A DNA stretch of 64,000 nucleotides. Source: an uncultured Rivularia sp. (GTDB lineage: Bacteria; Cyanobacteriota; Cyanobacteriia; Cyanobacteriales; Nostocaceae). Position numbers and translations under genes: made by a program. The notes below the pieces were generated by a model. The model was not told where the DNA came from and searched no databases. It saw only the letters and a program-made list of their open reading frames with translations. Of the stretch, positions 1 to 64,000 are shown one piece after another; positions within the stretch are counted from its first letter, which is position 1, and each line of letters opens with the position of its first letter. Where the stretch lies: assembly GCA_963665115.1 (NCBI GenBank), contig OY762007.1, forward strand, positions 4,224,001-4,288,000, given 5' to 3'.

Positions 1-122
1 CCTGATTATTCTATGAACGTGATTTGTGGTAATACGATTCTTCCCTACGGTAGTATTTACAGTAATGTTGATTGATATATCAAAACTTGAAAAACTAGAT
101 ATTAAAACTACCGCTAAAACCA

Positions 123-854
123 ATGCCAACATTAATTCTAACTCCACGTTACAGCGAAGATTCTCAAATTCTGTGGCGGGTGGCTACTGGTTTGGGATGG
201 GAAGTAGAAAGATTGGTAAATTGGCGATTATCCGATAAACTCATGTCAGCTTCCGAACCAGTTTTGTATCTGGAAGCTTTGATGGCTGAAGCTATTGCTC
301 AACAACTTAAAATCCGTTTACTTAATCCATCAGATGACTGGTTAACTACTCTTCCTGAAGAATATCGAAAACGCCCTCATTATCTTACTACTCTGGGAAA
401 AATTCGGTTAACGCCAATTACTGCTTTTATCAAACCACCGAATGATAAAAGTTTCCCGGCTCGCGTTTATTCTGCTACAGATTTACCAACTGACTACCCA
501 GGTAATATGTCTGTATTAGTATCTGAGATTGTGGAATGGGATAAGGAATTTCGCTGTTTTATCTTAAATCGTTGCTTGAAAACTTTTTCTGTTTATCTTA
601 GAGAAGGAAAATTGCAGTCGGAGAACAATTTTATTCATACTAGGGAAGAAGAATTTGAAGTTCGGAATTTTATTCATACTATATTATCTGATAACAGAGT
701 AGAAATTCCCTCGGCGACAGTAATTGATGTAGGTATGATAAAAGGACGAGGTTGGGCTGTTGTTGAGCAAAATGCAGCTTGGGGAGCAGGTTTATACGGC
801 TGCAATCCGATTCAAGTTTTGGAGGTACTTCGGCATACTGTTATCGAATTATAG
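123..854 (+). CDS. ATP-grasp-like (DUF4343/R2K-type) protein
   Basis: FIKP..DKSF, EFRCFI, VIDVG and VVEQNAAWGAGLYG motifs. Confidence 0.7.
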   Translation: MPTLILTPRYSEDSQILWRVATGLGWEVERLVNWRLSDKLMSASEPVLYLEALMAEAIAQQLKIRLLNPSDDWLTTLPEEYRKRPHYLTTLGKIRLTPITAFIKPPNDKSFPARVYSATDLPTDYPGNMSVLVSEIVEWDKEFRCFILNRCLKTFSVYLREGKLQSENNFIHTREEEFEVRNFIHTILSDNRVEIPSATVIDVGMIKGRGWAVVEQNAAWGAGLYGCNPIQVLEVLRHTVIEL

Positions 855-1019
855 TAGGTAGCTATCAAAACATAAATAATCTCATTTCAGTATTTATATA
901 GAGAAAAACCCGGCTTTTTATTTCTATATAGAGAAAATAAATATACGTCACTCAGTAATTATTATTGAAATATAATTCTATAGACTTCTAACTCAAAGCC
1001 TCGTTGAGGAATATCCAAA

Positions 1020-1640
1020 ATGTCATCATTTATTGGTCATAGTTTGGCAGGATTGACTACCTATGCAGTAACTCAGCAGTTGCAAACCCATCGCCTTACT
1101 GAAAGTAGGCAATTTAATTGGATATGGCTATTTTGGCTGCTTGTAGTTGCTTCGATACCGGATATTGATTATCTAATTCGGGCACTAAGAATACAACAAG
1201 ATAATCAAACCATAAGAATTACTCACTCTTTTTTGGGGGCAATTCTGATGCCCGGTTGTACAATATTGGGGCTTTGGTTATTAGGTAAACGAGGAAAAAG
1301 TTTTAAATTTCAAAGTTTGCAGGTAATTTTAGTAGGTTTGTCTCATCTTTTGCTAGATATGCTAACTGGGGTTTCTGCGCTGCCATTGTTTTATCCATTC
1401 AGCTTGCAAGCCTTTAGGCTTCCTTTTGGAATACTACCTAGTGCTGGAAGAATTCGATTAACTAATTATTTTTTCTATCGAAACATATTTATAGAATTAG
1501 GTGTTTTGATTCCTTTATCTATAAGTTTACTGTTAAGTATTCGAGATTCAACAAAGTCGGGTAGTCGGCTATTGGTTATTGCAACTGGATTGGTGATTTC
1601 CGTTGGTTTTACAATTTGGGCGTTTTCTCTTAGTCGTTAA
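1020..1640 (+). CDS. Membrane metal-dependent hydrolase (YdjM-like)
   Basis: GHSL, PDID, THS and SHLLLD motifs with TM segments. Confidence 0.8.
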   Translation: MSSFIGHSLAGLTTYAVTQQLQTHRLTESRQFNWIWLFWLLVVASIPDIDYLIRALRIQQDNQTIRITHSFLGAILMPGCTILGLWLLGKRGKSFKFQSLQVILVGLSHLLLDMLTGVSALPLFYPFSLQAFRLPFGILPSAGRIRLTNYFFYRNIFIELGVLIPLSISLLLSIRDSTKSGSRLLVIATGLVISVGFTIWAFSLSR

Positions 1641-1706
1641 AAGTTAGAAAAAATATGAGTGTTCGGTGAATTAACTCATCAAACCTGCTTATAAGTTGTA
1701 ATTCTC

Positions 1707-2147
1707 TTAATTAAGACTAAAACCTTTTGGTTCCGATAACCGAGCCATTTCAGAAAAACGCGAATACTTCACCATACCGTTATTAGAAGAATCTGCCGAC
1801 ACTGCAAGTAATCCAATATTTATATCCTCAAAATAAATTACCCCACCAATACGTCCGTCAACTTGAAAAGGTCCGTGAAAGAATTTGTATTTTGCAATTT
1901 TAATTAATAAAGAGTTCGTAATCTTTATTTTATTACCAAACATTTCCTGACAGGTTTTGCGGACAACAGTATCTAGATATTTGTTTTTAGCAGGATTTCC
2001 CAAATCTGTGAATTCCGGATGATCTGCAAAATGATCCATATAAAAGTCCCAGATTTTAGAAAGGTCTTTTTCTGAAGTTAGTATTTGCTTTAATTCCTCT
2101 AATCGTTCGATTTTCATGGTGGATAGGATGCGGCGAGCAGATGGCAC
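1707..2147 (-). CDS. Hypothetical protein (probable start at 2117, MKIERL)
   Basis: Open ORF of normal composition; no motif recognised. Confidence 0.6.
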   Translation of the reverse strand: MPSARRILSTMKIERLEELKQILTSEKDLSKIWDFYMDHFADHPEFTDLGNPAKNKYLDTVVRKTCQEMFGNKIKITNSLLIKIAKYKFFHGPFQVDGRIGGVIYFEDINIGLLAVSADSSNNGMVKYSRFSEMARLSEPKGFSLN

Positions 2148-2257
2148 TATTAAAAATTTACCATAGTCATGTTATAGGGAAAATTTAGGTAACGATTTAT
2201 AAATTCAAATGACTGTTAATATCAAGTTCGTATTGAATCGCTTATGAATAAAAATAT

Positions 2258-2313
2258 GTTCGTAGTAGCGCTTTAGCGCATCTTATCGGATGCGCTAAAG
2301 CGCTACTACGAAC
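2258..2313. repeat. GTAG-type REP-like perfect hairpin (25-bp arms, 6-nt loop)
   Basis: gttcgtagtagcgctttagcgcatc-ttatcg-gatgcgctaaagcgctactacgaac. Confidence 0.85.
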
Positions 2314-2436
2314 CATTAATTATAAATCTTCTGATGATAAGGAATTACGGCGATCGCCTAATTTAAGGAAAACCCAGGGAATCATCATTGCTTTATGCTC
2401 AAACCCTTCATATACAAACAATTCAGCCAACTATCA

Positions 2437-2452
2437 CCATATAACTGCTATG
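2437..2452 (-). other. hupL element recombination (direct-repeat) site
   Basis: Minus strand CATAGCAGTTATATGG, about 510 nt from the hupL start; one mismatch to the Anabaena hupL-element repeat CACAGCAGTTATATGG as I recall it. Confidence 0.85.
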
Positions 2453-2947
2453 GGGCCATTGTCCGCCGAATAAAGCATATATCTCTACAGGTTTGCTAGA
2501 AATTGTGATTCCAATTTCATAAGACTTACCTGTAAACGGTGCAAAACGACGACAAGCTTCTTGATAGAAATGACTGTGCTGATACTTTTTATTAGTTAAG
2601 TCAATCGCAAACAGTCCATAGAAATAGCGAGGAATACTTTGTATTGTTTCGACAATCTGACCGATGTTTCTCGCCAAAATAGCATTGCGCGGAACTTCAG
2701 TTTTCCAAGCAGTATCTAAAGCCCAGGCTCCACTAGTTAAATGCGAAGCACCGCAGATACCGCAGACGCGAGGTGTCACAATTAATCCGGCTTGCGGATC
2801 TTTACCGCGCAAAATTACTTCAAAGCCGCGAAATAATTCTGCGTGCGTCCAAGCATTAACGACTTGTCCATCATCGATATCTACCCTTACATCCAAATCG
2901 CCCTCAACTCTACCGAGCGGCGAAATGTCTAATGTTTGAATTCCCAT
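2437..2947 (-). CDS. hupL: Uptake [NiFe]-hydrogenase large subunit, 5' segment (interrupted)
   Basis: LDISPLGRVEGDL, RVCGICG (L1 motif) and GGQWPHSSYM; the normal continuation VPGG is replaced by VIVG-stop. Confidence 0.95.
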
Positions 2948-2949
2948 AA

Positions 2950-3070
2950 TATTATTTTGTTAGCTGTTAGAGATAGGTAATAGGTAATGGGAATAAGGAT
3001 TAATAATTCCTAAGCGAATATTCTCTACTTTTTACTTCTCACTCCTAACTATTCCCAATTACCTATTATT
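2950..3070. repeat. hupS-hupL intergenic heptamer (STRR-like) repeats with hairpin potential
   Basis: tgttagctgttag; ataggtaataggtaatgggaata can pair with tattcccaattacctatta. Confidence 0.7.
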
Positions 3071-3075
3071 AAATT

Positions 3076-3204
3076 TTAGACTGTAAAAAAGTCTTCTTCT
3101 GCCCAAGCTGGCATTGAGTCTTTTGCTGCCATTGTCAAAATGGCATAGTCTTTTTTGTTGACTCCTGTAGGCAAATCTTTTGGAACTCCTAATACTGTCT
3201 GGGT
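3076..3204 (-). CDS. hupS: Uptake hydrogenase small subunit, 3' segment (last 42 aa; interrupted)
   Basis: Hand translation TQTVLGVPKDLPTGVNKKDYAILTMAAKDSMPAWAEEDFFTV-stop matches the cyanobacterial HupS C-terminus; an in-frame TAA at 3205-3207 stands where Lys is expected; lies directly upstream of hupL. Confidence 0.92.
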   Translation of the reverse strand, partial: TQTVLGVPKDLPTGVNKKDYAILTMAAKDSMPAWAEEDFFTV

Positions 3205-3209
3205 TTACT

Positions 3210-3223
3210 GTATGGTGTGGTAC
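3210..3223 (+). promoter_or_regulatory. NtcA-like box GTA-N8-TAC upstream of the recombinase
   Basis: gtatggtgtggtac, 38 nt before the ATG at 3262; no canonically spaced -10 seen. Confidence 0.45.
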
Positions 3224-3261
3224 TATTATTCTTATAGACAAAATAATGCTTTAACCGATAT

Positions 3262-4579
3262 ATGCGAATAGGATATGCCCGTGTATCAACTCGTCAGCAA
3301 GCAGATACGGAAGCGCTTGACCAACAAATTAGCCGACTTGAAAAAGCTGGGGCACAGAAAATCCTCTATGATATCGAATCAGGCAGGAAGGATACTAGAA
3401 AAAACTTTAATCAAACAATTGCTTTAGCTAAAAACGGAGTCGCAACAGAAGTGATTGTTACGCGGCTAGATAGACTTGGACGCAACGTAATTAGCATCCA
3501 TAAAACAATAGAAATACTTCAAAAAGCTGGTGTTAAACTTACCATTTTAGATTCTCCTTTAGGCGATACAAACTCCGCTTTCGGGTGGCTAACCATCAAT
3601 AATATTGCCGGGTTGGCAGAGTTTGAGAGTCGTTTGTTATCTGAGCGTGTCTCCCACGGAACTGATTACTATCGCTCAAATCTTAAGTATTTCGGGAAGC
3701 CACCATTTGGCTATACAAAGAATGAAGACGGTAGATGTATCCCTCACCCTACTAATTGGTCGATAGCTAAGGAAACAATCCGTAGACTTTATACTAATTC
3801 CTTTGCTTCTATTACTCGTTGGCTGGTCGAAACTTATGAAATCAAAATGTATCCTTCGAGCTTTCGTAATTGGTTGCACAACCCTGCAATACGAGGTCAC
3901 ACATTTTATAAATTGAAATCAGGTGAATTTGAACGGCATTACGGAACGCATGAGGCATTAATATCTGAACGAGAATATGAAGATATATCAAAAATAACTG
4001 CTCATGTAAATAAAAAAGACCCAAGCAAATTTAAGCCCCACATTCTTGCTGGAATATTCAAATGTGGCGTTTGCGGACATGCTATGACTAAAACGAAGGC
4101 AGGAAAACAGTTTCAATGTACGCAATACAAGCAGTTTGGCAAAGCTGGATGCAGCAACGGGAAGACAATCGCTAAATCTATAGTCAAAAAAGAAGTGATA
4201 AAAGTTCTCATTCAGTATGCTTCCGAAGTTGTACGGGAAGTTAACAACCGAACGCAAACGGATACGATAGTCGATGAAAGGTTAATTACACTACAACACC
4301 AACTGCAAACACTTCAGTCACTTCCTAGCAATCGGGCAATCGAAACGGCGATCGCTGACCCTAAAGCAACAAATAAAAAATTACGAGCAGCAAAGTAATA
4401 TTCGTGAAGCCAGGACAGAAGAAGATAATTTAATGTTACGCTCGTTTGGTCAAGCTGACTTCTGGGAATCTTTATCTGATACGGAGTTTAAAGTTATCTG
4501 TTTACGTTTTATCGAAAGAGTTGTATTCAATGGTGGAAGGGATATAGAAGTCTTTTTACTCGATAGTTCCCTTCCATAG
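3262..4579 (+). CDS. Large serine recombinase, XisF-like (frameshift near 4360)
   Basis: YARVST catalytic motif, TRLDRLGR, CGVCG..FQC zinc ribbon; removing one C at 4359-4361 extends the frame through a coiled coil and FWESLS..FIERVVF to TAG 4579. Confidence 0.9.
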
Positions 4580-5974
4580 TTAATTGCTTTCTCTCGGATG
4601 CTTTGCCATATATCTTTATCTAACATCTTGGTTTATCCTGAAACGTGATTTATTTTGGAGGGTTTGATAAATTAATTCTGCTATTGAGGAACACAGAGTT
4701 AAAATACACAACATTCTGGTTAACCAAAAAGTATTATGCCTCTTCGATTTCTCCGGATTAGGAATGTATTATGAAAAACTTCTCATATAGTCAAATTATT
4801 GGAGATAAAAACTCCTAGTACTCAACCAAGCTAAAATTATCAAGTAAGGGCAGGCAAGGGCGAGCAGGGAGAGAAGAAACTTTTTCTTTTCACGGTAAAA
4901 GTCAATAATACAGTGTCTGTTTTCAGAAAAAACTTTTGTAGATACCTGTCACCAACATATATCTAAAATGTTGTAATCCAGATAAGTAATTATTACCACG
5001 CTCGTTAATCGACTTGAAAACAATTTTCCCTCAAACTGCTGAAATTAAATTTTCGTGAAACAACGAAGAAATAATTTTTAATTAATACAATCAGACTCAA
5101 AACAGCAAATCTAAATAAATTTGGAGCGAAACCATACACCTTTAATTATTTATACACAATTGTTTTCATTTTGACAATTTTATTTTTTTAGTTTGTCAGA
5201 GGATTAACGCCTAATATCAAGTCGTATAATTTTATTTAATTTATTAGAATTTTTATACTTAGTCAAGGTAGCTTCCGTATCGATTAAAATTCTTACTGTT
5301 AGGAGCATTAGGCACCGTAAGCATTATCGATAATAAAAAGCATAAGTATAAAAAATAGCAGGCAATATTCAGATACTGAAGTTTTTACAATATTTTTTCA
5401 GTTGTAAGCCCAAATTATTCAAGTTATTGCGAGATAAACATTGTAAGAAAAATAAAAGATTATATTAGTCAAGAAAAAACCTAGAGATAGAAATATTTTG
5501 CTTAACAGAGCAAGTTCTATTTATTACAACTAAAAATAGTCGTGCTTATTTCTCTGCTCTAGTTATATAACTGGATTTTTTGACTAATTTTGACACATAT
5601 TGAAACAAAAACGCTTTGGGGTAGTTTAATCGCTAATTCTCTTGCAAAAAGAGCATTTACACGTCCTCAAACCATAGAAAGTTGGCAAAATTTATTAATG
5701 GCTAGATTGCACCAAACTAGAAAGTTTTAATCTATGTAGTTATATTGAGAACTTATTACCTAGTATTTGTATCAAATGTTTTAAAGACGTTAACACCTAT
5801 AAAATTTATACATCTATCCAATGAAATAGTCTTTAACTTTTAATGCTTTTTTATTCCTTTTGGATGATTTGTTTTGATTCCAATGCATTCAATATTTGAT
5901 TGGGAGTATCAAGCACGACCAATAAAATTACCCAAAAACTTTCTTTTTTGTTTTAACCTTCTGGGTGCATTAGT

Positions 5975-6237
5975 GAAAGGCAGTAGAAAGTAGGCACAGA
6001 AGCATCTCTTCGAGATGAGTGGCAGTTATAACTCTATAAATAGTAGTGCCTTTTAACCTCCGAACCGGCATTCCGTTCTGGGTCTAAGGCTATCACCGAG
6101 CTACGAAGACCGTAGCGTGTCTGTGCTTTACATAGTGCGGCTAAACTATTTTTACCACTGCCACGGATTCCCTGCCGACTGCTTTTTCCGGTAAATAACA
6201 AATATCATCACACAAGCTTACTGCTCAGATAGCAGTA
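5975..6237 (+). ncRNA. Candidate structured RNA/leader upstream of the antirepressor
   Basis: GC-richer island with nested helices paired by hand (see findings). Confidence 0.5.
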
Positions 6238-6280
6238 TTGCAGATTTATTATGGCGTTACGTTAGCAGAGGTATCCACAA

Positions 6281-7030
6281 GTGAATAATATTGTAAAGCA
6301 AGAAATACTGAGTCAACTAGAGTCAGAAGAACAGTTTCCTGTGGATTTTGATATCTATTGGCAATGGTTGGAATTTAGCAGTAAAGGCAATGCTAAACGA
6401 GCTTTTGAAAAAACTGGATTTATTATGGGGCAAGACTTTGACCATATTATCCGAAATGATAATATGGTTAAACGCTCTCAAGGAGGAGGTGTTCAGTTAG
6501 AAAAACTGATGCTGACAATCGACTGTGCTAAATCATTCGCTATGATGGCACGAACGGAAAAAGGTCGAGAGGTAAGAAAGTGGTATTTACAATTAGAAAA
6601 ACAATGGCGTTCTCAAAAGCAGACAATACCGCAATTTGGATTAGAAATAAATCGGCAATTATCCAAAATTTTAGAGATTCAGTGTCATTTAGAGCTTCAA
6701 CAACATTTACTATTAGCTAAAACCGAACATTTAACCGAGTCCTTGGAAGCCCACGACAAATGGTTGCAAGGGATAGATGCAGAATTAGAACGTATAGAAT
6801 CTTCATCCGGTCATTATTTTACAGTTGTTGGTTACGCTAATCTTCATAAAATAAAGCTTGGTAAAACTCAAGCAAATAGTTTAGGAAGAAAAGCATCTGC
6901 TTACTGTCGTAAAAATGGAATGCGTAAAGAGGAAGTTTTTGATTCTATGTATGGAACTGTTGGGAATTATCCGCAAGAAGCATTGGAATTTGTTTTTCAA
7001 TCTGAAGGTAAGATTTTCTTGAATCAATAG
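6281..7030 (+). CDS. Phage antirepressor-like protein (AntA/AntB type) with coiled coil
   Basis: FPVDFD..WQWLEFS.KGNAKR and LTIDCAKSFAMMARTEKGREVRKWYL. Confidence 0.7.
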   Translation: MNNIVKQEILSQLESEEQFPVDFDIYWQWLEFSSKGNAKRAFEKTGFIMGQDFDHIIRNDNMVKRSQGGGVQLEKLMLTIDCAKSFAMMARTEKGREVRKWYLQLEKQWRSQKQTIPQFGLEINRQLSKILEIQCHLELQQHLLLAKTEHLTESLEAHDKWLQGIDAELERIESSSGHYFTVVGYANLHKIKLGKTQANSLGRKASAYCRKNGMRKEEVFDSMYGTVGNYPQEALEFVFQSEGKIFLNQ

Positions 7031-7109
7031 TTAAAAGAGATAGCTTCCCCGAATAGTTCGGATATTAAGAGCGACATCAATAATCATTCATTCATGAAAA
7101 TCAAATTCC

Positions 7110-10100
7110 ATGTCGAGAAAATATAAAAAAGGAAGACATTCAAACAAGCAGCAGCCTTGTTCTGTTTGCGGTAACACGTCGGGTAGTTGTAAGATAAATG
7201 ATGATGGTAGCATTTATTGCTTCCACTCCACACCAAATTCCGTACCATCTGGTTACATCCATATTCGAGAATTATCGGATGGTATGGGACATTCTTTTAT
7301 CTCTTCTTACGTAGTTGATGAATTATTAATGGCAGCCAAAGAACTCCAAAATTGTGGAGAGAAAGCAACCTGCAAAGAAATGGCTGGCTTAACAGGGCGA
7401 CCTTCTTCGTGGGCTTACGCCGTTCAAAAAGCTTACTCATCGTACTTTCCTGAATGGAATAAATTTAACAATCATCCGAATGCTACGTTCGTTGAAGCTA
7501 GTAAGCAAGATAATCAATCTCCTCCAACAGATAAGGAAGATTTTCCACCACCGTCAGTTTTGAGCGAGGAAGAAAGAGATAAGCAATATTGTTCAATATT
7601 AAATCAGCTTCCATTAAATGAAACTCACCGCAATCATTTAACGGATGTGCGCGGATTAGAAAAATTTATTGACTTTATTGGTTTTCGTTCGTGGTCAGAA
7701 AAACCAGTAGAAAATGTTAGCGCCTATCTCGCTGGAGTAATCAAACGTGACGACTCATTGTATTTGTATAAGCAATCAGGAATATTTTTACCAATTTATA
7801 ACGAATTAGGACAAATCATAGCTTTTCAAATTCGTCCGGATGATACAAGTAATGGCAAATACAAGTGGGGTTCCTCTGCACCATCTGGTGGTAATGGACC
7901 TCGCTTGGACAATGGAGAAATGCCGCTTGCATTCTGTCGTCCAGAATCGATTGAGTTACCATCAATTGGTTTAGCTGAAGGAGTTTTGAAAGCTTGGTCG
8001 GTTGCCTGTAACCTGAAGCAAATAATTATAGGAGCATCTGGAGCAGCCTGGGATTGCAGTCCAAAATTATTCAAACGTTATTTAGAAAAAATTGCGAGTG
8101 AGCAAAATACTTCATTATCAAACTTAGTGATTGATTTGTATGTAGATGCGGGAATGCTCTCTAATCAACACATCATGCTCCGTTACCACGAAACAATCAA
8201 ATTATTGCAGGAATGGGAATGTAAAATACGTATTGCTTGGTGGGGACAATTTAGTAAAGATGACCTAGACATTGACGATTTGATTCTTCAGGGGAAGCGC
8301 CATAGTATTACTTATATTTCAATAGATGAATGGATGAAACTATGGTCAGATGACATCCGTAACTATTTGCTATATAAATCAGTACAGTTCAACACGTCAG
8401 ATTGGTCGGCACCAGTGCAACATCCATATAGGTCAGAGTTAGGTTATTGGAAGAAAATGAATGCAGAGTGGAAATGGATTCCCAAAGCAGGCTTTAGCTT
8501 CATTGTGGAACGTGAGTTAGTTGGAACAAACGACAATTATGGGGGATTAGTTTTACAAGTAAAACGTACTTATGACCCACCACAAGAGCAGCATAGAGTA
8601 GTAGTGAGTGCCGAAGCATTTAACAAGGTAACGGATTTTATTAATTGCTTATCGCGTGCAACGGGGAAAGTGTATTTTGTTAACAAATTGAAAGTAGATG
8701 AACTTCATAAGTATTTGCATAAAGAATTGTCCGCATACCGAGAACGTGGCGGAAAGCCCTATAAATTATCAGAACGTTTAGGACGGCAATCAGATGGGAC
8801 TTGGGTATTTCATGATTGTCAAATAAGTAAAGATGGAGATTTAATTACGGAAAAAGAATCAGGTTGGGTACTCAATGAAAGATTAATAGCCACAGAAAAA
8901 ATTCCGGTTCCTAAAATCAATACTCAAGCAGAACCAGATGTATTACCACGTTTGGTAAATTCCATGCGTAACTTCTTCGGAGCAGAAGGTTTTATGCCAG
9001 CTTTATTTACAGCGGCATTTTCTGTCGCTGGTTTGTTTTACGATGAAATCCAACAAGAGGAAGGATTTTTCCCAGTTTTGGGACTTTACGGAGATGCGGG
9101 AACAGGAAAAACACTTGCAGCAGTTACTGCACTTTCAGTGTTGGGTTTTGACCATAGAGCCAAGATTAATAAAGCATCTGAAAGCGCTTACCACGAGCGA
9201 TTTAAACTTATGGGTGGGTTAACTCAGTTTCTTGATGACCCAGATAAAACTCAAATTTCTTGGGTTTGTCAGCAAATCAAATCTCAATTTGGTGGGGGTT
9301 CTCGTTCGGTGCGAGAAAATAATCAAGACCCCCCATAGTCCGTTAATTGTCGCTTCTAATTATTCGATTGGTGATGATGACCCAATAATTCTGTCACGGT
9401 TGATTCGATTAGAATTTTGTGGAACCCCAAGCCCTGCGGCTTTCCCCGAATTGAGAGCAATGTCGCGTATATGTTCGTCTGCTCTACCCAATCTAATTAA
9501 ACTTGGTTACGACCAAAAAGGCATCAAAGACTTAGAATCACAGCTAATCGCCAAGTTACCAACGGCTCATGCAAGGTTAGCATCGAGTTTAGCGTTAATT
9601 GGTTACTATGCTTTAAAAGTAGCTCAATTAAGTGGTGTTGTTTCAACAGAAGAAGTTTGGGCTTATTTAAGCTTATTGTGTGGTGAAGCAAATGAAGATG
9701 AATCTAAGAAGGCTTCATTGGATGACTTTGTAGATAAGCTTTTGATATTGCGATCGCAAACTGAAGTCGGTGAGTGGAACTGTAGATTAATTACCGAACA
9801 TGGGAATCCTGAAAACGGAAATTATAAATCTTTGGCTGTTTATCTGCATGGGGTTTGGTCGTTGATGTCTCGCTACTTTAAAAATAACCTTCCCTATAGT
9901 CAAAAAATGATTCGACAGCAGATAGAAAAAACGGGAGGGAAGACTTATAGCAAGCAAAAATTCCACTGTGACAGGGATTCTTCGATTACTTACCAACGGT
10001 TAAAAATTAATGTTAGAGCTGATGTAGATGGTGAGATTTTACAGCCCTTGCCCCCAGAAATGGTGACTCGTAGTTGTGTGGAAATTCCTATAGAGTTAAT

Positions 10101-10197
10101 TTTAGAGCGATTATCTTGCTTTGAATCCGGCTTCGAGCAAAATATCGAAGATTGTCAGACACCAGTTACTGCTTCGAGTGGAGTGAATAGTGGCTAG
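7110..10197 (+). CDS. Primase-helicase replication protein (Zn-binding domain, TOPRIM, DUF927-like ATPase); frameshift near 9330
   Basis: CSVCG..C..C; AEGVLKA, DAG and DIDD TOPRIM motifs; Walker A GDAGTGKT; FLDD; ORFs 7110-9338 and 9232-10197 join at the C6 run. Confidence 0.8.
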
Positions 10198-10275
10198 TAA
10201 AAATGATTGATGGTAACTGCTTCATTGCATATGGAATAAGCATTCGAGGGCTTATGAGTTATCAGTTACTACTTC
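10163..10275 (+). repeat. Three ~13-bp repeats at ~50-bp spacing at the end of the primase gene (iteron-like)
   Basis: cagttactgcttc 10163, tggtaactgcttc 10211, cagttactacttc 10263. Confidence 0.5.
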
Positions 10276-10409
10276 TGCGGGAATAACCCTAATAATTCCC
10301 TAGTAATTAATCAAGCGAAGTCTCAAGTAATTATTCCTGATACTCATATAAGGGATATTGTTTGTTTTATCTTGAATCGCGGTTAAGTAAGTGGGTGGGT
10401 GGGAAAATT

Positions 10410-10691
10410 CATCACTGCGTAATTGGGAGTGAAACGAAGCATTCACCACAAAGGTGTGGCTCATCGCAATCGTTTTGAGCATTTAACTTTCCGTTACTCC
10501 CGTTAGGTTTGCTTGTGCCTACCTACGAAAGTGATGGTTAATTGTTTAAAGCGATAGGGGAGTTTACAATACAAATAAATATTCCGTCTTCTTAAAAGAC
10601 TAATAACTAAGGATGACCGTCACTGATGCCTTTAGGGAAGCTTAAGGACTATCACCGTGCGGGATTGAAGTCGGTCTACTTTATGGTCGTC
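10410..10691. ncRNA. Candidate structured RNA or ssDNA element downstream of the primase
   Basis: Two multi-helix domains paired by hand (see findings). Confidence 0.45.
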
Positions 10692-11285
10692 AGATTGAAT
10701 TATTAAATATTGATACCGAAAAACTGCGATACTTTTTTCTTATTTATTGTTTAACAGTAGCTTTCTTATTGCGATTAAAAACGGAAGTAGTGTTCCTGTA
10801 TCCAAATTTCATTATTAACATTGAATATGAGTACTTTCACTCATAAATATTTTGCTATCAGAGAATATTTTTTTATAATTACTTACTATTTGAACAGTAA
10901 TTGTAGTAACTTACGTAAAAAAACGGGTGAAAGCTTATAATCATCAATATTTCATTAGTTACTATTAATTATTTTAGATAAATAAGAGTAACTGTAATCA
11001 GAATTAACGATAATTTATTTAGAGTTATTTTCTACGTATACCACGGGAATCAAATTGTAATTTTTAATCTCAAAATTACACATTAATACGTTAACTAGAG
11101 AAATAAAATATACGGAATAAATATTTTTTAGTTATCTATACACAAAACAGAAGTTATTAATTTTACTAAAGATTATATTATTTTCATAAATAAAAATACA
11201 AGTAACATCTCTAACAATCGGATGATGAAATTACGATATAGCTAGAGTTATTAAGTAAGTAGAAAACAATGTAATTTCCTGCTCT

Positions 11286-11867
11286 ATGCTTTATAAAGCG
11301 TCTAATTTTTCTGAATCGCGCCAAGGAGACTGTTATCCCAAACATTTAATTAGTGCATCTACTTTAATGCGAACTGGCTTATTTATCGCTTTACTAGATT
11401 CAATTATTTATCCGAGTTTAGTCAGCTTTATCACGTCAGCATTTTTAATATCTGGGGTAGTTGCAATTACTTGGCGACAAAATTTAGATGCTTTATTTAG
11501 AGCTATTACAAAGTTTTCTAAACGATACAAAGTAACTTCCTCTGCCCTAATAGTTTTAGGCACATTTTTACTGTTAGATGCTCTCTCAACTCCGGTGCAA
11601 GCACAGTTTTTCCAAAATGCAGAAACCTGGATGAGTGGGCAGTTTACAGGTGCGGATGAAGCAATTGTTTTATCATTTAACGTACTACGAGGATTATTCT
11701 TGCTTTACTTAGGAATCTCTTTAGTCAAAGTAATTCAAGCTGCCAGAGACAATGAAGATTGGCAGAATTTAGCCAGAACACCAATGATTATTTTGATTGC
11801 AGTAACAGTAGGCGATATTCTAACCAATTTAATTATTGGAGGAGGAGGTGCTGCACCTGGAGGATAA
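11286..11867 (+). CDS. VirB2/pilin-like T4SS membrane protein
   Basis: PVQA-QFF processing-like site followed by two hydrophobic helices; first gene of the T4SS cluster. Confidence 0.55.
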   Translation: MLYKASNFSESRQGDCYPKHLISASTLMRTGLFIALLDSIIYPSLVSFITSAFLISGVVAITWRQNLDALFRAITKFSKRYKVTSSALIVLGTFLLLDALSTPVQAQFFQNAETWMSGQFTGADEAIVLSFNVLRGLFLLYLGISLVKVIQAARDNEDWQNLARTPMIILIAVTVGDILTNLIIGGGGAAPGG

Positions 11868-11915
11868 GAGGCAGGGAGCGGGCATTAGAGTTTAAAAAAG
11901 GAAAATAGATAAGAC

Positions 11916-12236
11916 ATGGAGGGTAGACCTAAATATCGTAAAGTTAACGCTACTTTAGGCAAACAACCATCAATAGGACCGTTCCCCGCAGACCAATTAA
12001 TACCTTGGGCAATCATTAGCGCTATTTCCTATTATCTTGCTCATGGTTTGTTGAGATTAAATTGGGTTTGGACTTGTTCTATAGCAGCTTGGGGAATAGC
12101 AACGTGGTGGATTCTTACTGCCAATGGCGCTTGGCGAATTTTGTCTAAGTTTGTTGCAACTCCAAATTGGACGAGAGTACGTTGTTTATACAAACCAGTT
12201 ATGAATTCAGGCACAAGTTCAAAAATCAAAAAATAG
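11916..12236 (+). CDS. VirB3-like T4SS membrane protein
   Basis: Small 2-TM protein (LGKQPSIGPFPADQ) between the pilin and VirB4. Confidence 0.55.
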   Translation: MEGRPKYRKVNATLGKQPSIGPFPADQLIPWAIISAISYYLAHGLLRLNWVWTCSIAAWGIATWWILTANGAWRILSKFVATPNWTRVRCLYKPVMNSGTSSKIKK

Positions 12237-12248
12237 TAAGTTCCACAG

Positions 12249-14958
12249 GTGAATTCCAAATCTAAAGTAGGTAAAAAAGTTGTTGATAACGGAGAACAGA
12301 AAGTCCGCTTGACACCTCTTGAAGATTCTTTTGCACTAGTCACCATGTTGCAAATAAATCTACAAGGAAAGTCTGTTGGGGCTTATATTTTACGCAAAGG
12401 AGTTGACAATTATTTAGTTCAGTTTGGTTTTGAATGTACGGGTGTTCATTCCACTTTGCGGACAGAGCAAATAGACCCCGGTTTTCAATGCAATTGAATC
12501 AGGATTAAAAGATTTACCACCTGGGGAACGTTTAACTATCCGTCTGAGTTCTTTTACTGACGACACTAACCGACAGCAGCAATTAAAAAATCTAAGCCAA
12601 ACCGCACCGAATATTGAATTGCAATTCCTCTTAATGGGAGAGCGATGCAGAACACAACAACTAACTAAAAAAGGAGTTCGCAAACCAAAGAAACTACACC
12701 TTTATTGCACATACACCATTGAAACTAGTAGCACGGGTACAACCGATGCGATTGAGAAAATTCTCTCAAAAGTAGAACGTTCTTGGAAATCATTTACAGG
12801 AGAAATCAACGAACTTCAATTCATCGCCATCGAACGGTTAATCCACAAATCATTCACTGACGGATTCCAATTATGGGAACAGTTGATATCAAACAAAATG
12901 GGGCTAGATATCCGCCCCTTAAGTGCTGACACATTATGGTCAGAACTTTGGCAGCGATTTAACACCACACCATCACGTCCAATACCACAACTTTTAATTT
13001 ATGACGAAAACGGACTCCGAGAAGAAATTTATTCAGATGTAGCTCCTACATCTTTACTCATGGAGTCTTCTTCCTCAATTCCCATCGCTGATAGACGTTG
13101 GGTGCATCTCAAAGACAAATATATTGCAGCTCTCACCTTCGCGGATAAACCCGGTGGTTGGGTTGATAAACAACAACAGCTTCGTTATTTATGGGAGGTT
13201 TTATCAAGAGAAAGAGTTTACGATACTGAAATATATTGTCAGCTGATGCGGGCTAATGAAACCTTAGTTAAAACCAATATGCAGCGTTTAACTAAACAAT
13301 CAAACACATCTGCTGCATTGGCTCAAGATAAAAACTCGGTTGACGTAAAGTCTTTACTAAATATCAAAAAATCCATTGCAGCCCAGGAAGAACTCTATGA
13401 GGGTTCTGTTCCCGTCCACGTCGCAACGGTGTTTTTGATGTATCGTCAAACTCGCGAGCAATTAGACGAAGCTTGTCGTTACTTACAATCTTGCTTTCTA
13501 CGTCCGGCTTGGGTTGTAAGAGAAACCGAATATCCCTGGCGAATCTGGTTACAAACTTTACCTATAGTTTGGGAACGCTTAATGACTGCTCCTTTTAATC
13601 GAAGGTTAGTCTACTTAAGTGGTGAAGTACCAGGATTAATGCCTGTGGTAAAAACTAAAACCGGAGATGGTAGCGGTTTTGAGTTAATCGCAGAAGAAGG
13701 AGGAACCCCAGTTGAACTAGATTTATACAGCCAGCATAAGAATTTAGGGCTATTTGCTACAACCCGTGCCGGGAAAAGCGTTTTAGCTTCTGGAATACTA
13801 ACTCAGGCATTAGCGCACGGAATGCCAGTTGTAGCAATGGATTATCCTAAGCCGGATGGAACCAGCACCTTTACAGACTACACCCGTTTTATGGAGAAGG
13901 ATGGAGCGTATTTTGATATTGGTAAAGAATCAAGCAATTTATTTGAATTACCAAACTTACGTTCCCTTTCTCCCAAATTGCAACAAGAGCGTTTTGAAGA
14001 CTATAAAGATTTCCTTGCTACCGCAATTATGGCAATGGTTGTCGGTAGTAAAGGAAATACTCAAAGCAAACAACAAGTTGATGCAGTTCGTTCGATAATT
14101 GCTTTAACCTTGAAAGCATTTTTTGCTGATGATTTAATTCGCGACCGTTATGCTGCTGCTTATACCAATGGGTTTGGTTCGGATGAATGGTCTGCAATTC
14201 CAACATTGCATGACTTTCTAAGTTTTTGTTCTCACGAACGTTTGCAACTTGAAGATAATAGTGGTGATACTAAAGCAGCCCTAGAAACAATAAAACTGCG
14301 TCTGCGATTTTGGCTTTCATCACGAGTTGGACAAGCTTTAGCACAGCCTTCAACCTTCCGCAGCGACGCTCGACTTTTAATTTTTGCATTACGAAACCTA
14401 TCCAATGATGAAGATGCGGCTGTTTTAAGTTTAAGTGCTTATAGTGCAGCGTTACGTCGAGCATTAGCTGCTCCGGCGAGTATCTTTTTCATTGATGAAA
14501 GCCCGATTCTATTTGAATATGACTCAATTGCAGCTTTAGTAGGTAGGTTGTGTGCGAATGGTGCAAAAGCGGGAATTAGAGTAATTTTATCCGCTCAAGA
14601 CCCAGATACAATTGCAAAATCTCCATCTGGCTCAAAGATATTTCAAAATTTAACTACTAGATTGATTGGTCGCATTCAACCCACTGCTGTTGATAGTTTT
14701 ACAACAATTTTGAAATATCCTCAAGAAATTATTGCTCGTAATGCTACAGAAAGCTTTTTTCCTAAAAAGGAGGATTTGTACTCGCAATGGTTGCTTGATG
14801 ATAACGGAATATTTACTTTTTGTCGTTATTATCCAGCACCTATTCTGTTAGCTGTAGTAGGGAATAATCCAAAAGAACAAGAACAGAGAACGCTTTACTT
14901 GTCAAAGTATTCAGATAAATTTGTTGCTCTGACGGAACTTTCTAAACAATTAATTTAA
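12249..14958 (+). CDS. virB4: VirB4-like conjugation ATPase (frameshift near 12477)
   Basis: Walker A ATTRAGKS, Walker B FFIDE, SAQD; 12249-12497 joins the long frame at gacccc. Confidence 0.8.
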
Positions 14959-14985
14959 ACTGAATAGTTACATGACTATAAAACT

Positions 14986-15696
14986 ATGAAAAAAATCAAT
15001 AAATTGACCATTATTTTAGTTGGAATTAGCACAATCTCATCAATTAGTATTAACCGAGCCTATGCTTTAGAAATACAAAATCCCTTGGTAACAGTAATTG
15101 AGCAATTGCAAGAACAAACTGGTTCTGTGAATAAATATATTTCCTCAACCATCTCCGGTAAATTAGATGATTTATCCGAATCTTTAGAGGGAGATTTACA
15201 GGCAGTAGTACAAGAAGCTGCTGGTATATTAGGCTTACCGGATGCCGGAGAAGTTAGAAAGGAAATTGAGGTTATGGCATCCGATAGCAACAATGCAGTC
15301 AATAGTGTTGATAAAGCAACTAACGAAGTTGACCGCCAAATAACTCGTGCTTCTGGTTTTACGTTGACTAAAGAAGGACAAGAAAATATGAAAGCACAAG
15401 TCGAAAAAACTCAAACATCAATTGAGACAGTTTCCATATTTTCTGATGCTGCTCAAAATGATGTTGTTACCCAGAATGTAATGAAGCGTATTGCCCAGCA
15501 GAATACTCAAATTACAGGAATATTAGGTGCAATGCGAAGTGATGGCTTGAAAACAAAACAATCCCAAGATTTGGCGAATCTCAACCTAACTAATATATCT
15601 CGTTCTTTAGACGGTCAAAATCAGTCACGCAAGAAAGAAGTTGTTGGTCAAGGTTTTAGCAATTTAAGAACTGCTGCACAGGCACGATTGTTTTAG
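14986..15696 (+). CDS. Secreted helical T4SS component (VirB5/TrbJ-like)
   Basis: Signal peptide, Q/N-rich coiled coil, position in the cluster. Confidence 0.5.
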   Translation: MKKINKLTIILVGISTISSISINRAYALEIQNPLVTVIEQLQEQTGSVNKYISSTISGKLDDLSESLEGDLQAVVQEAAGILGLPDAGEVRKEIEVMASDSNNAVNSVDKATNEVDRQITRASGFTLTKEGQENMKAQVEKTQTSIETVSIFSDAAQNDVVTQNVMKRIAQQNTQITGILGAMRSDGLKTKQSQDLANLNLTNISRSLDGQNQSRKKEVVGQGFSNLRTAAQARLF

Positions 15697-15710
15697 AAGA
15701 TTGCTACAGT

Positions 15711-16733
15711 ATGTCATTCCTACTATTACCTTGGGGACTAATTCTCGCTCAAGTTCAACCAGAAAATCCGGGACAAGCAGCTTCCACAATTACAGAGGAC
15801 GGAATCGCAGCGAGCGAAGCTGTTGCACAGTCAATTGATAATCTTTGGGATGACGTTTTAGGTGGTGGTTTATATAGTGCGATCGCCAATCTCGGAATCT
15901 TCTTTGCAGTTGGTACATTGTTGATTTTCATCGTTCAGTGGACAAAGGAAATGATTGACGGTGATAGTTCCAAAGGATTCACCGAACTAATCTGGACAAT
16001 CGTTGTCATAGTTCTACTTGCAAACAACGGTCAACAATTAATAGCTGTGACCAAAGGCTTGAGAGGAATAATCAACCAAACTAATCAAACTCTTTTAGTT
16101 TCTACCTCTGCTTCTATCCAATTGCAAGAAGCTTATCAACAGGTAATGCTCAAAACAGGAAAAACAGACGCAATTGAGTCGCTGATTAACCAATGTAATA
16201 CCATTGCCGACCCAACGCAACAAACTGAGTGTCTACAAAATGCAGCCCGACAAGCGGAGCAAATTGAAGCAGAAGCTGACCAAGATAACCGTCCATCTTG
16301 GCTCAAGAATGCCAGCGATTTTTTCAACACCAATATTTTTCAGTTAGCAGTACGTGGTTGGCTTCTAACGCTTGCGGCAGCTTTTCAATGGATAATCGAG
16401 ATTTGTATGTTGTTGACTGCACTACTAGGACCGCTAGCTGTTGGAGGTTCCTTGCTTCCCGTCGGTCAAAAAGCTATTTTCGCATGGTTAACAGGTTTCT
16501 TCTCGGTGGGAATGATAAAACTTTGCTTCAATATTATTTCTGGTTTGGTTGCCACGATGGTCTTGAATGCTGACAATAACGACCCAATGATTTTTGCATT
16601 TGCAATTGGTATTCTTGCCCCAATTTTATCTGTAGTTTTAGCAGCAGGTGGTGGATTAGCAGTTTTTAGAAGTTTTTCGAGTATTGCGAGTTTTGGTCTT
16701 TCTACCTTCGTAACTAGAATTGTAAGTAAATAG
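15711..16733 (+). CDS. VirB6-like polytopic membrane protein
   Basis: Multiple TM helices, LLGPLAVGGSLLP. Confidence 0.65.
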   Translation: MSFLLLPWGLILAQVQPENPGQAASTITEDGIAASEAVAQSIDNLWDDVLGGGLYSAIANLGIFFAVGTLLIFIVQWTKEMIDGDSSKGFTELIWTIVVIVLLANNGQQLIAVTKGLRGIINQTNQTLLVSTSASIQLQEAYQQVMLKTGKTDAIESLINQCNTIADPTQQTECLQNAARQAEQIEAEADQDNRPSWLKNASDFFNTNIFQLAVRGWLLTLAAAFQWIIEICMLLTALLGPLAVGGSLLPVGQKAIFAWLTGFFSVGMIKLCFNIISGLVATMVLNADNNDPMIFAFAIGILAPILSVVLAAGGGLAVFRSFSSIASFGLSTFVTRIVSK

Positions 16734-16740
16734 AAAAAAT

Positions 16741-17541
16741 ATGACGAACTTAGATAATAATTTTAGTTCAGAATCAACTCAAAATAAAAGACTAAAATTT
16801 TTAAATCGTGCATCTAAAAATTTTTCAACTGGCGATAGTTTAGCTTTGTTTGCAGTTGGAACTTTTGGATTGCATCTGATAACATTTTTTATGCTTATAT
16901 TACTCTACGGTTCTTATTCACAATTAAATAAAAAGCCACCTCCTTCATTGGTTCAATTAGAAACAGGTAAAGCAATTAAAGTAGCACCGTTAGGAAATGT
17001 TGAACGCACTCCACAAGTAGTATCTCGTTTTGTTTCCGATACGATGACTTTAATGATGAATTGGTCGGGAACACTACCACCGAACACTGTTGAAGAAAAC
17101 GCAAAACCACTACAAGACAAAGGTGTAGATGTGGTCGAGCGTGGAGCAAGAGGAAATAAAGTTGCATCTAGAGCATGGCAAGCATCTTATGCGTTATCGT
17201 CCGATTTTCGTCAGGAGTTTTTGAAGAAGCTTGCTTCAATGACACCGCAGGGAGTTTTTAAAGGTACAACTCAAGTAGTTTTAATCCCGCTATCAATTCA
17301 ATCTCCTACCAAAATTGGTGAAGGAAAATGGAAAGTCAAAATGATTGCTAATTTGAATGTATTTAATCAAAGTAATAATTTAGGAGAGATAATTCCGTTT
17401 AATAAAGAGATATTTATTAGAGCAGTTATTGCACCAACGGAACCTATAAATACCAGTGATTTAGCTACTGTTGTTTATCAAGTGCGTGCTAGTGGATTAG
17501 AAATTTATGCAATTCGAGACTTACAAGCGGAGAATTTATAA
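16741..17541 (+). CDS. VirB8-like T4SS protein
   Basis: Single N-terminal TM plus alpha/beta domain; gene order. Confidence 0.5.
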   Translation: MTNLDNNFSSESTQNKRLKFLNRASKNFSTGDSLALFAVGTFGLHLITFFMLILLYGSYSQLNKKPPPSLVQLETGKAIKVAPLGNVERTPQVVSRFVSDTMTLMMNWSGTLPPNTVEENAKPLQDKGVDVVERGARGNKVASRAWQASYALSSDFRQEFLKKLASMTPQGVFKGTTQVVLIPLSIQSPTKIGEGKWKVKMIANLNVFNQSNNLGEIIPFNKEIFIRAVIAPTEPINTSDLATVVYQVRASGLEIYAIRDLQAENL

Positions 17542-19250
17542 TGAATTCGCAGTCTGAAGATAATGACTTAAAAAATTTAGATAAATCCGATAGTGATTGG
17601 AATGAAGTAAGTTTTGAGAAACTGCTTGGATTTCATGATGAGAACCAACCACCGAGGGAAAAGGAATTTACTGAAATTCAAGATAGTAAGTCCTCAGAAG
17701 TGCCGAACCAAACAGAACCGAGTCCAATTGCTACATATGAATTATTTGACTCTCCACATGAAGGTAAAACTCAATCTCATTTTTACAGCAATCCTTTCGC
17801 TAAATTCGGTGCAGTTGGTTTAGTAATGCTTGTTGTATTTGGTTCTGCTGCGACAGTTTTAAACAGCATTATGTCAGGTAGTCTTAAAACTGCACCAACA
17901 AAAGAATACTCAAAACAATCCAAACCCAAGGTAGAAATTGCCAATAATCCAATTGAAAGAGAAACGGGAAAATTAAAAGCGGAATTAGCACTCTCAACCC
18001 AAGCTGAAAAAATCAAATCTGTAGAACGTGCTAAAAGTCCTAAAACTACTGTGAATAAACCTAAAGATAAACGGGAGCAAGAGCCTTCTAGACCAGTCAC
18101 AACTCGAACAACTCCAACTACAGAGCCAACCAAACCTATTCGGACTCAAATAGTTTCAAGACCACCAGCGAGGACTCAAGCTCCATATATACCTCGTCTT
18201 CAACCTCAATCATCACCTTTAGGATATAATAATGAAACTCCGAGCGCTCCACCAGTACCTCAAGGGTCCCGCCAATTTCAGCCAGTTGCAAATAGAATTA
18301 GCAAACCTTCTTATCCCAAAGTTGAAGAAAAAACTGACCCGATGGAAGAATGGACTAAAATTAGTCGTTTGGGAAGCTATGGCAGCAGCGAAATTACGAC
18401 TAATACTGATGACCAGCAACAGAAAGGAAATACGTTTGATACCACTATACGAGATCAACAACAACCAACAATCCAAAATGCAACTTTAATTTCAGCAGTC
18501 CAGACAGCACAAACACTAAACAGTGATGAACTAGAACCGCTTTATAGTGAAGAAGCGGCAATTATTAGATATGAAAACAATTATCAATTACAGGTGGGGG
18601 AATCGGTTGATGGAAAGTTATTAACCCCTTTAATCTGGAGTAATCATTTTACTAGCAAGAATTCAACTCAACAATCTAAAAATAAGTCAAAAAGCGAAAA
18701 ATTTGTAATTGAACTGGAACAACCATTAAATACACCAGAAGGAAAAGTAGTCATACCTATCGGTTCTCAAGTTGTAGCTCAAATTAAGAACGTTAATCAA
18801 GGGGGGCTAATTGAACTTCAAGCAACTCAAGTTGTGATTGATGGTAAAGAATATATTCTCCCTCCAAGTGCGATCGCCATTCGTGGTAATTCCGGAAAAC
18901 CTTTAGTAGCATCTCGTTTAAACAGTAAGAAAGGAGAAATTGCAAGACGAGACGTAGAAACCTTCGCTGTTGGTTCTTTAGCGAAAGTCGGTAAAGTTCT
19001 TAATCAACCCAAAGAACAACAAATATCAACGAGTAGTGGATTTGGTGGTACTAACTCTTTCTCTTCTACGAGAAGAAGTCGAGAAAATATTTTAGGAGCG
19101 GTTTTAGAGGGAGGATTTGAACCGCTAACTCAACAAATTATCGAACGTAATCAGCAAGCACTACAAGAACTACAGAAACAAGGTGATGTTTGGTATGTCA
19201 AAGCTGGTACTGAGGTACAAGTCTTTGTGAATGAATCTTTTCAATTTTAA
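17541..19250 (+). CDS. TrbI/VirB10-like protein
   Basis: TM, Pro-rich linker and C-terminal beta domain (VIPIGS..., VKAGTEVQVFVN). Confidence 0.75.
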   Translation: MNSQSEDNDLKNLDKSDSDWNEVSFEKLLGFHDENQPPREKEFTEIQDSKSSEVPNQTEPSPIATYELFDSPHEGKTQSHFYSNPFAKFGAVGLVMLVVFGSAATVLNSIMSGSLKTAPTKEYSKQSKPKVEIANNPIERETGKLKAELALSTQAEKIKSVERAKSPKTTVNKPKDKREQEPSRPVTTRTTPTTEPTKPIRTQIVSRPPARTQAPYIPRLQPQSSPLGYNNETPSAPPVPQGSRQFQPVANRISKPSYPKVEEKTDPMEEWTKISRLGSYGSSEITTNTDDQQQKGNTFDTTIRDQQQPTIQNATLISAVQTAQTLNSDELEPLYSEEAAIIRYENNYQLQVGESVDGKLLTPLIWSNHFTSKNSTQQSKNKSKSEKFVIELEQPLNTPEGKVVIPIGSQVVAQIKNVNQGGLIELQATQVVIDGKEYILPPSAIAIRGNSGKPLVASRLNSKKGEIARRDVETFAVGSLAKVGKVLNQPKEQQISTSSGFGGTNSFSSTRRSRENILGAVLEGGFEPLTQQIIERNQQALQELQKQGDVWYVKAGTEVQVFVNESFQF

Positions 19251-19265
19251 CTAGGGGCAGCCGTT

Positions 19266-20036
19266 ATGAATATTTTGCAGTGGAAAACCACAATTGCTTG
19301 CTGTGTATTATTACCTCTGACAAATTTATCGCCAGTAATTGCAAGTGAAATAAAACAGAATGTGAAACAAATTCCCCAGGGAATTGCTACTGGTCATAAT
19401 TCCCAAAATATACCCAAAATTGAGTTGTCGCCCGGTTATGGAGTAAACATTTCATTTATTAAAAGTAACGAAATAGTAGAAAAAGTATGGTTAGATAATC
19501 CTGTATTCGCATCACTCGACGTGGATGGCTGTTTATCAACAGAGGGGAAAGAATGTGAAAAAGAAGGGGCAACGGTAATACATTTAAGACGAATTAAGCC
19601 GTTAAAAGTAAAACAATTACCATTATCTAATAGCAGCTTATTAACCGTAATTTCAAAAGGTAAATCGGGAAGAAAGGTATATTTATTTAAAGTGGTAATG
19701 GGAGATAAAACTCCTACTTTCCATACTCTAGAAATCATACCTGATATCAAAATATCTCCCGAAACGACTCAATTCTCTAACATTAAAAATAATGGCGAAT
19801 TGAAGCAAATTAGTCGAGGGTTAAAACTTGTTAGCAAAAGAGGCTTGATTCATCGAGAATCCCTTTTGTGGTCAAGAATAGCAAACTTCTTAGTGAAAGT
19901 AGGAATGGGTGAACCCGTTGACAGTGCTGCTCGTAGAAGTGGTATTTCGATGCGGTTGGTTAATCGCCTAATTGAACTAGGAAGTTTAAGAGGCAGGGGG
20001 CAGCGGGAGGGAATAAAGCGAAAGTATTTTACATAA
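19266..20036 (+). CDS. Secreted T4SS core protein (VirB9-like)
   Basis: Signal peptide, IELSPGYGVNISF..EKVWLDNP. Confidence 0.5.
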   Translation: MNILQWKTTIACCVLLPLTNLSPVIASEIKQNVKQIPQGIATGHNSQNIPKIELSPGYGVNISFIKSNEIVEKVWLDNPVFASLDVDGCLSTEGKECEKEGATVIHLRRIKPLKVKQLPLSNSSLLTVISKGKSGRKVYLFKVVMGDKTPTFHTLEIIPDIKISPETTQFSNIKNNGELKQISRGLKLVSKRGLIHRESLLWSRIANFLVKVGMGEPVDSAARRSGISMRLVNRLIELGSLRGRGQREGIKRKYFT

Positions 20037-20078
20037 ATCAAACTGTAGTAATGAAATTTTTAAATAGGTACTTATATT

Positions 20079-21758
20079 ATGAAATTACTAAAACAGAATT
20101 TAATATTTGCTTGGGGGGTGAGTTTATCACTTTTGATTTCTGGTGCGATTATTGTTGGGTTGCAACAGAAATCTATATCTAATTCTCCATCAAGACACTC
20201 GGAAATTCCTACAATTAAATGGCAAAATACTCGTTTACCAAATTGGAATCAAATTACGTTTTCTAAAATGCCAGCGATTACTGAACCTGGTTCATTTCAA
20301 GCACCTGAGATAGTGATTTCAAAGTTAGAATATGACCCATCTCGTAGTTGGGATACGGGACAAAAGCCTGATTCGTTTACAATGCTGGGTGATTTTCAGG
20401 ACTCTTTTAAACTCCAAGAATTTTCACTTTTGGATATTTCTCAAATTACTAGCTCTGATATACAAGAAGTTGACTTGTCCCGTTTTGGTGTATTCAAATT
20501 TCAAACAATAGAAAGCTTAGTTAAAGCAATACCTGATTTAGAAGAATGGAAGATAGGAGATGTAAAACCAATATATGATTTACTTTCAGAAAATTTATCC
20601 CAGCCATTTAACTCGAATCAAACTATAGGTAATTTGCTCAAAATATCTTCACATTTGGGTAAATTAAATTTTGAATCTTCGGATTTAACATCTTACAAAA
20701 TCGATTCAATTCCGGGATTATCAATAACTCCAATTGCTAGCTTTGACAAATGGCAAGGAGTTTATATTGATGAGGTACCCGGATTAAGCAATGTACCATT
20801 TTCCCAATTCCCCAATCCTGCTAACCCCATAGGAATGCAAGTTGGAATAGTAGATGTTGCGTTTGCAACTAACGAACAAAAACGAGATAGAACTATTTCA
20901 GGTAGTAACTTTGAAGGATTTGCAGTAGCTTGTGATAAAGATTGCGCCCATATTGAACTATCTGGCTCTCCAAGTGTTAAGGGTAAAGCTTGGGTTAGTG
21001 GTAAGTATCAGTTGGTTAAAGGTGGAGGAGGAATCTTAGGTTCGGTAAATGGTGGCAAAGAACCCACTGGTAGAAACCTATTTGGTGATGCTTTTAAAGT
21101 TGCTGTGTGGGATGTTTCTGAAGTAGATGGAAAAGTTTCTCAATCTTTATTCTTCCGGGTTTGTATGCGAAATAATTTCGTTGACTTAGGATGTACACCT
21201 TATTTTATTGGTCCGGTTCCGTTTATGACTTATAAGGAGAAGGAACCCATATTCTTAGGTACGATTGATTCTAATAAAAATTCGATGTCAGTACCTACAG
21301 GTTTAAACAGTAGCGGATTTAGTTTTGATAATTCTCCAATTATTTCTTCAAAGAAGGAAAATAATGTATTTAACTTGATACCTGTTGCAAAGGGAGATTG
21401 CAGAAATATTCATTCATCTAATACTAATCTTGATGCTTTAAGTGGAGCATTATTAGACGTAGAAAGTAGTTACATTACACAGAATTTTTCACCGACCGAA
21501 CAGCAATCTTTAATTGAATCAAACAATAGTGATTTACTATCAATTGCATCGCAGCAAACTGACCCAACCACAGGTAAACCTTTTACTGGAGACAGACTAG
21601 TTGAACGTGCAACTCAAATGCATTTCGCTGGTGTAAATATTCCTATTGATTCTCAAATTCGTGATGTGAGTAAGGGTATGACAGTCAAAGAATATGGAGA
21701 AAAAGCGAAAGCTAAATACAAGCATAATTTGCAATCAATGAATTGTTTATCAGATTAA
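20079..21758 (+). CDS. Secreted T4SS-associated protein with internal IP-L repeats and a possible degenerate lysozyme-like C-terminus
   Basis: N-terminal TM, repeated SIPGL/EVPGL, paired Cys, CAHIEL and KEPTGR motifs. Confidence 0.55.
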   Translation: MKLLKQNLIFAWGVSLSLLISGAIIVGLQQKSISNSPSRHSEIPTIKWQNTRLPNWNQITFSKMPAITEPGSFQAPEIVISKLEYDPSRSWDTGQKPDSFTMLGDFQDSFKLQEFSLLDISQITSSDIQEVDLSRFGVFKFQTIESLVKAIPDLEEWKIGDVKPIYDLLSENLSQPFNSNQTIGNLLKISSHLGKLNFESSDLTSYKIDSIPGLSITPIASFDKWQGVYIDEVPGLSNVPFSQFPNPANPIGMQVGIVDVAFATNEQKRDRTISGSNFEGFAVACDKDCAHIELSGSPSVKGKAWVSGKYQLVKGGGGILGSVNGGKEPTGRNLFGDAFKVAVWDVSEVDGKVSQSLFFRVCMRNNFVDLGCTPYFIGPVPFMTYKEKEPIFLGTIDSNKNSMSVPTGLNSSGFSFDNSPIISSKKENNVFNLIPVAKGDCRNIHSSNTNLDALSGALLDVESSYITQNFSPTEQQSLIESNNSDLLSIASQQTDPTTGKPFTGDRLVERATQMHFAGVNIPIDSQIRDVSKGMTVKEYGEKAKAKYKHNLQSMNCLSD

Positions 21759-21760
21759 TT

Positions 21761-22318
21761 ATGCAACCAAATATTTATAAAATTTATCAGTTTAAGTTGA
21801 AGAAGAATCGAACTGCTGCTTTGATTTTATTTATAGTTATCATGACTTTTACTGTATCGGCTTTACATACAATTTTATCTAATAATAATCGTATAGCTAC
21901 CTGGAAAAGCGCAGAGTCAGTTACACCACAACCTCTTCTAAAACAGGTTTTATCTCAAAAATCAACTCGCTATCTTGATATTTCCTCAATCAAAGTTATA
22001 CGAATCCCATCTCAAGGTGCTGGTCACTTATACATTTTTGATTATGCTTCTTCTCAACTTTGTGGTGCTGCTGGGTGCTTGTATTCAGTTTATAACAAGT
22101 CGGGTAAGCTACTTTTAGAATTTATCGCTAATTCCGGGCTACCTTATAGAGAAAAGTTAATTAAGGTTTCTGAAACTGCTAACCAAGGTTTTCCTTGCCT
22201 AACTATTACTCAAAGTACAAATACAGATGGATTACTATCACAAACCGAATTTTGTTATCAACAGGGAAAGTATATTGCCTTAAATAAAAGTTTTATTAGT
22301 CAAAAGAAAAATGAATAA
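21761..22318 (+). CDS. Hypothetical exported protein
   Basis: TM plus LCGAAGCLY motif; ATG at 21761. Confidence 0.55.
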   Translation: MQPNIYKIYQFKLKKNRTAALILFIVIMTFTVSALHTILSNNNRIATWKSAESVTPQPLLKQVLSQKSTRYLDISSIKVIRIPSQGAGHLYIFDYASSQLCGAAGCLYSVYNKSGKLLLEFIANSGLPYREKLIKVSETANQGFPCLTITQSTNTDGLLSQTEFCYQQGKYIALNKSFISQKKNE

Positions 22319-24138
22319 CAATTTTATATTGATACAACAACCATCAACAATACCAAAAAATTCTCAGATTGAAAAATTCGCTGATTTAATGAAATCACAA
22401 TCTGGCTTAGTGCTGCTAGGGTGTTTTGCTAGTATTGGTATTTTAAAATTAATTTCTGGAAGTAATTATAAAGGTAAAGTTGCTACCAGTTACTGGGGTG
22501 GTAGCCGAGAAAAATCTCAAGCAGCCAGAAAAGCGAAGAAGCAGATATCTAAACCGATTCGTAATTCTGTTGGATTATATGTTGGAACTCCCCCATACAT
22601 CAGAACTGCTCTACAAAAACAGTGGTACAAAGGCGGTTTCATCAAAACTAAACCAACTTTTAAACAAAAATTTCTTTCTTCCAATTCAACTTTGTATGTA
22701 CCAGATGCTCAAAGAGGAATAGCTGTTATCGGTGCAGCTGGTTCGGGTAAAACTTTCTCTGTAATAGACCCCGTTAATTCGTAGCGCATTCGACCAAGGT
22801 TTTCCAATGCTGCTCTACGATTTCAAGTTTCCAGCGCAAACGAAACGAGCTGTAGCTTATGCAATGAAGCGAGGTTACAGCGTAAGGGTGTTTGCGCCGG
22901 GGTTTGCTGAGAGTGAAACTTGCAATCCGTTAGATTTATTGAGGGATGAAGAAGATGCGATCGCAGCAGGACAACTTACTCAAGTAATCTCTCGAAACTT
23001 TGACAGAGGTGCGAATGCTAGCAGTGATAAGTTCTTTGAAGAAGCAGGAGATTCTTTGGTTGAGGGGATTTTACTTGTAACCAAAGCTATTAAAACTTTA
23101 ACTGGCGAAGATAAATATTGTGATTTAATGATGGCACAAGCTATTTTGTCTTTACCAAATCTAGCGACTAGACTCGAAGCTGCTTCCTCCGAAAAATTAA
23201 AAGTCTGGACTTCTCGACCATTATCACAATTAATCAGCGTCAAAGATTCAGAAAAAACAGCTGCATCAATTATCGGTACCGCACAGCGAATGTTTCAGCG
23301 CTTTCTCAAGCGTGATTTTGTTGGTGCTTTTTGCGGTCAAACAACGCTACCACTTGATTTAGATGGGAAGCAACTAATTATTTTTGGTCTGGATAGAAAC
23401 AACAGAGACATTGTTAGTCCGCTGCTTGCTGCGATTTTACACATGATTGTAACCCGCAACATCACCCGCACTATTCCCCGTAGTGACCCTTTGATTGTTG
23501 CTTTGGATGAACTACCAACATTCTATTTACCAGCACTCGTCAATTGGCTAAATGAAGGACGTGAAGACGGTTTCGTCGGCCTTTTAGGTTATCAAAATAT
23601 TGCTCAATTAGAGAAAGTTTACGGAAAAGAATTATCACGAGCAATATTAGGAGGTACTGCAACAAAATTTATTTTCAATCCCCAAGATCCTGAATCTGCG
23701 AAGATTTTTAGCGATTATTTAGGGGAGATGGAAATAAAATTTAATTCTAAATCTCGAAGTATGGGGAAAGGGGGTGGTTCTCACAGCAGCAACGAGCATC
23801 ATCAAAAGCGGCATTTATTGGAACCAGCGCAATTTGCAAAGATGGGTACTGGGAGAGCGGTAATTATTAATCCAGCTTACACTCGCGGCACAGAAGCATA
23901 CGTTCCCTTGTTGCATAAGTTGAAGGTTCCCCTCTCTGATATTGAAGAAATGAATTGGTCGGAAAGTAAATGGGATTTTGTAAGGGAACGATTGATTGAA
24001 AATAATGGCGTACAGGTGAGTGAGGAAGAACGTTCCGCACAATTTTTAGAGCGTAAAGCATTGGCGGAAAAATTATTTCCGTTACCTCAAGAAGGTGAAG
24101 ATTTGGCTTCACCAGAAGAATTGAACAATATATTTTAG
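22311..24138 (+). CDS. virD4: Type IV coupling protein VirD4/TraG (frameshift near 22770)
   Basis: GAAGSGKT, YDFKFP, CNPLD, LDELPT, GYQNIAQL; the two ORFs join at gacccc. Confidence 0.88.
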
Positions 24139-24149
24139 AGTCAAATACA

Positions 24150-24476
24150 ATGACACAAAAACAAGTTAATTCCAATCCAGAAGTATTTTCAATTTTATCG
24201 CACTATCCAAGATGGCTAGAAATGGTCGATGAAGCAAAGGAAAAACCAGTTTTTGATAAAAATTATTGTCCCCATGTAATTGAAATATTTGACCAGCATG
24301 GTCTGTTGGCTGGAAAAATCAACGGATTATCCGCTTATGAATGTACTAGAGATATTCAACAAAAAAGTGATTTCAATGCTTGGCTGCTTGATGGAAAATT
24401 AGCCATATTTTATGTTGGATCTTCCTTAATTGTAAATCGTTTGGAAGCAGTAGCTTTAGTTAGCAAAGGAGAGTAA
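24150..24476 (+). CDS. Hypothetical protein
   Basis: Operonic ORF after virD4. Confidence 0.55.
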   Translation: MTQKQVNSNPEVFSILSHYPRWLEMVDEAKEKPVFDKNYCPHVIEIFDQHGLLAGKINGLSAYECTRDIQQKSDFNAWLLDGKLAIFYVGSSLIVNRLEAVALVSKGE

Positions 24477-24481
24477 ATGAA

Positions 24482-25856
24482 ATGCCAAACATATTTACTG
24501 TCAACGAAAGCGATGCAACAGCAATGCAGCAAAGGTATGAGCAATTAATTGAAGTCTTGTTAAAAGCTGTATTGGATGTTGAACAAAATTCGGACAAACA
24601 AGGATTGAAAATATTTGATGGGGATAAATTAGTTTATGGACGTGATGAAAATCAATTTCGTGATCAAGTATCGGGTTTCTCAGGGGAACTATTAAATCCT
24701 CAATTAATCGCACAACTTCAACAATTGCGTTCTACTTCAATTGGGGAATTTGTAGATGGGGCTGCCAATAAGAAAGTTGAACTAGATGGGAAAGTTGTCT
24801 TACAATCTGATTCGGAAGGTAAGGTAATCGTTAACAATTTTTTGGAGCAAGAAGCTGTTACAGGTAAAAAGCCACAAAATTTAGAATATTGGGAAAATCT
24901 AGGTAATACTAGTCAAATTAATCAACCAGAATTATTGTCACCTTCTGACCCTACCTTCTTATACAAACTCACCTCCCGTTTCGGGTTCCACACGAGTAGC
25001 AGAATCACTTTCGGTATTAGAAGATAGTCCTTTGAAAACATTATTAATTACAGAGGTTGAACAATTAAAAGCAGAAATAAAAGCGTTACACCAAGAACGT
25101 AGTTTATATCAGGAGCTAATTGAGCAAAGGTTAAAGCAGCCACAAAATACCTCATGGTGGCAGCAAATTATTAATAATGCATCGACTGTCGTAAGCAGTG
25201 TAACTTCTGCCGTAAAAATAGGAGTACGTGAATTTAAAGAAAATTCAAAACAACATCAATTTGCAGCATCAATAAAAAACTTATTTCAATTGCAAACCCA
25301 AGCAGGAGAAAACCAGTATCAAGCTGGTGATTACCAAATCTCTCGCAATGGTTCGTTGTATGAAGTTAAAGATTCGGCGACAGATAAGCAAATAATACGG
25401 TTTCGAGACACAAATTTGGGAGTTCAGGTAGAAGAAAGCGATTTAGTAAATGTAAATATTCAAGATATTAACTCATTACAAAGTTCTCTACAAAAAAACG
25501 AACCAATTCCTGCATCTTTTGCGCCAGTCGGAAAACAAGAAGCTGAATACTTTGCTCGTATTGAGATAGTTACAAATGCGCTTGTAGAATATGCTGCTGC
25601 ACAACAGCGAGATGTAGAAATTGATGGTCGATTTTCTTACAAATGGAAAGCTAGTCCTGATGGTAACGTACAAATTGAAGCAAAAGATGGACGCAGTACT
25701 TTACTAGAAAAAACTGGAGGGCAGTTAACAAGTAATATGAACGAACGCGATTTAATCTATTTTGAGCAAATTTTACCTAACTTGCAGTCAAGAAGTCAAA
25801 GACAAGTAATTACATCTCAATCGAATCAAGCTACCGATAACAGCTTAGAAAGATAA
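24482..25856 (+). CDS. Hypothetical coiled-coil protein ending -SLER (one gene; frameshift near 24950)
   Basis: Deleting one C at 24949-24951 fuses 24482-25027 in frame with 25032-25856. Confidence 0.65.
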
Positions 25857-25865
25857 TTTTATTAT

Positions 25866-27435
25866 ATGAAGTTCGATAAATTGAATTTATATATCGATTC
25901 TGGTATTCCAATTGTTTGTGTTAATGCCCCTTTACCAGAACGAATGAACGTATTAGATAAAATTTACATTGAATGCTCTAAAAGGCGGAATATACCCCTT
26001 CATGTATGGAATGCTGCTTGGGGATGCTTTAAGCAAGTAAAATATAATTCGCATTCAATTGGGAGCTTTATTAATCCACAACCTAAATACAATAATATTT
26101 TTACTAATTTTGATTACTTATTAAATAGTGATAAAGCAGGCATTTTTATATTTGAAAATCTATCATCATTAATCAGCATAGATTCTCCACAAATTGTTTC
26201 GTATTTAATCAATATTTACTTTGAGTTTAAGAATAGTGATAAATTGAAATGTTTGGTGATTTTATCAACTGATGATGTTGAGTTACCACAATCCTTGAGT
26301 AATTTGATTCCTAGTATTTCTTACCCACTTCCTAGTCATAAAGAAATTGCCACTTTAATAGAAGAATTTTTATATGAATCACTACCTATAGTAAACAAAC
26401 AGCCGTTAATAAGTGCTTGTGCTGGTTTAACAAAGGAGGAGATATGTGATGGGCTAAACATTGCACTAAATTCTTGTTCTCTATTAAGTTATGATGTTTT
26501 CACCCAACATTTACTTGAATATAAGATAAATCGCTTCCGTTCTTTCAATTTAAACTTTATAGCCAAACCAAACATTCCTGATTTTGGTGGTTTGGATTTA
26601 CTCAAAAAGTATATAGAAAATGTCAAATACGATTTTTCACCTCAAGCACGAACTGCGAATATTTCTCTTCCTAAAGGTTGCTTGCTGGTAGGGACCACCG
26701 GGAACGGGAAAGACTTTATCAGCTAATGTAATAGCTAAAATATTAGGGTTTCCTTTAATTAGTGTAGATACTGCTCTTATAATTACCGATGGTGCGATTT
26801 ACCTCAAACGTCTGTTAGAGCGAGTAGAAGCTTGCGCTCCTGTGGTGATGTATTTTGATGAATTTGATAAACTTTTTGCCGCGTCAAATGAGTCAGGAGA
26901 GGACATTAGTTCTCGCCAAATCTTGGGAACACTATTAACTTGGTTACAAGATAAAACAAGTGCAGTGTTTGTTGTTGCAACTCTAAACCGACTTGATGCA
27001 TTACCACCGGAGTTAACCAGGGTAGGAAGATTTGATGAAATATTTTATGTGGGATTTCCCCAAGCTATCGAACGGAAAGAAATTTTGATGATGCATCTTT
27101 CTAGATTTGATAACCGTTATAAAAATGGCGATGTGCTTTCAGAGAAAGAATGGCGAATTGTACTTAATAAAACTGTTAATTGTACGGGCGCTGAACTTGC
27201 ACAAATGGTTCAGAAGGCTGCGCGTAGCAAGTTCCATCAAGGTAAAAAGATGGAAATTGGGTTGCACGAACTATTAGAGCAGCGAGAAATGATGGTTCCT
27301 TTATACGTTAGAGATACGGATAGAATTTTAGCGATCGCCAATCGTGCAAAATATATTACTCAGCCTGCTTCGAGTCCGGATACATCGGTTTTTGCTCCCG
27401 CTATTACTAGCTTTTGGGGAGAAGTTTCTTCTTGA
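25866..27435 (+). CDS. Ycf46-like AAA+ ATPase (frameshift near 26692)
   Basis: GGLDLLK, PKGCLLVG(PPGTGKT) restored by removing one G, FDEFDK, LPPELTRVGRFDEIFYV. Confidence 0.85.
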
Positions 27436-27529
27436 AATTCTGATAGACTTTAAATTATCAGTTTTGCGGCTACTGTAAGCCTGTTTGACATTACATCTAA
27501 AGCTAATTTAAAGCCCATTAGATAGGGTT

Positions 27530-28078
27530 GTGTATGCTGCCCCCGAATCTCATTTTTATAATTTTATGTTGACTGAACCCCATATCCTTGAATCATTAAG
27601 TCGAGCTTATATCCGAGCAGTAGCAGGAAAAGCAGGTTTGAATCTCTCTATCCGTGAATACGATTACGGGGTTGACGGCAACTTTGATGAAATAACTATC
27701 CGTAATAATCGACGTGTCGAGTCAGGCTTTTCTCTAAGCTTCCAATTAAAGGCTTCAACACAGTGGCAGCGAAACGATGATACTGTTATTTACGATTTGG
27801 AAGCAAAGACTTACAACGACTTAGTAATTCGTCGTAATTTCCGGATGGCTGTACCTTGTATTCTTATCTTGTTCGCTTTGCCTCCAAACTCATCCGAGTG
27901 GTTAATATACAATGAAGAAGAAATGCGACTCCGTGGCAGTTGTTACTGGGAATATCTTGGTGGTAAACCAACAGCAAACCGTCAAAGTGTTAGAATTAGG
28001 ATTCACCGGAAGCAACGCTTAACTCCAGAATCTTTGTTGGATTTAATAGAAAAAGTAAAAACGGGAGAGTGGTCATGA
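27530..28078 (+). CDS. DUF4365 family PD-(D/E)XK-like protein
   Basis: ESLSRAYIRAVA, DYGVDG, FQLKAS. Confidence 0.75.
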   Translation: MYAAPESHFYNFMLTEPHILESLSRAYIRAVAGKAGLNLSIREYDYGVDGNFDEITIRNNRRVESGFSLSFQLKASTQWQRNDDTVIYDLEAKTYNDLVIRRNFRMAVPCILILFALPPNSSEWLIYNEEEMRLRGSCYWEYLGGKPTANRQSVRIRIHRKQRLTPESLLDLIEKVKTGEWS

Positions 28079-28386
28079 CAGAACAAATTCTCCAAGAGGA
28101 ATTGCAAACTAATCCTCTTAAGGTTAGCGATATAGTATCTTATCTTTATCAAAATGGTTGGCAAACAATAACACACCCAAATCCGCGTTTAATTGTATTT
28201 CAAGGTGCTGCTGACGATGAAGGAAATCCCATTCAAATTGTATTACCCAGCCAAAATACTTTTGAAGACAGTAATCGCTTGATAACAAAAGCTGTAAACC
28301 TACTAGCAGTAATTGAAGAAAAATCCCCGCATGAAATTATCGATTTAGTGACTCAAACTCATGCGGGTTCAACAACAAGCACTTAG
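28075..28386 (+). CDS. Hypothetical protein coupled to the DUF4365 gene
   Basis: ATGA overlap; YL..NGW...IVLP pattern. Confidence 0.6.
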   Translation: MTEQILQEELQTNPLKVSDIVSYLYQNGWQTITHPNPRLIVFQGAADDEGNPIQIVLPSQNTFEDSNRLITKAVNLLAVIEEKSPHEIIDLVTQTHAGSTTST

Positions 28387-28507
28387 CTGTGAAAAACGAT
28401 AGTAAACAACTACTTATTTTTAGCAGTAACTATCTAGTAGAAGTTTCTTATTAAACCATAAGAATCCTTACATTTTTTTTACCCATAAGGTGTAACTAGA
28501 AAGATAA

Positions 28508-29341
28508 CTAATCGCATTGATTCTCATTCATCAATCTAGAAATCCTCGAAGCAATACTCTCCTTGGCGCAAGCTTTCAAAATTGCAGTAGCTTGTCTATT
28601 CCCTTTGTTAGCAAAGTATTCCCATACCGATAACCAATCTTCAAAGCTTAATGCGTATATACTTTTAATTTCATTTTGAGTTATTACCCGACATTCAACA
28701 GTATCAGTAGATAGCTTCAATCGAGAAAAAATCTTCGCTTTTGAGGGTGAGTATTGAACCAACCAACCGGGATTTGAGCTAATGGACTTTAAACCTTCAC
28801 GATGCTCGATACGATATTCTCCCGAACGCAACACCAAAATTTCTAAATTTATATTATTGTCCAATTTAATTGGAAGTGCTTTGGCTACTGTTACTCTATA
28901 GTCACCCGTGAAAAAATAGGGATTTGGCGTAACAGCTTTATCTCGTACTGGATTACATAATGCTGTTATCACATCCTGCCATTCATCGTTATCAAGCAGT
29001 AGCCGATGAAGCTTAAGTTTACCTTTATCTAAGAGTTTTTGTAAATAAATAGCAGCTACCGATAACGGATAAACTTGAATTTGTTTTCCATTCGCAAGTT
29101 CAACTCTTATTGTCTCTAAATCATTTGATTTAACAAAATTACTAACATCTACTTTTGGCTGACCAACTAATAATCCCATCTGTCGGTCACTCATGACTTT
29201 CATACCATTCGGCAACTCATAAACTGACCAGGAATATTGTTTCCAATGCCAATAACCTATAACTGTTTTAGGTGTTTCTAAACTATTTAGCCGAACAGTA
29301 TCAAGCTTTGCGTTGGTTTCTATTGATTCTTTTCGATTCAT
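28508..29341 (-). CDS. Hypothetical, probably DNA-binding, protein with an internal duplication-like architecture
   Basis: Two similar segments (YELPNGMKVMS / ILVLRSGEYRIE); ends W.YFA.KGN..A. Confidence 0.55.
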   Translation of the reverse strand: MNRKESIETNAKLDTVRLNSLETPKTVIGYWHWKQYSWSVYELPNGMKVMSDRQMGLLVGQPKVDVSNFVKSNDLETIRVELANGKQIQVYPLSVAAIYLQKLLDKGKLKLHRLLLDNDEWQDVITALCNPVRDKAVTPNPYFFTGDYRVTVAKALPIKLDNNINLEILVLRSGEYRIEHREGLKSISSNPGWLVQYSPSKAKIFSRLKLSTDTVECRVITQNEIKSIYALSFEDWLSVWEYFANKGNRQATAILKACAKESIASRISRLMNENQCD

Positions 29342-30066
29342 AAACTGCCAACTTCCTTTTTATGTTTCACAAGTTATTTACGGGCAAAAAAAAATTATCA
29401 TTGCATGGCAAAATAAATTCAAGCAACCCATTGCGAATTACTTTTATACGGTCTTTGTACAAAAACCAGACAATGATGTCTGGTTATGTTCTCCTAGTTA
29501 TAAATTGAAGCAAAAACACCCTAAACTTAATAATCTTTTTGAATGAAGATAACAACGTCATCAAAGATTATGTAGATTCAACTTACTAAGCTTATAGATA
29601 GTTGATGGAACTTTATTGATTCTTCAAAATTGGCTGATTGAGTTCATATTAGCTTAAAAAATTTGCAATAACAAAATCTTGACAGGCTAATATAAATACT
29701 TTATTGAGAGTAAAATATTTATTATTATTAGTTGGATATTATATTTACACCAGACTGCAACTATATTTGGATAAAAACACGCAAAAATTAGTTACTTTCA
29801 TATATATATGATCAACCTTAATCAATCTAGTAGCTTGCTAATAACAGCTTACTAGATGTTTGTTTATCTGCATTTAAGCACTACCTGTAAAATTTAATAA
29901 TTCCTGCAATGCTTATTAGAAGTAATTTTCTATAACCATCTGTAGTCTACAATTCTTTTTTATAGCTGATAAATTATCAAGCAGAGTATTTTTTATAACC
30001 GAGTATACTTAATTTTTAATTTCTATAGCTCGGCGAACTTTATTGTTTTGACCTAGAAATTCCGCA

Positions 30067-30145
30067 AAATGCAGGGGCAGGCTTAGTGTAGATAGATATC
30101 GGATACAACACGAGTTAATTAGTTTTAAAGCCTGCCCCTACATTT
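30067..30145. repeat. REP-like inverted repeat just after the mobV stop
   Basis: aaatgcaggggcaggctt ... aagcctgcccctacattt. Confidence 0.6.
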
Positions 30146-31749
30146 AAGGTTCCATCTCATGACTTGAATCATTTGGCTTTAGTTCCATAGCGTGCGGTAG
30201 AGACTTTTGTACCGCGACTATTCTTTCAAAGGGCATAAAAGTGACTATAGTAGGCATATTTCGTAGGTATTCTAATGGTAATGGAGCGTATTCACTATCA
30301 ACCGAAAGGTATAGCGTCCTACATTTATGGGGAGCATTACTTGCTGTCAACTGCAATGCTTTGATAGGTGACTCTACCAATACTGCTTTTTTCGTAGCAG
30401 TCTCAGAGCTTTCACCCATACTTAAATGGAACCAACCTTTTGAACGTTTGCTTCCTGAATGCAAAATAAAATCATTACTACTTTGATTAGGAGAATATAG
30501 ATAAGCTCCTGTTGCTTCACCCCTTAAGCTCCGCGCCAAAAAAACTGCATTACCTTTGATATCTGCATATATCAACTTTCGTTTATATAAGATTTGAACT
30601 AAGCTTTGAGGAATAGAATGTTTTTGTTTGAGATAGTATTCAACTTGCTGCCAATGACTGGGTGAAGGAGACGGTGGTACGAATTGTGTATGAGACTTTT
30701 GATGTGCAATGCTTAATGCTTTGTCAACTGCTTGATTTTTAACCGCAGCTAACATACGCTCGGAGCCAAATCTATCGCACAACCAAACAAGTGCATCATC
30801 GAATTTACATTGATTGACTTGCATTACTAAGTCAATAGCGTCACTTGAGTGTAATTGCCTATCTTGATTTAATCCAAGTTCGTAAGCGACTAATTCTAAA
30901 GGTAATTTTTGAGGTTGAATTGATGTTTTAAGAATTTCTAATTCGGATTCTATCTGTTGCCGTAGTGTTTCGCCGCAACGTGTAGTTTGCTCTAATTGTC
31001 CTTTTTGTCTGAATAAGCGAGAGCGTTCGTTGAGTTGGTAATTAATTATCTCAAACTCTGGAGTTAGAATTTCAATAACTCGCTGTCGATATTCTTCACC
31101 TGTTTCATGTACCAGGGCTTTGGGAAAAAAGCGTTCTACATTTAGAAGTTGAGAATCTTGATTGACAGCAGAATAATATTTTTTGAGTGTTGTATAGGTA
31201 GCTGTGCTGCCTTTAATCCCACGAGATATCCCCAAATGTGCAACAGCATCTCCAAAACTATCTTGTAGTTCAGATAATTTAATTTTTCCACCAAATAATC
31301 CACGACAGTTAAGCTTGCCTCTTTCATCTATTGGTACGAGATAAGCGTGAACATGAGGTGTAATTTCGTCGAGGTGTAACTCTGCTCTGACTATTCGTTT
31401 CTCCCCAAGAAGACTGCAACCAATTAACTGTTGCTTCCACAAATTTATCTAAACGTTGTTTGTCATAAATTCCCGCTTCATGAGGTGCTTGCGGACGGAA
31501 ATAGGAAGCACTAGCACTAAGCAGCATTTCTACTGCAAGCACAGCATTTGAACGGATTTTCTGCAAACCAATTTTGTCTTTTACCAAAGTTGATAAATTT
31601 ATCTCGTCCTTTTCACCAATAATTCGTATATTAGTGACTTCTGGGTTGGCATTTGGCGTATCTCTTTTTCTTGTGGCGTGAGCTTCATTGCCTTGCAACA
31701 TTCCCCAGGTTTTGATTTTTTGGATTCTGCAAACAGCTAGTGGCATCAT
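30144..31749 (-). CDS. mobV: MobV (Mob_Pre) relaxase with a C-terminal DUF3991/TOPRIM-like region (frameshift near 31400)
   Basis: H.TR..DTPNANP, IRSNAVLAVEMLLSAS, ELHLDEITPHVH; C-terminal VLVESPIKAL. Confidence 0.88.
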
Positions 31750-31867
31750 GCTGATATGAAATTATGTAGCGATTATTACTATAGTAATCAATTTTAATTA
31801 ACTTCTGTTCTAGCTAAATTTTTGCTTGTAGAACAGTAGTTTTTCAGGTATTTGTTCTTAATTATAT

Positions 31868-31893
31868 TTGTGTGTTAACACGTAAAACACCCC
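31868..31893. other. Candidate oriT for MobV
   Basis: gtgtgttaacacgtaaaacac about 120 nt upstream of mobV; GTGTG/TTA resembles the pMV158-family nic, inside the palindrome gtgttaacac. Confidence 0.35.
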
Positions 31894-32564
31894 TATTTGT
31901 AAACTAATTTGAAGTTATAATTGATCGGATGATAGCTTCTTATAAATGTATTTTTACACAGATTTATTTTAAGATATTTACAGTTGAAATTAATATGTAG
32001 CAGTATATTCCGCAGTTCGTACTATTTTAGCTGAAGTAACGATTTATCTTCTAAATAGATATATTTTATACAATTTATTTTTAGCATATTTGCCCTTTTA
32101 AAGAAATCTATCTTTTGTCTGATTGAATAAATGGGCTTTCATTCGCTAACAAGGTAGAGAAGGAACACCGGAATATTGGTTTATGCAAAACTTTTTTAAA
32201 CTTACGAGCAGTTTTTTTTCAAATGATTTCGATTTACTCATAAGTCGAGCTAATCGCAAAGCTATGTTAATTTTCTCAGTCGTTTTTACATAGGGAGAAA
32301 TACGGCTCTTGTTCCGGAAAGTCGAAAATTGTAATGTAATCTTTTTCCGTTACGATAAGTAAATTGTGTAGTGTGTTCACATTCGGCACAAACTAAAGTT
32401 AAAAATTTCATGCTCAACCCACCTAAAAAATATATGGGTTTTGAGAAAACACAAGATTGTAAGAGACGATTGTTGGAAGTATTTCTTTGATGAAGCCGCA
32501 GGTACAAAGTTCTGGAATTCTGTGTAGAGTTATTTTACAAGAATTCGCGCCTTTCTTTTTAAGC

Positions 32565-32659
32565 TGGAGCCATCTTGGAGCCACCTTTTATCGCTAGAAA
32601 AATACAATTTCTATAACTCTTACTAATAATTAGGCTCCAGATGTCTCCAATTGTCTCCA
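32565..32659. repeat. parC-like centromere repeats upstream of parM
   Basis: tggagcca x2 (11-bp period), then inverted ggctcca, tgtctcca, tgtctcca (10-bp period). Confidence 0.6.
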
Positions 32660-32674
32660 AATTTGAGCAGGTAA

Positions 32675-33830
32675 ATGAAAAAAAATACTGCAAAAATAAA
32701 TAATTTTGACGATGCACCTTTTATTGTGATTAGCCTGGGACTTTGGGGGAAGCGGTACAAAGGGGATTTATTCGCTTTATCAAAACACCGAAGCACACTC
32801 GCTATTTATGGAACCAGAAGTGATAAAGGTAACGTTAGAGTCTATCAAAAATTATGAACAGAATCTGATGGGAACAACTCATCCTGAGAATAGAGCTTGG
32901 GTGTCTGTAAAGAACGAAACGAAAGCTGTCGGGTACTTAGCAAGGAACAAGTATTATGCAAATTCTGGACTTGTTGAACTAAAGTACGAACGAGCAGTTC
33001 ATAAAACGTTGGCTGCTATTTGGGTAATTAAAGAAAAACTCAAACTTCCATCTAAGCTAAGAATTGCTCTTTGTGTATTGTTTCCATCTGGAGAGTTTGA
33101 AAACAAAACAAGCTTTGAACAGTTGATTCGTGGCTGTTGTGCTGACTACTTAACACCTAGCGGCACGATGCAAGTTGAATGTGTGATGTTTAACTGTTTA
33201 CCCGAGGGTGCAGGAATATATCTATCGCATCAGAAGAAAGTAGGGGATGCGCTAAAACAGAAAGTGTGTGCGGTGGCAATGATTGGTTTTCGTAATGCAT
33301 CGCTATTAATTTCTCATCGAGGTGTTGTTTCAAGAGAGGGTAAAACGTCAGATTTAGGAATGATAAGGATGGTAGAAAAGGTTGTTGCTGCAACTGCGGG
33401 ACAAACTGTGGAGCGATTGACATCGGCAATTGCTATTTGTGGAAGCGAAATTGATACTCGTCCTTTACAAAAATTACTACGTTCTACTACTCAAGAAGGA
33501 CGCAATAATGAATTGACGCAACTTACGGGGGCAATTAAGTTTTCCCGACATGAATACTTTACCGCTTTAACAAGTTGGTTTAACCAAGTAATTCCAGCAG
33601 ATGTCGAAGAAATATTGTTTTGTGGCGGTACTGCTGACTACTTGAAAAAAGAATTGAATTCGTACTATCGGAGTACGCCATGCATCTTTTCTGGCATTAA
33701 CATTCCTTTATCAATAGACAATAATTCTCTCGGTTGCCGTTTAGCAGATGTTTACGGTGCATTTTTGTACTTCGATGAAATGGTTAAACAGCGAATTGTA
33801 ATTTCAAGTGAGGTAAATAATCGTGTCTAA
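32675..33830 (+). CDS. parM: ParM/StbA actin-like partition ATPase (frameshift near 32738)
   Basis: Removing one G gives SLDFGGSGTKG (phosphate-1 motif) in frame with 32808; also LPEGAG, MIGFRN, FCGGTA. Confidence 0.82.
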
Positions 33831-34242
33831 ACGCCAGAATTTTCGCTGGCGATATCAACCGCGTAACAAGATGGATGTTTTAATGCTCGATTACATTATG
33901 AAGAGCGAAATTAGAAGTACCACAGAAATGATGCTGCTGTCGTTACGAGCGTTTTGGCTTCCACTTGCAGTTGCGCGATCGCCATATGAAGACAAAGCAA
34001 CTAAGGAACGCATAGTTACCGAAGCTTGCTGTACGTTGCTCAACCAACTCAATCAAATTTATGCTGCCGTTGGCTTTTCGCTGCCCAACTATCTACCGAT
34101 GCTTAATCAAGGAGAATTTGTAAAACAATCGCCTCCCGAGGAATCGAAGGATAAATCCACTCAAAATTCACCCAGCATCAACGAGCAAAAAAAAGCTGTT
34201 GGGCAATTTGATTATGACATTGATTCATTTAGTAGTTGGTAA
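33823..34242 (+). CDS. ParR-like adaptor
   Basis: Overlaps the parM stop; beta-alpha-alpha-like N-terminus (FRWRYQP..LRAFWLP). Confidence 0.5.
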   Translation: MSKRQNFRWRYQPRNKMDVLMLDYIMKSEIRSTTEMMLLSLRAFWLPLAVARSPYEDKATKERIVTEACCTLLNQLNQIYAAVGFSLPNYLPMLNQGEFVKQSPPEESKDKSTQNSPSINEQKKAVGQFDYDIDSFSSW

Positions 34243-34251
34243 TTAATAATT

Positions 34252-35224
34252 ATGGCTTTTCCACAACCTAAAAGAAAACGAGGCAGACCCTAGAAAGAAT
34301 CCTCTACCGTTTAATGTGGTATCTGAAACCGTGCAACCAATACAAGAAACTAATTATTCGCCGACTGAGCAAGTAGAAACGGATACATCATCAACCACTA
34401 AAAATTCAGAGTTTGAAGTAGAAGACTGGGAACGTGAGCTTGATGGTAATTTAACTTCAACTGATTTAAATTCACCAGATTCTACGCAGATTGAATCGCA
34501 TATTACTAATAATCTGCTAGAAAATTCTAAACAACAAACAAAAATCCATATTGTAGATTCAGAAAAAGGTGGTGCTGGTAAATCATTTTTCAGTAGAGCT
34601 TTTATTGAATACTGTGCCTTTAAAGATTTAGATGTCGCAATTGTAGATGCGGATACGAGCAATAGAGATATTGCAAAACTTTATGATGATGTTGAATTAG
34701 CATTTTTTAGCGATGATGAAAAGAAGGCTTCCTATGCCGATAAAATCTTTGATTTAGCATTTGAAAAGTCAGTAATTGTTAATTTACCTGCCCAAGTTTA
34801 CTCTAATGTAACTAACTGGATTAAACGTAATAATTTAACCGAATTGGGTAAAGAACATTCCATTTCATTTATTAAATGGTTTGTATGTACTGGCGGAGTT
34901 GATTCGGTCAATTTCTTCCTTAAATCTTTAGAGGATTTAGGTGATGATATCACTCACGTATTTGTCAAAAACTTGGGATTGTGCGATGAGTGGAACTACA
35001 TTGAACAAATGCCTGAGTTCGTTGCTGCTCAAGATAAATACAAGTTCATCGTTATGGAATTTCCCAGATTTCCATTTTGGGAACGCAATATGATAGACCG
35101 TTTAGAAATTACTTTTGAAAGAGCAGTTTCTCATCCTGAATTTAAAGCGGTATCAAAGCAGCGGGTAAAAAATTATCTCAGGAGGATTTATGCTTCTTTA
35201 GCTGCAACGGAGTTAATTGAATGA
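34252..35224 (+). CDS. ParA/MobD-like P-loop mobilisation helper with N-terminal AT-hook (frameshift near 34289)
   Basis: MAFPQPKRKRGRPRK after a one-C correction; DSEKGGAGKS, VDADTSN, IVNLPA. Confidence 0.7.
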
Positions 35225-35937
35225 GTACGGATGATGGTTCCAAAAATATAGAAGAAAAACCAAAAACTCCGGATGATTTACTTGCTCAAGCTTTGAAGGG
35301 GAAGAGTGAAGAGTTTAAGCAACGAGTAGTGGATTTCGCTTTTAGAAGTGGCTTATCAAAAGATGACCCATTATTTCTGGTACTGGTTGCAACGGGACAA
35401 TTGGAAGCAATGTTGCAGGATGCACCAGAAACATTAAAAGTACTTTTTAAAACTTGGAATCAAGATTTAGCAAATAATTTAGAGAAGGTAGAACAAGTTG
35501 CTGTTCAAAGACAGAAAGTAGCAATTAACCGAGCAGCACAGGCTTTGATTCATGAATCTTTGGTGCGTGAAGGTCGAAATATCATCAATTCTATTTATCC
35601 AGCTGCTATTGTATTCTTTCTGATTTTTGGGGCGGGTTTCATTGGTGGAGTTACGATACCACCTTGGATTGTTGGTGTGTTAGGGAAGGGATATACCTTG
35701 GTGAAATCAAATACTTTGACTTGGAACGAGTTGAACGCGATGAAGTGGGCAATGTCGAGTGAAGGTAAATTTGCGAAAAATTTGATTGATTGGAATCGCG
35801 GTTATTTAGACAATAAGGAATGTATCAAGGATGCTCAAAAATTGGGTGTAGTTTTATCGCAATACAACCGCAAAGCAAAGTCAGGATTTTGTACCATTTG
35901 GGTGGTTCCGGCAGGTAAACGTAAATTTGGTTCTTGA
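35221..35937 (+). CDS. DUF6753-like mobilisation-associated membrane protein
   Basis: GLSKDDPLFLVLVATGQL, TM segment, WAMSSEGKFAKNL; coupled to the upstream ATPase. Confidence 0.6.
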   Translation: MSTDDGSKNIEEKPKTPDDLLAQALKGKSEEFKQRVVDFAFRSGLSKDDPLFLVLVATGQLEAMLQDAPETLKVLFKTWNQDLANNLEKVEQVAVQRQKVAINRAAQALIHESLVREGRNIINSIYPAAIVFFLIFGAGFIGGVTIPPWIVGVLGKGYTLVKSNTLTWNELNAMKWAMSSEGKFAKNLIDWNRGYLDNKECIKDAQKLGVVLSQYNRKAKSGFCTIWVVPAGKRKFGS

Positions 35938-35940
35938 ACC

Positions 35941-36269
35941 CAAACAATAAAGTTCTAAACTAAGACGTAAATTCGTAAACTAGGTCGTAAAGTTATAAAC
36001 TAACTGTCACATATAGGAATCGGGGTTAGATTTGGAGAAAGAATCTTGAACTATAACTTTTGAGACTTGTTAACCGTTTTTTAGTAAAACCTTTGAGTGC
36101 TTTAAATTAACAAGCAATGTGACAGTTTGGAACTTTATTGTTTGCAGTTTCTTACTAACCAGCAGTTTTACACCCACACAGTTTACAACTTTCTTTTTTT
36201 GCTCTTTGTAAATGTCAACGTAATATCAAGGCTTTCGGATATTTGTCAGTTTACAACTTTATTGTTTGC
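35941..36269. repeat. Cluster of six AAAGTT-TAAACT-type repeats, three direct and three inverted
   Basis: 20-bp period at 35948/35968/35988; inverted copies at about 36124, 36180 and 36248. Confidence 0.7.
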
Positions 36270-36348
36270 TTACACACCTTGAGCTTAAATCATCATCGCA
36301 AAAACGCTTATGGAAGATTTACCACAAGCGTAATAACTAAATCCCAGA

Positions 36349-36555
36349 CTAAAACTCTTCACCATCATCAGTCCAAGGAGTCTCTAGCATTTTTCTTTCA
36401 TATAAAGCAATTGCCTCTTTCTCTTTCTCATCTTGTGGGTCATAAAAATCATCGTAATTTGCATATCCCTCGCTCAGAAGTTCTTCAGGGGTCATCGATG
36501 CCATTACCTGGTATCTACTTATTTTTGGTTTCTGATTCATTGGCTGTTGATTCAT
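36349..36555 (-). CDS. Small acidic protein divergent from the polymerase gene
   Basis: 68-aa ORF with ACAGG RBS-like sequence; D/E-rich. Confidence 0.55.
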   Translation of the reverse strand: MNQQPMNQKPKISRYQVMASMTPEELLSEGYANYDDFYDPQDEKEKEAIALYERKMLETPWTDDGEEF

Positions 36556-36659
36556 CTGTCTAACCTGTTAACTGATAACAATATTTATTCTAAATGTGAA
36601 AAACAAATTGTGTATTGCTCTGATTGTTAACAATTGTTCTTTCCTCTTTTTATAGCGCT

Positions 36660-39600
36660 ATGGTTATAAAACTCAATCATTTCGATACTAAGACAAAGCA
36701 AGATACCGGAATTGAGGAAAAATTAGAGAATACGCTAGCAGAATACTTATTTCCTGGTGTTGAGTTTCGCATTGGCACTGCTTACCCTGAAGCCACTATT
36801 CCACAAGATTTAGAAGAACACAATGGAATGACTCTACAGTTCTCGGCTCGTAAAAGAATGTATTTTGCAAACGATCCAGATGTACGCTCATTACTCTACC
36901 CAAACCCTTCTGATGGTGCTGCTTATCCTCTACCATTTACACCTTGTCGAAGTTTTCACGAGTTGCATAATATTAGGATACTGGTAATTGATGATGTAAC
37001 GGGAGATTCAGGTGGAATTATTGCTACGAGTGATGCCAAAAAATTAGTTGGTGATTGTAAAGGCTTAATAGATAAAGATTTTGCCTCCTCGAACAATATA
37101 GAACCGCGTGCTTTTCAATTCAGACTTGGTATCAGACCTCAAAAACAAAGCCATGTGATGCGAATTGCTAAAGGTACGCTTGCACCCGAAAGACTAGATA
37201 AATTAGGAGAATCGAAATTACAGATAAGCGGTAGCGCTAGAAAAGGTACTATTAGAACCAGAACTGGATATGATATGGTACTGGCTACTTCTTCTTTTAA
37301 AGGTAGAAAAGGAGAAGACGCTATCAAACCTGGAGAATACCTATTTGATATAGGTTTAGGTGTTAAATCAGTCGCTCAATACAGACAACATAGTTTAGGA
37401 ACCCAGATTTTAGTTAATTATCCTCGCGCTGTCAAAGAAGAAATCTTACCAATTCTGAAGCAGCAAGCAGAAGAATTAGCATCATCACAAAAAAGTCCCA
37501 GGGAATTAGCCCAAAAATACGTTGAAAACTACGAACACCGCAAAGCACTTTTAGAAGATATTAAGAAGGAAACTATTACGGAAACAGATGAAAAATTATC
37601 AGAAAAACTAGCTATATTAGATTGCTTTTGTTGTAATACTGAAGATGAAGAAATTAACCAAGAAGAAGAATTAAGCGCAGAGCAAAAAGACTTATTAATC
37701 TATTCTTTATTAAAAGTAGATTTAAACAATTTTTGTCAACTAATTGAACATCCTAAAATCGTAGCCGAACTGCAAGAATTCGCTCGTAAAGAATGGGTTG
37801 ATATTGCTACCGGACGTTCAATAAAGTTTATGTCGGGTTTAGCTCAACCTAATTTAGATTTACAGGAAGATGAAATCTGTATTCCATATTTGAAAGAAGG
37901 TTTAGAAATTATAGTAACTCGTTCGCCTTTAATTAATTCAAATGGCGTAATTACCTTAAATAATAAACATTTACCGAAAATGCTATCGGGATGCGTTTAT
38001 ATAAATCCTAAAACAGCAATGGATAATATGCAGTGCGATTTCGATGGTGATTTACTAGCTTTTGCATCGAGTGAAGAGTTTCCAATAATGACAGAAGAAG
38101 TCAAACAAAAGAATTTACCTGTAAATAAGTACCCTGATATTGTCAAAAAAGAAAAAGTTCCCTATCAAGGAAGTTTTCCTGAAATTGCTGTTTCTGCGAT
38201 GGAAAATAAAATTGGGATTATTGCTAATGAAATTCAAAAAAATATTGCCCTTCGGTGTGAAATTGATGAATTACCGCAATCCATAAAAGTCGAATATATA
38301 CAAAAAGTTTCAACACATTTAAATTATATTTTATCAAAGCATAGTCATACAACTTTACAACTTCCAGAAGACAGATTAAATAGAATATATCAAATTGCTC
38401 GTACTGGTAATACATCTTTAGATACAAATCAAGTTGATATACAACTTCAATCCTTTAAAAAATTATTAAAAGATTATGTTTCAGAACTTAGTAACGAATT
38501 ACAAGTTGCTACTGACGGAGCTAAAAGTGCATTGCGACCTGATAATAATATTATTCAACATTGTCAAGTAGTAACTAGTTATAAAGAAGTAGAATGGCTG
38601 GCTGATAAGAAAAATACGGAAGCTTTTACTAATAAAGGTATGGCTACAAATGGTTTGAGTCCAATTGATTTAATGATTCAACAAACAAATCGAATATTTG
38701 AAGAAAACCAAATTATAGCTAGACCTATTGAACAATTTAGAAATCTTTATCCTACAATTGAATTTACCTCCGAACACAAACAGCAAGCTCAAAATATTAG
38801 ACATAAATATAATTCTTTAATAAAAGAACGTATTGAATTACAGGAAAGAAAAAAGATAGAACCGGGTGCTTATATAGTTATTAGTTCTCCAATAAGCGGA
38901 CGCAAATTAGAAGTTACTAATTTAATTAAATATGACATATCCAAAGATACTGAATTTTGGAATGCAACAGAACTTAGTATCACGATAAAACCAAGACAAC
39001 CTACTTTAAAATTACCCCATCCTTTATCTGCCTGTATTCAATATCAGACTCCTGAAGGTGTAAATAGAATTAAACCCATTGGCACAATTAGTATGAAATC
39101 AATGGCAGAAAATAATCTTAAACCTGGAATGACAATAAAACAAGGTAAAGTTGAATTTTACTTTGGAATTAGTCATAGTATGATTGATGCTTTGAAGCAG
39201 CAAACTCTTGAATACGTCGAGTCAATTAGAAATAGCACTCCGGATAATGAAAAGCTACAGCTAGCAGCTGCAATTCATGATATTAGTCATACCGAAGAAA
39301 ATAAAAATTATGTAGGACTAAAAAAGGCAGGTGTGGCGTTTTCTATATTTATCGACGAAGTTATAGGTCAATTAAATCAGTTACAGTTTACCCAAATGAG
39401 AGTGCTTGGTACTCAGTTCAATCATTATGCTAATCAAAACTTTGCTGGTGAAAAAGTCCCAATAAAATTTGAAAATGGAATTAATCCTCGTGCCCCCAAT
39501 CAAACTGCGCGTTGGATAATAGTAGAAGGTAAAAAACTCGGTACTATCAATGGTTCTTCCCCTCATTTACTTGCTGGGTGTGAAGCAATTGCTAGCATCA

Positions 39601-40457
39601 ATTCTCTTTCCAGTAAAAGCGTAGTTATTACTAGTTCAAAAAATCCCGATAATAAATTGCAGATTGATAAGGTTAATAAATATGCTTTTAAATCTAATCA
39701 GTGGCAGAATGAAGAAGCGAATATTGCTTTAGCTATAGGACAAACTAACCCTAGGGGCGCACCAACTGTTTTCGCAAAAGTAGATAATAAAATATTAGGA
39801 ACCGTTAATAAAAAATCAGTCAAATTTTTACAAGAAAAACTTAACGCTGTTGGTAAATCAATCCAGGGATTTACGTTTTCTGGTACTTTAAAAAATGCTC
39901 CTGCTAGCTATGCGGATATTATAATTGACCCCTCGACCGTAAAATTTCCACAAATTGAAACTAGCTCACAACAGGATAATAAAAGCTTGATTGAAAGTAA
40001 TGAGCCTGTTTGCACTGTTTTATTTTTTGAAGCATCTGTAGATAGTAAGTTTCAACAGAAAACAGAGCAAATAATGGCTAATATGCTTAAACGGGCTGTT
40101 GAACGTGCGGTGGAGTTAGGTTACTCCAAGGTACAGTTTGTTGATGTTTCTACAAATACCACAGAGTCTTCAGCTTTAAGAACTGTTGAACAACTTACGG
40201 CTGAACACAAAGATATTAAAGTTGATTTTATAGGTGGTGCGTCCGTAGAAGATGCAATTGGACTGATGAAGAAACCAACAGATATTGTAATTGGGATAAA
40301 AAATACTCAAACCATTGGCATGATTGATTTTGTCGCTGCTCAAGGAAAGGCGATCGCCACTTACAATCCCCAAACACAGAAATTTGATAGACGGAATTTA
40401 CCTGCTCCGAGAAAGACTGCTGAAATAACTAAAGATATTGAACGCGACGAACGTTGA
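36660..40457 (+). CDS. Single-subunit two-barrel RNA polymerase (eukaryotic RdRP/YonO-like) with C-terminal SLOG-like domain
   Basis: Ordered motifs GDCKGLI, AFQFR, AKG, SSFKG, LGTQIL, VTRSP, CDFDGD (38037-38051), IGIIAN, VATDGAKS. Confidence 0.82.
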   Translation: MVIKLNHFDTKTKQDTGIEEKLENTLAEYLFPGVEFRIGTAYPEATIPQDLEEHNGMTLQFSARKRMYFANDPDVRSLLYPNPSDGAAYPLPFTPCRSFHELHNIRILVIDDVTGDSGGIIATSDAKKLVGDCKGLIDKDFASSNNIEPRAFQFRLGIRPQKQSHVMRIAKGTLAPERLDKLGESKLQISGSARKGTIRTRTGYDMVLATSSFKGRKGEDAIKPGEYLFDIGLGVKSVAQYRQHSLGTQILVNYPRAVKEEILPILKQQAEELASSQKSPRELAQKYVENYEHRKALLEDIKKETITETDEKLSEKLAILDCFCCNTEDEEINQEEELSAEQKDLLIYSLLKVDLNNFCQLIEHPKIVAELQEFARKEWVDIATGRSIKFMSGLAQPNLDLQEDEICIPYLKEGLEIIVTRSPLINSNGVITLNNKHLPKMLSGCVYINPKTAMDNMQCDFDGDLLAFASSEEFPIMTEEVKQKNLPVNKYPDIVKKEKVPYQGSFPEIAVSAMENKIGIIANEIQKNIALRCEIDELPQSIKVEYIQKVSTHLNYILSKHSHTTLQLPEDRLNRIYQIARTGNTSLDTNQVDIQLQSFKKLLKDYVSELSNELQVATDGAKSALRPDNNIIQHCQVVTSYKEVEWLADKKNTEAFTNKGMATNGLSPIDLMIQQTNRIFEENQIIARPIEQFRNLYPTIEFTSEHKQQAQNIRHKYNSLIKERIELQERKKIEPGAYIVISSPISGRKLEVTNLIKYDISKDTEFWNATELSITIKPRQPTLKLPHPLSACIQYQTPEGVNRIKPIGTISMKSMAENNLKPGMTIKQGKVEFYFGISHSMIDALKQQTLEYVESIRNSTPDNEKLQLAAAIHDISHTEENKNYVGLKKAGVAFSIFIDEVIGQLNQLQFTQMRVLGTQFNHYANQNFAGEKVPIKFENGINPRAPNQTARWIIVEGKKLGTINGSSPHLLAGCEAIASINSLSSKSVVITSSKNPDNKLQIDKVNKYAFKSNQWQNEEANIALAIGQTNPRGAPTVFAKVDNKILGTVNKKSVKFLQEKLNAVGKSIQGFTFSGTLKNAPASYADIIIDPSTVKFPQIETSSQQDNKSLIESNEPVCTVLFFEASVDSKFQQKTEQIMANMLKRAVERAVELGYSKVQFVDVSTNTTESSALRTVEQLTAEHKDIKVDFIGGASVEDAIGLMKKPTDIVIGIKNTQTIGMIDFVAAQGKAIATYNPQTQKFDRRNLPAPRKTAEITKDIERDER

Positions 40458-40492
40458 ATTTGTATCAACCTATAACAACGGATTAGCGTAAA

Positions 40493-42310
40493 ATGACAAT
40501 GCTTTTTGATATCGAGCAATATCACCATCGGGATTCACAACATCACAAAGGTGACTGGGATGGTGTAAAGTACGATTCTGCTTGGGATGATGGTTCTGCT
40601 TTTCCACAAATTAACCATAAAACTTCTTCAAAAGAAACAGCACGTAGTAAGAAAACAGACTGTTGGTATACCCCACCTCATATTATTGAATTAGTTATCC
40701 AGGTTTTGGGAGAAATAACTCTTGACCCTTGCGCCGATGATGGACGACATATAAGAGCAGCAAAGCATTATACCTTTGATGACGATGGGTTGAAGCAGCC
40801 TTGGTACGGGAAAGTTTATATGAACCCTCCGTACTCACATCCTGGTCTTTGGATGAAGAAGCTGCAACTAGAATTTGAAACGGGTAATGTGGATGAAGCA
40901 ATTGCTCTTGTACCTGCTGCTACCGATACCAATTGGTTATCTCCGGTTTTGAAAACTCAACCTGTATGTTTTTGGAAGGGGAGAATTAAGTTTTTAGGTC
41001 AAGATTATCAACCAAAATTATCTGCAAGACAGTCTCATGTGTTGGTTTATTGGGGTAACAATTGGCAGAAATTTAGGGAAGTATTTGAAGACTATGGAGT
41101 GGTATATTTCCCAATTCCCCCTGTTGATAATAACGAGGTGCTAGGGGAAAACATATCACTTAACAATTCCCCTAGCACCCGGATGGAAGATAAGAGCCAA
41201 ACCCTTGATAATAGTTCATCAACATCAAATCTTTCAAATGCTCAACTAAGTAATGATGACCAGGTGCTAGGGGGAAATATATCACCTAACAATTACCCTA
41301 GCACCCAGATAGAAGATAACAGCCAAACCCTTGATAGTAGTTCATCAACATCAATTCTTTCAAATACTCAAATAAGTAATGATAACCAGGTGCTAGGGGG
41401 AAATATATCACTTAACAATTCCCCTAGCACCCGGATGGAAGATAAGAGCCAAACCCTTGATAATAGCTCATCGACATCAATTCTTTTAAATACTCAAATA
41501 AGTAATGATGACCAGGTGCTAGGGGAAAACATATCACCTAACAATTCCCCTAGCAACCGAATAGAAGATAATAGCCAAACCCTTGGTAATAATTCATCAA
41601 CATCAATTCTTTCAAATACTCAAGTAAGTAATGATAACCAGGAGAAGCGGGAAAACATATCACCTAACAATTCCCCTAGCACCCGAATAGAAGATGGAAG
41701 CCAAACCCTTGATAGTAGTTCTTCAACATCAAATCTTTCAAATACTCAAGTAGGTAATGATAATCAGGTGCTAGGGGGAAATATATCACTCAACAATTCC
41801 CCTAGCACCCGAATAGAAGATGGAAGCCAAACCCTTGATAATAGTTCTTCAACATCAAATCTTTCAAATGCTCAAGTAAGTAATGATAACCAGGTGCTAG
41901 GGGGAAATATATTACCTAACAATTCCCCTAGCACCCGGATAGAAGATGAAAGTCAAACCCTTGTTAATAGTTCATCAAAATTAAGTCATGCAAATACTCA
42001 ACTAAGTAATGATGACCAGGTGCTAGGGGGAAATATATCACTAAATAATCCCCCTAGCACCTATCGTAAACGCGGTGAGGGCAGCGGTAATATTTCATGG
42101 GGTTATGCAAATGCTAATAGCACTAAAAAGAAACCAGTCAAACAGCTTTATTTCGAGTGGGAATATAGGGGTAAAAGAGGAAAGACTTATGTGCGATCGC
42201 ACTTCTTCGAGCAAGTTATTTCAATGAATGAAGCGAAAGTTCCAGTTGTAGTGATATTGAAATTATTAACTTACAATCCAAAAGTAGCGGGTGCTTTGGG
42301 TCTTAATTAG
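40493..42310 (+). CDS. Phage Dam-like N6-adenine DNA methyltransferase with 42-aa repeats and a basic C-terminal domain
   Basis: WYTP, LDPCA, VYMNPPYS, LVPAATDTNW, GRIKF. Confidence 0.85.
   Translation: MTMLFDIEQYHHRDSQHHKGDWDGVKYDSAWDDGSAFPQINHKTSSKETARSKKTDCWYTPPHIIELVIQVLGEITLDPCADDGRHIRAAKHYTFDDDGLKQPWYGKVYMNPPYSHPGLWMKKLQLEFETGNVDEAIALVPAATDTNWLSPVLKTQPVCFWKGRIKFLGQDYQPKLSARQSHVLVYWGNNWQKFREVFEDYGVVYFPIPPVDNNEVLGENISLNNSPSTRMEDKSQTLDNSSSTSNLSNAQLSNDDQVLGGNISPNNYPSTQIEDNSQTLDSSSSTSILSNTQISNDNQVLGGNISLNNSPSTRMEDKSQTLDNSSSTSILLNTQISNDDQVLGENISPNNSPSNRIEDNSQTLGNNSSTSILSNTQVSNDNQEKRENISPNNSPSTRIEDGSQTLDSSSSTSNLSNTQVGNDNQVLGGNISLNNSPSTRIEDGSQTLDNSSSTSNLSNAQVSNDNQVLGGNILPNNSPSTRIEDESQTLVNSSSKLSHANTQLSNDDQVLGGNISLNNPPSTYRKRGEGSGNISWGYANANSTKKKPVKQLYFEWEYRGKRGKTYVRSHFFEQVISMNEAKVPVVVILKLLTYNPKVAGALGLN
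41137..42061. repeat. 126-bp tandem array (8 units), each with an 11-bp-arm inverted repeat
   Basis: ggtgctagggg-N21-cccctagcacc at 41137, 41263, 41389, 41515, 41641 (degenerate left arm), 41767, 41893, 42019. Confidence 0.92.
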
Positions 42311-42339
42311 CTATCTTTTTTCATTTATCAACCTTTGCC

Positions 42340-43075
42340 TCAATTGCGTATATCTTTCCTGAGATTTTCTTGAGCGGACACACATACCAATAGCTTTCTT
42401 ACTCCCAACAATAATCGCCAACATATAGCATGAGTTAATCCTGTATAAAGCAAATTCCTGTTCAACATAACAAAATGTTGCGAGTACAATGGCAACAATA
42501 CAACAGGATATTCCGAACCCTGGGATTTGTGAATGCTAACGCTCCAAGCCAAAGCCAGTTCGTTTAAATCAGCATAATCGTAAATAACTTCGCGTTCTTG
42601 GAACTTGACAATTACTTCCTGTTCTTCGGTGTCAATATGAATAATAAAATCCATATCACCGTTAAAAACTTCCCGTTGGTAATAGGAAGGTTAATTGAAT
42701 TACCCTATCCCCTACTCGAAAAATTATTCCGCCTCTAGTTACTTCAACCTTCTGGGGGACTAGGAGGATTAATGAGTTTTTGCAGTACGTTGTTAAGATT
42801 GCGCGTACCTACCAAGCCGTTTCAACAGCTTGATGTTGTTCGGGTGATAGCGAAACTTTACGGCTTTGGCTAAAACGTTCTAACCAAGTATGAACACGGG
42901 GAATGTCGGGATTAATGGGTTGATGTAAACGAGAAAGTATAAGTTGCGCTAGGTTTTGTTCGGTGTGGAAGAAGGTTGGTTTGTAACGACGAGCAATGTA
43001 GATTCAGCATCACGTTCTCTAATTAATTCATCCGAGCGCGACATATCACAGATGACTTTTGTTAATCCATCCTCA
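42340..43075 (-). pseudogene. recD2: RecD2-like SF1 helicase remnant with internal deletion and 5' truncation
   Basis: ELIRERD..YKPTFFHTEQ..LSPEQHQAVETA is joined directly to GTRNLNNVLQ..FRVGDRVIQ..VFNGD..SIHKSQGSEYP..NLLYTGLT; the Walker A region is missing. Confidence 0.8.
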
Positions 43076-43999
43076 TACAAAGACGTTGCTCTTTCTCCCG
43101 CACCTTTAGATGTCACCATGCGTCGGGCTGGGGTAATGATGAAACCATATTTTACTCTCACTCGAAATTATTACCCTAAAAACAATAACTTCTTTTATGC
43201 TGCTCACTGGTGGCATCCAGCGGTTTATGAGTCAATGATGATCGGTGGAAATGACTCAGAGCAAGACAAAATGCTCAACCAAATGGAAGACGTATTTCAG
43301 TCGGAGGTAATTCCTAATCCACCAATGAGAATGTTGCTGACTCGTGAAGGTGCGCCGCGCTATAGCCGTTTATCTCCAGAAACTGCGAATGTTTTCGACA
43401 ATCTACATATGCTCCACGGTATTACCTACGATATCTTTGCCTACGACGGTTGGACAGTTGAGCAAAAGCGAGCCGAACTTTATCGCGTGCTTAAAGCTCT
43501 AGGCTATCAACATCATCGAGTTAATCATCATCATCGAGTTACTACACCCAAACCCAATTTTAATCCTTTAGCTTACGATGAGTGGGCTAAAAGTGCTGAT
43601 GGCTCAATAACGCGGATGATGATGGAAATGATGCAAGAAATGATGCCAATGATGCACGCTTCGATGAATTCGGGAATGCGATCGCCAATGCAGAGGAATA
43701 TGAATGGTGGAATGAGCCAAGAAATGCATCAAAAAATGATGGCGCAGTTAAAAATGAAATTAACTCCCGGTATTCAGTCAGGGGAAATTCCCGGCTCTTG
43801 GATGGATGCAATGAAAGTTTTGATGCCAAATATGAAAATGTCAGCGGAAGCAATGCAGCCAGGAAAAATTAATCCGATGATGGTAGAAGCCATGCTCAAG
43901 GGTTGGCAAGAAAAATACGGTAATTTGCCCGATATCGAATCTATATCAATGGATACCGAACCCTCTGCACAAGATATTTTGGCACAAACCCAAAAGTAA
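43076..43999 (+). pseudogene. 5'-truncated Met/His-rich metal-binding protein
   Basis: AHWWH, HMLHG and a very Met-rich C-terminus; the first ~40 codons of the called ORF are antisense recD2. Confidence 0.6.
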
Positions 44000-44034
44000 A
44001 ATCTCTTTTCTTAAATTACACAATCTATACATTT

Positions 44035-44815
44035 ATGAATATACAGAAATTGAAATGTACAGGTATCATAGCTGGATTATTTTTAGGATTAACAGCGATT
44101 ATTTCTTTTCCTAAAACTGCTCAAGCTGCCGACCATTTAAACTTAGAAGAAGGATTACCAACGGAAGTTGAAGATGCTTACCCCATACCCTACAAAGGTA
44201 TCGAATTACAAGGAGTCACCAAATATGACCGGATTAACGGCAAAGATAGTTTTGTCATTGAACCGCGTGTAGAATACGCTATCGCTCCTAATACTCAAGC
44301 TACAATCTCGGTTCCTTTTCAATTTGGTTCCGCAGAAGATGATGGTATTAGTGATGTGGGAATAGAATTTTTGTACAACTTCAATGCCGAATCTTTGAAA
44401 ACTCCTGAAGAAAGCAGTTTCTGTTGGTGCGAATGCTCCTTATTGTGAAGGTAGTGCTGGAGTTGTGTGTAGAGTTAAGTTAATTATGACCAAAACCTTG
44501 GGTGCTGGAGCTAATCTAGATAGACTTCATCTCAATGTTGGTTATACCTTTAACGATGCAAAGAAGAATGATGAAAGAAGAAATGTTGTTAAAGCGGTTG
44601 CAGGTTACAGTCGTCGTTTGGGTTCGTCCACTATATTGGTGACGGATTTTGTTTACGAACAAGAAAAAGAAGATAGTGTTGATGCTTATATTTTAGCTGC
44701 CGGTATTCGTCAACAAGCTACACCGATTACAGTTTGGTCTGTTGGTGCTGGAGTTGGATTAAGTGATGATTCTCCAGATTTTAGAATTACGGGTGGAATT
44801 CAGCAGTCTTTGTAA
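44035..44815 (+). CDS. Secreted beta-barrel/transporter-like protein (frameshift near 44408)
   Basis: Signal peptide AQA-ADH, alternating beta strands, HLNVGY, C-terminal GGIQQSL. Confidence 0.55.
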
Positions 44816-44970
44816 TTATAGATATTTTCCGAACGGCTGCAACTACTTTACTACTGCACAATTAATGCATTGGGTGGGCTTTTCCATAAGTCCACCCTTT
44901 CACAATGCCAGAAAAATATATCTTTTTTTACTTGTACTCTTAAACTATTCATATTTAACAAAGTTTGTAG

Positions 44971-45450
44971 TTAACTTAAAATTGCTTGCTTGAGCTTTTC
45001 TCGCAGTTGGTTAAGTACTTTCACCGCAACCTGTAACTCTTCTGCGTTCATATCTTCGGCAAGTATTTCGGCTGCTTGAGCATTTTTAAAAGTAAAGTCC
45101 TCAAATAATGTTTCTCCTTTCGCAGTTATGACTAACAGCTTTGATGTTTTATGCGCTGGATTATCAACCGACTCAATCAAACCTTCTTTTATCATTTCAT
45201 TGGCTAATTTCTGAATACCTTGACGGGAAACAGGACGAGAACGAGCGATTTGAGCGACTGTCTGCGCTCCTTCGTTTTTTAAACTATTTAGCATTCCCCA
45301 ATAACTACCCGATGATTTTATCGTTCCCATACGTTTACCTCCTTCCCGCAACAAGAAATAAGTGTAGGTTGTCTCGATAAAAAGTTCTTCCATCGCTTTT
45401 CCTGCCTGGGTTCTGGCCACGGGCTTGTCTTTCATTGCCAACACTCCCAA
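44971..45450 (-). CDS. MarR family regulator
   Basis: TVAQIARSRPVSRQGIQK, NPAHKTSKL..T.KG. Confidence 0.85.
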   Translation of the reverse strand: MGVLAMKDKPVARTQAGKAMEELFIETTYTYFLLREGGKRMGTIKSSGSYWGMLNSLKNEGAQTVAQIARSRPVSRQGIQKLANEMIKEGLIESVDNPAHKTSKLLVITAKGETLFEDFTFKNAQAAEILAEDMNAEELQVAVKVLNQLREKLKQAILS

Positions 45451-45468
45451 TCAAATTTCATTAACTGT

Positions 45469-45509
45469 TTATGACAACTAGTTGTCATAATGGTAATTAG
45501 TTGTCATAA
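45469..45509. promoter_or_regulatory. MarR operator: perfect 22-bp palindrome plus partial copy
   Basis: ttatgacaactagttgtcataa between the divergent marR and methyltransferase genes. Confidence 0.75.
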
Positions 45510-45533
45510 TTCTAGTGTAATTGAATTCGTGTT

Positions 45534-46127
45534 ATGAACTATATTTCATCACAGTTTGGCAATCCTAGAGGAATCTTAGGGCGATTTTTTGGTCTGCTAA
45601 TGACACAAACTAATCAAGCCAAAGATCACTGGACAATAAAGATGCTTAACGTTGAACCCGAAGACCATATCTTAGAAATCGGATTTGGCTCAGGTGTGGC
45701 AATCCAAAAAATGTCTCGAATTACTAAATGCGGATTTATTGCTGGTATTGACCGTTCGGAAGTTATGTTAAATCAAGCAAGCAATCGAAATAGACAGGCT
45801 ATTGAACGGGGATTGGTTGAATTGAAACATGGGGAAGTTGCACATTTGCCTTATGGGGATAAAACCTTTGATAAAGCCATAAGTAGCAACTCCCATTTTT
45901 TTTGGATTAATCCGGTTGAAAGTTTAAAAGAAGTACGTCGAGTTTTGAAACCGGGTGGATTGATTGTACTTACTTGGCAACCGAGATGGGCAAAAACGGA
46001 AGCCATGCTGACCGAAAGCGCTCAAAACACCAAAGCGCAACTTAAAGTAGCGGGATTTATTGATATTCAACTGAAGTTTAAAGCGATGAAACCTGTATAT
46101 TGTATCTGCTTGCAGGGAATTAAATAG
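45534..46127 (+). CDS. Class I SAM-dependent methyltransferase
   Basis: ILEIGFGSG, GIDRS, LPYGDKTFD, RVLKPGG. Confidence 0.88.
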   Translation: MNYISSQFGNPRGILGRFFGLLMTQTNQAKDHWTIKMLNVEPEDHILEIGFGSGVAIQKMSRITKCGFIAGIDRSEVMLNQASNRNRQAIERGLVELKHGEVAHLPYGDKTFDKAISSNSHFFWINPVESLKEVRRVLKPGGLIVLTWQPRWAKTEAMLTESAQNTKAQLKVAGFIDIQLKFKAMKPVYCICLQGIK

Positions 46128-46153
46128 TTTCGGAAGCATTACTGGAGAACGCT

Positions 46154-46648
46154 GTGATTTTAAACATTGCTCGATTACTTAGTCTTGTGCTTACTTCAAT
46201 TGCCACAGGGGTAGCTTTATGTCATGCACTCGAACTTCCCAACAAAATGGCGTTATCTGCTTCTATGTGGCTCAACGTACAGAAGGTGTTATATAACGGC
46301 TTCGGCAAAATTCTGGGACCAGTAGAATATGGTGCTTTAGCGACAACTTTACTTGTGCTGTTTTTGGTTCGCAAGCAACGGAGAACTTTTATACTGACAT
46401 TGATTACTTCAGTCTTGATTGCTATAGCGCTAATAGTTTGGTTAAGCTTTGTTGGTCCAGCAAACCTCAGAGTTGATACTGCACTAACAGTTCCGATTGA
46501 TTGGATGCAGATACGCAATCAATGGGAGTATGGACACGCTACTCGTGCTGGTTTGTTTTTGGTAGCACTGATAACGTTGAGTCTCTCTATACTTTCCGAT
46601 ATACCAATCGGTAATAACCGGAATATGAGATATCGCGATAATAATTAA
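46154..46648 (+). CDS. DUF1772/anthrone-oxygenase-like membrane protein
   Basis: 4 TM helices, DWMQIRNQWEYGHATR. Confidence 0.7.
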   Translation: MILNIARLLSLVLTSIATGVALCHALELPNKMALSASMWLNVQKVLYNGFGKILGPVEYGALATTLLVLFLVRKQRRTFILTLITSVLIAIALIVWLSFVGPANLRVDTALTVPIDWMQIRNQWEYGHATRAGLFLVALITLSLSILSDIPIGNNRNMRYRDNN

Positions 46649-46690
46649 AGTCTTAAATATTGAGGAGAAGAATATTTTAATTAATTCTCT

Positions 46691-48058
46691 CTATGCCCTT
46701 TTAATTAATTTAGTACGAGATGATTGATTACAAGGTAATATAACAATGAAAGTGCTACCTTTTCCAACTTCACTTTCTACTTCCAAACTACCGTGATGAG
46801 ATACTACAATAGCTTTTGCAATTGCTAATCCTAAACCCGAACCACCAGTATGACGAGAACGGTCACTATTAACTCGATAAAAGCGGTCAAAAACGTTAGA
46901 AAGTTCATTCTTGGGAATACCAATACCCGTATCTTTGACTCGAACTTCAGCTTCCGTTTCATACTTATCTAAAATAACTGTGACTTCCCCACCAGGTAAA
47001 GTATACTGAATTGCATTTACTATTAAATTAGAAAATAAGCGATAAAGCTGTTCGGTATTACCAATAATATTTATTTCCTTGTTAATACGAATTTCCGATT
47101 TCAAGGTAACATCAGATGAAATTGCCATTGCTGCAAATTCTTCTATCAAGTCCTCAATAATATCATTTAAAGAACATAATTCCCGCTGTACAGAAAGGGA
47201 TTGTCTATCAAAGCGAGAAAGCATTAATAAATCTACTACTAAACTAGTAAGACGTTGATTTTGACGCTTGATAGTTCCGAGAATATCCCATGCTTCTTTA
47301 ATGTCTAAATCTGGCATTAATAAAACTGAATCTATTGTTGCTTGAATTGCGGCTAACGGTGTTCTTAATTCATGAGCAGCGTCGGCTGTAAATTGTTGAA
47401 TTTGTCTGTAAGATTGATAAATTGGTCGCATTGCTAAACCTGCCAACCACCAACTAGCAAAAGCAATCATTGTCATCGCTGTCGGTAATCCTACTAACAG
47501 ACTTAATTTAACTGCATCCATATAGCTGTTAACATCGGCTATATTTCTTCCAACTTGTAAATATCCCCAATCGCGATTATCTTTGGTGTGTAATTCTAAT
47601 GACATTTGATGGTAAAAATTACCAGTATCGTCTTGAATTGTTTGCCAAAGTTTCTGATTAAAATCTGAAGATTCAGCTTGTGGGAAAGAACCTGCAACTG
47701 CTATTAAACGTGCCGAATTACCAAACAAACGCACGTAATAACCTTGATGAATTGCGTTTAGAATATGTCGTTGAGCAGTAGAATTTTGCGATATGCAACC
47801 CGTTTCTACTACACAAATACTTGGTAAAACTTCTCTTACAATTGGTTCTACTTTTTCGGGCTGTTTTAGCTTGGATTCTAAATTATTATGTAAACTTCTA
47901 GCGACAAATTCTAATTCTCTATCTAAAGCTTCCGAATGAGCATGAGATACTGCGGTGTATAAACCTGAGCCGCAAACGGTTAAAATTAAACCCATAACAA
48001 TAGCATACCAAAGTGCTAATCGAAATCGAGTTCTTTGAAAAAGTTTATTTTGATTCAT
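46691..48058 (-). CDS. rppB: Sensor histidine kinase (RppB/NrsS/CopS-like)
   Basis: FTADAAHELRTP, NAIQYT, DTGIG, GGSGLGLAI. Confidence 0.85.
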   Translation of the reverse strand: MNQNKLFQRTRFRLALWYAIVMGLILTVCGSGLYTAVSHAHSEALDRELEFVARSLHNNLESKLKQPEKVEPIVREVLPSICVVETGCISQNSTAQRHILNAIHQGYYVRLFGNSARLIAVAGSFPQAESSDFNQKLWQTIQDDTGNFYHQMSLELHTKDNRDWGYLQVGRNIADVNSYMDAVKLSLLVGLPTAMTMIAFASWWLAGLAMRPIYQSYRQIQQFTADAAHELRTPLAAIQATIDSVLLMPDLDIKEAWDILGTIKRQNQRLTSLVVDLLMLSRFDRQSLSVQRELCSLNDIIEDLIEEFAAMAISSDVTLKSEIRINKEINIIGNTEQLYRLFSNLIVNAIQYTLPGGEVTVILDKYETEAEVRVKDTGIGIPKNELSNVFDRFYRVNSDRSRHTGGSGLGLAIAKAIVVSHHGSLEVESEVGKGSTFIVILPCNQSSRTKLIKRA

Positions 48059-48066
48059 GTTTATAA

Positions 48067-48762
48067 TTAATTCTTAAAATTAAAACGATATCCCATACCA
48101 TGTAAAGTTTCGATGGGATTTCCACAGCCGCTAGCAGCTAATTTTCGTCGTAATAAACGTACCTGTGCGGCTACTACATTGCTACTTGATTCTGCACTTG
48201 CTTCCCAAAGTTGATTGCGAATTTGTTCGGTTGTGAGAATTTGGTTGGGGTGGTTCATAAAATATTCTAGTAACTGAAATTCTTTGTTAGTCAAAGACAT
48301 TTCTTGTTTATCTGATGAAGCATTTTTATTAATTATTGTATTATTCCCATAGTCCAAAGTTAGATTACCCATAGTAACTTGAGGGGGTTGAAATTGAGGT
48401 ACCCTTCTTTGCAAAGCTCGTAACCTTGCCAATAATTCCTCCATCCCAAAAGGTTTCACTAAATAATCATCTGCCCCAGCATCCAAACCAGCTACCTTAT
48501 CTTCCATACTATCTTTAGCTGTTAACATTAAAACGGGCATCGCATTTTTATTCTGACGCAGTTTTTGACATAATTCCAATCCCGAGATTCCTGGAAGCAG
48601 CCAATCGAAAATACCTATTTTATATTCCGTCCATTTATCTTCTAAAAGCTCCCATGCTTCATTACCATCCATTACCCAATCAACTAAATACCTTTGTTGA
48701 GTTAAAATTCGCTTAATCGCTGCACCCAAATCCGGTTCGTCTTCTACTAATAGTATTCTCAT
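48067..48762 (-). CDS. rppA: OmpR-family response regulator (RppA/NrsR/CopR-like)
   Basis: MRILLVEDE, DWLLPG, GADDYLVKPF, ETLHGMGYRF. Confidence 0.88.
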   Translation of the reverse strand: MRILLVEDEPDLGAAIKRILTQQRYLVDWVMDGNEAWELLEDKWTEYKIGIFDWLLPGISGLELCQKLRQNKNAMPVLMLTAKDSMEDKVAGLDAGADDYLVKPFGMEELLARLRALQRRVPQFQPPQVTMGNLTLDYGNNTIINKNASSDKQEMSLTNKEFQLLEYFMNHPNQILTTEQIRNQLWEASAESSSNVVAAQVRLLRRKLAASGCGNPIETLHGMGYRFNFKN

Positions 48763-48823
48763 AAAACACCCATAAAATTTGAGTTTAATAAATTTCACTC
48801 TAAAAATAGATTTACATAAAATT

Positions 48824-48999
48824 ATGAAATTAGGATGAAAACTAAAGCGATATCTCTTATTTACGCTATTTGAATGCTTTCAAGGTGGATTCTTTTTAAT
48901 ATTATTCTACTGTTTGGATAAAAAATATTGTTAATGAATCTAGGTTAAATTGTACAAATAACAATCTTCATAACATACAAGTATGAAATCAAGATGAAA
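48824..48999 (-). promoter_or_regulatory. Two TTTCAT-N5-TTTCAT boxes (48824-48840, 48983-48999)
   Basis: atgaaa-N5-atgaaa on the plus strand; CopR/NrsR-type direct repeat upstream of the regulator. Confidence 0.75.
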
Positions 49000-49099
49000 T
49001 CGACTTACATCAATAGTTAGAAATAATATTATTTCTTTTGTTAGATGGAACGGTGCTTTATTAGCGAATAATCTGAACACATAGTAAGTAATAAAAGCT

Positions 49100-49447
49100 A
49101 TGACGACTACTCAAACTCAGCCCTCCAATTTGGATTCTTGTATTCAAGTTTGTCTAGATTGCTTGAAAGATTGTGAAAATTGCGCCACTGCTTGTTTAAG
49201 CAGCGATATGGTGCAAATGATGTCGGAATGCATCAAATTATGTCGAGACTGTTCGGATACCTGCTCTCTGTGCGCTCGTTTGATGGTGCGTCAGTCAGGT
49301 ATTCATGCTCAAATGTGCGGTGTATGTGCTGAAGCTTGCGACCGTTGTGCCGCTGAATGTAGCAAACACGACAGCGACCACTGCCAACGCTGTGCCCAAT
49401 CCTGCCGTCGTTGTGCAGAGTCTTGTCGTCAAATGGCGACTGCATAA
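49100..49447 (+). CDS. Cys-rich four-helix-bundle copper storage protein (Csp3/DUF326)
   Basis: Repeated CxxxC/CxxC, ending HCQRCAQSCRRCAESCRQM. Confidence 0.88.
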   Translation: MTTTQTQPSNLDSCIQVCLDCLKDCENCATACLSSDMVQMMSECIKLCRDCSDTCSLCARLMVRQSGIHAQMCGVCAEACDRCAAECSKHDSDHCQRCAQSCRRCAESCRQMATA

Positions 49448-49560
49448 GTAATTATTACTGTCTAGCTGTCAGGATATTAGTGTAGCGTGTTCCTTTGAAG
49501 CTACATTATCCCTCAGCTAGTAATTATGCTTTTCACATTTAAAATATTTTCTCAAACCAC

Positions 49561-49592
49561 TTGACTCTATAGTTAACTTGAGATTTTACCTT
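49561..49592 (+). promoter_or_regulatory. MerR-type promoter with 20-bp spacer
   Basis: TTGACT-ctatagttaacttgagattt-TACCTT. Confidence 0.7.
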
Positions 49593-49619
49593 TGATGTAT
49601 AGTTGCTCGAATAAAGAAT

Positions 49620-50412
49620 ATGAATAGCACAACCTTAGAAAAAGTTAGACTATATCGGATGTCTACCCCAGAACACGAATGTCCCTTGGGGATTAAAAGC
49701 AGTTAATCTACTTCAGGAAAAAGGAATTGACTTTGAAGATCATAAACTTACATCTCGTGAAGAAATAGATGAATTCAAAGCCAAACATCATGTCGAAACC
49801 ACACCACAGATTTTCTCTGGTGACGAAAGAATTGGTGGCTATACCGATTTAGCCGAAAAGCTAGACGTTGAAGCAGAAGGTGCAGAATATTCCTATACTC
49901 CCGTTATTGCCATATTTTCCAGCGCAGGATTGATGGCTTTAGCAACGACTATGGGGTTGACTGGCTTTATGGGTTTCTCCCTTTCCTTGCTAGCTACTTT
50001 AAAGCTGATGGATATCGAATCTTTTGCTGAGAGTTTCGAGAAGTATGATTTGATAACCAAAAAAATTAAACCCTATGCCAAAGTATATCCATTCGCAGAA
50101 TTAGCGATTGGTTTGGGTTATCTTTCCGGAATTGCACCACTATTAACCGGAATCACTTCTTTATTCGTTGGTGTTAGCGGTGGTATTTCGGTATTTAAAG
50201 CAGTGTATATTGATAAACTTGCGCTCAACTGTGCTTGTGTTGGAGGAAATTCCAAAGCACCTTTAGGGGTTGTTAGCTTTACTGAAAATGCGATTATGGC
50301 AATTATGGGAGGAATGTTGATTTACTCTGCTGCTACAGGAGAAGTGGAATCTGCAAAGATTAAAGAAATTGAACCTGCTGCGGTTGTTCAAATGCAAGAT
50401 GCAAAAAGATAG
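49620..50412 (+). CDS. Glutaredoxin-MauE/DoxX fusion protein (frameshift near 49684)
   Basis: HECPWG..TTPQIF..IGGYTDL after a one-C correction, then TM helices and LNCACVGG. Confidence 0.8.
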
Positions 50413-50446
50413 TCAGAGAATACAGATACTTCTAACTATCATCAGC

Positions 50447-50478
50447 TTGACTCTCTAGTTAACTAGAGAGTTTATCAT
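50447..50478 (+). promoter_or_regulatory. MerR-type promoter with perfect 22-bp operator
   Basis: TTGACT-20 nt-TATCAT; palindrome actctctagttaactagagagt at 50450-50471. Confidence 0.8.
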
Positions 50479-50511
50479 TAAGAAATCGTAGAAATAGGCA
50501 GTGAAAAAACT

Positions 50512-50937
50512 ATGAATAAATTAGCCTATCTAAAAATTGGAGAATTAGCGAAACAAACAGGACTTACCGTAGGAACTTTACGTTATTACAGCGATATCGG
50601 ACTTTTGCAACCCGCACAGAGAGGAGACAATGGTTATCGATATTATGCCGCGAATGCGTCCGAGCAAGTAAAATTTATCAAGAAAGCTCAAGCTCTGGGA
50701 TTTACCTTAGAAGAAATCAAACAAATTCTGGATGTTCGCAACGGTGGTGAAATTCCTTGTGATTTAGTACAAAGTTTATTAGAGAATAAAATCGAACAGT
50801 TGGCAATTCAAATTAAACAAATGACTTTGTTTAAGAGGGAGTTAGAAGAATATCGTGCTAATTGGGAAAATAAATCAAAGAAGACATTGAAACTCGAAGA
50901 AGTTTGTCCTTTAATCGATAGCGTCCCTTTACATTAG
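50512..50937 (+). CDS. Heavy-metal-responsive MerR family regulator
   Basis: KIGELAK..TLRYY..GYRYY..LGFTLEEIK, PC, VCPLI. Confidence 0.9.
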   Translation: MNKLAYLKIGELAKQTGLTVGTLRYYSDIGLLQPAQRGDNGYRYYAANASEQVKFIKKAQALGFTLEEIKQILDVRNGGEIPCDLVQSLLENKIEQLAIQIKQMTLFKRELEEYRANWENKSKKTLKLEEVCPLIDSVPLH

Positions 50938-51300
50938 CTCTGTATCGGATTATAGTTTCAAATTCTGAGAACATTTTATTCGCTTCATTTAAACTTTTTG
51001 CAATATCGAAAATGAATAAAACTATTATCAATCTCTGATTTTTATTCAGCTATATAAAGCTTTAATCCTCGGTGTTAATATTGACAATACATATTTGAAT
51101 TATAAGTAATTACAAGAAAAGCTTAGTAGAACTTATTGCGATAATTGGGTATGGTGAAATATAGAGGAGTAACAGTGTTAACTGTTAGCAATAAGTCTAT
51201 TGAGCTATTTTCATCTTGACGGATAAAAATGAAATTAAGATGAAATTTATCCTTTATTATCCTATTCAATAGAATAGTAAGAGATAAATCAAATAATTTA

Positions 51301-51783
51301 TCAATCATCATATGTATTAATTTGAGTAATGCCAAGTGGAATATTATCTGTGAACTCAGCTATTTTGGCATCAACTTTGAATTGCCAAGTTTCTGCATAA
51401 CCAGGAGTAATAACATCTTTCATCAAAATAGATAACTTTGTTTCAGGGGCTACTGGTTGTGAGAAAATGACTTGAGCTTTATTTTCATTTATAGAAACTT
51501 CCGTAGCTATTTTTTCACCTTCAGCATTTTTTACTTCTATCCCATCATCTATTTTTATTTCAGAAGGTATATCTATTGAAAGTCCCTCAAGAGGCTTCCC
51601 TTGTACATGGACTTCTATTTCGTAAGTAGCAGTCATTGCTTCTGCATCGTTTGGAAACGCAGCACTATCAATTATATGAGAAGCTTGATAATCATTTGGT
51701 TTGCCACTTGCTAATACAGCAGTAACCGGAGATGACAATAATAACGTAAAGGCAGCAGTGTAAATATTTTTTTTTAATTTCAT
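51301..51783 (-). CDS. DUF2808-like secreted protein
   Basis: Signal peptide, FSQPVAPETKL; upstream TTTCAT box at 51845-51861. Confidence 0.6.
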   Translation of the reverse strand: MKLKKNIYTAAFTLLLSSPVTAVLASGKPNDYQASHIIDSAAFPNDAEAMTATYEIEVHVQGKPLEGLSIDIPSEIKIDDGIEVKNAEGEKIATEVSINENKAQVIFSQPVAPETKLSILMKDVITPGYAETWQFKVDAKIAEFTDNIPLGITQINTYDD

Positions 51784-52107
51784 GACTATTATCCTCTACA
51801 ACTAATAAGACGAATCGTTCTATTTATAAGTATGGTTATTAGTTATGAAATAGACATGAAATTTTATCGTTAATTATAATATATTTTTATTTATAAATGC
51901 GAATGAGATTACAAGAATATACTTGTTTTTATAAAGTCAAGAAAACAAGTTTTTAATCCTATTGACAGGACTAAAAACTTGCTAATGGAATAAAATCTAG
52001 ATAAAAGCCAAAGAAGGCATATATAAATAATATACGAGATAAAAATGAAATTAGGATGAAATATTTTAGTTAGATTATTTTTTTTAATTTATTTATTTAA
52101 TCATAGT

Positions 52108-52153
52108 AAAAAAACGGACTTATAAATGTGCCCCTAGAGCATTTATAAGTCCG
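52108..52153 (-). terminator. Intrinsic terminator
   Basis: 14-bp stem cggacttataaatg/catttataagtccg followed by T7 on the minus strand. Confidence 0.75.
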
Positions 52154-52299
52154 AGATTAAATCCATTAAATTAATTTAATGGAGAGCCGAGTATGAGGAA
52201 CTAACTCAACCAATAACCAATTTCTCATAAACAAATGAAATTAAGATGAAATTACTGAATAATAAAGTCTTTTTGATATAGTTAAAAATGCTTTTCATC

Positions 52300-55200
52300 T
52301 TAACCGTGCCATCTTAATTTTTTCCTCATCCCAGACAACCCATTCGTAATATCATCGACAAGCGAATAAACTACAGGTACAACAATTAAAGTCAGCAGTG
52401 TGGAAATAACCAAACCACCCAAAATTACCGTAGCGATAGGTGAATAAGCGTCCATCCCGGTTTCTGGAAAAAAGGCGAGTCGAAAAATTACAATGATTGT
52501 AGTAAAGGTGGTCATCACAATCGCTTTGAGTCGAACTGGTCCGGCTTCCCGAATTGCAATGTCTCTTGGTTCTCCTTCCTGACGTTTTGTCAAAATTAAT
52601 TCTAGTAATAAAATAGCTGCGGAAACTGATAAACCAGATAGAATAATAATTCCCAAAATCGAAACTGTAGACAAAGTTTGTCCTGCAAGCAATAGCGCTC
52701 CAAATACCCCTACCAACTGCAAAGGAATTGACAGCATCATTACCAAAGGTTGGATAAACGAACCAAATTGAATTACCAATATGAGATAAATCAGTAACAA
52801 AGAAACCACCAAGCCTTGTAAAAGTCGCTCAAACTCAATCATCATATCCGTCATGTCCCCCATCGAATCGATACCGTAACCGGGGGGAAAGTCTAATTTA
52901 CTACCCGCATTCATGGCGATCGCCATTGATAAGTCCATAGAAGCGGGACCATCTTTACGATAATATCCGTTGACATAAACCACCCGTTTTCCGTTGACTC
53001 GTTCAATTAACGTCGGTCCTTGTTCCCGTTGTAATGTTGCTACGGTACTTAGTGGAACTTGCCGATTGTCCGAGGTAGTAATATAGGTTGATGACAAGTC
53101 TTGCTGAGTTCCCCGGTCTTGTTCGTCGTACCGTACTAAAATAGAATTTTGTCTTAGATTGGGACGATTATAATATCTGCGAGTGTAACCCCCATTCAAA
53201 GCATAACGAGCTTGTTCGGCGATGTCTTTGATATTTAACCCTAGTTCCTTGGCTCTACGACGGTCAATTTTTAACTGAAATTCTGGCTGAGTCATTGCCG
53301 AACTTGTATGTGGCATTACTAAGTCTGGGGTGTCTTCAGCGATACCCAGCACACCCTGAGCTAAACGATGTAATTCGTCCAAATCTTCACCATAAACCGC
53401 CAACTGTACCGGCGCTGCCGATGTAGCCATTACGTCTACACCCATTTCCTTCATCGCAATGCGTCGCAAACCGGGAATAGTACTGCGAGCTTCGGTTTTG
53501 ACTTCATCAATAATTTGCCAAATATCCCTTTCTCGTGCCCCAACATCCTTGAGAGTCACAATCGCTGAAGCGGTATTGACTCCCCCCATGCTGTAACCAC
53601 TAAAGTAAGTACTGTTGCGCGTTAGTTCAAAACCAACTTGTGAAGAAACCTTTTCGACTTCCGGCTGTTCTAACAGAATTTTTTCAAACTTTTGAGCAAG
53701 CTGGTCAGTTTTACTAAAAGATGTCCCCGGTTCAAATTCTATCGTTGCCATAATTTGACCGGAATCACCCAAAGGCATCATTTCTTGCCCAATTAACGGA
53801 TATAAACTAAATGCTAGAACAATAGAAGCACCTGTCAAAGCTAAAGTAATTTCACGGTTTTTCATGCAGATGTCGAGCAACCAACCGTAACCTTGCTCTA
53901 ACTTATAAAAGCTGTAACGTATCGGAGTCAGCAATCTCTGCAACCAGGTTTTACGTCTGCCTTTTTGATGTAGTGGTTTAAGGAAGAATGCTGCAAGTAA
54001 AGGAATCAAAGTAATTGAAACAATCAGCGAAGAGAGAAAAGCAAACACCATCGGATAAACCAACCCGACAAACATCAGCCCAGTTAATCCACCAGCAAGT
54101 ATCGTCGGTAATAAAGCCGCAATCATTACACAGCTTGCAGCAGCACTTGCTAAAAATACCTCTCCCGTTCCTTTAATTGCTGCTTCGTGGGGTTTATGTC
54201 CTTCTTGTAGTTTCCGGTCAATGGAATCAATTACAATAATCGAGTCATCCACCAGTTTACCAATAGCCATCATCATCCCAATCAAAGTTGACGAATTAAG
54301 CGACATTCCAATTGGGATAAAAGGAAGCATCGATAGCGCTAGGGATGTGGGGATAGAAATCATTACAATAGCTGTGGCTCGGAAGTTTTCTAAGAAAACC
54401 AGAATTACCAAACCCGCAAGCACAACGCTAATCAGTAATTCCCCGGTGGTACTATCTTTAATTAAATTAACCAAATAAGAATTATCATAAGCAACCTCAA
54501 ATTCTAAACCCGGATACTGTGCCTGTATTTTGGTTAATTCAGCGCGTACCCGTTCGATAACTTGCGGCGAACTAGAATCCGGTTTTTGAATAACGTTTAC
54601 TGCTAATGCGGCTTCACCATTGTAGCGATAACCACTGCGACGTTCTTCATAAGTATCTTTAACAGTAGCAACATCTCTGACATAAACCACCTGTCCCGAC
54701 TTTTCCAACACCGGGTAATCCATCACCGCACGAGCATTCAGCGCTCGTTCGTCGGTACGTACCAGAATTTCACTATCTCCCCTCGTCAGCACCCCCGCAC
54801 CTTGACTAACATTATTTGCGTCGATCGCATCTCGTACTTGTAATATAGATAAACCGTAAGCAGCCAACTTTTGACGGTCAATAATTATCTGCAACTGTCG
54901 CCGATAACCGCCAAAAATTGACACCGCTTGTACATCCCGCACCTGAGTTAATCTATCAACCAAAGTGTTGTCAGCAAACTCCCGTAAACGTACCGGGTCC
55001 CAACCTTCTCCCCGTAAAGCCAGAGTTAATACAGGACGGTTGAGCGGGTCGATGGGTAAAACCCAGTAGGAACGGGTATTAATCCCATCAAGCGTCAAAT
55101 CTCCCTCCGCAGCAGTCATCACGCTTTGTACTTCCTGCACCGAGTTTTCAATATCTCCCCCCCATTCAAACTGCACAGAAACTAAAGACATATCCTGTTG

Positions 55201-55458
55201 CGAACTCGAACGGATAAACCGCACGCCATCTAAAACAGTTAAACGCTGCTCAATTGGTTTACTGATATAGGTTTCCACTTCATAGGGTGAGGAACCGGGA
55301 GCCATTGTCACAATTGCTACCAAAGGACTTTGGACATAAGGCATCATCCTTACCGGGAGTAGGAATAACGTAAGGGTAGCGAGGACGAGGATACCGATGT
55401 ATAAAGCCGCGAGTACTACCGGATTTTTGATTGACCAGCGAGTGAGGAAGTATTTCAT
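52300..55458 (-). CDS. RND efflux permease (AcrB/CusA superfamily)
   Basis: 1052 aa; AIGKLVDDSIIV, RLKAIVMTT, ILGGLVISTLLTLIVVPVVY. Confidence 0.92.
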   Translation of the reverse strand: MKYFLTRWSIKNPVVLAALYIGILVLATLTLFLLPVRMMPYVQSPLVAIVTMAPGSSPYEVETYISKPIEQRLTVLDGVRFIRSSSQQDMSLVSVQFEWGGDIENSVQEVQSVMTAAEGDLTLDGINTRSYWVLPIDPLNRPVLTLALRGEGWDPVRLREFADNTLVDRLTQVRDVQAVSIFGGYRRQLQIIIDRQKLAAYGLSILQVRDAIDANNVSQGAGVLTRGDSEILVRTDERALNARAVMDYPVLEKSGQVVYVRDVATVKDTYEERRSGYRYNGEAALAVNVIQKPDSSSPQVIERVRAELTKIQAQYPGLEFEVAYDNSYLVNLIKDSTTGELLISVVLAGLVILVFLENFRATAIVMISIPTSLALSMLPFIPIGMSLNSSTLIGMMMAIGKLVDDSIIVIDSIDRKLQEGHKPHEAAIKGTGEVFLASAAASCVMIAALLPTILAGGLTGLMFVGLVYPMVFAFLSSLIVSITLIPLLAAFFLKPLHQKGRRKTWLQRLLTPIRYSFYKLEQGYGWLLDICMKNREITLALTGASIVLAFSLYPLIGQEMMPLGDSGQIMATIEFEPGTSFSKTDQLAQKFEKILLEQPEVEKVSSQVGFELTRNSTYFSGYSMGGVNTASAIVTLKDVGARERDIWQIIDEVKTEARSTIPGLRRIAMKEMGVDVMATSAAPVQLAVYGEDLDELHRLAQGVLGIAEDTPDLVMPHTSSAMTQPEFQLKIDRRRAKELGLNIKDIAEQARYALNGGYTRRYYNRPNLRQNSILVRYDEQDRGTQQDLSSTYITTSDNRQVPLSTVATLQREQGPTLIERVNGKRVVYVNGYYRKDGPASMDLSMAIAMNAGSKLDFPPGYGIDSMGDMTDMMIEFERLLQGLVVSLLLIYLILVIQFGSFIQPLVMMLSIPLQLVGVFGALLLAGQTLSTVSILGIIILSGLSVSAAILLLELILTKRQEGEPRDIAIREAGPVRLKAIVMTTFTTIIVIFRLAFFPETGMDAYSPIATVILGGLVISTLLTLIVVPVVYSLVDDITNGLSGMRKKLRWHG

Positions 55459-55540
55459 TGAGGAGAGGGAAGTTTTTTAACGCAAAGTTACGCAGAGGTA
55501 AGCGCGGAGGTACGCGGAGGGGTTTGGTTAAATTCTCTAT

Positions 55541-55966
55541 CTATTTAACATCAAATGTATAATTCGCTTGACCATTAAGTTTGGGGTCTTTTACTTGTGT
55601 AATAACATTCCATTTACCCTTCATTCCAAAATTGGTTTTGATTTTATATCTTCCTGGTTGCGTGTCTGGTTCTACTTTTGCCATTGAGGTCATATCTTCT
55701 TCACCTTCCATTGGCATGGAAACGTTTACGTCTAAGGTTTCTACAGCAACGGGTTTCTGGGTTTGGGGGTCGATAACTTCTACAATTAGCTGATTGTTGC
55801 CCATTTTTACGGCTTCTTGAGAATTGGGACTAACTAGATTTATTTTGGCGCTTTCTATTTGTTGTTGGGATGCGGTGGTTGATGTTGTTTCTGTTTGTGC
55901 TTCTGGAGTGGAGCAAGCGATTGTGAAAAAGCTGAGTGTTAGTAGTAGGGGGAGTAGTTTAATCAT
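55541..55966 (-). CDS. YtkA/FixH-like lipoprotein
   Basis: Lipobox IAC; SMPM..M; PGRY....FGMKGKW. Confidence 0.75.
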   Translation of the reverse strand: MIKLLPLLLTLSFFTIACSTPEAQTETTSTTASQQQIESAKINLVSPNSQEAVKMGNNQLIVEVIDPQTQKPVAVETLDVNVSMPMEGEEDMTSMAKVEPDTQPGRYKIKTNFGMKGKWNVITQVKDPKLNGQANYTFDVK

Positions 55967-55984
55967 TGTTTTGTTTGTGATTAG

Positions 55985-56150
55985 GTGAGTTGAAGATTTA
56001 TGAACCGCAGAGGACGCTGAGGACGCTGAGAAAGAGATGGGGAGAGAAGGTAGAGGGAAAGTGAGGAAATATTTGTAGTGGGAGCATCTTGCTCCCTAGC
56101 TGCTTAATAAACGATGCCCAATGCCCTTCGGCCCCATGCCCAATTCCCAT
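55985..56150. repeat. Intergenic short repeats: gaggacgct, a GTAG REP-like hairpin and tgccca-type heptamers
   Basis: gaggacgctgaggacgctgag; gtagtgggagcatcttgctccc; tgcccaatgcccttcggccccatgcccaattccc. Confidence 0.6.
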
Positions 56151-57986
56151 TACTCAACATTAAAATCAAATTCTGCTTTCCCTTGATGTTTGGGGGTCTT
56201 TGATTTTAACTACGACATCCCATTTCCCTTTCATCCCAAAGTGGGTATCGACTTTGAAGCGTCCGGGTTGTGAGTCGGGTTGGACTTCTACCATTGATGT
56301 CATTGGAGCCATATTTTTCATGGGCATGGTTACTTTCACGTCTAGGTTTTCTACTGCTATGGATTTATTAGTTTTTTTATCTAAAATTTCTAAAATTAAT
56401 TCTGCGCTACCTTTTTTAACTGGGTTTTTAGGACTGATTAATTTGATTTGTGCGTTTCCTTGGGATGTATTATTCCGCTTTGCTAGAGTTTCTCCAGATT
56501 CGTCAACTACAGATACTTTTTGATTTTCGATTAGTCTGGAATGTCCGGAGGTAATTACCATGTCACCGGGTTTTAAACTGCTGGTAATTTCAATTTGTTC
56601 GCCGCTGACTAATCCCGTATTTACTGTTTTGCGTAAAGCTGTTTCTCCATCAACTACCCAAACTGCTGTTTTATCTTTAAATTGAGTTAAAGCAGATTGG
56701 GGTACTGATAAAGCGTTTGGTTGACGCTCGGTAATAATTTGCATTTCCAGAAATTGCCCGGATAGCAATTGATTGCCGGGATTGTTAACAACGGCTTCGA
56801 TGGTAACGGTGCGGGTGTTGTCGTTGGTTTGCGGAAATATGCTGGTAATTGAAGCTGTAATTTCTTTAACGTTGCTACCGGGAACTTTGGCGACGATGGG
56901 AGTCCCGACTTGTATTTTCGCTGCATCTCGCTGGGAAACGTTAGCACGCAGACGTACACGCTGATAGTCGCCTATTTTAAGAATTCCCATACTTGGCTGC
57001 ACTACCACACCGGGATCTACCATCCTTTCTTGAACGATACCGGCGATGGGTGACTGGATTTTGGTATATCCTTTCATAATTGAGGCAGTAGCACTTTTTG
57101 CTCTGGCTTGCTTAACATTACTGCGAGCGCTGCGAACCTGAGCTTCTAACCGTCTTATTTTTACTTGTGCTGTTTTTAACGCAGCTTGGGCGGTTTTAGC
57201 TTTAGTATTTTCAATATCGTATTGGTCTTGAGAAATTGCGCCTTCTTTGACTAACAAAGCATAGCGATCGCGTTTCTTTTCTTGATATTCTAATTCGGCT
57301 TTTAGTCGCGCAATCTCTTGTCGTTGCTCGTTTACTTCGATTTGCGATGCTTCTAATTCAGTTTCCATCGAATCGGCTTGGGCGGCGGCTTCGGCTACTT
57401 GAGTTAATTTTTCAGCAGCATCGAGTGTCGCTAATGGTTGTCCGGAAGTAACTTTGTCTCCAGGATACACTGAGTAATTAGTAAGCTGTCCGGCTATCCG
57501 GGGATACACGGTAACTTCTTGGTAAGGATGAATCGAACCAGTATACTGAACGCTAGCCGAAAGTAAACTCGGTTTGACTACTTTCACAGTTACGGGAGTT
57601 GGATTAAACGAGCCGTTGACCTGCATCATATCGTCGTGGGACATATTCGACATATCATGTCCTTCCATCCCAGCCATTGACGAAGCAGGTTTTAACTGAT
57701 TGGTAACTGCTAAGATACCTCCGGAAAGCAAGACGAAAATGCCAATACCTAAAAGTGTTTTCCCCGGACGCAGCGAAGATTCCACGGGTTTTTTATCCTC
57801 CTTGCGAGAACGTTTAAGTAAAAATCCACCGACAATTGTTAACAAACCAACTAGAAAAATTCCTCCACCCAGCAAAGTTGTGTGAGTTAGTAAATTGTTA
57901 TCGGGTGCGCCACCATGATTCATTCCCTCGTGACTTTCCGACGGTTTCATTTGGGACAGAATTACAGGTGTTGCTGTGAAAGGCAT
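56150..57986 (-). CDS. RND periplasmic adaptor with Met/His-rich segments and a C-terminal YtkA-like domain (frameshift near 56194)
   Basis: GDKVTSGQPL, IQSPIAGIV, LKPGDMVITSG; a one-G correction gives HQGKAEFDFNVE-stop. Confidence 0.85.
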
Positions 57987-58046
57987 GGTTAAGGAGCAAT
58001 TGCGGTTTACATATCCACTTACATTTGCCCATGATGCCAGCTAATT

Positions 58047-58063
58047 ATGAAATTGGGATGAAA
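58047..58063 (-). promoter_or_regulatory. TTTCAT-N5-TTTCAT box upstream of the RND operon
   Basis: atgaaattgggatgaaa. Confidence 0.75.
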
Positions 58064-58255
58064 TTTCTTGTTCGTGGTTTGCAGAAATAATTATGCACCC
58101 CCTCACAGCAATTTTTGAGGTATGCAACGCAGCGTGAAGGCTTTGTATAGCGTCTGTAAAGTATGCAAGTGCTACTAATAACTGTCAAAATAGAAGGTTA
58201 GTATAAAAATAAAATTATTAACTTAAAAAATAGATAATTTTAACCATTTAAAAGA

Positions 58256-59512
58256 CTATACTCTAAACACAATTGCGGGGTCTACTTTGCTGACTTTCTG
58301 AATTGCAAATAAGGCGGAACCAATACACATCAAGACAGTTATGCCAAAAACCCCAATAGCTGTTAATGGAGTAATTAAAATTACAATACCTTGAGTTGCT
58401 GAAGTCCAAGCACCTACCCCTAAGCAAAGCAACATTCCTGGAATATAACCAAGAATTGACATCCATAGAGCTTGCTCAATGATTACGCCATATATCACCC
58501 TGTTTGATGCCCCCATAGCTTTGAGCGTGCCAAATTCTTTTAAATGGTCGGTGACTGCTGAGTATAGAATTTGACTAACAATCACAACTCCTACAACCAC
58601 ACCAACTCCTGCACCCAAACCTAAAATAAATCCAATTCCCGTGGATTTTTGCCAATAAATTTGTATTTTTTCAGATAATTCTGCTGTCGTATATGCTTTA
58701 GTTTCTGGGAAAGTGGCTTCTAAGCGTTTTTTTAATTGTTGAATATTTTGACCTGGCTGTGCCTGAATCAATACGTAAGATATGGGCGAATTTAAGCTTA
58801 ATTGTGGTGGTGGTTCGTTCTGCGATTGTTGTTTCTTAGCATCAGCATCTTTATCTTTTTTGTAAACGTTGCGACACTGAAGTTCTTCTCCAACCCAGGT
58901 ACAGTTAACGTTTGTAGTAACGCTAGCATTAAGGTAGGCATTTGCAGTGTCTAAAGAAGTAAATAAAAAGGGACTTGAAACAACTGATTGAGTATCTTGG
59001 GTTAAGCCGATTACTTGTACTGGTAATGAGCCAATTTGACCCATATCTCCAATTTTTTTTATTTGGAGAGACTTTAAATTACTTTTATCAATTATTGCTG
59101 TATAGGGATTTTCCAGAGATTTGACGTTATTATTAACCGTGTTTCCAGGTACAAATAATTTTCCCGTAGGCGAAAATCCGTATATCTTAACCACATTGAT
59201 TTTGCCACCAGGTACACTCCAATTAGCCGCACCCTGAAGCAATGCTTCGGCTCTTTTTACACCATCAACTTTTTTAGCTCTAACGGCATAATCAAACAGA
59301 AGTGGTCGCGTCAGTTCAAGTTGTATCATCTTATCCGATGCTAACCAGATATCGGCTGGGGAATTTTCGACTAAAGCTACAGTAGAACGAATAACCCCAT
59401 TCAAGACTCCAGTTTGAATAGTCACTAAGCTGACAGCAAACATGATTCCCGCTTGAGCTACTAAAAAGCGCGGAATGTCTTCAAACAGGTTTTTGCGAGC
59501 AATAGAAACCAT
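58256..59512 (-). CDS. FtsX/DevC-like ABC permease
   Basis: SIARKNLFEDIPRFLVAQAGIMFAV, EFGTLKAMGAS, VDPAIVF. Confidence 0.85.
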   Translation of the reverse strand: MVSIARKNLFEDIPRFLVAQAGIMFAVSLVTIQTGVLNGVIRSTVALVENSPADIWLASDKMIQLELTRPLLFDYAVRAKKVDGVKRAEALLQGAANWSVPGGKINVVKIYGFSPTGKLFVPGNTVNNNVKSLENPYTAIIDKSNLKSLQIKKIGDMGQIGSLPVQVIGLTQDTQSVVSSPFLFTSLDTANAYLNASVTTNVNCTWVGEELQCRNVYKKDKDADAKKQQSQNEPPPQLSLNSPISYVLIQAQPGQNIQQLKKRLEATFPETKAYTTAELSEKIQIYWQKSTGIGFILGLGAGVGVVVGVVIVSQILYSAVTDHLKEFGTLKAMGASNRVIYGVIIEQALWMSILGYIPGMLLCLGVGAWTSATQGIVILITPLTAIGVFGITVLMCIGSALFAIQKVSKVDPAIVFRV

Positions 59513-59640
59513 TTGAATTGAAAATTGTTAAGAACTAATTCTGCAAAAAAGCTTCAACATATTGAAAATTTGAATTTAAAAAGACTTTAATAAAGACACG
59601 AGAATGAACTGCTTTCTTGCAGAAGTAACTTTAGTTAAAC

Positions 59641-59722
59641 AATGTCAAGAACTCGGAAAGATTACAATGCCTTTATTTAGTTACAGTTCTAAAAGGCGGA
59701 ATCTTATCAAGTTCTTGACACT
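59641..59722. promoter_or_regulatory. Two divergent AATCTT-N5-GTTCTTGACA boxes
   Basis: 59641-59663 (minus) and 59700-59722 (plus); third copy at 62376-62398. Confidence 0.65.
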
Positions 59723-59764
59723 TCAAAAGTAAGTTAATAAGCAGGTAATTTACTATAAAATCAA

Positions 59765-61477
59765 ATGACAAGCCTTTCTTTGTCAGTTCTGGCTGCTTAT
59801 GCTTCCTATCACAAAGTTAAGTTAACTCGTAAAACTCTTCAGGTCTATACAGTCCAAGAGCGGTTTTTGCTTAATCTCCTCAAAGCCCACCAAAACACTG
59901 AAATGGGGAGAAACTTGGGATTAAGCAGCATTAAAACTATTGGTCAATTTCGCCAGCAAGTTCCGATTCTGCCTTATGAAAGCTACGAGCCTTACGTTAA
60001 ACGCATCAGCCAAGGAGAGAAAAATGTTCTCAATCCTGAACCAGTAGTCTATATTAATCTGACCAGTGGTTCCACTGGAAACAAAAAGCAAGTGCCTGTG
60101 ACTCGCACTTTTCAAGCTTCCTTACGACGGGCAGATTTAGCTAGTATGGGCTTTGCAATCGAATTGCTACAGCAGCGGGGGCTAGAGTTTGGCAAAACGC
60201 TGCTCCCTAACTCGGCGAATTTACAAGGAATTACAAATGGTGGTATTCCTTACGGTCCGGTGAGTGTGGGCAGTATTCGCAAGGGTAAGTTTCTGTTTGA
60301 GCAAGCTTTTGTGCATCCCTTTGAAGCGCTCAAAATTGCCGATAGTCTTGCTAGACATTATGTCTGCCTGCTATTTGCCCTGCGAAATCGAGATATGCGG
60401 GGATTTACGGCTAATTTTCCGATGTTGGTTTTGCGTACCTGCGGCTATCTAGAACGCTACGGGGAAGACTTAATTAATGACCTAGAAACTGGTGCGATCG
60501 CCTCTTGGTTAAAATTAGAACCGCATATTCGCGCCAAGCTAGAGCGTAAATTATTCCCAGTATCAGAAAGAGCCGCAGAGCTAAGGCAAATCCTCGAAAC
60601 AGAGGGAAGACTTACGCCGAAGCAAGTATGGTCTGGTTTATCCTACATTCTCACGGCTCAAGGAGGAACATCGGACTTTTATTTGCAGCATTTCCCGCAT
60701 TACTTTGGAGATACTCCTGTGTTTGGTGGTGTCTACGGTTCGGCGGAAGCTACATTTAGCGTTTATCATAAATTCAATTCCGAAAGTGGCATCCTGGCAA
60801 TTGAAAGCGGGTTTTTTGAATTTATTCCCCAAGAACAGTGGGAAGTCGAAAATCCTCAAACTTTTCTGGCAACAGAAGTACAGCCTGGAAAACTTTACCG
60901 CATTTTAGTTACAAGCTACAGTGGTTTTTACCGTTATGACATTGGCGACGTTGTAGAAGTAGTAGGATTTTATAATCAAGCTCCCTTGATTGCCTTTCGC
61001 TACCGTCGGGGTGGACTGCTATCTTCCACGACCGAAAAGACAACTGAATGTCACGCAATTGGGGTAATGCAAGCACTCCACCAAGAGTTTAATCTGCGCT
61101 TAGATGATTTCTGCATCACACTTTCAGAGCAGGAATTTCCCGCTCATTATATAGTTAATATCGAACTGGCTGCGGGAGAAACATTAAGTAATCCCCAAGC
61201 GTTCCTGAATCGTTTTGAGTATTGGCTCAAACAGATAAATACTCCTTACGGAACCGTGCGTGAGGGACAAGTACCACCACCTATATTAAGAATTTTAAAA
61301 CAAGGCAGTTTTAATATTGTTCGTCAGCGACAGTTAAAAAAAGGTATGCCTGATTCTCAACTCAAGTTACCCCACATCACTGAAGACCGTTCGTTTTTAG
61401 CTGAACTCCCTATCGAATATGAAGTCACATTATCTGATGAATGTGTCAATCAAATTCTCTATCCTCTTGCTGATTAA
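59765..61477 (+). CDS. GH3 family acyl-adenylate/amide ligase
   Basis: TSGSTGNKK.VP, YGSAE, FFEFIP, YRYDIGDVV. Confidence 0.88.
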   Translation: MTSLSLSVLAAYASYHKVKLTRKTLQVYTVQERFLLNLLKAHQNTEMGRNLGLSSIKTIGQFRQQVPILPYESYEPYVKRISQGEKNVLNPEPVVYINLTSGSTGNKKQVPVTRTFQASLRRADLASMGFAIELLQQRGLEFGKTLLPNSANLQGITNGGIPYGPVSVGSIRKGKFLFEQAFVHPFEALKIADSLARHYVCLLFALRNRDMRGFTANFPMLVLRTCGYLERYGEDLINDLETGAIASWLKLEPHIRAKLERKLFPVSERAAELRQILETEGRLTPKQVWSGLSYILTAQGGTSDFYLQHFPHYFGDTPVFGGVYGSAEATFSVYHKFNSESGILAIESGFFEFIPQEQWEVENPQTFLATEVQPGKLYRILVTSYSGFYRYDIGDVVEVVGFYNQAPLIAFRYRRGGLLSSTTEKTTECHAIGVMQALHQEFNLRLDDFCITLSEQEFPAHYIVNIELAAGETLSNPQAFLNRFEYWLKQINTPYGTVREGQVPPPILRILKQGSFNIVRQRQLKKGMPDSQLKLPHITEDRSFLAELPIEYEVTLSDECVNQILYPLAD

Positions 61478-61680
61478 AAGTTTAAAAAACCTTAATATTA
61501 GGTCAGAGTAGTCATCGTAATACCCGATCTTGTGAAGTAAAAATAAGTATATTGTTCTGTACGTTAAACTCCGTGCAGAGTCAGTTTGCCAAGAAAAACT
61601 TAGTCAGTAAAAAATACTGAAGGGGAATGAAGAGCAATGGGAGTTTTATTAATTTATCCTTACTTGTAACTCTTTAATCT

Positions 61681-62091
61681 ATGAAAAAAAACAGCACGTT
61701 CCAAAATTGGAAACAAAGAGTTAGACAGCTAAAAGGGGAAACCTCTGCTCTTTATTATGCTAGCAAAGACCCAAGAACACCTTGGTATACTAAATTTCTT
61801 GCTATATGTGTAGTTGCTTATTTATTCAGTCCGATTGATTTGATTCCGGATGTAATTCCTATACTGGGTTATTTAGATGATTTGATATTAATACCGTTGG
61901 GAATTTTTTTACTTTTGAAGCTAATACCTAAAACTGTAATGGATGAATCTCGTGAAAAGGCAAAAATAATTGAGAATACACCAAACAGCAAATTTATCAC
62001 AATAATTATAGTTTGCATCTGGATATTTACCGGAATGCTAACAGTTTTTTTAATTCATAGTTTGTTCCAAAATAGTAAAAAATCATTTTAA
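61681..62091 (+). CDS. DUF1232 (YkvA) membrane protein
   Basis: DPRTPW.., YLFSPIDLIPDVIPILGYLDD. Confidence 0.88.
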   Translation: MKKNSTFQNWKQRVRQLKGETSALYYASKDPRTPWYTKFLAICVVAYLFSPIDLIPDVIPILGYLDDLILIPLGIFLLLKLIPKTVMDESREKAKIIENTPNSKFITIIIVCIWIFTGMLTVFLIHSLFQNSKKSF

Positions 62092-62501
62092 CGATTAATG
62101 TTCGTGTTGTTTCACCTTGCAATTAAATTATTTTTGAAACTGAAATTTGTCGAGACTAAAACTGAAGTAAGTTACAAGTTATGTCTTTGAAACAGAATGA
62201 TTTCTAATTAGATGTTTAATGAATAACTGACATCGCCTTGTTTAAGTAGAAAAAACAAATTACTGGTAAAATCCTGGTTATGGTAGTTCATGGGAAGCGG
62301 CTAAAGTATGGATTATAAATCATATTTTTTTGATTATTAATATCATTTTATAAAAATTTACAAAATGTGAATATAAATCTTCCCAACTTCTTGACATTTA
62401 AGTTTTATTGTGAAATAACAAACCGAATTCAACACTATAAAATTGTTTTACCATAAACTAATATGCTTGATTTTATTGGTAAGAAGGTAAAAGCTGAAAC
62501 C

Positions 62502-63182
62502 ATGAAAATCTTAATTGTGGAAGATGATAGCCGAATAGCTAAAGCGCTGGCTGAAGATTTAAGACATCAACATCATGTAGTTGATATTGCTCCCGATGGA
62601 ATTGAGGGATGGAATTATGCTCAAACAACTGAGTATGACTTAATACTATTAGATTTGTTGCTACCGCGCTTAGATGGTGTTAGTCTTTGCAAAAAATTGC
62701 GAGCAGATAGATGTAATGCTCTAATTTTGATGTTAACATCCAAAGATACTACCACTGATAAAGTAATTGGACTGGATGTCGGAGCAGATGACTATTTAAT
62801 AAAGCCCTTTGAATTAGAAGAATTAGCCGCACGAATTCGCGCTTTATCCCGTAGAACTCCAGAATTTAAACCACCAATTTTAACTCACGGTAAACTACAA
62901 ATTGACCCCAATAGTAGCGAAGTTTTTTATGCAGGCAATGCTCTTTATTTGACACCCAAAGAATACTTAATTTTAGAATACTTTCTGCGCCATACCCAGC
63001 AAGTTTTAACCCGTTCGGCAATTCTTGAAAAACTTTGGGAATTCGACAAATTTTCTGGAGAAGGAACGGTGAAAACTCATATTACCAACTTGCGTAGTAA
63101 ACTCAGAACTGCTGGAAGTCCAGATAATTTAATTGAAACAGTCTATGGTGTGGGTTATCGTTTAGGCGCGGTTGATGATTAA
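62502..63182 (+). CDS. OmpR-family response regulator
   Basis: MKILIVEDD, DLLLP, GADDYLIKPF, ETVYGVGYRL. Confidence 0.9.
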   Translation: MKILIVEDDSRIAKALAEDLRHQHHVVDIAPDGIEGWNYAQTTEYDLILLDLLLPRLDGVSLCKKLRADRCNALILMLTSKDTTTDKVIGLDVGADDYLIKPFELEELAARIRALSRRTPEFKPPILTHGKLQIDPNSSEVFYAGNALYLTPKEYLILEYFLRHTQQVLTRSAILEKLWEFDKFSGEGTVKTHITNLRSKLRTAGSPDNLIETVYGVGYRLGAVDD

Positions 63183-63218
63183 AAAAGTTTAGAAAATGTT
63201 ATCAACACCCTTCAAGTA

Positions 63219-64000
63219 ATGTTTCAGAAAATTCGCGATCGCCTACTTTTATCTAACTTAATTGTTTTTGCAATTGTTCTAGGAGGATTTGCAATTGTTG
63301 TGCGAGTTGTTTTTGTTCGCAGCCTCAATCAGCAAGTCATAGATAAACTTGTAGTTTTAGGACAAGGTGTAACTGTAGATGCAGAATTAGAAGCAGGAAA
63401 ACTAGATGTTGATGAACATTGGCAAGTTAGAGATTTAGATGCTCGTCAAGGTGGCATACAATGGTTTGATACTCAAGGTAATTTACTCAAGCAGCAAGGT
63501 AAATACATTTTAAATTTACCTTTGAATCCAAATACAACCGTGCAAAAACAAACTGAAGAAGAACGAAAAATTCAAGCAGTAACCTTACCAGTTTTGGATA
63601 ATGAAACTCAACAAAAAATTGGTTATATCAGAGTCAGTCAATCTTTAGAAGAGTTTGATGAAACTATCCAAAAATTAGACTTTGGTTTAGGTTCTGGCGT
63701 AATTTTTGCTTTATTTTTAAGCGGATTTGGGGGATTGTGGCTTAACCGTCAATCAATGCAGCCAATTGAAGAAAGTTTTGAACGTCTCAAGCAATTTACT
63801 GCTGATGCTTCTCATGAATTACGCAATCCTTTGATGGCAATTAAAAGTAGTGTCGCAGTCGCTTTGAAGTATCCAGAAGGAATGAGAACTATTGATGAGG
63901 AAAAATTTACCGCTATTGCCAGCGCCACCAATCAAATGACTCAATTAACCGAAGATTTACTACTTCTAGCACGCACGGATAAAATTGCCGATATCGAGCG
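63219..64000 (+). CDS. Sensor histidine kinase, partial (runs off the window; not in the ORF track)
   Basis: MFQKIRDRLLLSNLIVF... two TMs, then LKQFTADASHELRNPL. Confidence 0.85.
   Translation, partial: MFQKIRDRLLLSNLIVFAIVLGGFAIVVRVVFVRSLNQQVIDKLVVLGQGVTVDAELEAGKLDVDEHWQVRDLDARQGGIQWFDTQGNLLKQQGKYILNLPLNPNTTVQKQTEEERKIQAVTLPVLDNETQQKIGYIRVSQSLEEFDETIQKLDFGLGSGVIFALFLSGFGGLWLNRQSMQPIEESFERLKQFTADASHELRNPLMAIKSSVAVALKYPEGMRTIDEEKFTAIASATNQMTQLTEDLLLLARTDKIADIE

What the first reader, a model, noticed from the sequence alone, without database searches (positions are those of the whole stretch)
2437..3207. Doubly interrupted hupSL: a ~770-bp host island between two different excision elements
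Seen: the hupL break at the 16-bp site (2437-2452) and the hupS break (~3206) flank one short fragment holding 3' hupS, the spacer and 5' hupL. Known: hupL elements at this site use XisC-type tyrosine recombinases. Inference: making uptake hydrogenase requires two independent rearrangements by two recombinase classes (a DNA-level AND gate). The hupSL promoter is >60 kb away until the hupS element excises.
Basis: partly seen in the sequence, partly recalled or inferred. Interest (0 to 1): 0.75.

Follow-up and report, generated by a model that had tools for sequence, protein, structure and literature searches.

The report
Conjugative element splits heterocyst hydrogenase gene
Both genes of this cyanobacterium's hydrogen-recycling enzyme are split by inserted DNA, a known arrangement, but the 139-kb insert in the small-subunit gene carries conjugation genes and occurs almost unchanged in other species and in another gene, so it is likely a still-mobile element that nitrogen-fixing cells would have to cut out.

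Summary
Observation confirmed. hupL is split by an 8,677-bp element (exact 20-bp direct repeats, XisC-type tyrosine recombinase). hupS is split at codon 280 by a 139,430-bp element with a XisF-type serine recombinase (its frameshift looks like an assembly error). Removing both in silico gives full-length HupS (320 aa) and HupL (531 aa). The double break is published (Calothrix PCC 7103, NIES-4101), occurs in 13 of 27 genomes of this genus, and the two breaks vary independently, so a selected 'AND gate' is unsupported. What is new is the hupS element: an unlisted site, a 2-bp crossover with attP/attB architecture, VirB4, VirB10, VirD4, MOBV relaxase and heavy-metal cargo. Its recombinase gene is 99.7-100% identical in three genomes whose rpoC1 is 86-96% identical, and in one it sits, with both junctions precise, in an oxidoreductase gene. 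At the same hupS site it ranges from 139 kb to 1,673 bp. A conserved 58-codon antisense ORF is a candidate directionality factor (untested). Best reading: a recently transferred ICE, tolerated because heterocysts likely excise it. Excision and transfer were not observed. Earlier scan notes cover only nifH elements of this genome.

The parts
1..2436 (.). in-window end of the 8,677-bp hupL element. It runs left of the window to G000:C1:4,217,760 (w-6240), where the second 20-bp repeat (w-6242..-6223), the 438-aa XisC-type tyrosine recombinase (w-5969..-4653, +) and 3' hupL (w-7325..-6223, -) lie. Cargo includes HTH-ClpN, RNase III-like, ATP-grasp and hypothetical genes
   Evidence: joint 'skips 8677' in contigs of relatives
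2435..2454 (.). right copy of the 20-bp repeat, CACCATATAACTGCTATGGG; one mismatch to the Calothrix PCC 6303 repeat in Hilton's table
2435..2947 (-). 5' part of hupL (codons 1 to about 171)
   Evidence: NCBIfam NiFe large-subunit hits
2948..3075 (.). hupS-hupL spacer, 128 bp
   Evidence: sequence
3076..3201 (-). 3' part of hupS (codons 280-320 and stop)
   Evidence: translation; tblastn
3200..3225 (.). left attachment site of the hupS element: 2-bp core at 3200-3201 and element arm
   Evidence: arm symmetry; match to G005 ends at the core; conserved in relatives
3200..64000 (.). in-window part of the 139,430-bp hupS element. It runs right of the window to w142631 (G000:C1:4,366,631): more metal cargo to about w120000, a type III-like restriction-modification pair, a conserved operon and an IS630-type transposase (w121494-141704), the right arm and core (w142606-142631), then 5' hupS (w142630-143468, -) and the hyp cluster
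3262..4579 (+). XisF-type large serine recombinase; 438 aa in relatives, cut to 378 aa here by one extra base at 4359 that sequencing runs of the same organism lack
   Evidence: NF041201 417.8 bits, cut-off 375
4450..4626 (-). 58-codon antisense ORF overlapping the recombinase 3' end; candidate recombination directionality factor (inferred, untested)
   Evidence: 9 of 9 copies
6281..10197 (+). AntA-like antirepressor and a large ORF read by eye as primase/helicase-like (no family hit; split at about 9330)
11286..27435 (+). conjugation operon: VirB4 (12619-14958), VirB10/TrbI (17541-19250), VirD4 coupling protein (22311-24138, split), membrane proteins, AAA ATPase
30144..31749 (-). MOBV relaxase in two frames (one extra base at about 31400, absent from G018)
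   Evidence: PF01076, NF041497
34316..42310 (+). TraL-like protein, DUF6753, 1277-aa unknown, Dam-type methylase
44974..64000 (.). start of the cargo region (to about w120000 in all: four P-type ATPases, two RND systems, two multicopper oxidases, CopB, arsenic-type cluster, MerR/ArsR and two-component regulators, two sigma-70 factors)
   Evidence: gene names inferred from Pfam families

Best explanation
hupL is split by an 8.7-kb XisC-type element and hupS by a 139-kb element carrying a serine recombinase, conjugation genes and metal-resistance-type cargo, which is likely an integrative conjugative element that moved recently between species and would be cut out, like the hupL element, in heterocysts. 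Shown: both elements, their ends, the in-frame rejoined genes, the gene content, near-identical copies in divergent hosts, a second target gene. Inferred: the recombinase integrated the circular element by attP x attB recombination at a 2-bp core; excision is attL x attR recombination switched on by a directionality factor, for which the 58-codon antisense ORF is the best candidate; heterocyst-timed excision makes the insertion nearly free for the host because hupSL is needed there; the excised circle could also be transferred by the MOBV/VirD4/VirB4 system; loss of everything except recombinase, small ORF and arms yields 1.7-kb 'ordinary' elements. The need for two excisions is a by-product of independent insertions.
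For: Ends and products. Element arms pair at 16 of 21 positions around the core against 7 of 21 for the host site; a 7-bp arm motif at -22..-16 recurs at -17..-11 in both host targets, the 5-bp shift described for serine integrases (PMC3783163). G005 has both element ends joined at the same 2-bp core to the two halves of a Gfo/Idh/MocA oxidoreductase gene that is contiguous in G000. Recombinase gene mismatches to G000: G018 0, G001 2, G005 3 in 1,318 columns, against rpoC1 identities of 91.8, 95.7 and 86.2%; G005 falls on the other side of the host tree. In G018 the adjoining hupS flanks differ at 7 of 50 and 8 of 51 bases. Element DNA 98.2% over 15.5 kb (G005) and 99.5-99.8% over 21.7 kb (G018). 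VirB4, VirB10, VirD4, MOBV; VirB4 relatives on 134 plasmids, best 83%. Same backbone at the same site in G041, about 110 kb; 1,673-bp version in G023; empty sites in run X16 and G013. Same backbone behind another serine recombinase in nifE of G003. Joined hupL contigs in three RNA runs.
Against: No excised circle, joined hupS or transfer was seen: runs X1-X3 show no joint or loose end at either break (contigs drop rare forms). The joined hupL RNA contigs are about 92-94% like G000 and may come from strains with natively intact hupL (5 of 23 genomes with a hit). G001, G005 and G018 are fragmented or metagenome-type assemblies that break inside the element; one hupS-joined and the oxidoreductase-joined record carry titles of two bins with one sample label. 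VirB4 scores far below curated cut-offs (34.5 bits against 567). Several conjugation genes are split in G000; only the recombinase break was checked against runs of the organism, the others against relatives' assemblies. G004 and G008 have the recombinase at this site without conjugation genes in the 20-25 kb behind it. The arm motif fits the right host arms less well. The cargo is only patchily shared. About 40 of the small ORF's 58 codons lie codon-aligned on the recombinase's opposite strand, where open frames arise easily.
Confidence: 0.68

Rival explanations
1. The hupS element is an immobilised relic: conjugation genes are decaying passengers, inheritance is vertical, and the near-identical copies come from mis-binning or chimeric assembly.
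For: Split primase-like, virB4, virD4, AAA and relaxase frames in G000; the closest copies are in incomplete or broken assemblies; two records share a sample label; G001's VirB4 is only 95% identical, so that copy is mosaic.
Against: Each split is a single extra base absent from a near-identical copy and G018 and G005 have 905-codon VirB4 frames; element ends are physically joined to divergent host flanks on single contigs; a misjoin would not give two complementary junctions at one 2-bp core; a mat run of 2018 holds the element end with no mismatch apart from the one-base gap (record 28).
Confidence: 0.13
2. The element is a mobile ICE but is not excised in heterocysts; it simply knocks out hupS and the strain lacks uptake hydrogenase.
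For: No joined hupS seen; insertion looks recent; no xisH in the element; the element also uses a gene with no known heterocyst role.
Against: Both hupS parts, hupL and the hyp genes are intact and rejoin in frame; the site is occupied in 8 of 27 genomes with recombinases down to 85% identity and 85-100% conserved HupS pieces; the recombinase passes the XisF cut-off; restoration of a three-part hupS is reported, as preliminary, for NIES-4101.
Confidence: 0.12
3. One reading: two recombinase classes were selected as a DNA-level AND gate that restricts hydrogenase to fully differentiated cells.
For: Two excisions are formally required and the enzymes belong to different families; double breaks are common in the genus (13 of 27).
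Against: All combinations occur: hupS broken with hupL intact (G041, G019, G009, G011), the reverse (G016, G042, G015; also run X16), both intact (G012); hupS is hit at four or more different sites; the genome holds many such recombinases, so multiple breaks are expected without selection for logic.
Confidence: 0.07

Closest known systems
hupL element / XisC of Anabaena (Nostoc) PCC 7120; Hilton 2016 variant hupL-590 (PMC4874684)
   Same: Same site, near-identical repeat, tyrosine recombinase at the 3'-hupL end on the opposite strand, size within the listed 3.8-20.8 kb.
   Different: One base differs in the repeat; exact repeat is 20 bp; other cargo. No direct comparison with the XisC sequence was made.
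hupS plus hupL interruptions of Calothrix sp. PCC 7103 (Hilton 2016) and Calothrix sp. NIES-4101 (Uesaka 2024, PMC11249958)
   Same: Both hydrogenase genes interrupted; NIES-4101 has an XisC-type hupL element and serine and tyrosine recombinases at hupS.
   Different: Hilton's hupS sites are nt 49-51 and 610; this one is nt 838. The second hupS site of NIES-4101 has no repeat listed and its figure could not be seen, so it may or may not be this site. Neither paper contains 'conjug'.
fdxN element / XisF with XisH-XisI
   Same: XisF-family large serine recombinase at the element end, opposite to the split gene.
   Different: Other target; no xisH among the element's ORFs, genomic copies are more than 1.7 Mb away; a small convergent ORF is present instead.
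Cyanobacterial conjugative systems (MPF_C, MOBV) and ICEs (PMC4027160, PMC3158045)
   Same: VirB4, VirB10, VirD4 and MOBV relaxase in a compact locus, related to cyanobacterial plasmids.
   Different: The 2011 survey found cyanobacterial ICEs only in Cyanothece; here the integrase is a XisF-type enzyme and the target is a heterocyst gene that has to be restored.
SPbeta in spsM and skin in sigK (serine recombinase plus small directionality factor; PMC4191935, PMC5025042, seen as search listings only; details recalled)
   Same: A mobile element interrupts a gene needed in a terminally differentiated cell and is excised there; SPbeta stays mobile.
   Different: Those are prophages of Firmicutes; this is a conjugative-type element in a cyanobacterium, and its directionality factor is only a candidate.

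Membership tests
hupL-590 / XisC element | Insertion about 500 bp into hupL between 12-20-bp direct repeats of the listed sequence | tested here: met
   20-bp exact repeat, one mismatch to Hilton's rows
hupL-590 / XisC element | Tyrosine recombinase at the 3'-hupL end, opposite strand, catalytic residues present | tested here: met
   (catalytic motifs recalled)
hupL-590 / XisC element | Orthology to PCC 7120 XisC by sequence | not tested
   no reference sequence fetched; no XisC model rang in NCBIfam
hupL-590 / XisC element | Excision in heterocysts | tested here: inconclusive
   joined hupL in RNA contigs X18, X19, X20 of relatives, not listed for DNA run X9 of the same sample as X18/X19; natively intact strains not excluded
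Hilton 2016 hupS variants (nt 49-51, nt 610) | Same insertion position within 10 bp | tested here: not met
   core at nt 838
XisF-type heterocyst element | XisF-family large serine recombinase at the element end | tested here: met
   NF041201 above cut-off; catalytic Ser and four zinc-ribbon Cys invariant
XisF-type heterocyst element | xisH-xisI inside the element, as in the fdxN element | tested here: not met
   no XisH/XisI hit among the element ORFs of 90 aa or more that were scanned; 4 XisH matches at 3 distant places
XisF-type heterocyst element | Heterocyst-specific excision restoring the gene | not testable with these tools
   in-frame product in silico only; no joint in X1-X3
Large serine integrase att system | 2-bp crossover core flanked by inverted element arms | tested here: met
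Large serine integrase att system | Distal motif shifted 5 bp inward in attB | tested here: inconclusive
   clear on the left arm of both targets, partial on the right arms (rule)
Large serine integrase att system | Cognate directionality factor that binds the integrase | not tested
Integrative conjugative element | Integrase and att-bounded chromosomal insertion with empty sites elsewhere | tested here: met
Integrative conjugative element | VirB4, coupling protein and relaxase | tested here: met
   VirD4 and MOBV Pfam hits above cut-off; VirB4 below curated cut-offs but 57-83% like 15 listed plasmid proteins; split frames resolved only against relatives
Integrative conjugative element | The eight MPF_C-specific profiles and an oriT | not testable with these tools
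   profiles not held; oriT not sought
Integrative conjugative element | Horizontal transfer | tested here: inconclusive
   strong indirect sign from identity contrast and trees; no mating data

The most novel reading that the evidence does not exclude
Large serine-type heterocyst interruption elements of this genus are live ICEs, not dead prophages: one conjugative backbone swaps XisF-type integrases to enter hupS, nifE and other genes, spreads between species with metal-resistance cargo, and is excised in heterocysts by a tiny convergent directionality factor encoded at the 3' end of each integrase; the 139-kb, 110-kb and 1.7-kb versions at hupS codon 280 are stages of domestication.
Probability: 0.35. 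Interest if true: 0.82.

Novelty: new variant of a known kind. Interest (0 to 1): 0.6.

Why it matters
Hilton 2016 states that the origin of heterocyst interruption elements is unclear and that phage remnants are the usual guess, and that the roles of XisH/XisI are unclear. This locus offers a concrete alternative source, a conjugative element apparently caught between species, with a second target, empty sites and a minimal derivative for comparison. It also names a testable small gene for the directionality switch and a defined attP/attB pair, and ties heavy-metal cargo to a gene for hydrogen recycling.

Tried and rejected
Long direct repeat at the hupS break: no 10-12-mer from w3195-3224 recurs at the far end; the site is a 2-bp core. 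Recombinase as a pseudogene: rejected, the extra base is missing at full depth in 3 of 3 covering runs and in 6 of 6 aligned relatives. G005 copy as a free circle: rejected, it is integrated. G005 as lacking hupSL and nif: no hits, but its contigs break inside such elements and a hupS start is present, so absence is not claimed. NtcA-like motif at w3210 and TCCGGA at w4752 (motifs recalled): near chance frequency and not conserved in all copies. Element-arm pattern in metagenome contigs: 0 hits. tRNA/tmRNA targets: none in the window or six loci. Low-depth RNA contigs on the recombinase gene: not used, DNA carry-over not excluded. Carrasco 1995 and 2005 are not held. Scan notes by words and by sequence: nothing.

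Full report
Coordinates. w is window position; G000:C1 position = w + 4,224,000. Other genomes are cited by handle.

1. The 16-mer at w2437 has one other exact copy in the genome, at w-6240; the full exact repeat is 20 bp and has 2 copies. 3' hupL lies beyond it and a 438-aa tyrosine recombinase sits about 254 bp inside, on the opposite strand. The hupL element is 8,677 bp. 5' hupS was found at w143468-142630. Removing both inserts in a script gave 320-aa HupS and 531-aa HupL without stops. The host island is about 765 bp: 41 codons of hupS, 128 bp of spacer, about 171 codons of hupL. The elements are side by side, not nested, so either order gives the same product. With only the hupL element removed, hupL has no upstream operon start; with only the hupS element removed, HupL stops after 174 residues.

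2. The double break is known and common. Hilton 2016 (PMC4874684; passages, Results part 1 of 2, supplement rows) lists four hupS elements at nt 49-51 and 610, of 1.8 to 258 kb, and both hupS and hupL elements in Calothrix sp. PCC 7103. Uesaka 2024 (PMC11249958; passages, section 14, supplement legend) reports, as preliminary, hupS in three parts and an XisC-type hupL element. In the 27 genomes of the genus, 23 had a 5' hupL hit: 17 with a frame under 200 codons (broken), 5 intact, 1 unclear. For hupS, 20 were broken (match starting at about residue 10-16, in pieces, or ending at an element), 4 intact, 3 unresolved. 13 of 27 have both broken; all four combinations occur. These calls rest on match ranges and frame lengths; junctions were inspected only for the codon-280 site and a few others. 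Size is not exceptional either.

3. Anatomy of the hupS element. There is no long repeat. The two element ends form an imperfect inverted repeat around one dinucleotide (w3200-3201 and w142630-142631): 16 of 21 positions pair, against 7 of 21 in the host site. The element is 139,430 bp and the site is nt 838, codon 280, not one of Hilton's. The core is invariant in all 6 5' and all 6 different 3' hupS junctions read and in G041. A 7-bp motif at -22..-16 of the element arm reappears at -17..-11 in both host targets on the left side, less well on the right; Rutherford 2013 (PMC3783163, passages) describes that 5-bp shift for serine integrases. The recombinase passes the XisF cut-off. Its early stop comes from one extra base at w4359 that is absent from contigs of runs X1-X3, which show no other difference over the recombinase and island (one study, possibly the source of the window), and from 6 of 6 relatives; relatives encode 438 aa.

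4. It looks like an ICE. Behind the recombinase lie VirB4, VirB10, VirD4, a MOBV relaxase and a TraL-like gene, then about 75 kb of metal-handling cargo and a restriction-modification pair; no tRNA. VirB4 scores weakly on curated models but matches 134 plasmid records, the 15 listed all cyanobacterial, best 83%. Guglielmini 2011 and 2014 (passages) define MPF_C and note MOBV as mainly cyanobacterial. The split frames at w9330, 12479, 22769, 24949, 26693 and 31400 are each one extra base missing from a near-identical copy, so they are likely assembly errors; this was not checked against reads. G000 holds four further VirB4 loci.

5. Signs of recent transfer. The recombinase gene differs from G000's at 0, 2 and 3 of 1,318 columns in G018, G001 and G005, besides the extra base, while rpoC1 is 91.8, 95.7 and 86.2% identical and G005 lies across the midpoint root of the 25-row host tree (no formal clade test was run). 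The hyp cluster is 82-95% identical in these genomes. In G018 the element ends are joined to hupS flanks that differ at 7 of 50 and 8 of 51 bases. In G005 the left end (98.2% over 15,542 bp) and the right end stop exactly at the core and continue into the two halves of a Gfo/Idh/MocA oxidoreductase gene that is contiguous in G000. A pattern for the element arm found 7 records among GTDB genomes, 6 joined to 3' hupS and 1 to that oxidoreductase, and none in metagenome contigs. Caveats: these assemblies break inside the element, one hupS record (L084) and the oxidoreductase record (L087) are titled as bins with one sample label, G001's VirB4 is only 95% identical, and the cargo is shared only in patches.

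6. A size series at one site. The codon-280 site is occupied in 8 of 27 genomes: G000 (139 kb), G041 (about 110 kb, syntenic, mostly 80-90% identical, hupL intact), G001 and G018 (same backbone, incomplete), G023 (1,673 bp), G008 and G004 (no conjugation genes in the 20-25 kb behind the recombinase; in G004 the 5' hupS parts lie on the opposite strand 133 kb away) and G002 (5' junction and recombinase on separate contigs). Empty sites occur in run X16 and G013. The same backbone follows a 39%-identical serine recombinase inside nifE of G003 (gene read from its translation and its match to G000's nif region), and another VirB4 type follows the codon-16 hupS recombinase of G013. The direction ICE to minimal element is inferred, not tested.

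7. Candidate directionality factor. No XisH lies in the element. A 58-codon ORF on the opposite strand is present in 9 of 9 copies, including the 1,673-bp element, starting 47 bases past the recombinase stop. In its non-overlapping codons 2-15, 5 of 7 variable columns among 6 sequences are third positions and the amino-acid changes are L/I, E/D and I/V; a homologous N-terminal stretch persists beside recombinases only 50% identical. A convergent ORF of 45-95 codons is present at 19 of 22 XisF-like loci (two near-duplicates of L013 left out of 24) against 79 of 877 background frames of similar length; the loci are related, so this is no independent sample. Binding could not be modelled.

8. Is it excised? 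Not shown for hupS. Joined hupL contigs skipping exactly 8,677 bp occur in RNA runs X18, X19 and X20, and none is listed for DNA run X9 of the X18/X19 sample, but they are about 92-94% like G000 and may be natively intact genes. Heterocyst excision is inferred from the family, the intact reading frames and the NIES-4101 report.

9. Novelty. Searches for an ICE-type heterocyst element and for its directionality factor (PMC12286644 passages) found none; 'conjug' occurs 0 times in Hilton 2016, Uesaka 2024 and its supplement text, PMC3542288, bioRxiv 629832 and PMC8461463 (passages only), and Hilton 2016, PMC3542288 and bioRxiv 629832 invoke phage remnants. In PMC8987985 the searched words occur only in references. 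Subscription papers are not covered and the NIES-4101 figure was not visible. Verdict: the flagged double break is known; the hupS element is a new variant of a known kind, likely a recently mobile ICE. Interest 0.6.

Noticed in passing
L118/L119 = G003:C1:3,056,840-3,080,000: A serine-recombinase element inside nifE carries the same conjugation backbone (VirB4 about 96% identical) as the hupS element.
   Followed up: partly
L120 = G013:C1:1,240,500-1,252,400: The codon-16 hupS element carries a second VirB4/VirB10 type, 88-94% like DNA at G000:C1 about 6.03-6.05 Mb.
   Followed up: partly
L055/L056 = G004:C3:4,200-8,100 and 136,000-140,000: hupS is in four parts with the 5' parts on the opposite strand, so an inversion would be needed; hupL is broken twice, at about codon 30 (tyrosine recombinase) and 170.
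   Followed up: no
genus-wide: Seven genomes (G003, G004, G006, G010, G011, G021, G022) show a hupS break at about codon 160-170, a site not among Hilton's two; in G004 a tyrosine recombinase lies in the gap.
   Followed up: no
XisF-like loci L013-L035, L074: Small convergent ORFs of 45-95 codons at the 3' end of 19 of 22 recombinase genes, in several unrelated sequence types.
   Followed up: partly
G000:C1 1.73-1.77, 5.885-5.925, 6.03-6.07 and 7.64-7.65 Mb: Four more VirB4 loci; the 1.76-Mb copy has a tyrosine recombinase beside it; the 7.65-Mb type (about 62%) has a counterpart in nearly every genome of the genus and may be a fixed locus.
   Followed up: no
window 4359, 9330, 12479, 22769, 24949, 26693, 31400, 32739, 34290; G000:C1 about 31,250: Many single-base insertions in short runs split genes in this assembly; apparent pseudogenes here should be treated as likely sequencing errors.
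   Followed up: partly
window 41127-42061: A 126-bp tandem repeat in the 3' part of the Dam-type methylase gene, also in other copies of the backbone and resembling DNA near the element's right end.
   Followed up: no
window 2250-2317: A short palindromic repeat inside the hupL element that recurs elsewhere in the genome (many short contigs and loose ends); the element end left of w2360 differs among strains.
   Followed up: no
G000:C1 4.13-4.21 Mb and 4.667 Mb: At least eight further XisC-like and one XisF-like recombinase, mostly in the nif region left of the window.
   Followed up: no

Follow-up and report, generated by a model that had tools for sequence, protein, structure and literature searches.

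Results

In the analysed window, a 64,000-nucleotide stretch of DNA, hupS is interrupted at nt 838-839 by a 139,430-bp element that runs from window position 3202 to window-equivalent position 142,631 (Table 1). The preliminary description had placed the 3′ piece of hupS ahead of hupL at the edge of an element of more than 60 kb, and had predicted a 5′ piece on the minus strand beyond position 64,000 ending in GTVFK; both were borne out. Both pieces share a strand in this single-contig genome, and the 5′ piece ends in GTVFKT. The 3′ piece is 83% identical to the end of the intact 320-aa HupS of genome G017, and rejoining hupS at a CA dinucleotide yields a CDS of 963 nt without internal stop that encodes 320 aa, the length of the intact protein. 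PF14720 matches once in the genome and PF01058 twice, one of the two being the hupS 5′ piece. A relic or duplicate hupS is ruled out, as the gene is single copy by both families.

Table 1. Features of the hupS locus and of the element that interrupts it, in window coordinates or their equivalents beyond the window
Feature	Position	Strand	Description
hupL 5′ piece	2423..2947	-	174-codon ORF; PF00374 positions 1-79
hupS 3′ piece	3076..3199	-	last base of Gln280, 40 codons (281-320) and stop; upstream of hupL
Proximal attachment site	3200..3223		crossover dinucleotide TG/CA at 3200-3201 and element-side arm
XisF-family large serine recombinase	3262..4579	+	PF00239, PF13408; 438 aa in relatives, 378 aa as read here
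58-aa antisense ORF over recombinase 3′ end	4450..4626	-	candidate recombination directionality factor
AntA/Ant antirepressor-like protein	6281..7030	+	PF08346 just under cut-off; PHROG anti-repressor families E 6e-13
Zn-finger/Toprim primase fused to helicase-like ATPase	7110..10197	+	1028 aa in G002 and G004; Walker A
MPF-C-type mating-pair operon, ten genes	11286..22318	+	VirB4 12249-14958; VirB10/TrbI 17541-19250 (PF03743)
VirD4 coupling protein	22311..24138	+	PF02534, PF10412 and PF12696 above Pfam cut-off; Walker A; 608 aa in G002
Backbone AAA ATPase	25866..27435	+	PF00004; 522 aa in G002
MobV relaxase	30144..31749	-	NF041497 161.5 bits (cut-off 100); HxDExxPHxH motif; 534 aa in G002
ParM-like actin ATPase, putative ParR, TraL-like ATPase, DUF6753 protein	32675..35937	+	PF20538
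1277-aa backbone protein and Dam-like methyltransferase	36624..42310	+	with 126-bp repeats
Cargo	42956 to window-equivalent 118,093 (window part 42956..64000)		~75 kb, mostly metal resistance; Pfam
Distal backbone	window-equivalent 118,935-140,462		type III R-M, cytosine methylase, paired HTH-like regulators, endolysin-like plus-strand module
Distal attachment site	window-equivalent 142,608-142,631		beyond window
hupS 5′ piece	window-equivalent 143,468->142,630 (279 whole codons to 142,632)	-	PF01058 and PF14720; beyond window

Both ends of the element share a short crossover core, CA, with palindromic arms. The circle junction is palindromic at the CA register only, with a dyad symmetry of 19/30 compared with 6-11 at five other registers, and a symmetry of at least 19 was reached by 20 of 200,000 random sites. 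The arms of three relatives have symmetries of 21/30, 17/30 and 18/30 around the CA core. The frame break had initially been put at 3205-3207 with AAACC as the core; the crossover is instead the minus-strand CA at 3201-3200, and AAACC or AC was rejected as the core for its symmetry of 6-11/30. Within the proximal arm, positions 3210-3223 read GTA-N8-TAC, which we take to be an NtcA-like motif. This sequence falls inside the palindromic arm, and only 5 of the 20 relatives compared keep it intact (counted by eye).

The neighbouring hupL has an interruption of its own at the canonical hupL site, a distinct 8,677-bp element that extends leftwards beyond the window edge, with a direct repeat at both ends and an XisC-like tyrosine recombinase. 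The hupL codons inside the window number 174 only, and the remainder of the gene (PF00374 positions 235-508) lies at genome positions 4216726-4217529.

The recombinase adjoins the break as initially described, at a distance of about 60 nt rather than 55. Its intact copy in G002 scores 468.9 bits against NF041201 (XisF; cut-off 375). The 58-aa antisense ORF is open in 19/19 loci examined, with 9 of 12 variable columns at the third codon position, and a search for a convincing Pfam family found none; we infer that it is a candidate recombination directionality factor. XisI-like genes have seven matches in the genome, none of them inside the element, and no XisH was found among the Pfam matches of 130 ORFs scanned. 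Plasmid relatives of the recombinase amount to four records at ~30% identity, and no close relative is found on any plasmid.

Downstream of this unit, profile and homology searches identified the components first described inside the element: a primase-helicase-like gene, T4SS, VirD4, MobV, a ParM-like gene and cargo. The primase-helicase has Toprim/DUF927/DUF3854 neighbours in the Atlas at 0.96-0.98, and its N-terminal part resembles a plasmid protein of the CyRepA1 family (30% identity, E 2e-20); single-sequence structure prediction of the protein was uninformative (pLDDT 35.5). Nine of the ten mating-pair genes match the pCC7120alpha locus in order, and all ten match that of pTCL26-01_B; the MPF-C assignment is made from gene order against the model plasmid locus. 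VirB4 has both Walker A and Walker B, is 54% identical to the pCC7120alpha protein and matches TIGR00929 below cut-off (E 9e-8); its relatives occur on 134 plasmid records, the best at 83%. The NCBIfam score of VirD4 is likewise below cut-off. The ParM-like gene matches the partition protein phrog_691 (E 6e-10) and, weakly, NF010461, and the neighbouring ParR is so labelled from position only. Among the cargo genes are RND efflux systems, heavy-metal P-type ATPases, multicopper oxidases, CopB and arsenic-type genes, together with two-component systems and two sigma-70 genes. The distal backbone is colinear in the hupS element of G004, and in another G004 element it adjoins a tyrosine integrase; its HTH-like regulators are named from sequence appearance, with no Pfam match. 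The plus-strand module with the endolysin-like gene faces the distal att site and is followed by an IS630. From the sequence layout, on a circle this module would read through att into the recombinase, primase and T4SS genes. A search for oriT upstream of mobV found no perfect inverted repeat of at least 8 bp and one 21-nt non-coding match, in one of four sisters, and a promoter/terminator scan was at chance level (13 found, 15.0 expected). Taken together, the gene content supports the assignment of the element as a putative ICE (MPF-C, MOB-V).

The recombinase, primase, VirB4, VirD4, MobV and other genes are frameshifted as read in the assembly. At three such positions compared with sequencing runs of this strain type, the extra base was absent in 4/4 runs, and the frameshifts at the tested positions are assembly errors, including a one-base error in the recombinase near 4359 and one at 9329 that splits the primase. 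Six of the nine listed extra bases follow GACC and two more follow GTCC on the other strand; a one-base gain was also present in a host oxidoreductase gene. The G002 copy, which is 99.8% identical, is without these extra bases and has whole ORFs. Decay by frameshifts is ruled out for the three positions checked in runs and for the G002 copy. For VirD4 and MobV, both frameshifted as read in the window, integrity rests on the copies in G002 and G004, in which both genes are whole.

We also considered whether the element is composite. No copy of either att arm occurs within it at up to 5 mismatches in 22, and a search for a second boundary found no tRNA, none of the 12 PF00589 matches of the genome and no second PF00239 match inside. 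A boundary separating the 3.2-10.7 kb module from the T4SS is ruled out by this lack of an internal arm, tRNA or integrase; the primase-T4SS gene order is common to tRNA-targeting sister elements. Four grounds for setting the initial proposal aside had been named beforehand (5′ hupS absent or on another replicon, a second hupS, a chimeric assembly, an internal att site), and none held: 5′ hupS is on the same chromosome, hupS has no second copy, single contigs cross the proximal junction in 4/4 sequencing runs examined, and no internal arm is present. These data support the element being one unit from att to att.

Sister elements with this backbone lie at tRNA-Phe and tRNA-Cys in the genome studied here (G000), where direct repeats and tyrosine integrases accompany them. 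G000 contains at least two sister ICEs besides other, partial backbones, and G004 has three chromosomal backbone copies with MobV. Homology to the tRNA-Phe sister of G004 starts directly after the recombinase unit. hupS elements of 1,673 and 4,301 bp have the same recombinase and arms without the ICE backbone. Most elements at hupS-838 are without the backbone in the DNA examined, and the T4SS-bearing ones fall at two places on the recombinase tree. This tree suggests that the hupS Xis unit is older than its ICE backbone; on that reading, the ICE accounts for how this element spread more than for how interruption elements in general came about. Among 151 genomes of the family surveyed for an XisF-type gene close to VirB4 (pairs matched by eye among the matches listed), a 189-kb nifH element of another genus (G073) was accepted as a backbone-bearing interruption; its VirD4 is split by an IS. 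A nifK element in G111 beside a conserved VirB4 cluster of 61% identity was rejected; no VirD4 was seen there. The NIES-4101 backbone beside CnXisS2/S3 lies past a hupS 3′ end that is complete, and it was not scored as an interruption.

Copies of the element were compared with the divergence of their hosts. The rpoBC region is 90-91% (G002) and 85-86% (G003) identical to G000; the corresponding values over the element's first 11.2 kb are 99.8% and 97.9%. At the distal att site of G002, identity steps from 2402/2405 in the element to 43/52 in host hupS, the proximal host flank is 44/53 identical, and the steps fall at the att sites. G002 shares backbone, cargo pieces and both ends with G000 at 98-100% identity. 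In G003, both arms lie at the same crossover inside a Gfo/Idh/MocA oxidoreductase gene that is unrelated to hupS, resumes in frame past the element and is empty in G000. The contigs that hold these junctions measure 1.65 and 3.99 Mb, and their host flanks are 71-90% identical to G000; the middle of this copy is missing, so that its relaxase and VirD4 are not seen, nothing but the split host gene links its two ends, and its distal end is only 89-94% identical. The hupS element of G004 is colinear over its full length of 109,938 bp, and its backbone ORFs are intact. Of six genomes searched for MobV, two (G001 and G005) gave none. In sequencing runs from three studies (X4 and X6 from two, X7 from the third), the element is joined to hupS alleles differing from G000 at 11-12 positions. 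These comparisons support the view that the element has moved between species, and near-identical copies in diverged hosts, together with the ICE gene set, make it likely to have spread as a self-transmissible element.

Sequencing runs were also searched for excision products. In RNA run X20, a 1074-nt contig leaves the hupS 3′ piece at the crossover and enters the 5′ hupS of the same allele, matching locus L042 at 24/24 letters. DNA run X4, from the same sample, has one contig at the crossover, which runs into the element. This sample is a related natural population and X20 comes without cell-type information; the joined hupS in its RNA, beside the interrupted hupS in DNA, could also stem from a co-occurring empty-site strain. 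Joined hupS was not seen in X1 or X2, the runs matching this host allele. In DNA run X10, a joined hupS contig (depth 7.6; element contigs 4.6-6.3) was not accepted as excision, being indistinguishable from an empty-site strain. The circle junction (attP) was absent among the loose ends listed for eight runs, which comprise contigs only, with rare forms dropped. RNA contigs over the recombinase are short, with a depth of 2-8, and RNA contigs on element genes were not taken as expression.

Discussion

Heterocyst-specific genes (nifD, fdxN, hupL) are restored by programmed excision during differentiation. The element described here resembles known heterocyst interruption elements, such as the fdxN element of Anabaena PCC 7120 with XisF, in splitting a nitrogen-fixation-linked gene, in its XisF-family recombinase and in the precise restoration of the gene on rejoining (Hilton, Meeks and Zehr 2016; extracts of PMC4874684). 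In the same extracts, hupS elements of 30, 91 and 258 kb are known, and a recombinase at the end adjoining the 3′ gene piece in opposite orientation, as here, is the commonest layout. The insertion site at nt 838-839 differs from nt 49-51 and 610 for the four hupS elements of Hilton Table B (PMC4874684), and the element has no XisI-like gene inside. In Calothrix NIES-4101, the 70%-identical relative lies at the coordinates of CnXisD2, and junction reads are reported for the latter (PMC11249958). A complete conjugation module, relaxase, replication/partition genes, recent spread and a second target are not described for interruption elements in the extracts of PMC4874684 and PMC11249958, and the main text of the latter has no occurrence of 'conjugat' or 'plasmid'.

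In gene order and in its MobV, VirD4, AAA ATPase, ParM-like and DUF6753 genes, the element is like cyanobacterial MPF-C/MOB-V plasmids and ICEs, including pCC7120alpha (PMC3158045 and PMC4027160, in part). It differs in being chromosomal and bounded by serine-recombinase att sites within a protein-coding developmental gene, the sister ICEs of the same genome having tyrosine integrases at tRNA-Phe and tRNA-Cys. It recalls SPbeta (spsM) and skin (sigK) of Bacillus subtilis, where one serine-recombinase unit both moves the element and, in a terminal cell type, restores a developmental gene. Such units can be exchanged between element types, as in the ICEBs1-SPbeta chimera, in which ICEBs1 given the SPbeta unit excised and was transferred by conjugation (extracts of PMC6957869). 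SPbeta and skin are prophages and the chimera was laboratory-built (same extracts), whereas the present case is a natural one of ICE type in heterocyst-forming cyanobacteria. Heterocyst excision elements, including those in hupS, and cyanobacterial ICEs are each known already; the combination was not found in the literature searched, nor is there anything on it in the extracts of PMC8987985.

We consider it likely that hupS holds a 139-kb ICE-type element that the XisF-type recombinase probably excises precisely in heterocyst development and that has probably spread by conjugation. Our best reading of its origin is that an ICE backbone took over an older Xis recombination unit: an MPF-C/MOB-V backbone, found elsewhere with a tyrosine integrase at tRNA genes, would have swapped its integration module for the Xis unit of an older hupS element, of a kind that is often tiny. 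The recombinase and a directionality factor, for which the 58-aa antisense ORF is the candidate, would recombine the two att sites at the CA core, leaving hupS intact and releasing a circle. In heterocysts, which are terminal and thickly enveloped, excision would benefit the host and be a dead end for the element, while excision in vegetative cells, a rarer event governed by the repressor/antirepressor system of the element itself, would yield a circle maintained by the primase-helicase and ParM and transferred by MobV, VirD4 and the T4SS; excision would then be under dual control. In a new host, the recombinase would insert the circle into hupS or a secondary site.

The preliminary description had proposed a self-transmissible excision element whose circle is released for conjugation by heterocyst differentiation. 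The ICE gene set, the single unit, the restored hupS and the movement between species uphold the former part; the release of a conjugating circle from heterocysts is not supported: no circle junction is among the loose ends listed for eight runs, no finding links transfer with heterocysts, and these cells are terminal and thickly enveloped. A strong version, in which differentiation triggers a circle that replicates and conjugates and nitrogen starvation drives the spread, has in its favour that excision must happen wherever HupS is made, the rejoined hupS in RNA, the NtcA-like sequence in the proximal arm and the predicted read-through of the distal module on a circle. We nevertheless judge it quite improbable: heterocysts are terminal and thick-walled (PMC4874684, in part), the motif belongs to an arm in which few relatives keep it intact, and neither a circle nor a T4SS transcript is established, the recombinase RNA contigs being short and shallow. 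As for how interruption elements spread, also raised by the preliminary description, the ICE would account for the spread of this element better than for the origin of such elements in general, as the recombinase tree suggests.

It is also conceivable, though unlikely, that the element relies on its own Xis for excision and integration yet cannot transfer itself, that its conjugation genes are passengers of an ICE that landed in an older hupS element, and that a sister ICE or another route accounts for its spread. Sister ICEs in G000 and G004 cells could supply transfer functions in trans, the backbone is missing from most hupS-838 elements in the DNA examined, the T4SS-bearing ones falling at two places on the recombinase tree, the split VirD4 of the G073 nifH element implies that such backbones decay, and no experimental study of cyanobacterial conjugative systems was found by PMC4027160, in its extracts. 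However, backbone ORFs are whole in G002 and in G004 despite the ~85% identity of the G004 copy, which argues for retained function, and G002 shares backbone, cargo pieces and both ends almost unchanged. We regard it as very improbable that metagenome binning or long-read misassembly gave rise to the signs of mobility and that the element is no more than a large interruption passed on vertically. G001-G003 come from metagenomes, with the assembly of G002 fragmented, and the G004 copy diverges from that of G000 (85-87% identity) about as the host does (86-87%), as vertical descent predicts; against this, the G003 junctions, on megabase-scale contigs, coincide exactly with the crossover and leave the host frame restored, and X4, X6 and X7 join the element to divergent hupS alleles.

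The origin and spread of heterocyst interruption elements are an open question, with phage remnants, a hypothesis cited there, as the usual guess (PMC4874684, in part). The likely spread of an apparently intact ICE using an Xis recombinase, with recent crossing of species lines, offers a concrete vehicle, and insertion in the oxidoreductase gene of G003 is how a new element variant would start. An intact copy in the cultured strain Calothrix parasitica NIES-267 (locus L013) makes the question of spread testable. The element is a natural parallel to the recombination-unit swaps engineered between ICE and prophage in Bacillus. It also provides a serine integrase for which two attB sites are known, together with a candidate directionality factor. 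It is interesting to speculate, with considerable doubt, that excision elements are a living mobile family in which ICE backbones captured Xis units more than once (hupS; nifH in G073) and carry them to new species and genes, with the antisense gene as directionality factor, and that nitrogen starvation may launch transfer from differentiating cells, so that host development propagates the element and its metal-resistance cargo. By implication, heterocysts would delete ~75 kb of mostly metal-resistance genes from the chromosome.

A 139-kb element interrupts hupS

The source genome (G000) is a single 8.69-Mb contig, 99.93% complete, of which the window takes up G000:C1:4224001-4288000, and family searches of it recovered only one 5′ piece of hupS. 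The preliminary description had proposed that hupS is split by a serine-recombinase element of more than 60 kb, with the 5′ piece lying on the minus strand past position 64,000. Both proposals proved correct: the piece lies on the same strand and contig as the 3′ end, and the element, which spans 139,430 bp from attachment (att) site to att site, is larger and better supported than the window could reveal. Joining the two pieces at CA dinucleotides removes exactly this length and yields a hupS of 963 nt, encoding 320 aa with zero internal stops, and the intact HupS of NIES-4101 (G017) is likewise 320 aa. The predicted circle junction is palindromic at 19 of 30 positions at the CA register only, with scores of 6-11 at five neighbouring registers, and a score of 19 was reached by 20 of 200,000 random sites. 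The concern that an internal att site might divide the element was not borne out, as we found within it no tRNA, tyrosine recombinase, second resolvase or internal att arm. Independently, hupL is split at its canonical site by a second element carrying an XisC-like recombinase, on which the preliminary description was silent. Because both genes are interrupted, the uptake hydrogenase of G000 needs two excisions.

To the left of the window, at a distance of about 18-20 kb, a tyrosine-recombinase element with a 7-bp direct repeat seemingly splits nifN, a gene missing from the 22 orthologs of Table 1 in PMC4874684. Immediately upstream of the 3′ piece of nifK, G000 has three further tyrosine recombinases. 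One hupS locus of another genome (L017, in G009) has an extra tyrosine-recombinase insertion near hupL codon 30. In G009 and G012 (L020), the 5′ hupS piece is opposite in orientation to the 3′ piece, and restoration would require inversion, or else these assemblies are wrong.

Coordinates of the hupS element, its relatives and neighbouring features
Feature	Location	Remark
hupS 3′ end	window 3199->3076, minus	directly ahead of hupL
hupS 5′ piece	window-equivalent 143,468->142,630, minus	
CA dinucleotides at join	3201-3200 and 142,631-142,630	
Antisense ORF	window 4450-4626, minus	
Start of similarity to G004 tRNA-Phe sister	window 5733	beyond recombinase unit
Dam-like gene 3′ remnant	window-equivalent 142361-142388	matches window 42168-42195
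hupL element	window 2436 to G000:C1:4217760	8,677 bp
nifN element (L058)	G000:C1:4203842-4205728	1,886 bp
tRNA-Phe sister	G000:C1:5882133-6013058	131 kb; 117-bp direct repeat
Second integrase	G000 6013863	
Further backbone pieces	G000 6.03-6.06, 6.13, 6.20 Mb	
tRNA-Cys sister	G000:C1:1641346-1767677	126 kb
VirB4 paralog cluster	G000:C1:7642857-7652280	near gyrA
tRNA cluster	G000:C1:2710034-2711354	11 genes
Pyl tRNA call (ARAGORN)	G000 203200-203273	CTA anticodon
nifH element (L078, L086, L088-L097)	G073:C1:277097-465944	188,847 bp
NIES-4101 backbone (L059-L061)	G017:C1:3925139-3958000	
NIES-4101 second hupS	G017 4126544-4127506	320 aa, intact
hupS end in G003 (L098)	G003:C3:1-3360	known nt-49 site

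The element carries a conjugative backbone

From the proximal end, the element encodes a serine recombinase, a small antisense ORF, an antirepressor-like gene and a primase-helicase-like gene, then a ten-gene mating-pair operon, VirD4, an AAA ATPase, MobV, a ParM-like gene, a 1277-aa protein of no assigned role and a Dam-like methylase. About 75 kb of cargo follows, mostly metal-resistance and regulatory genes, and the distal part comprises a type III R-M system, paired regulators, a distal module, IS630 and the distal att site. These labels were assigned with Pfam on 55 + 75 ORFs and further family searches. Intact copies of the recombinase score above the XisF cut-off (468.9 vs 375), and intact relaxase copies above that for MobV (161.5 vs 100); the VirB4 and VirD4 matches are significant, yet under NCBIfam cut-offs. 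The conjugation region of pCC7120alpha, the MPF-C model in PMC4027160, is matched by 9 of the 10 operon genes as well as by VirD4, MobV, AAA, ParM-like, TraL-like, DUF6753 and 1277-aa genes. The 109,938-bp hupS element of Calothrix parasitica NIES-267 (G004) is colinear with this one from att to att. In a different G004 element, the distal module lies close to a tyrosine integrase, which suggests that the two ends of the hupS element come from a single circular backbone map. A 3′ remnant of the Dam-like gene lies about 240 bp inward of the distal att site and, with the 3′ region of the gene itself, forms a short direct repeat that brackets 100 kb of cargo.

Single extra bases relative to the copy in G002 affect the recombinase, primase, VirB4, VirD4, AAA, MobV and ParM regions of the window. 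In G002 the corresponding ORFs are whole (recombinase 438, primase 1028, VirD4 608, AAA 522, MobV 534 and ParM 384 aa) and VirB4 is open up to the contig end; a 902-aa VirB4 is present in G001 and G003. The G004 backbone is intact, and the primase is split in the G003 assembly. The extra bases at 4359, 9329 and 12476 are missing in all four sequencing runs, and that at 4359 also in 3 of 4 further runs, so at these three positions the frameshifts are assembly errors, and decay of the element was rejected there. Two of the four runs (X1 and X2) have zero substitutions relative to the host allele here and may be source data of the assembly. The G000 assembly repeatedly gains one base, mostly after GACC, which breaks element ORFs, and splits are likewise seen in host genes, for example the apparent prfC and recN. 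Frameshifts in G000 need read-level support before pseudogenes are called.

Relatives of the recombinase and of the backbone

A recombinase scan of the genome collection gave 26 loci, 20 of them cyanobacterial: 14 directly after the same hupS 3′ piece, 4 beside a nifD-type piece, 1 inside an oxidoreductase gene and 1 unplaced. Where flanking sequence was available, T4SS genes lay near 4 of the 14 hupS loci (L009, L010, L013 and L015). Two others, of 1,673 and 4,301 bp, are minimal but complete elements, one of about 54.7 kb contains no VirB4, one is too short to judge, and six have no T4SS genes within up to 10 kb, with 5′ hupS inverted in two of the six. On a recombinase tree of 20 rows, which omits the frameshifted L027 and six non-cyanobacterial loci, the T4SS-bearing copies fall into a single supported clade (97/96) of G000-G004 and, apart from it, L015, which is sister to the T4SS-free L028. 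This is most simply explained by an older Xis unit that an ICE backbone joined at least twice, with repeated backbone loss as an alternative given the open deep forks of the tree.

The same backbone occurs in G000 in two sisters at tRNA-Phe and tRNA-Cys, each with a tyrosine integrase. Further backbone pieces were seen in this genome, and a second integrase beside the tRNA-Phe sister suggests a tandem array. A VirB4 paralog, about 60% identical, lies in a partial operon with no adjoining VirD4 seen. Some VirB4 match was present in 120 of 151 family genomes searched, and this paralog in many; its cluster is possibly a domesticated secretion system. G000 also contains a tRNA cluster and a Pyl tRNA call.

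Horizontal spread

Over an 11-kb rpoBC stretch, identity to G000 is 95% in G001, 90-91% in G002, 85-86% in G003, 86-87% in G004 and 68-79% in G005. Over the first 11.2 kb of the element it is 99.8% in G002 and 97.9% in G003 (95.7-99.8% by segment), and the recombinase genes of G001-G003 have 1-4 differences per 1100 nt. In G002, matches at 98-100% extend along the backbone, the cargo and the distal end, with gaps and divided among separate contigs, and the host hupS just outside the att sites is identical at 44/53 and 43/52 positions. Divergence of the G004 and G005 elements tracks that of their hosts. In G003 the element begins at the same crossover inside a Gfo/Idh/MocA oxidoreductase gene, which resumes in frame at the distal arm on another contig and is uninterrupted in G000. 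This points to integration of a molecule bearing the circle junction (attP) by the recombinase, and the two empty targets (attB) share a common core and a five-base motif at equal offset. The evidence for spread comes from metagenome assemblies; the middle of the G003 element is missing and its distal end is 89-94% identical, and a search of that assembly found neither hupL nor most of hupS.

Probable excision and its possible control

In the DNA run of sample S4 (X4), a single contig (depth 27.9) covers the hupS 3′ piece and runs into the element. In its RNA run (X20), a 1074-nt contig of the same host allele (depth 14.8) exits the window at the crossover into 5′ hupS, with 24/24 letters equal to the G002 distal junction among only 30 loose letters visible. 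Such a pattern is predicted if excision takes place in a minor fraction of cells that express the gene strongly; an empty-site strain in S4 is an alternative explanation of the joined RNA. The sister RNA run X16 has no coverage at the site, and the allele of S4 is also that of G002, so the two may not be independent. No circle junction appeared among the loose ends listed for contigs of 8 runs.

A 58-62-aa opposite-strand ORF overlaps the recombinase 3′ end in 19/19 loci, with the 1.7-kb minimal element and the nifD-linked loci among them. Within a block of 12 codons (11 distinct sequences, 16 loci) that lies largely outside the recombinase frame, third codon positions account for 9 of the 12 variable columns. 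Beside other XisF-type genes, a 46-97-aa antisense ORF begins just past the stop in 6 of 7 checked, and the element contains no XisI-like gene. From its position and size, the ORF is a candidate directionality factor for this recombinase and perhaps for XisF-type recombinases generally.

Probable capture of an Xis unit by an ICE

The element joins two known kinds, the heterocyst excision element and the cyanobacterial ICE. We consider it quite probable that an ICE captured the Xis unit; excision in heterocysts would serve the host, and a separate, rarer excision in vegetative cells would lead to transfer. Heterocyst specificity, replication, conjugation and dual control are all features that we infer. 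Recombination units are described as interchangeable (PMC6957869), and cyanobacterial ICEs, MPF-C, MOB-V and partition or replication genes in ICEs are reported in PMC3158045, PMC4027160 and PMC5587801. That the backbone is instead a passenger mobilised in trans is unlikely, and launching of transfer by heterocysts, which is compatible with the captured-unit reading, is somewhat less likely again. An artefact is very improbable.

Elements in hupS at nt 49-51 and 610, of up to 258 kb, are described in PMC4874684, which leaves their origin open, and PMC11249958 documents both fragments of hupS and junction reads from NIES-4101, with conjugation absent from its main text. Among the top results of full-text literature searches, which covered mainly open-access journals, we found neither a conjugative heterocyst excision element nor the hupS site at nt 838-839. 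In NIES-4101, a backbone (primase, T4SS, VirD4) follows CnXisS2/CnXisS3, a site with no junction reads in the table of PMC11249958. The adjoining hupS piece already has its own 3′ end, and a second hupS, 79% identical in nucleotides, lies ahead of hupL. In G003, hupS ends after about 18 codons, and the adjoining element end holds a portion of the distal module of the ICE; this may be another ICE-type hupS element.

A second ICE-type interruption element, as judged from its gene content, splits nifH in G073, a member of another genus with a 6.77-Mb contig. Bounded by an 11-bp direct repeat, it starts with a serine recombinase, followed by Rep-like and DnaB-like genes (labelled from sequence appearance), and has the same MPF-C operon (VirB4 86%), MobV and a ParM-like gene. 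The case was paired by eye among the matches listed for 151 genomes, and the count is therefore a lower bound. Its VirD4 is interrupted by an IS, and an unsplit second NifH-family gene lies elsewhere in the genome.

Follow-up and report, generated by a model that had tools for sequence, protein, structure and literature searches.

A predicted two-barrel RNA polymerase in the backbone of cyanobacterial conjugative elements: a candidate delivered primase

Introduction

Why should a conjugative element encode an RNA polymerase of its own? The question is raised by a gene in the window (the whole stretch of 64,000 nucleotides from an uncultured Rivularia sp. analysed here), the product of which had been read, from its letters alone, as a single-subunit polymerase resembling eukaryotic RNAi polymerases (RdRP) and phage YonO, and possibly as a substrate of type IV secretion (T4SS). 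A cyanobacterial family of this kind was noted in silico in 2010-2012 (Ruprich-Robert & Thuriaux, 2010, PMC2919709; PMC3417536), and a primase role has already been suggested for it (Aravind et al., 2012, PMC3417536, citing Iyer & Aravind). The passages on the family in these papers place it in 'main genomes' or in selfish elements with nucleases and leave conjugation unmentioned. A literature search found no test of the cyanobacterial family, in agreement with the sequence-only reading, which knew of no functional characterisation.

The polymerase gene and its catalytic residues

The gene and its parts are as follows.

36660..40457, + strand: single-chain two-barrel RNA polymerase gene, 1265 aa (ORF from ATG, residue conservation, predicted structure)
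36660..38849, + strand: predicted polymerase core, residues 1-730, with two double-psi barrels, D132, R155/K171/K214, R421-x-P423 and D460/D462/D464
38037-38051, + strand: DFDGD codons, within the core
38856..39947, + strand: three homologous beta-barrel repeats (residues 733-838, 908-984 and 984-1096) around a helical insert, HIRAN-like as a lead only
40002..40409, + strand: variable C-terminal Rossmann-type domain, SLOG-like, present in 50 of 107 aligned sequences
40410..40457, + strand: disordered tail ending DIERDER, a candidate T4SS signal (pLDDT <50, tail counts)

An alternative in-frame TTG start at 36624 would add 12 codons. Independent assemblies keep the reading frame intact: L008 aligns without gaps to 34418-39405 at 99.98% identity, and the only indels of L009 within the ORF compensate one another. 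Every motif listed in the sequence-only reading is present and in the order claimed, namely GDCKGLI (residues 131-137), AFQFR (151-155), AKG (170-172), SSFKG (211-215), LGTQIL (246-251), VTRSP (419-423), QCDFDGD (458-464), IGIIAN (518-523), VATDGAKS (616-623) and the tail KDIERDER (1258-1265). These motifs are not the product of chance, because the catalytic residues are invariant: D132, R155, K171, K214, R421, P423, D460, D462, D464, D619 and K622 are found in 107/107 aligned sequences (the query and 106 of 120 listed matches, leaving out the query's cluster representative and 13 short or partial sequences). Conservation of DFDGD, the lack of which would have counted against the earlier reading, extends further, with the three aspartates retained in all 112 ungapped rows among 117 more distant locus-derived sequences. 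Eight of the invariant residues (D132, R155, K171, R421, P423, D460, D462 and D464) correspond, by motif order rather than residue-level superposition, to the eight invariant two-barrel residues listed for QDE-1 (D709, R738, K743, R962, P964, D1007, D1009 and D1011; PMC2919709).

Sequence searches return little. Neither the protein nor the 107-row profile has a match in the PDB at E<=10, Pfam and NCBIfam hold no real family for it, and the Pfam RdRP family PF05183 does not match it at E<=0.01; only three clade C homologues (L099, L100 and L101) pass the gathering cut-off of that family. In PHROGs it matches phrog_34895 (unknown function; E 5.5e-14), which matches a prophage-like clade of homologues far better (E 1e-54 to 1e-66), and a phage search gave only weak Lactococcus phage matches (E 0.07-0.4). 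Kinship to known polymerases is thus visible by fold alone.

Predicted structure and relation to known polymerases

The model of residues 1-1129 (pLDDT 85.7, pTM 0.82) was compared by VIA-align with 48,161 chains. The top match is gp62 of Thermus phage P74-26 (Z 19.6, rmsd 4.1, 508 aligned), followed by RDR2 (Z 16.4), QDE-1 (14.9), gp96 (12.5) and cellular RNA polymerase subunits (about 10), and double-psi barrel matches fall at residues 386-490. Foldseek likewise lists RDR2 and QDE-1 at its head (E 1.6e-10 to 1e-8). In the model, two double-psi beta-barrels form the active site; the comparison with double-psi barrels proposed earlier returned the two-barrel fold of gp62, RDR2 and QDE-1. The assignment as a single-subunit RdRP/YonO-like two-barrel enzyme is therefore borne out by predicted structure, conservation and gene context on a conjugative element. 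On the strength of fold and catalytic residues in silico, the polymerase is very probably active, and context and closest structures make DNA, rather than RNA, its likely template.

The protein shares with P74-26 gp62 and P23-45 gp64 (PDB 8F5M, 8F72) a minimal single-chain two-barrel fold (508/592 residues aligned), but identity is only about 11%; gp62 and gp64 transcribe phage genes from proposed phage promoters, whereas the window polymerase has in addition three beta-barrel repeats, a Rossmann domain, a tail and a conjugative-element setting. With QDE-1 of Neurospora and RDR2 of plants it shares the fold, the Asp triad, the R-x-P gate and the motif order, but at 13-15% identity to these PF05183 proteins and outside an RNA-silencing context. 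It resembles YonO of Bacillus phage SPbeta (PMC5467207) in being a single-chain two-barrel polymerase of a mobile element, YonO being DNA-dependent; however, there is no direct sequence match, YonO transcribes late phage genes, and the window gene lies among T4SS, relaxase and ParM genes rather than in a prophage late structural operon. In its features it is akin to the cyanobacterial YonO-like/RdRP-like proteins, which are described as single chains with the eight invariant residues, carried on selfish elements and in some cases fused to RNase H (PMC2919709, PMC3417536). Here, as in that group, similarity to RdRP is confined to the catalytic region.

The three beta-barrel repeats are homologous by hhalign (R1-R3 95.8%, R2-R3 97.4%, R1-R2 24%). 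A HIRAN identity is a lead only: ESM Atlas scores of 0.88 and 0.85 lie below the 0.9 lead threshold, hhalign against cyanobacterial HIRAN (a shallow alignment) did no better than shuffles, and HIRAN structures were absent from both VIA lists, each of which was filled by one domain. For the last ~150 residues, taken earlier for a degenerate SLOG domain, the Rossmann-type alpha/beta fold stands in the model. Residues 1115-1250 match the SLOG members LOG (Z 8.2, rmsd 3.2, 120 aligned), YpsA (7.8) and MCP (7.4), but these whole-domain scores of Z 7-8 tie with unrelated folds (fucosyltransferases 8.5 and 8.4, Card1 8.2). Pfam SLOG has no match in the domain, and Foldseek with the C-terminal model gave only uninformative mixed barrel and Rossmann matches with rmsd >20 A. 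Because unrelated Rossmann folds score equally, SLOG is plausible but not proven.

The host element

The polymerase copy sits in an XisF-type element of 139.4 kb, which splits the hydrogenase gene hupS and has the following modules.

3065..3199, - strand: 3' piece of the interrupted hupS (approximate end), then hupL from 2947
3200..3224, unstranded: left attachment site inside hupS, 2-bp core 3200-3201 (in-silico joining); its partner is at G000:C1 4366630-4366631, beyond the window at a distance of 139,430 bp
3262..4398, + strand: XisF-type large serine recombinase (NF041201, 417.8 bits, cut-off 375)
7110..10197, + strand: element replication module, Toprim-type primase-helicase
11286..27435, + strand: MPF_C-type T4SS operon (pilin-like, VirB3, VirB4, VirB6, VirB8, VirB10, VirB9-like, VirD4, AAA ATPase)
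30144..31749, - strand: MobV relaxase with DUF3991 and degenerate Toprim
32366..32377, + strand: predicted oriT core, a 12-mer common to 21 of 38 mobV-parM intergenic regions
32808..35937, + strand: ParM-like, ParR-like (by position), TraL-like ATPase and DUF6753, a conserved block between oriT and the polymerase
40493..42310, + strand: Dam-type adenine methyltransferase directly 3' of the polymerase; some related loci also have it downstream

In the T4SS operon, VirB10/TrbI and VirD4 were named by Pfam and VirB4 by weak TIGR matches, with synteny and PMC4027160 as further guides; VirB3, VirB6, VirB8, VirB9 and pilin names follow position and size. Joining in silico at the 2-bp core yields a 320-aa HupS and a circle junction with a 17-of-23 inverted repeat; the recombinase lies at one element end, and joining of the attachment sites would restore hupS. 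The element appears recently mobile. A search by blastn for long direct-repeat attachment sites found nothing, and no excised circle or joint was seen in four contig sets over 2600-22500, although contigs drop rare forms. The idea of a degenerate element was ruled out for six frameshifts, each an extra base of this assembly, among them those in the recombinase gene (4359, missing from 4/4 runs), the primase-helicase (split at 9329, missing from 3/4 runs) and the relaxase (split at 31398, not in L009); breaks near 22,790 in VirD4 and near 25,000 are not among the six. Two metatranscriptome runs of one sample gave scattered contigs at depth 3-14, few of them on the polymerase ORF, and such contigs cannot rank genes.

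The element differs from the XisF/fdxN-type heterocyst elements of Hilton et al. (2016, PMC4874684) in size, two of the four hupS rows there giving 30.4 and 91.0 kb, and in carrying a full conjugation system. The main text of that paper contains 'conjuga' and 'plasmid' 0 times.

A backbone gene of conjugative elements

Homologues of the polymerase form four T4SS-linked clades and one prophage-like clade with members of ~870 aa. In this genome all four copies, one of them shortened to 860 aa and one split, lie at the end of a T4SS cluster. More widely, of 44 loci with >=9 kb upstream, ParM occurs at 37, DUF6753 at 37 and MobV at 33; at least 48 of the 60 listed VirB4 plasmids are also among the listed polymerase carriers; and of 251 genomes, 23 have polymerase and VirB4, 10 polymerase only, 11 VirB4 only and 207 neither. 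The co-occurrence with T4SS and MobV loci sought in the sequence-only reading is thus found, and the polymerase belongs to the backbone of cyanobacterial (MPF_C) conjugative plasmids and integrated elements, a setting unlike that of the 2010-2012 descriptions.

The modules around it are exchanged. The four elements of this genome comprise one with a serine recombinase and three with putative tyrosine integrases (read from N-terminal sequence); a Toprim primase-helicase module is present in two, and the other two, which have a DnaB-like gene, show no match to the window's primase. Relaxases adjoining the homologues are MOBV, MOBP or MOBF. The polymerase persists while integrase, replication module and relaxase vary, a shuffling that makes it likely that it serves conjugation, and not integration or vegetative replication. 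Homologues may be fused to RNase H (as in L065 and P0118), DUF3854 or DUF3991, and long ones carry polyvalent-type cargo (cpYpsA, DUF4326, RNase H). Longer fused forms account for 1 protein among 3246 candidates, which is weak evidence.

Strand geometry and the C-terminal tail

The oriT core resembles the MobM site beside the G/T nick of pMV158 (PMC5863519), by analogy with which the nick would fall between 32375 and 32376. From this position the transferred strand would be the + strand, running towards parM and the polymerase gene. In the first 10 kb past the predicted nick, 17 loci together show 46,897 sense against 2,190 antisense codons on that strand, with the polymerase itself supplying ~45% of the sense codons. 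Being sense on the transferred strand, the polymerase gene would not be readable before second-strand synthesis, and the earlier proposal that the enzyme transcribes early genes from the incoming single strand is a poor fit.

Tails ending in E[RL] within the last three residues occur in 22/59 polymerase tail clusters against 58/2793 host ORFs, 0/9 prophage-like homologues and 0/17 ParM, so that the T4SS-linked clades appear enriched for acidic E-R/L tails that the prophage-like clade does not have. A pattern derived from relaxase tails (22/28 of which fit it) is met in 9/13 tails of clade B and 6/7 of clade C, against 0/8 prophage-like tails and 23/2793 in the background; both patterns were picked after the data were seen, and related sequences are not independent. 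In the window's own clade it fits 6/46 tails, or 16/46 when relaxed; 2/14 MobV tail clusters fit E[RL], the relaxases of this clade being mostly without such a tail. The elements of this genome show no E[RL] enrichment (3/98 vs 90/5108, p=0.25), and two of their three E[RL] proteins are polymerases. The case for T4SS delivery is circumstantial: the tail is enriched in T4SS-linked clades, prophage-like homologues lack it, and two other clades end in tails like those of relaxases.

Proposed role and alternatives

Our best guess, a tentative one, is that a T4SS-delivered enzyme primes the complementary strand in the recipient. The polymerase would be exported through the element's T4SS by its tail and would then synthesise RNA primers on the arriving single strand, for host DNA polymerase to extend into the second strand. 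The case for export by the tail is evenly balanced; given export, oriT geometry and the de novo initiation of QDE-1 on ssDNA (PMC9508822) would tilt slightly towards priming on the transferred strand. The fuller picture, in which the three beta-barrel repeats of the injected enzyme grip the ssDNA, is rather doubtful. TraC of IncP is a conjugatively transferred primase, and SogL and TraC are Toprim primases with a fold unrelated to two-barrel polymerases; the likeness to SogL (IncI1) and TraC would lie in the proposed job only, that of a T4SS-carried protein acting on transferred DNA. A 143-kDa multidomain protein is large T4SS cargo, which counts against delivery. SogL, for its part, is described as transferred in hundreds of copies (PMC8406263).

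For complementary-strand priming, raised in the sequence-only reading, the geometry fits, but mutual exclusion with relaxase-fused primases failed. Such exclusion was suggested by three polymerase-free elements with Toprim primases, one of which (L179) has a primase resembling a vegetative primase-helicase; polymerase-positive plasmids, however, have them too. Both Nostoc plasmids checked with the polymerase (2/2) carry TrwC-helicase-DUF3854 relaxases whose Toprim motifs resemble those on a polymerase-free Nostoc plasmid. Because the relaxase-fused Toprim is degenerate in 27/28 proteins, with or without polymerase, its state does not discriminate.

Also against priming by a delivered enzyme, the best-matching solved structure belongs to a phage transcriptase driven by promoters. 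A close rival, only a little less probable, is a donor-side enzyme like YonO or P23-45 gp64, which upon transfer induction would start at a promoter of its own and transcribe the T4SS operon (16 kb) or other genes of the element. In its favour, the non-virion phage polymerase gp62 heads the structural matches, and a promoter motif of its own has been proposed for the P23-45 counterpart, gp64 (bioRxiv 2022.12.01.518664); YonO, processive and transcribing one late operon in the account of PMC5467207, would be a precedent, and strict T4SS linkage and coexistence with primases also fit. However, across clades no motif recurs in the 450 bp that precede the pilin-like gene of 22 polymerase-positive elements; the most frequent 10-mers (10/22, shuffles 6-7) come from the coding end of an adjacent gene in a single clade. 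Some related T4SS clusters lack the polymerase, and neither tail enrichment nor swappable cargo domains would be needed for such a role.

It is improbable that the enzyme is delivered, in the manner of virion polymerases, to transcribe early establishment genes in the recipient. Its structural kin gp96 and crAss gp66 are virion-packaged, and the tails and polyvalent-type cargo would suit such a role, but the first-entering genes, being sense on the transferred strand, offer little ssDNA template, and after second-strand synthesis host RNA polymerase could suffice. Less probable still is a primase for vegetative replication, serving the plasmid or the excised circle within its carrier. This idea goes back to Aravind et al. 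(2012, PMC3417536), and the two DnaB-like elements speak for it; against it, the window element has its own primase-helicase, and the polymerase tracks the relaxase/ParM/T4SS block rather than the replication module. That the enzyme is a genuine RNA-dependent polymerase, producing dsRNA or antisense RNA in defence or silencing, or else an inactive relic, is very improbable despite the RDR2 and QDE-1 matches in Foldseek, the three Pfam RdRP homologues and the truncated and split copies here, as no Argonaute or dicer-like gene was found among the neighbours scanned and invariant catalytic residues exclude a family-wide relic.

Significance

The family itself has been known in print since 2010; its placement in the conjugative backbone is the addition made here. 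As of 2014, cyanobacterial (MPF_C) conjugation was described as the subject of no experimental or computational study, and the passage on its eight profiles names no polymerase (PMC4027160). It has also been proposed that eukaryotic RNAi polymerases derive from priming enzymes of selfish elements (PMC3417536), a proposal for which no test was found in the literature searched. The polymerase family makes both questions directly testable, because homologues are present on plasmids alpha and beta of Nostoc PCC 7120. Any of the three leading mechanisms would, if true, be a new role for a two-barrel polymerase. Were the enzyme indeed a delivered primase, it would be without precedent both as a two-barrel primase and as an RNA polymerase transferred by conjugation, on an element that would also be excised during heterocyst development. 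Since excision is needed to restore hupS, the element links horizontal transfer to developmental gene rearrangement.

A conserved two-barrel RNA polymerase

The open reading frame at 36660-40457 (plus strand, 1265 aa) is present as the sequence-only reading described it, with every quoted motif in place, and it encodes a real, conserved and probably active two-barrel RNA polymerase, for which DNA would be the template. Its residues 1-720, used as a query, retrieved 188 homologues among 7996 scored candidates; those with names are cyanobacterial. Conservation of the DFDGD motif among homologues, which had been proposed as a check, holds: in the main alignment (the query plus 106 of the 120 listed homologues) the Asp triad is invariant, as are D132, R155, K171, K214, R421, P423, D619 and K622, and in a second alignment of 117 locus-derived sequences from five clades the triad is found in all 112 ungapped rows. 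At position R421 these 117 sequences have Arg in 102 cases, Cys in eight and Thr in one, with six gaps. In silico, the active site is intact.

The fold is likewise an in silico result. With an AlphaFold2 model of residues 1-1129 (pLDDT 85.7), Foldseek places RDR2 and QDE-1 on top (E 1.6e-10 to 1e-8), with the P23-45/P74-26 RNAPs and crAss gp66 below them, and a structure search independent of Foldseek gives P74-26 gp62 as the best match (Z 19.6, rmsd 4.1, 508 aligned), followed by RDR2 (Z 16.4), QDE-1 (14.9) and gp96 (12.5). These matches, made with a predicted structure, support the two-barrel RdRP/YonO-like identity that had been suggested from motif order. A viral structure library also returned phage proteins, some of them annotated as RNA-dependent RNA polymerase.

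C-terminal to the core lie three beta-barrel repeats, homologous to one another and matched in clades B and C too, followed by a Rossmann-type domain (50 of 107 sequences) and a disordered tail. For the repeats, HIRAN, a domain that binds ssDNA 3' ends, is a lead with the ESM Atlas as its one source; a HIRAN profile test on them failed. In homologues the C-terminal end is exchanged for RNase H, DUF3991, cpYpsA or DUF4326 modules (31 proteins scanned), and in one of them (P0110) an insertion in the core, a DUF3854 primase domain, separates the Asp triad from the helical motif downstream of it. Nostoc PCC 7120 has the homologues WP_010999746.1 and WP_010993977.1. The PCC 7120 beta homologue (L085:20001-27746, 2581 aa) has C-terminal stretches that by eye are 2OG-Fe(II) oxygenase-, NADAR- and SLOG-like, and Pfam finds none of the three at cut-off.

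Linkage to conjugation systems

The co-occurrence of homologues with T4SS, which the sequence-only reading had singled out for examination, is borne out in silico. All four polymerase copies in the window's own genome (G000) stand at the end of a T4SS cluster, and the gene is found on at least 48 of 60 listed VirB4 plasmids (of 115; counted by hand). It matches 92 PLSDB plasmids, 60 of 60 being cyanobacterial among the matches listed. Loci differ, around the polymerase, in the type of integrase, in the replication module and in the class of relaxase.

A count over 251 genomes, limited to four scored candidates per genome and with kin that are non-independent, gives 23 with both polymerase and VirB4, 10 with the polymerase only, 11 with VirB4 only and 207 with neither. 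Of the ten polymerase-only genomes, two have fragments and eight have members of a separate clade with prophage-like surroundings (HU, ligase, lysozyme, HNH). This prophage-like clade stands apart from four T4SS-linked clades in a midpoint-rooted tree of 49 representatives, for which 57 of 106 rows had been dropped as more than 80% identical. Its members (L086-L094) are about 870 aa long, and an HU gene follows the polymerase in six of the eight loci scanned. Where QDE-1 has R962, an Arg that contacts the 2'-OH, eight of nine members have Cys or Thr, a substitution that might alter sugar selectivity.

Near a fifth T4SS-like cluster in G000 (G000:C1 7642213-7652280), VirD4, MobV and the polymerase gave no match. 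This cluster is conserved in five other genomes (G147, G095, G035, G044 and G201), its VirB4 belonging to a group of about 62% identity that lies largely on contigs of chromosome size. In three genomes whose VirB4 is solely of this group the polymerase is absent. The cluster may be a secretion or DNA-uptake system that has been domesticated.

A conjugative element within hupS

The window's polymerase gene lies in an XisF-type element of 139,430 bp, bounded in silico by cores at window 3200-3201 and G000:C1 4366630-4366631, with a full conjugation system and heavy-metal resistance cargo. Its genes, from left to right, are:

XisF recombinase
primase-helicase
11286-27435, plus strand, T4SS operon
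AAA ATPase
30144-31749, minus strand, MobV relaxase
intergenic oriT candidate
ParM
TraL-like ATPase
DUF6753 protein
36660-40457, plus strand, polymerase
40493-42310, Dam-type methylase
metal-resistance cargo

In the T4SS operon we take genes to be VirB3, VirB6, VirB8 and VirB9, and in the block with ParM one to be ParR; genes read by eye in the other elements of G000 are presumably DnaB-like and tyrosine integrase genes. The methylase, encoded immediately to the right of the polymerase gene and within the predicted leading region, has about nine imperfect internal repeats.

The hupS 3' end lies at about 3065-3199, with the 5' part 139.4 kb off. Serine recombinases use 2-bp cores, and in-silico joining at the 2-bp core yields a 320-aa HupS, the circle junction gaining a 17-of-23 inverted repeat. 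Because hupS is restored in this way, the integrated conjugative element is also a heterocyst-type interruption element, larger than two others in hupS of 30.4 and 91.0 kb (PMC4874684). The hupL gene is also split, its 5' piece at window 2423-2947 (minus strand) resuming about 8.6 kb leftward at about G000:C1 4217775, so a second element interrupts the same hup operon.

Compared with contigs from two other studies (X6 and X4), the window shows 11 differing sites within the hupS piece but is identical over the adjoining 2.7-3.1 kb of the element. The comparison points to recent transfer of the element into a different hupS allele, with flank recombination as the alternative. Single extra bases (window 4359, 9329, 12476, 26691, 31398 and 34288), absent from independent assemblies and likely errors of this one, account for six frameshifts in genes of the element. 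Named records near-identical to this stretch are from Rivularia (L008, L009).

Direction of transfer and role of the polymerase

A 12-mer common to 21 of 38 mobV-parM intergenic regions resembles the MobM site beside the G/T nick of pMV158 (PMC5863519). If the nick is equivalent, the plus strand would be transferred rightward from 32376, with 4.3 kb ahead of the polymerase gene and with the relaxase and T4SS genes at the end. Over the first 10 kb after the predicted nick (17 loci), 46,897 sense codons stand against 2,190 antisense, so that the polymerase and its neighbours would be unreadable from the incoming strand. Were the polymerase required before second-strand synthesis, it would have to arrive as protein.

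We tentatively propose that the polymerase is exported by the T4SS into the recipient, where it would lay down RNA primers on the transferred strand for second-strand synthesis. TraC is a transferred Toprim primase. Hundreds of copies of another primase, SogL, are transferred in conjugation (PMC8406263), and QDE-1 can start RNA de novo on ssDNA (PMC9508822). One result goes against the proposal: on MOBF plasmids with the polymerase, relaxase-fused DUF3854 primases are present too, so the polymerase is more than a simple replacement primase. Transcription of transfer genes in the donor, a role akin to that of P23-45 gp64 with its proposed promoter motif (bioRxiv 10.1101/2022.12.01.518664), is slightly less probable, for which a promoter motif search found none shared; RNA data for the locus are uninformative. 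The sequence-only reading had offered a delivered enzyme two roles, and the geometry separates them: priming is favoured, whereas early transcription in the manner of a virion RNAP is improbable, since the template entering first would hold few transcribable genes. Vegetative priming is more improbable still, and an RdRP or a relic the least credible of all.

For the C-terminal tails, where a signal for export might lie, two post hoc patterns were scored. E[RL] within the last three residues occurs in 22 of 59 polymerase tail clusters against 58 of 2793 host ORFs, and in 0/9 prophage-like polymerases, 0/17 ParM, 0/5 TraL-like and 2/14 MobV proteins. A pattern derived from relaxase tails is found in 22 of 28 relaxase-like proteins (background 23 of 2793) and, among polymerases, in 9/13 of clade B, 6/7 of clade C, 6/46 of clade A and 0/8 of the prophage-like clade; its relaxed form takes in 16/46 of clade A, the window protein included. 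Within the G000 elements the tail pattern shows no enrichment, which also goes against the proposal. Tail support for export is weakest in clade A, the window's own.

Similar ends occur on other proteins. A T4SS-operon protein (window 24482-25856), which the paralogous elements encode as one ORF of 455-467 aa, has SLER or ELMME as its last residues, and by eye its C-terminal region is like that of the polymerase homologues from PCC 7120; it is a candidate second T4SS substrate. In clade C elements (L099, L102-L105, L122, L123) the gene upstream of a pilin-like gene has a relaxase-like ELQV, ELQA or EMQV end. A polymerase-free element (L193:13204-20000 and L161) encodes a giant polyvalent protein ending in TEVER, with SNF2-like, MutS-I, DUF6908, DUF3991 and intact Toprim domains.

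Significance

Earlier surveys describe about 50 YonO-like proteins, one of the families being cyanobacterial (PMC2919709), place such proteins in selfish elements with an RNase H fusion and the idea of a primase (PMC3417536), and treat YonO itself (PMC5467207); polyvalent proteins are described as scarce in cyanobacteria, 'RdRP' occurring 0 times (PMC5512222). For cyanobacterial conjugation of the MPF_C type, neither experiments nor computational work existed by 2014 (PMC4027160). The literature searched, with few subscription papers, contained no experimental study of the family or tie to conjugation. The polymerase belongs to the backbone of cyanobacterial conjugation systems.
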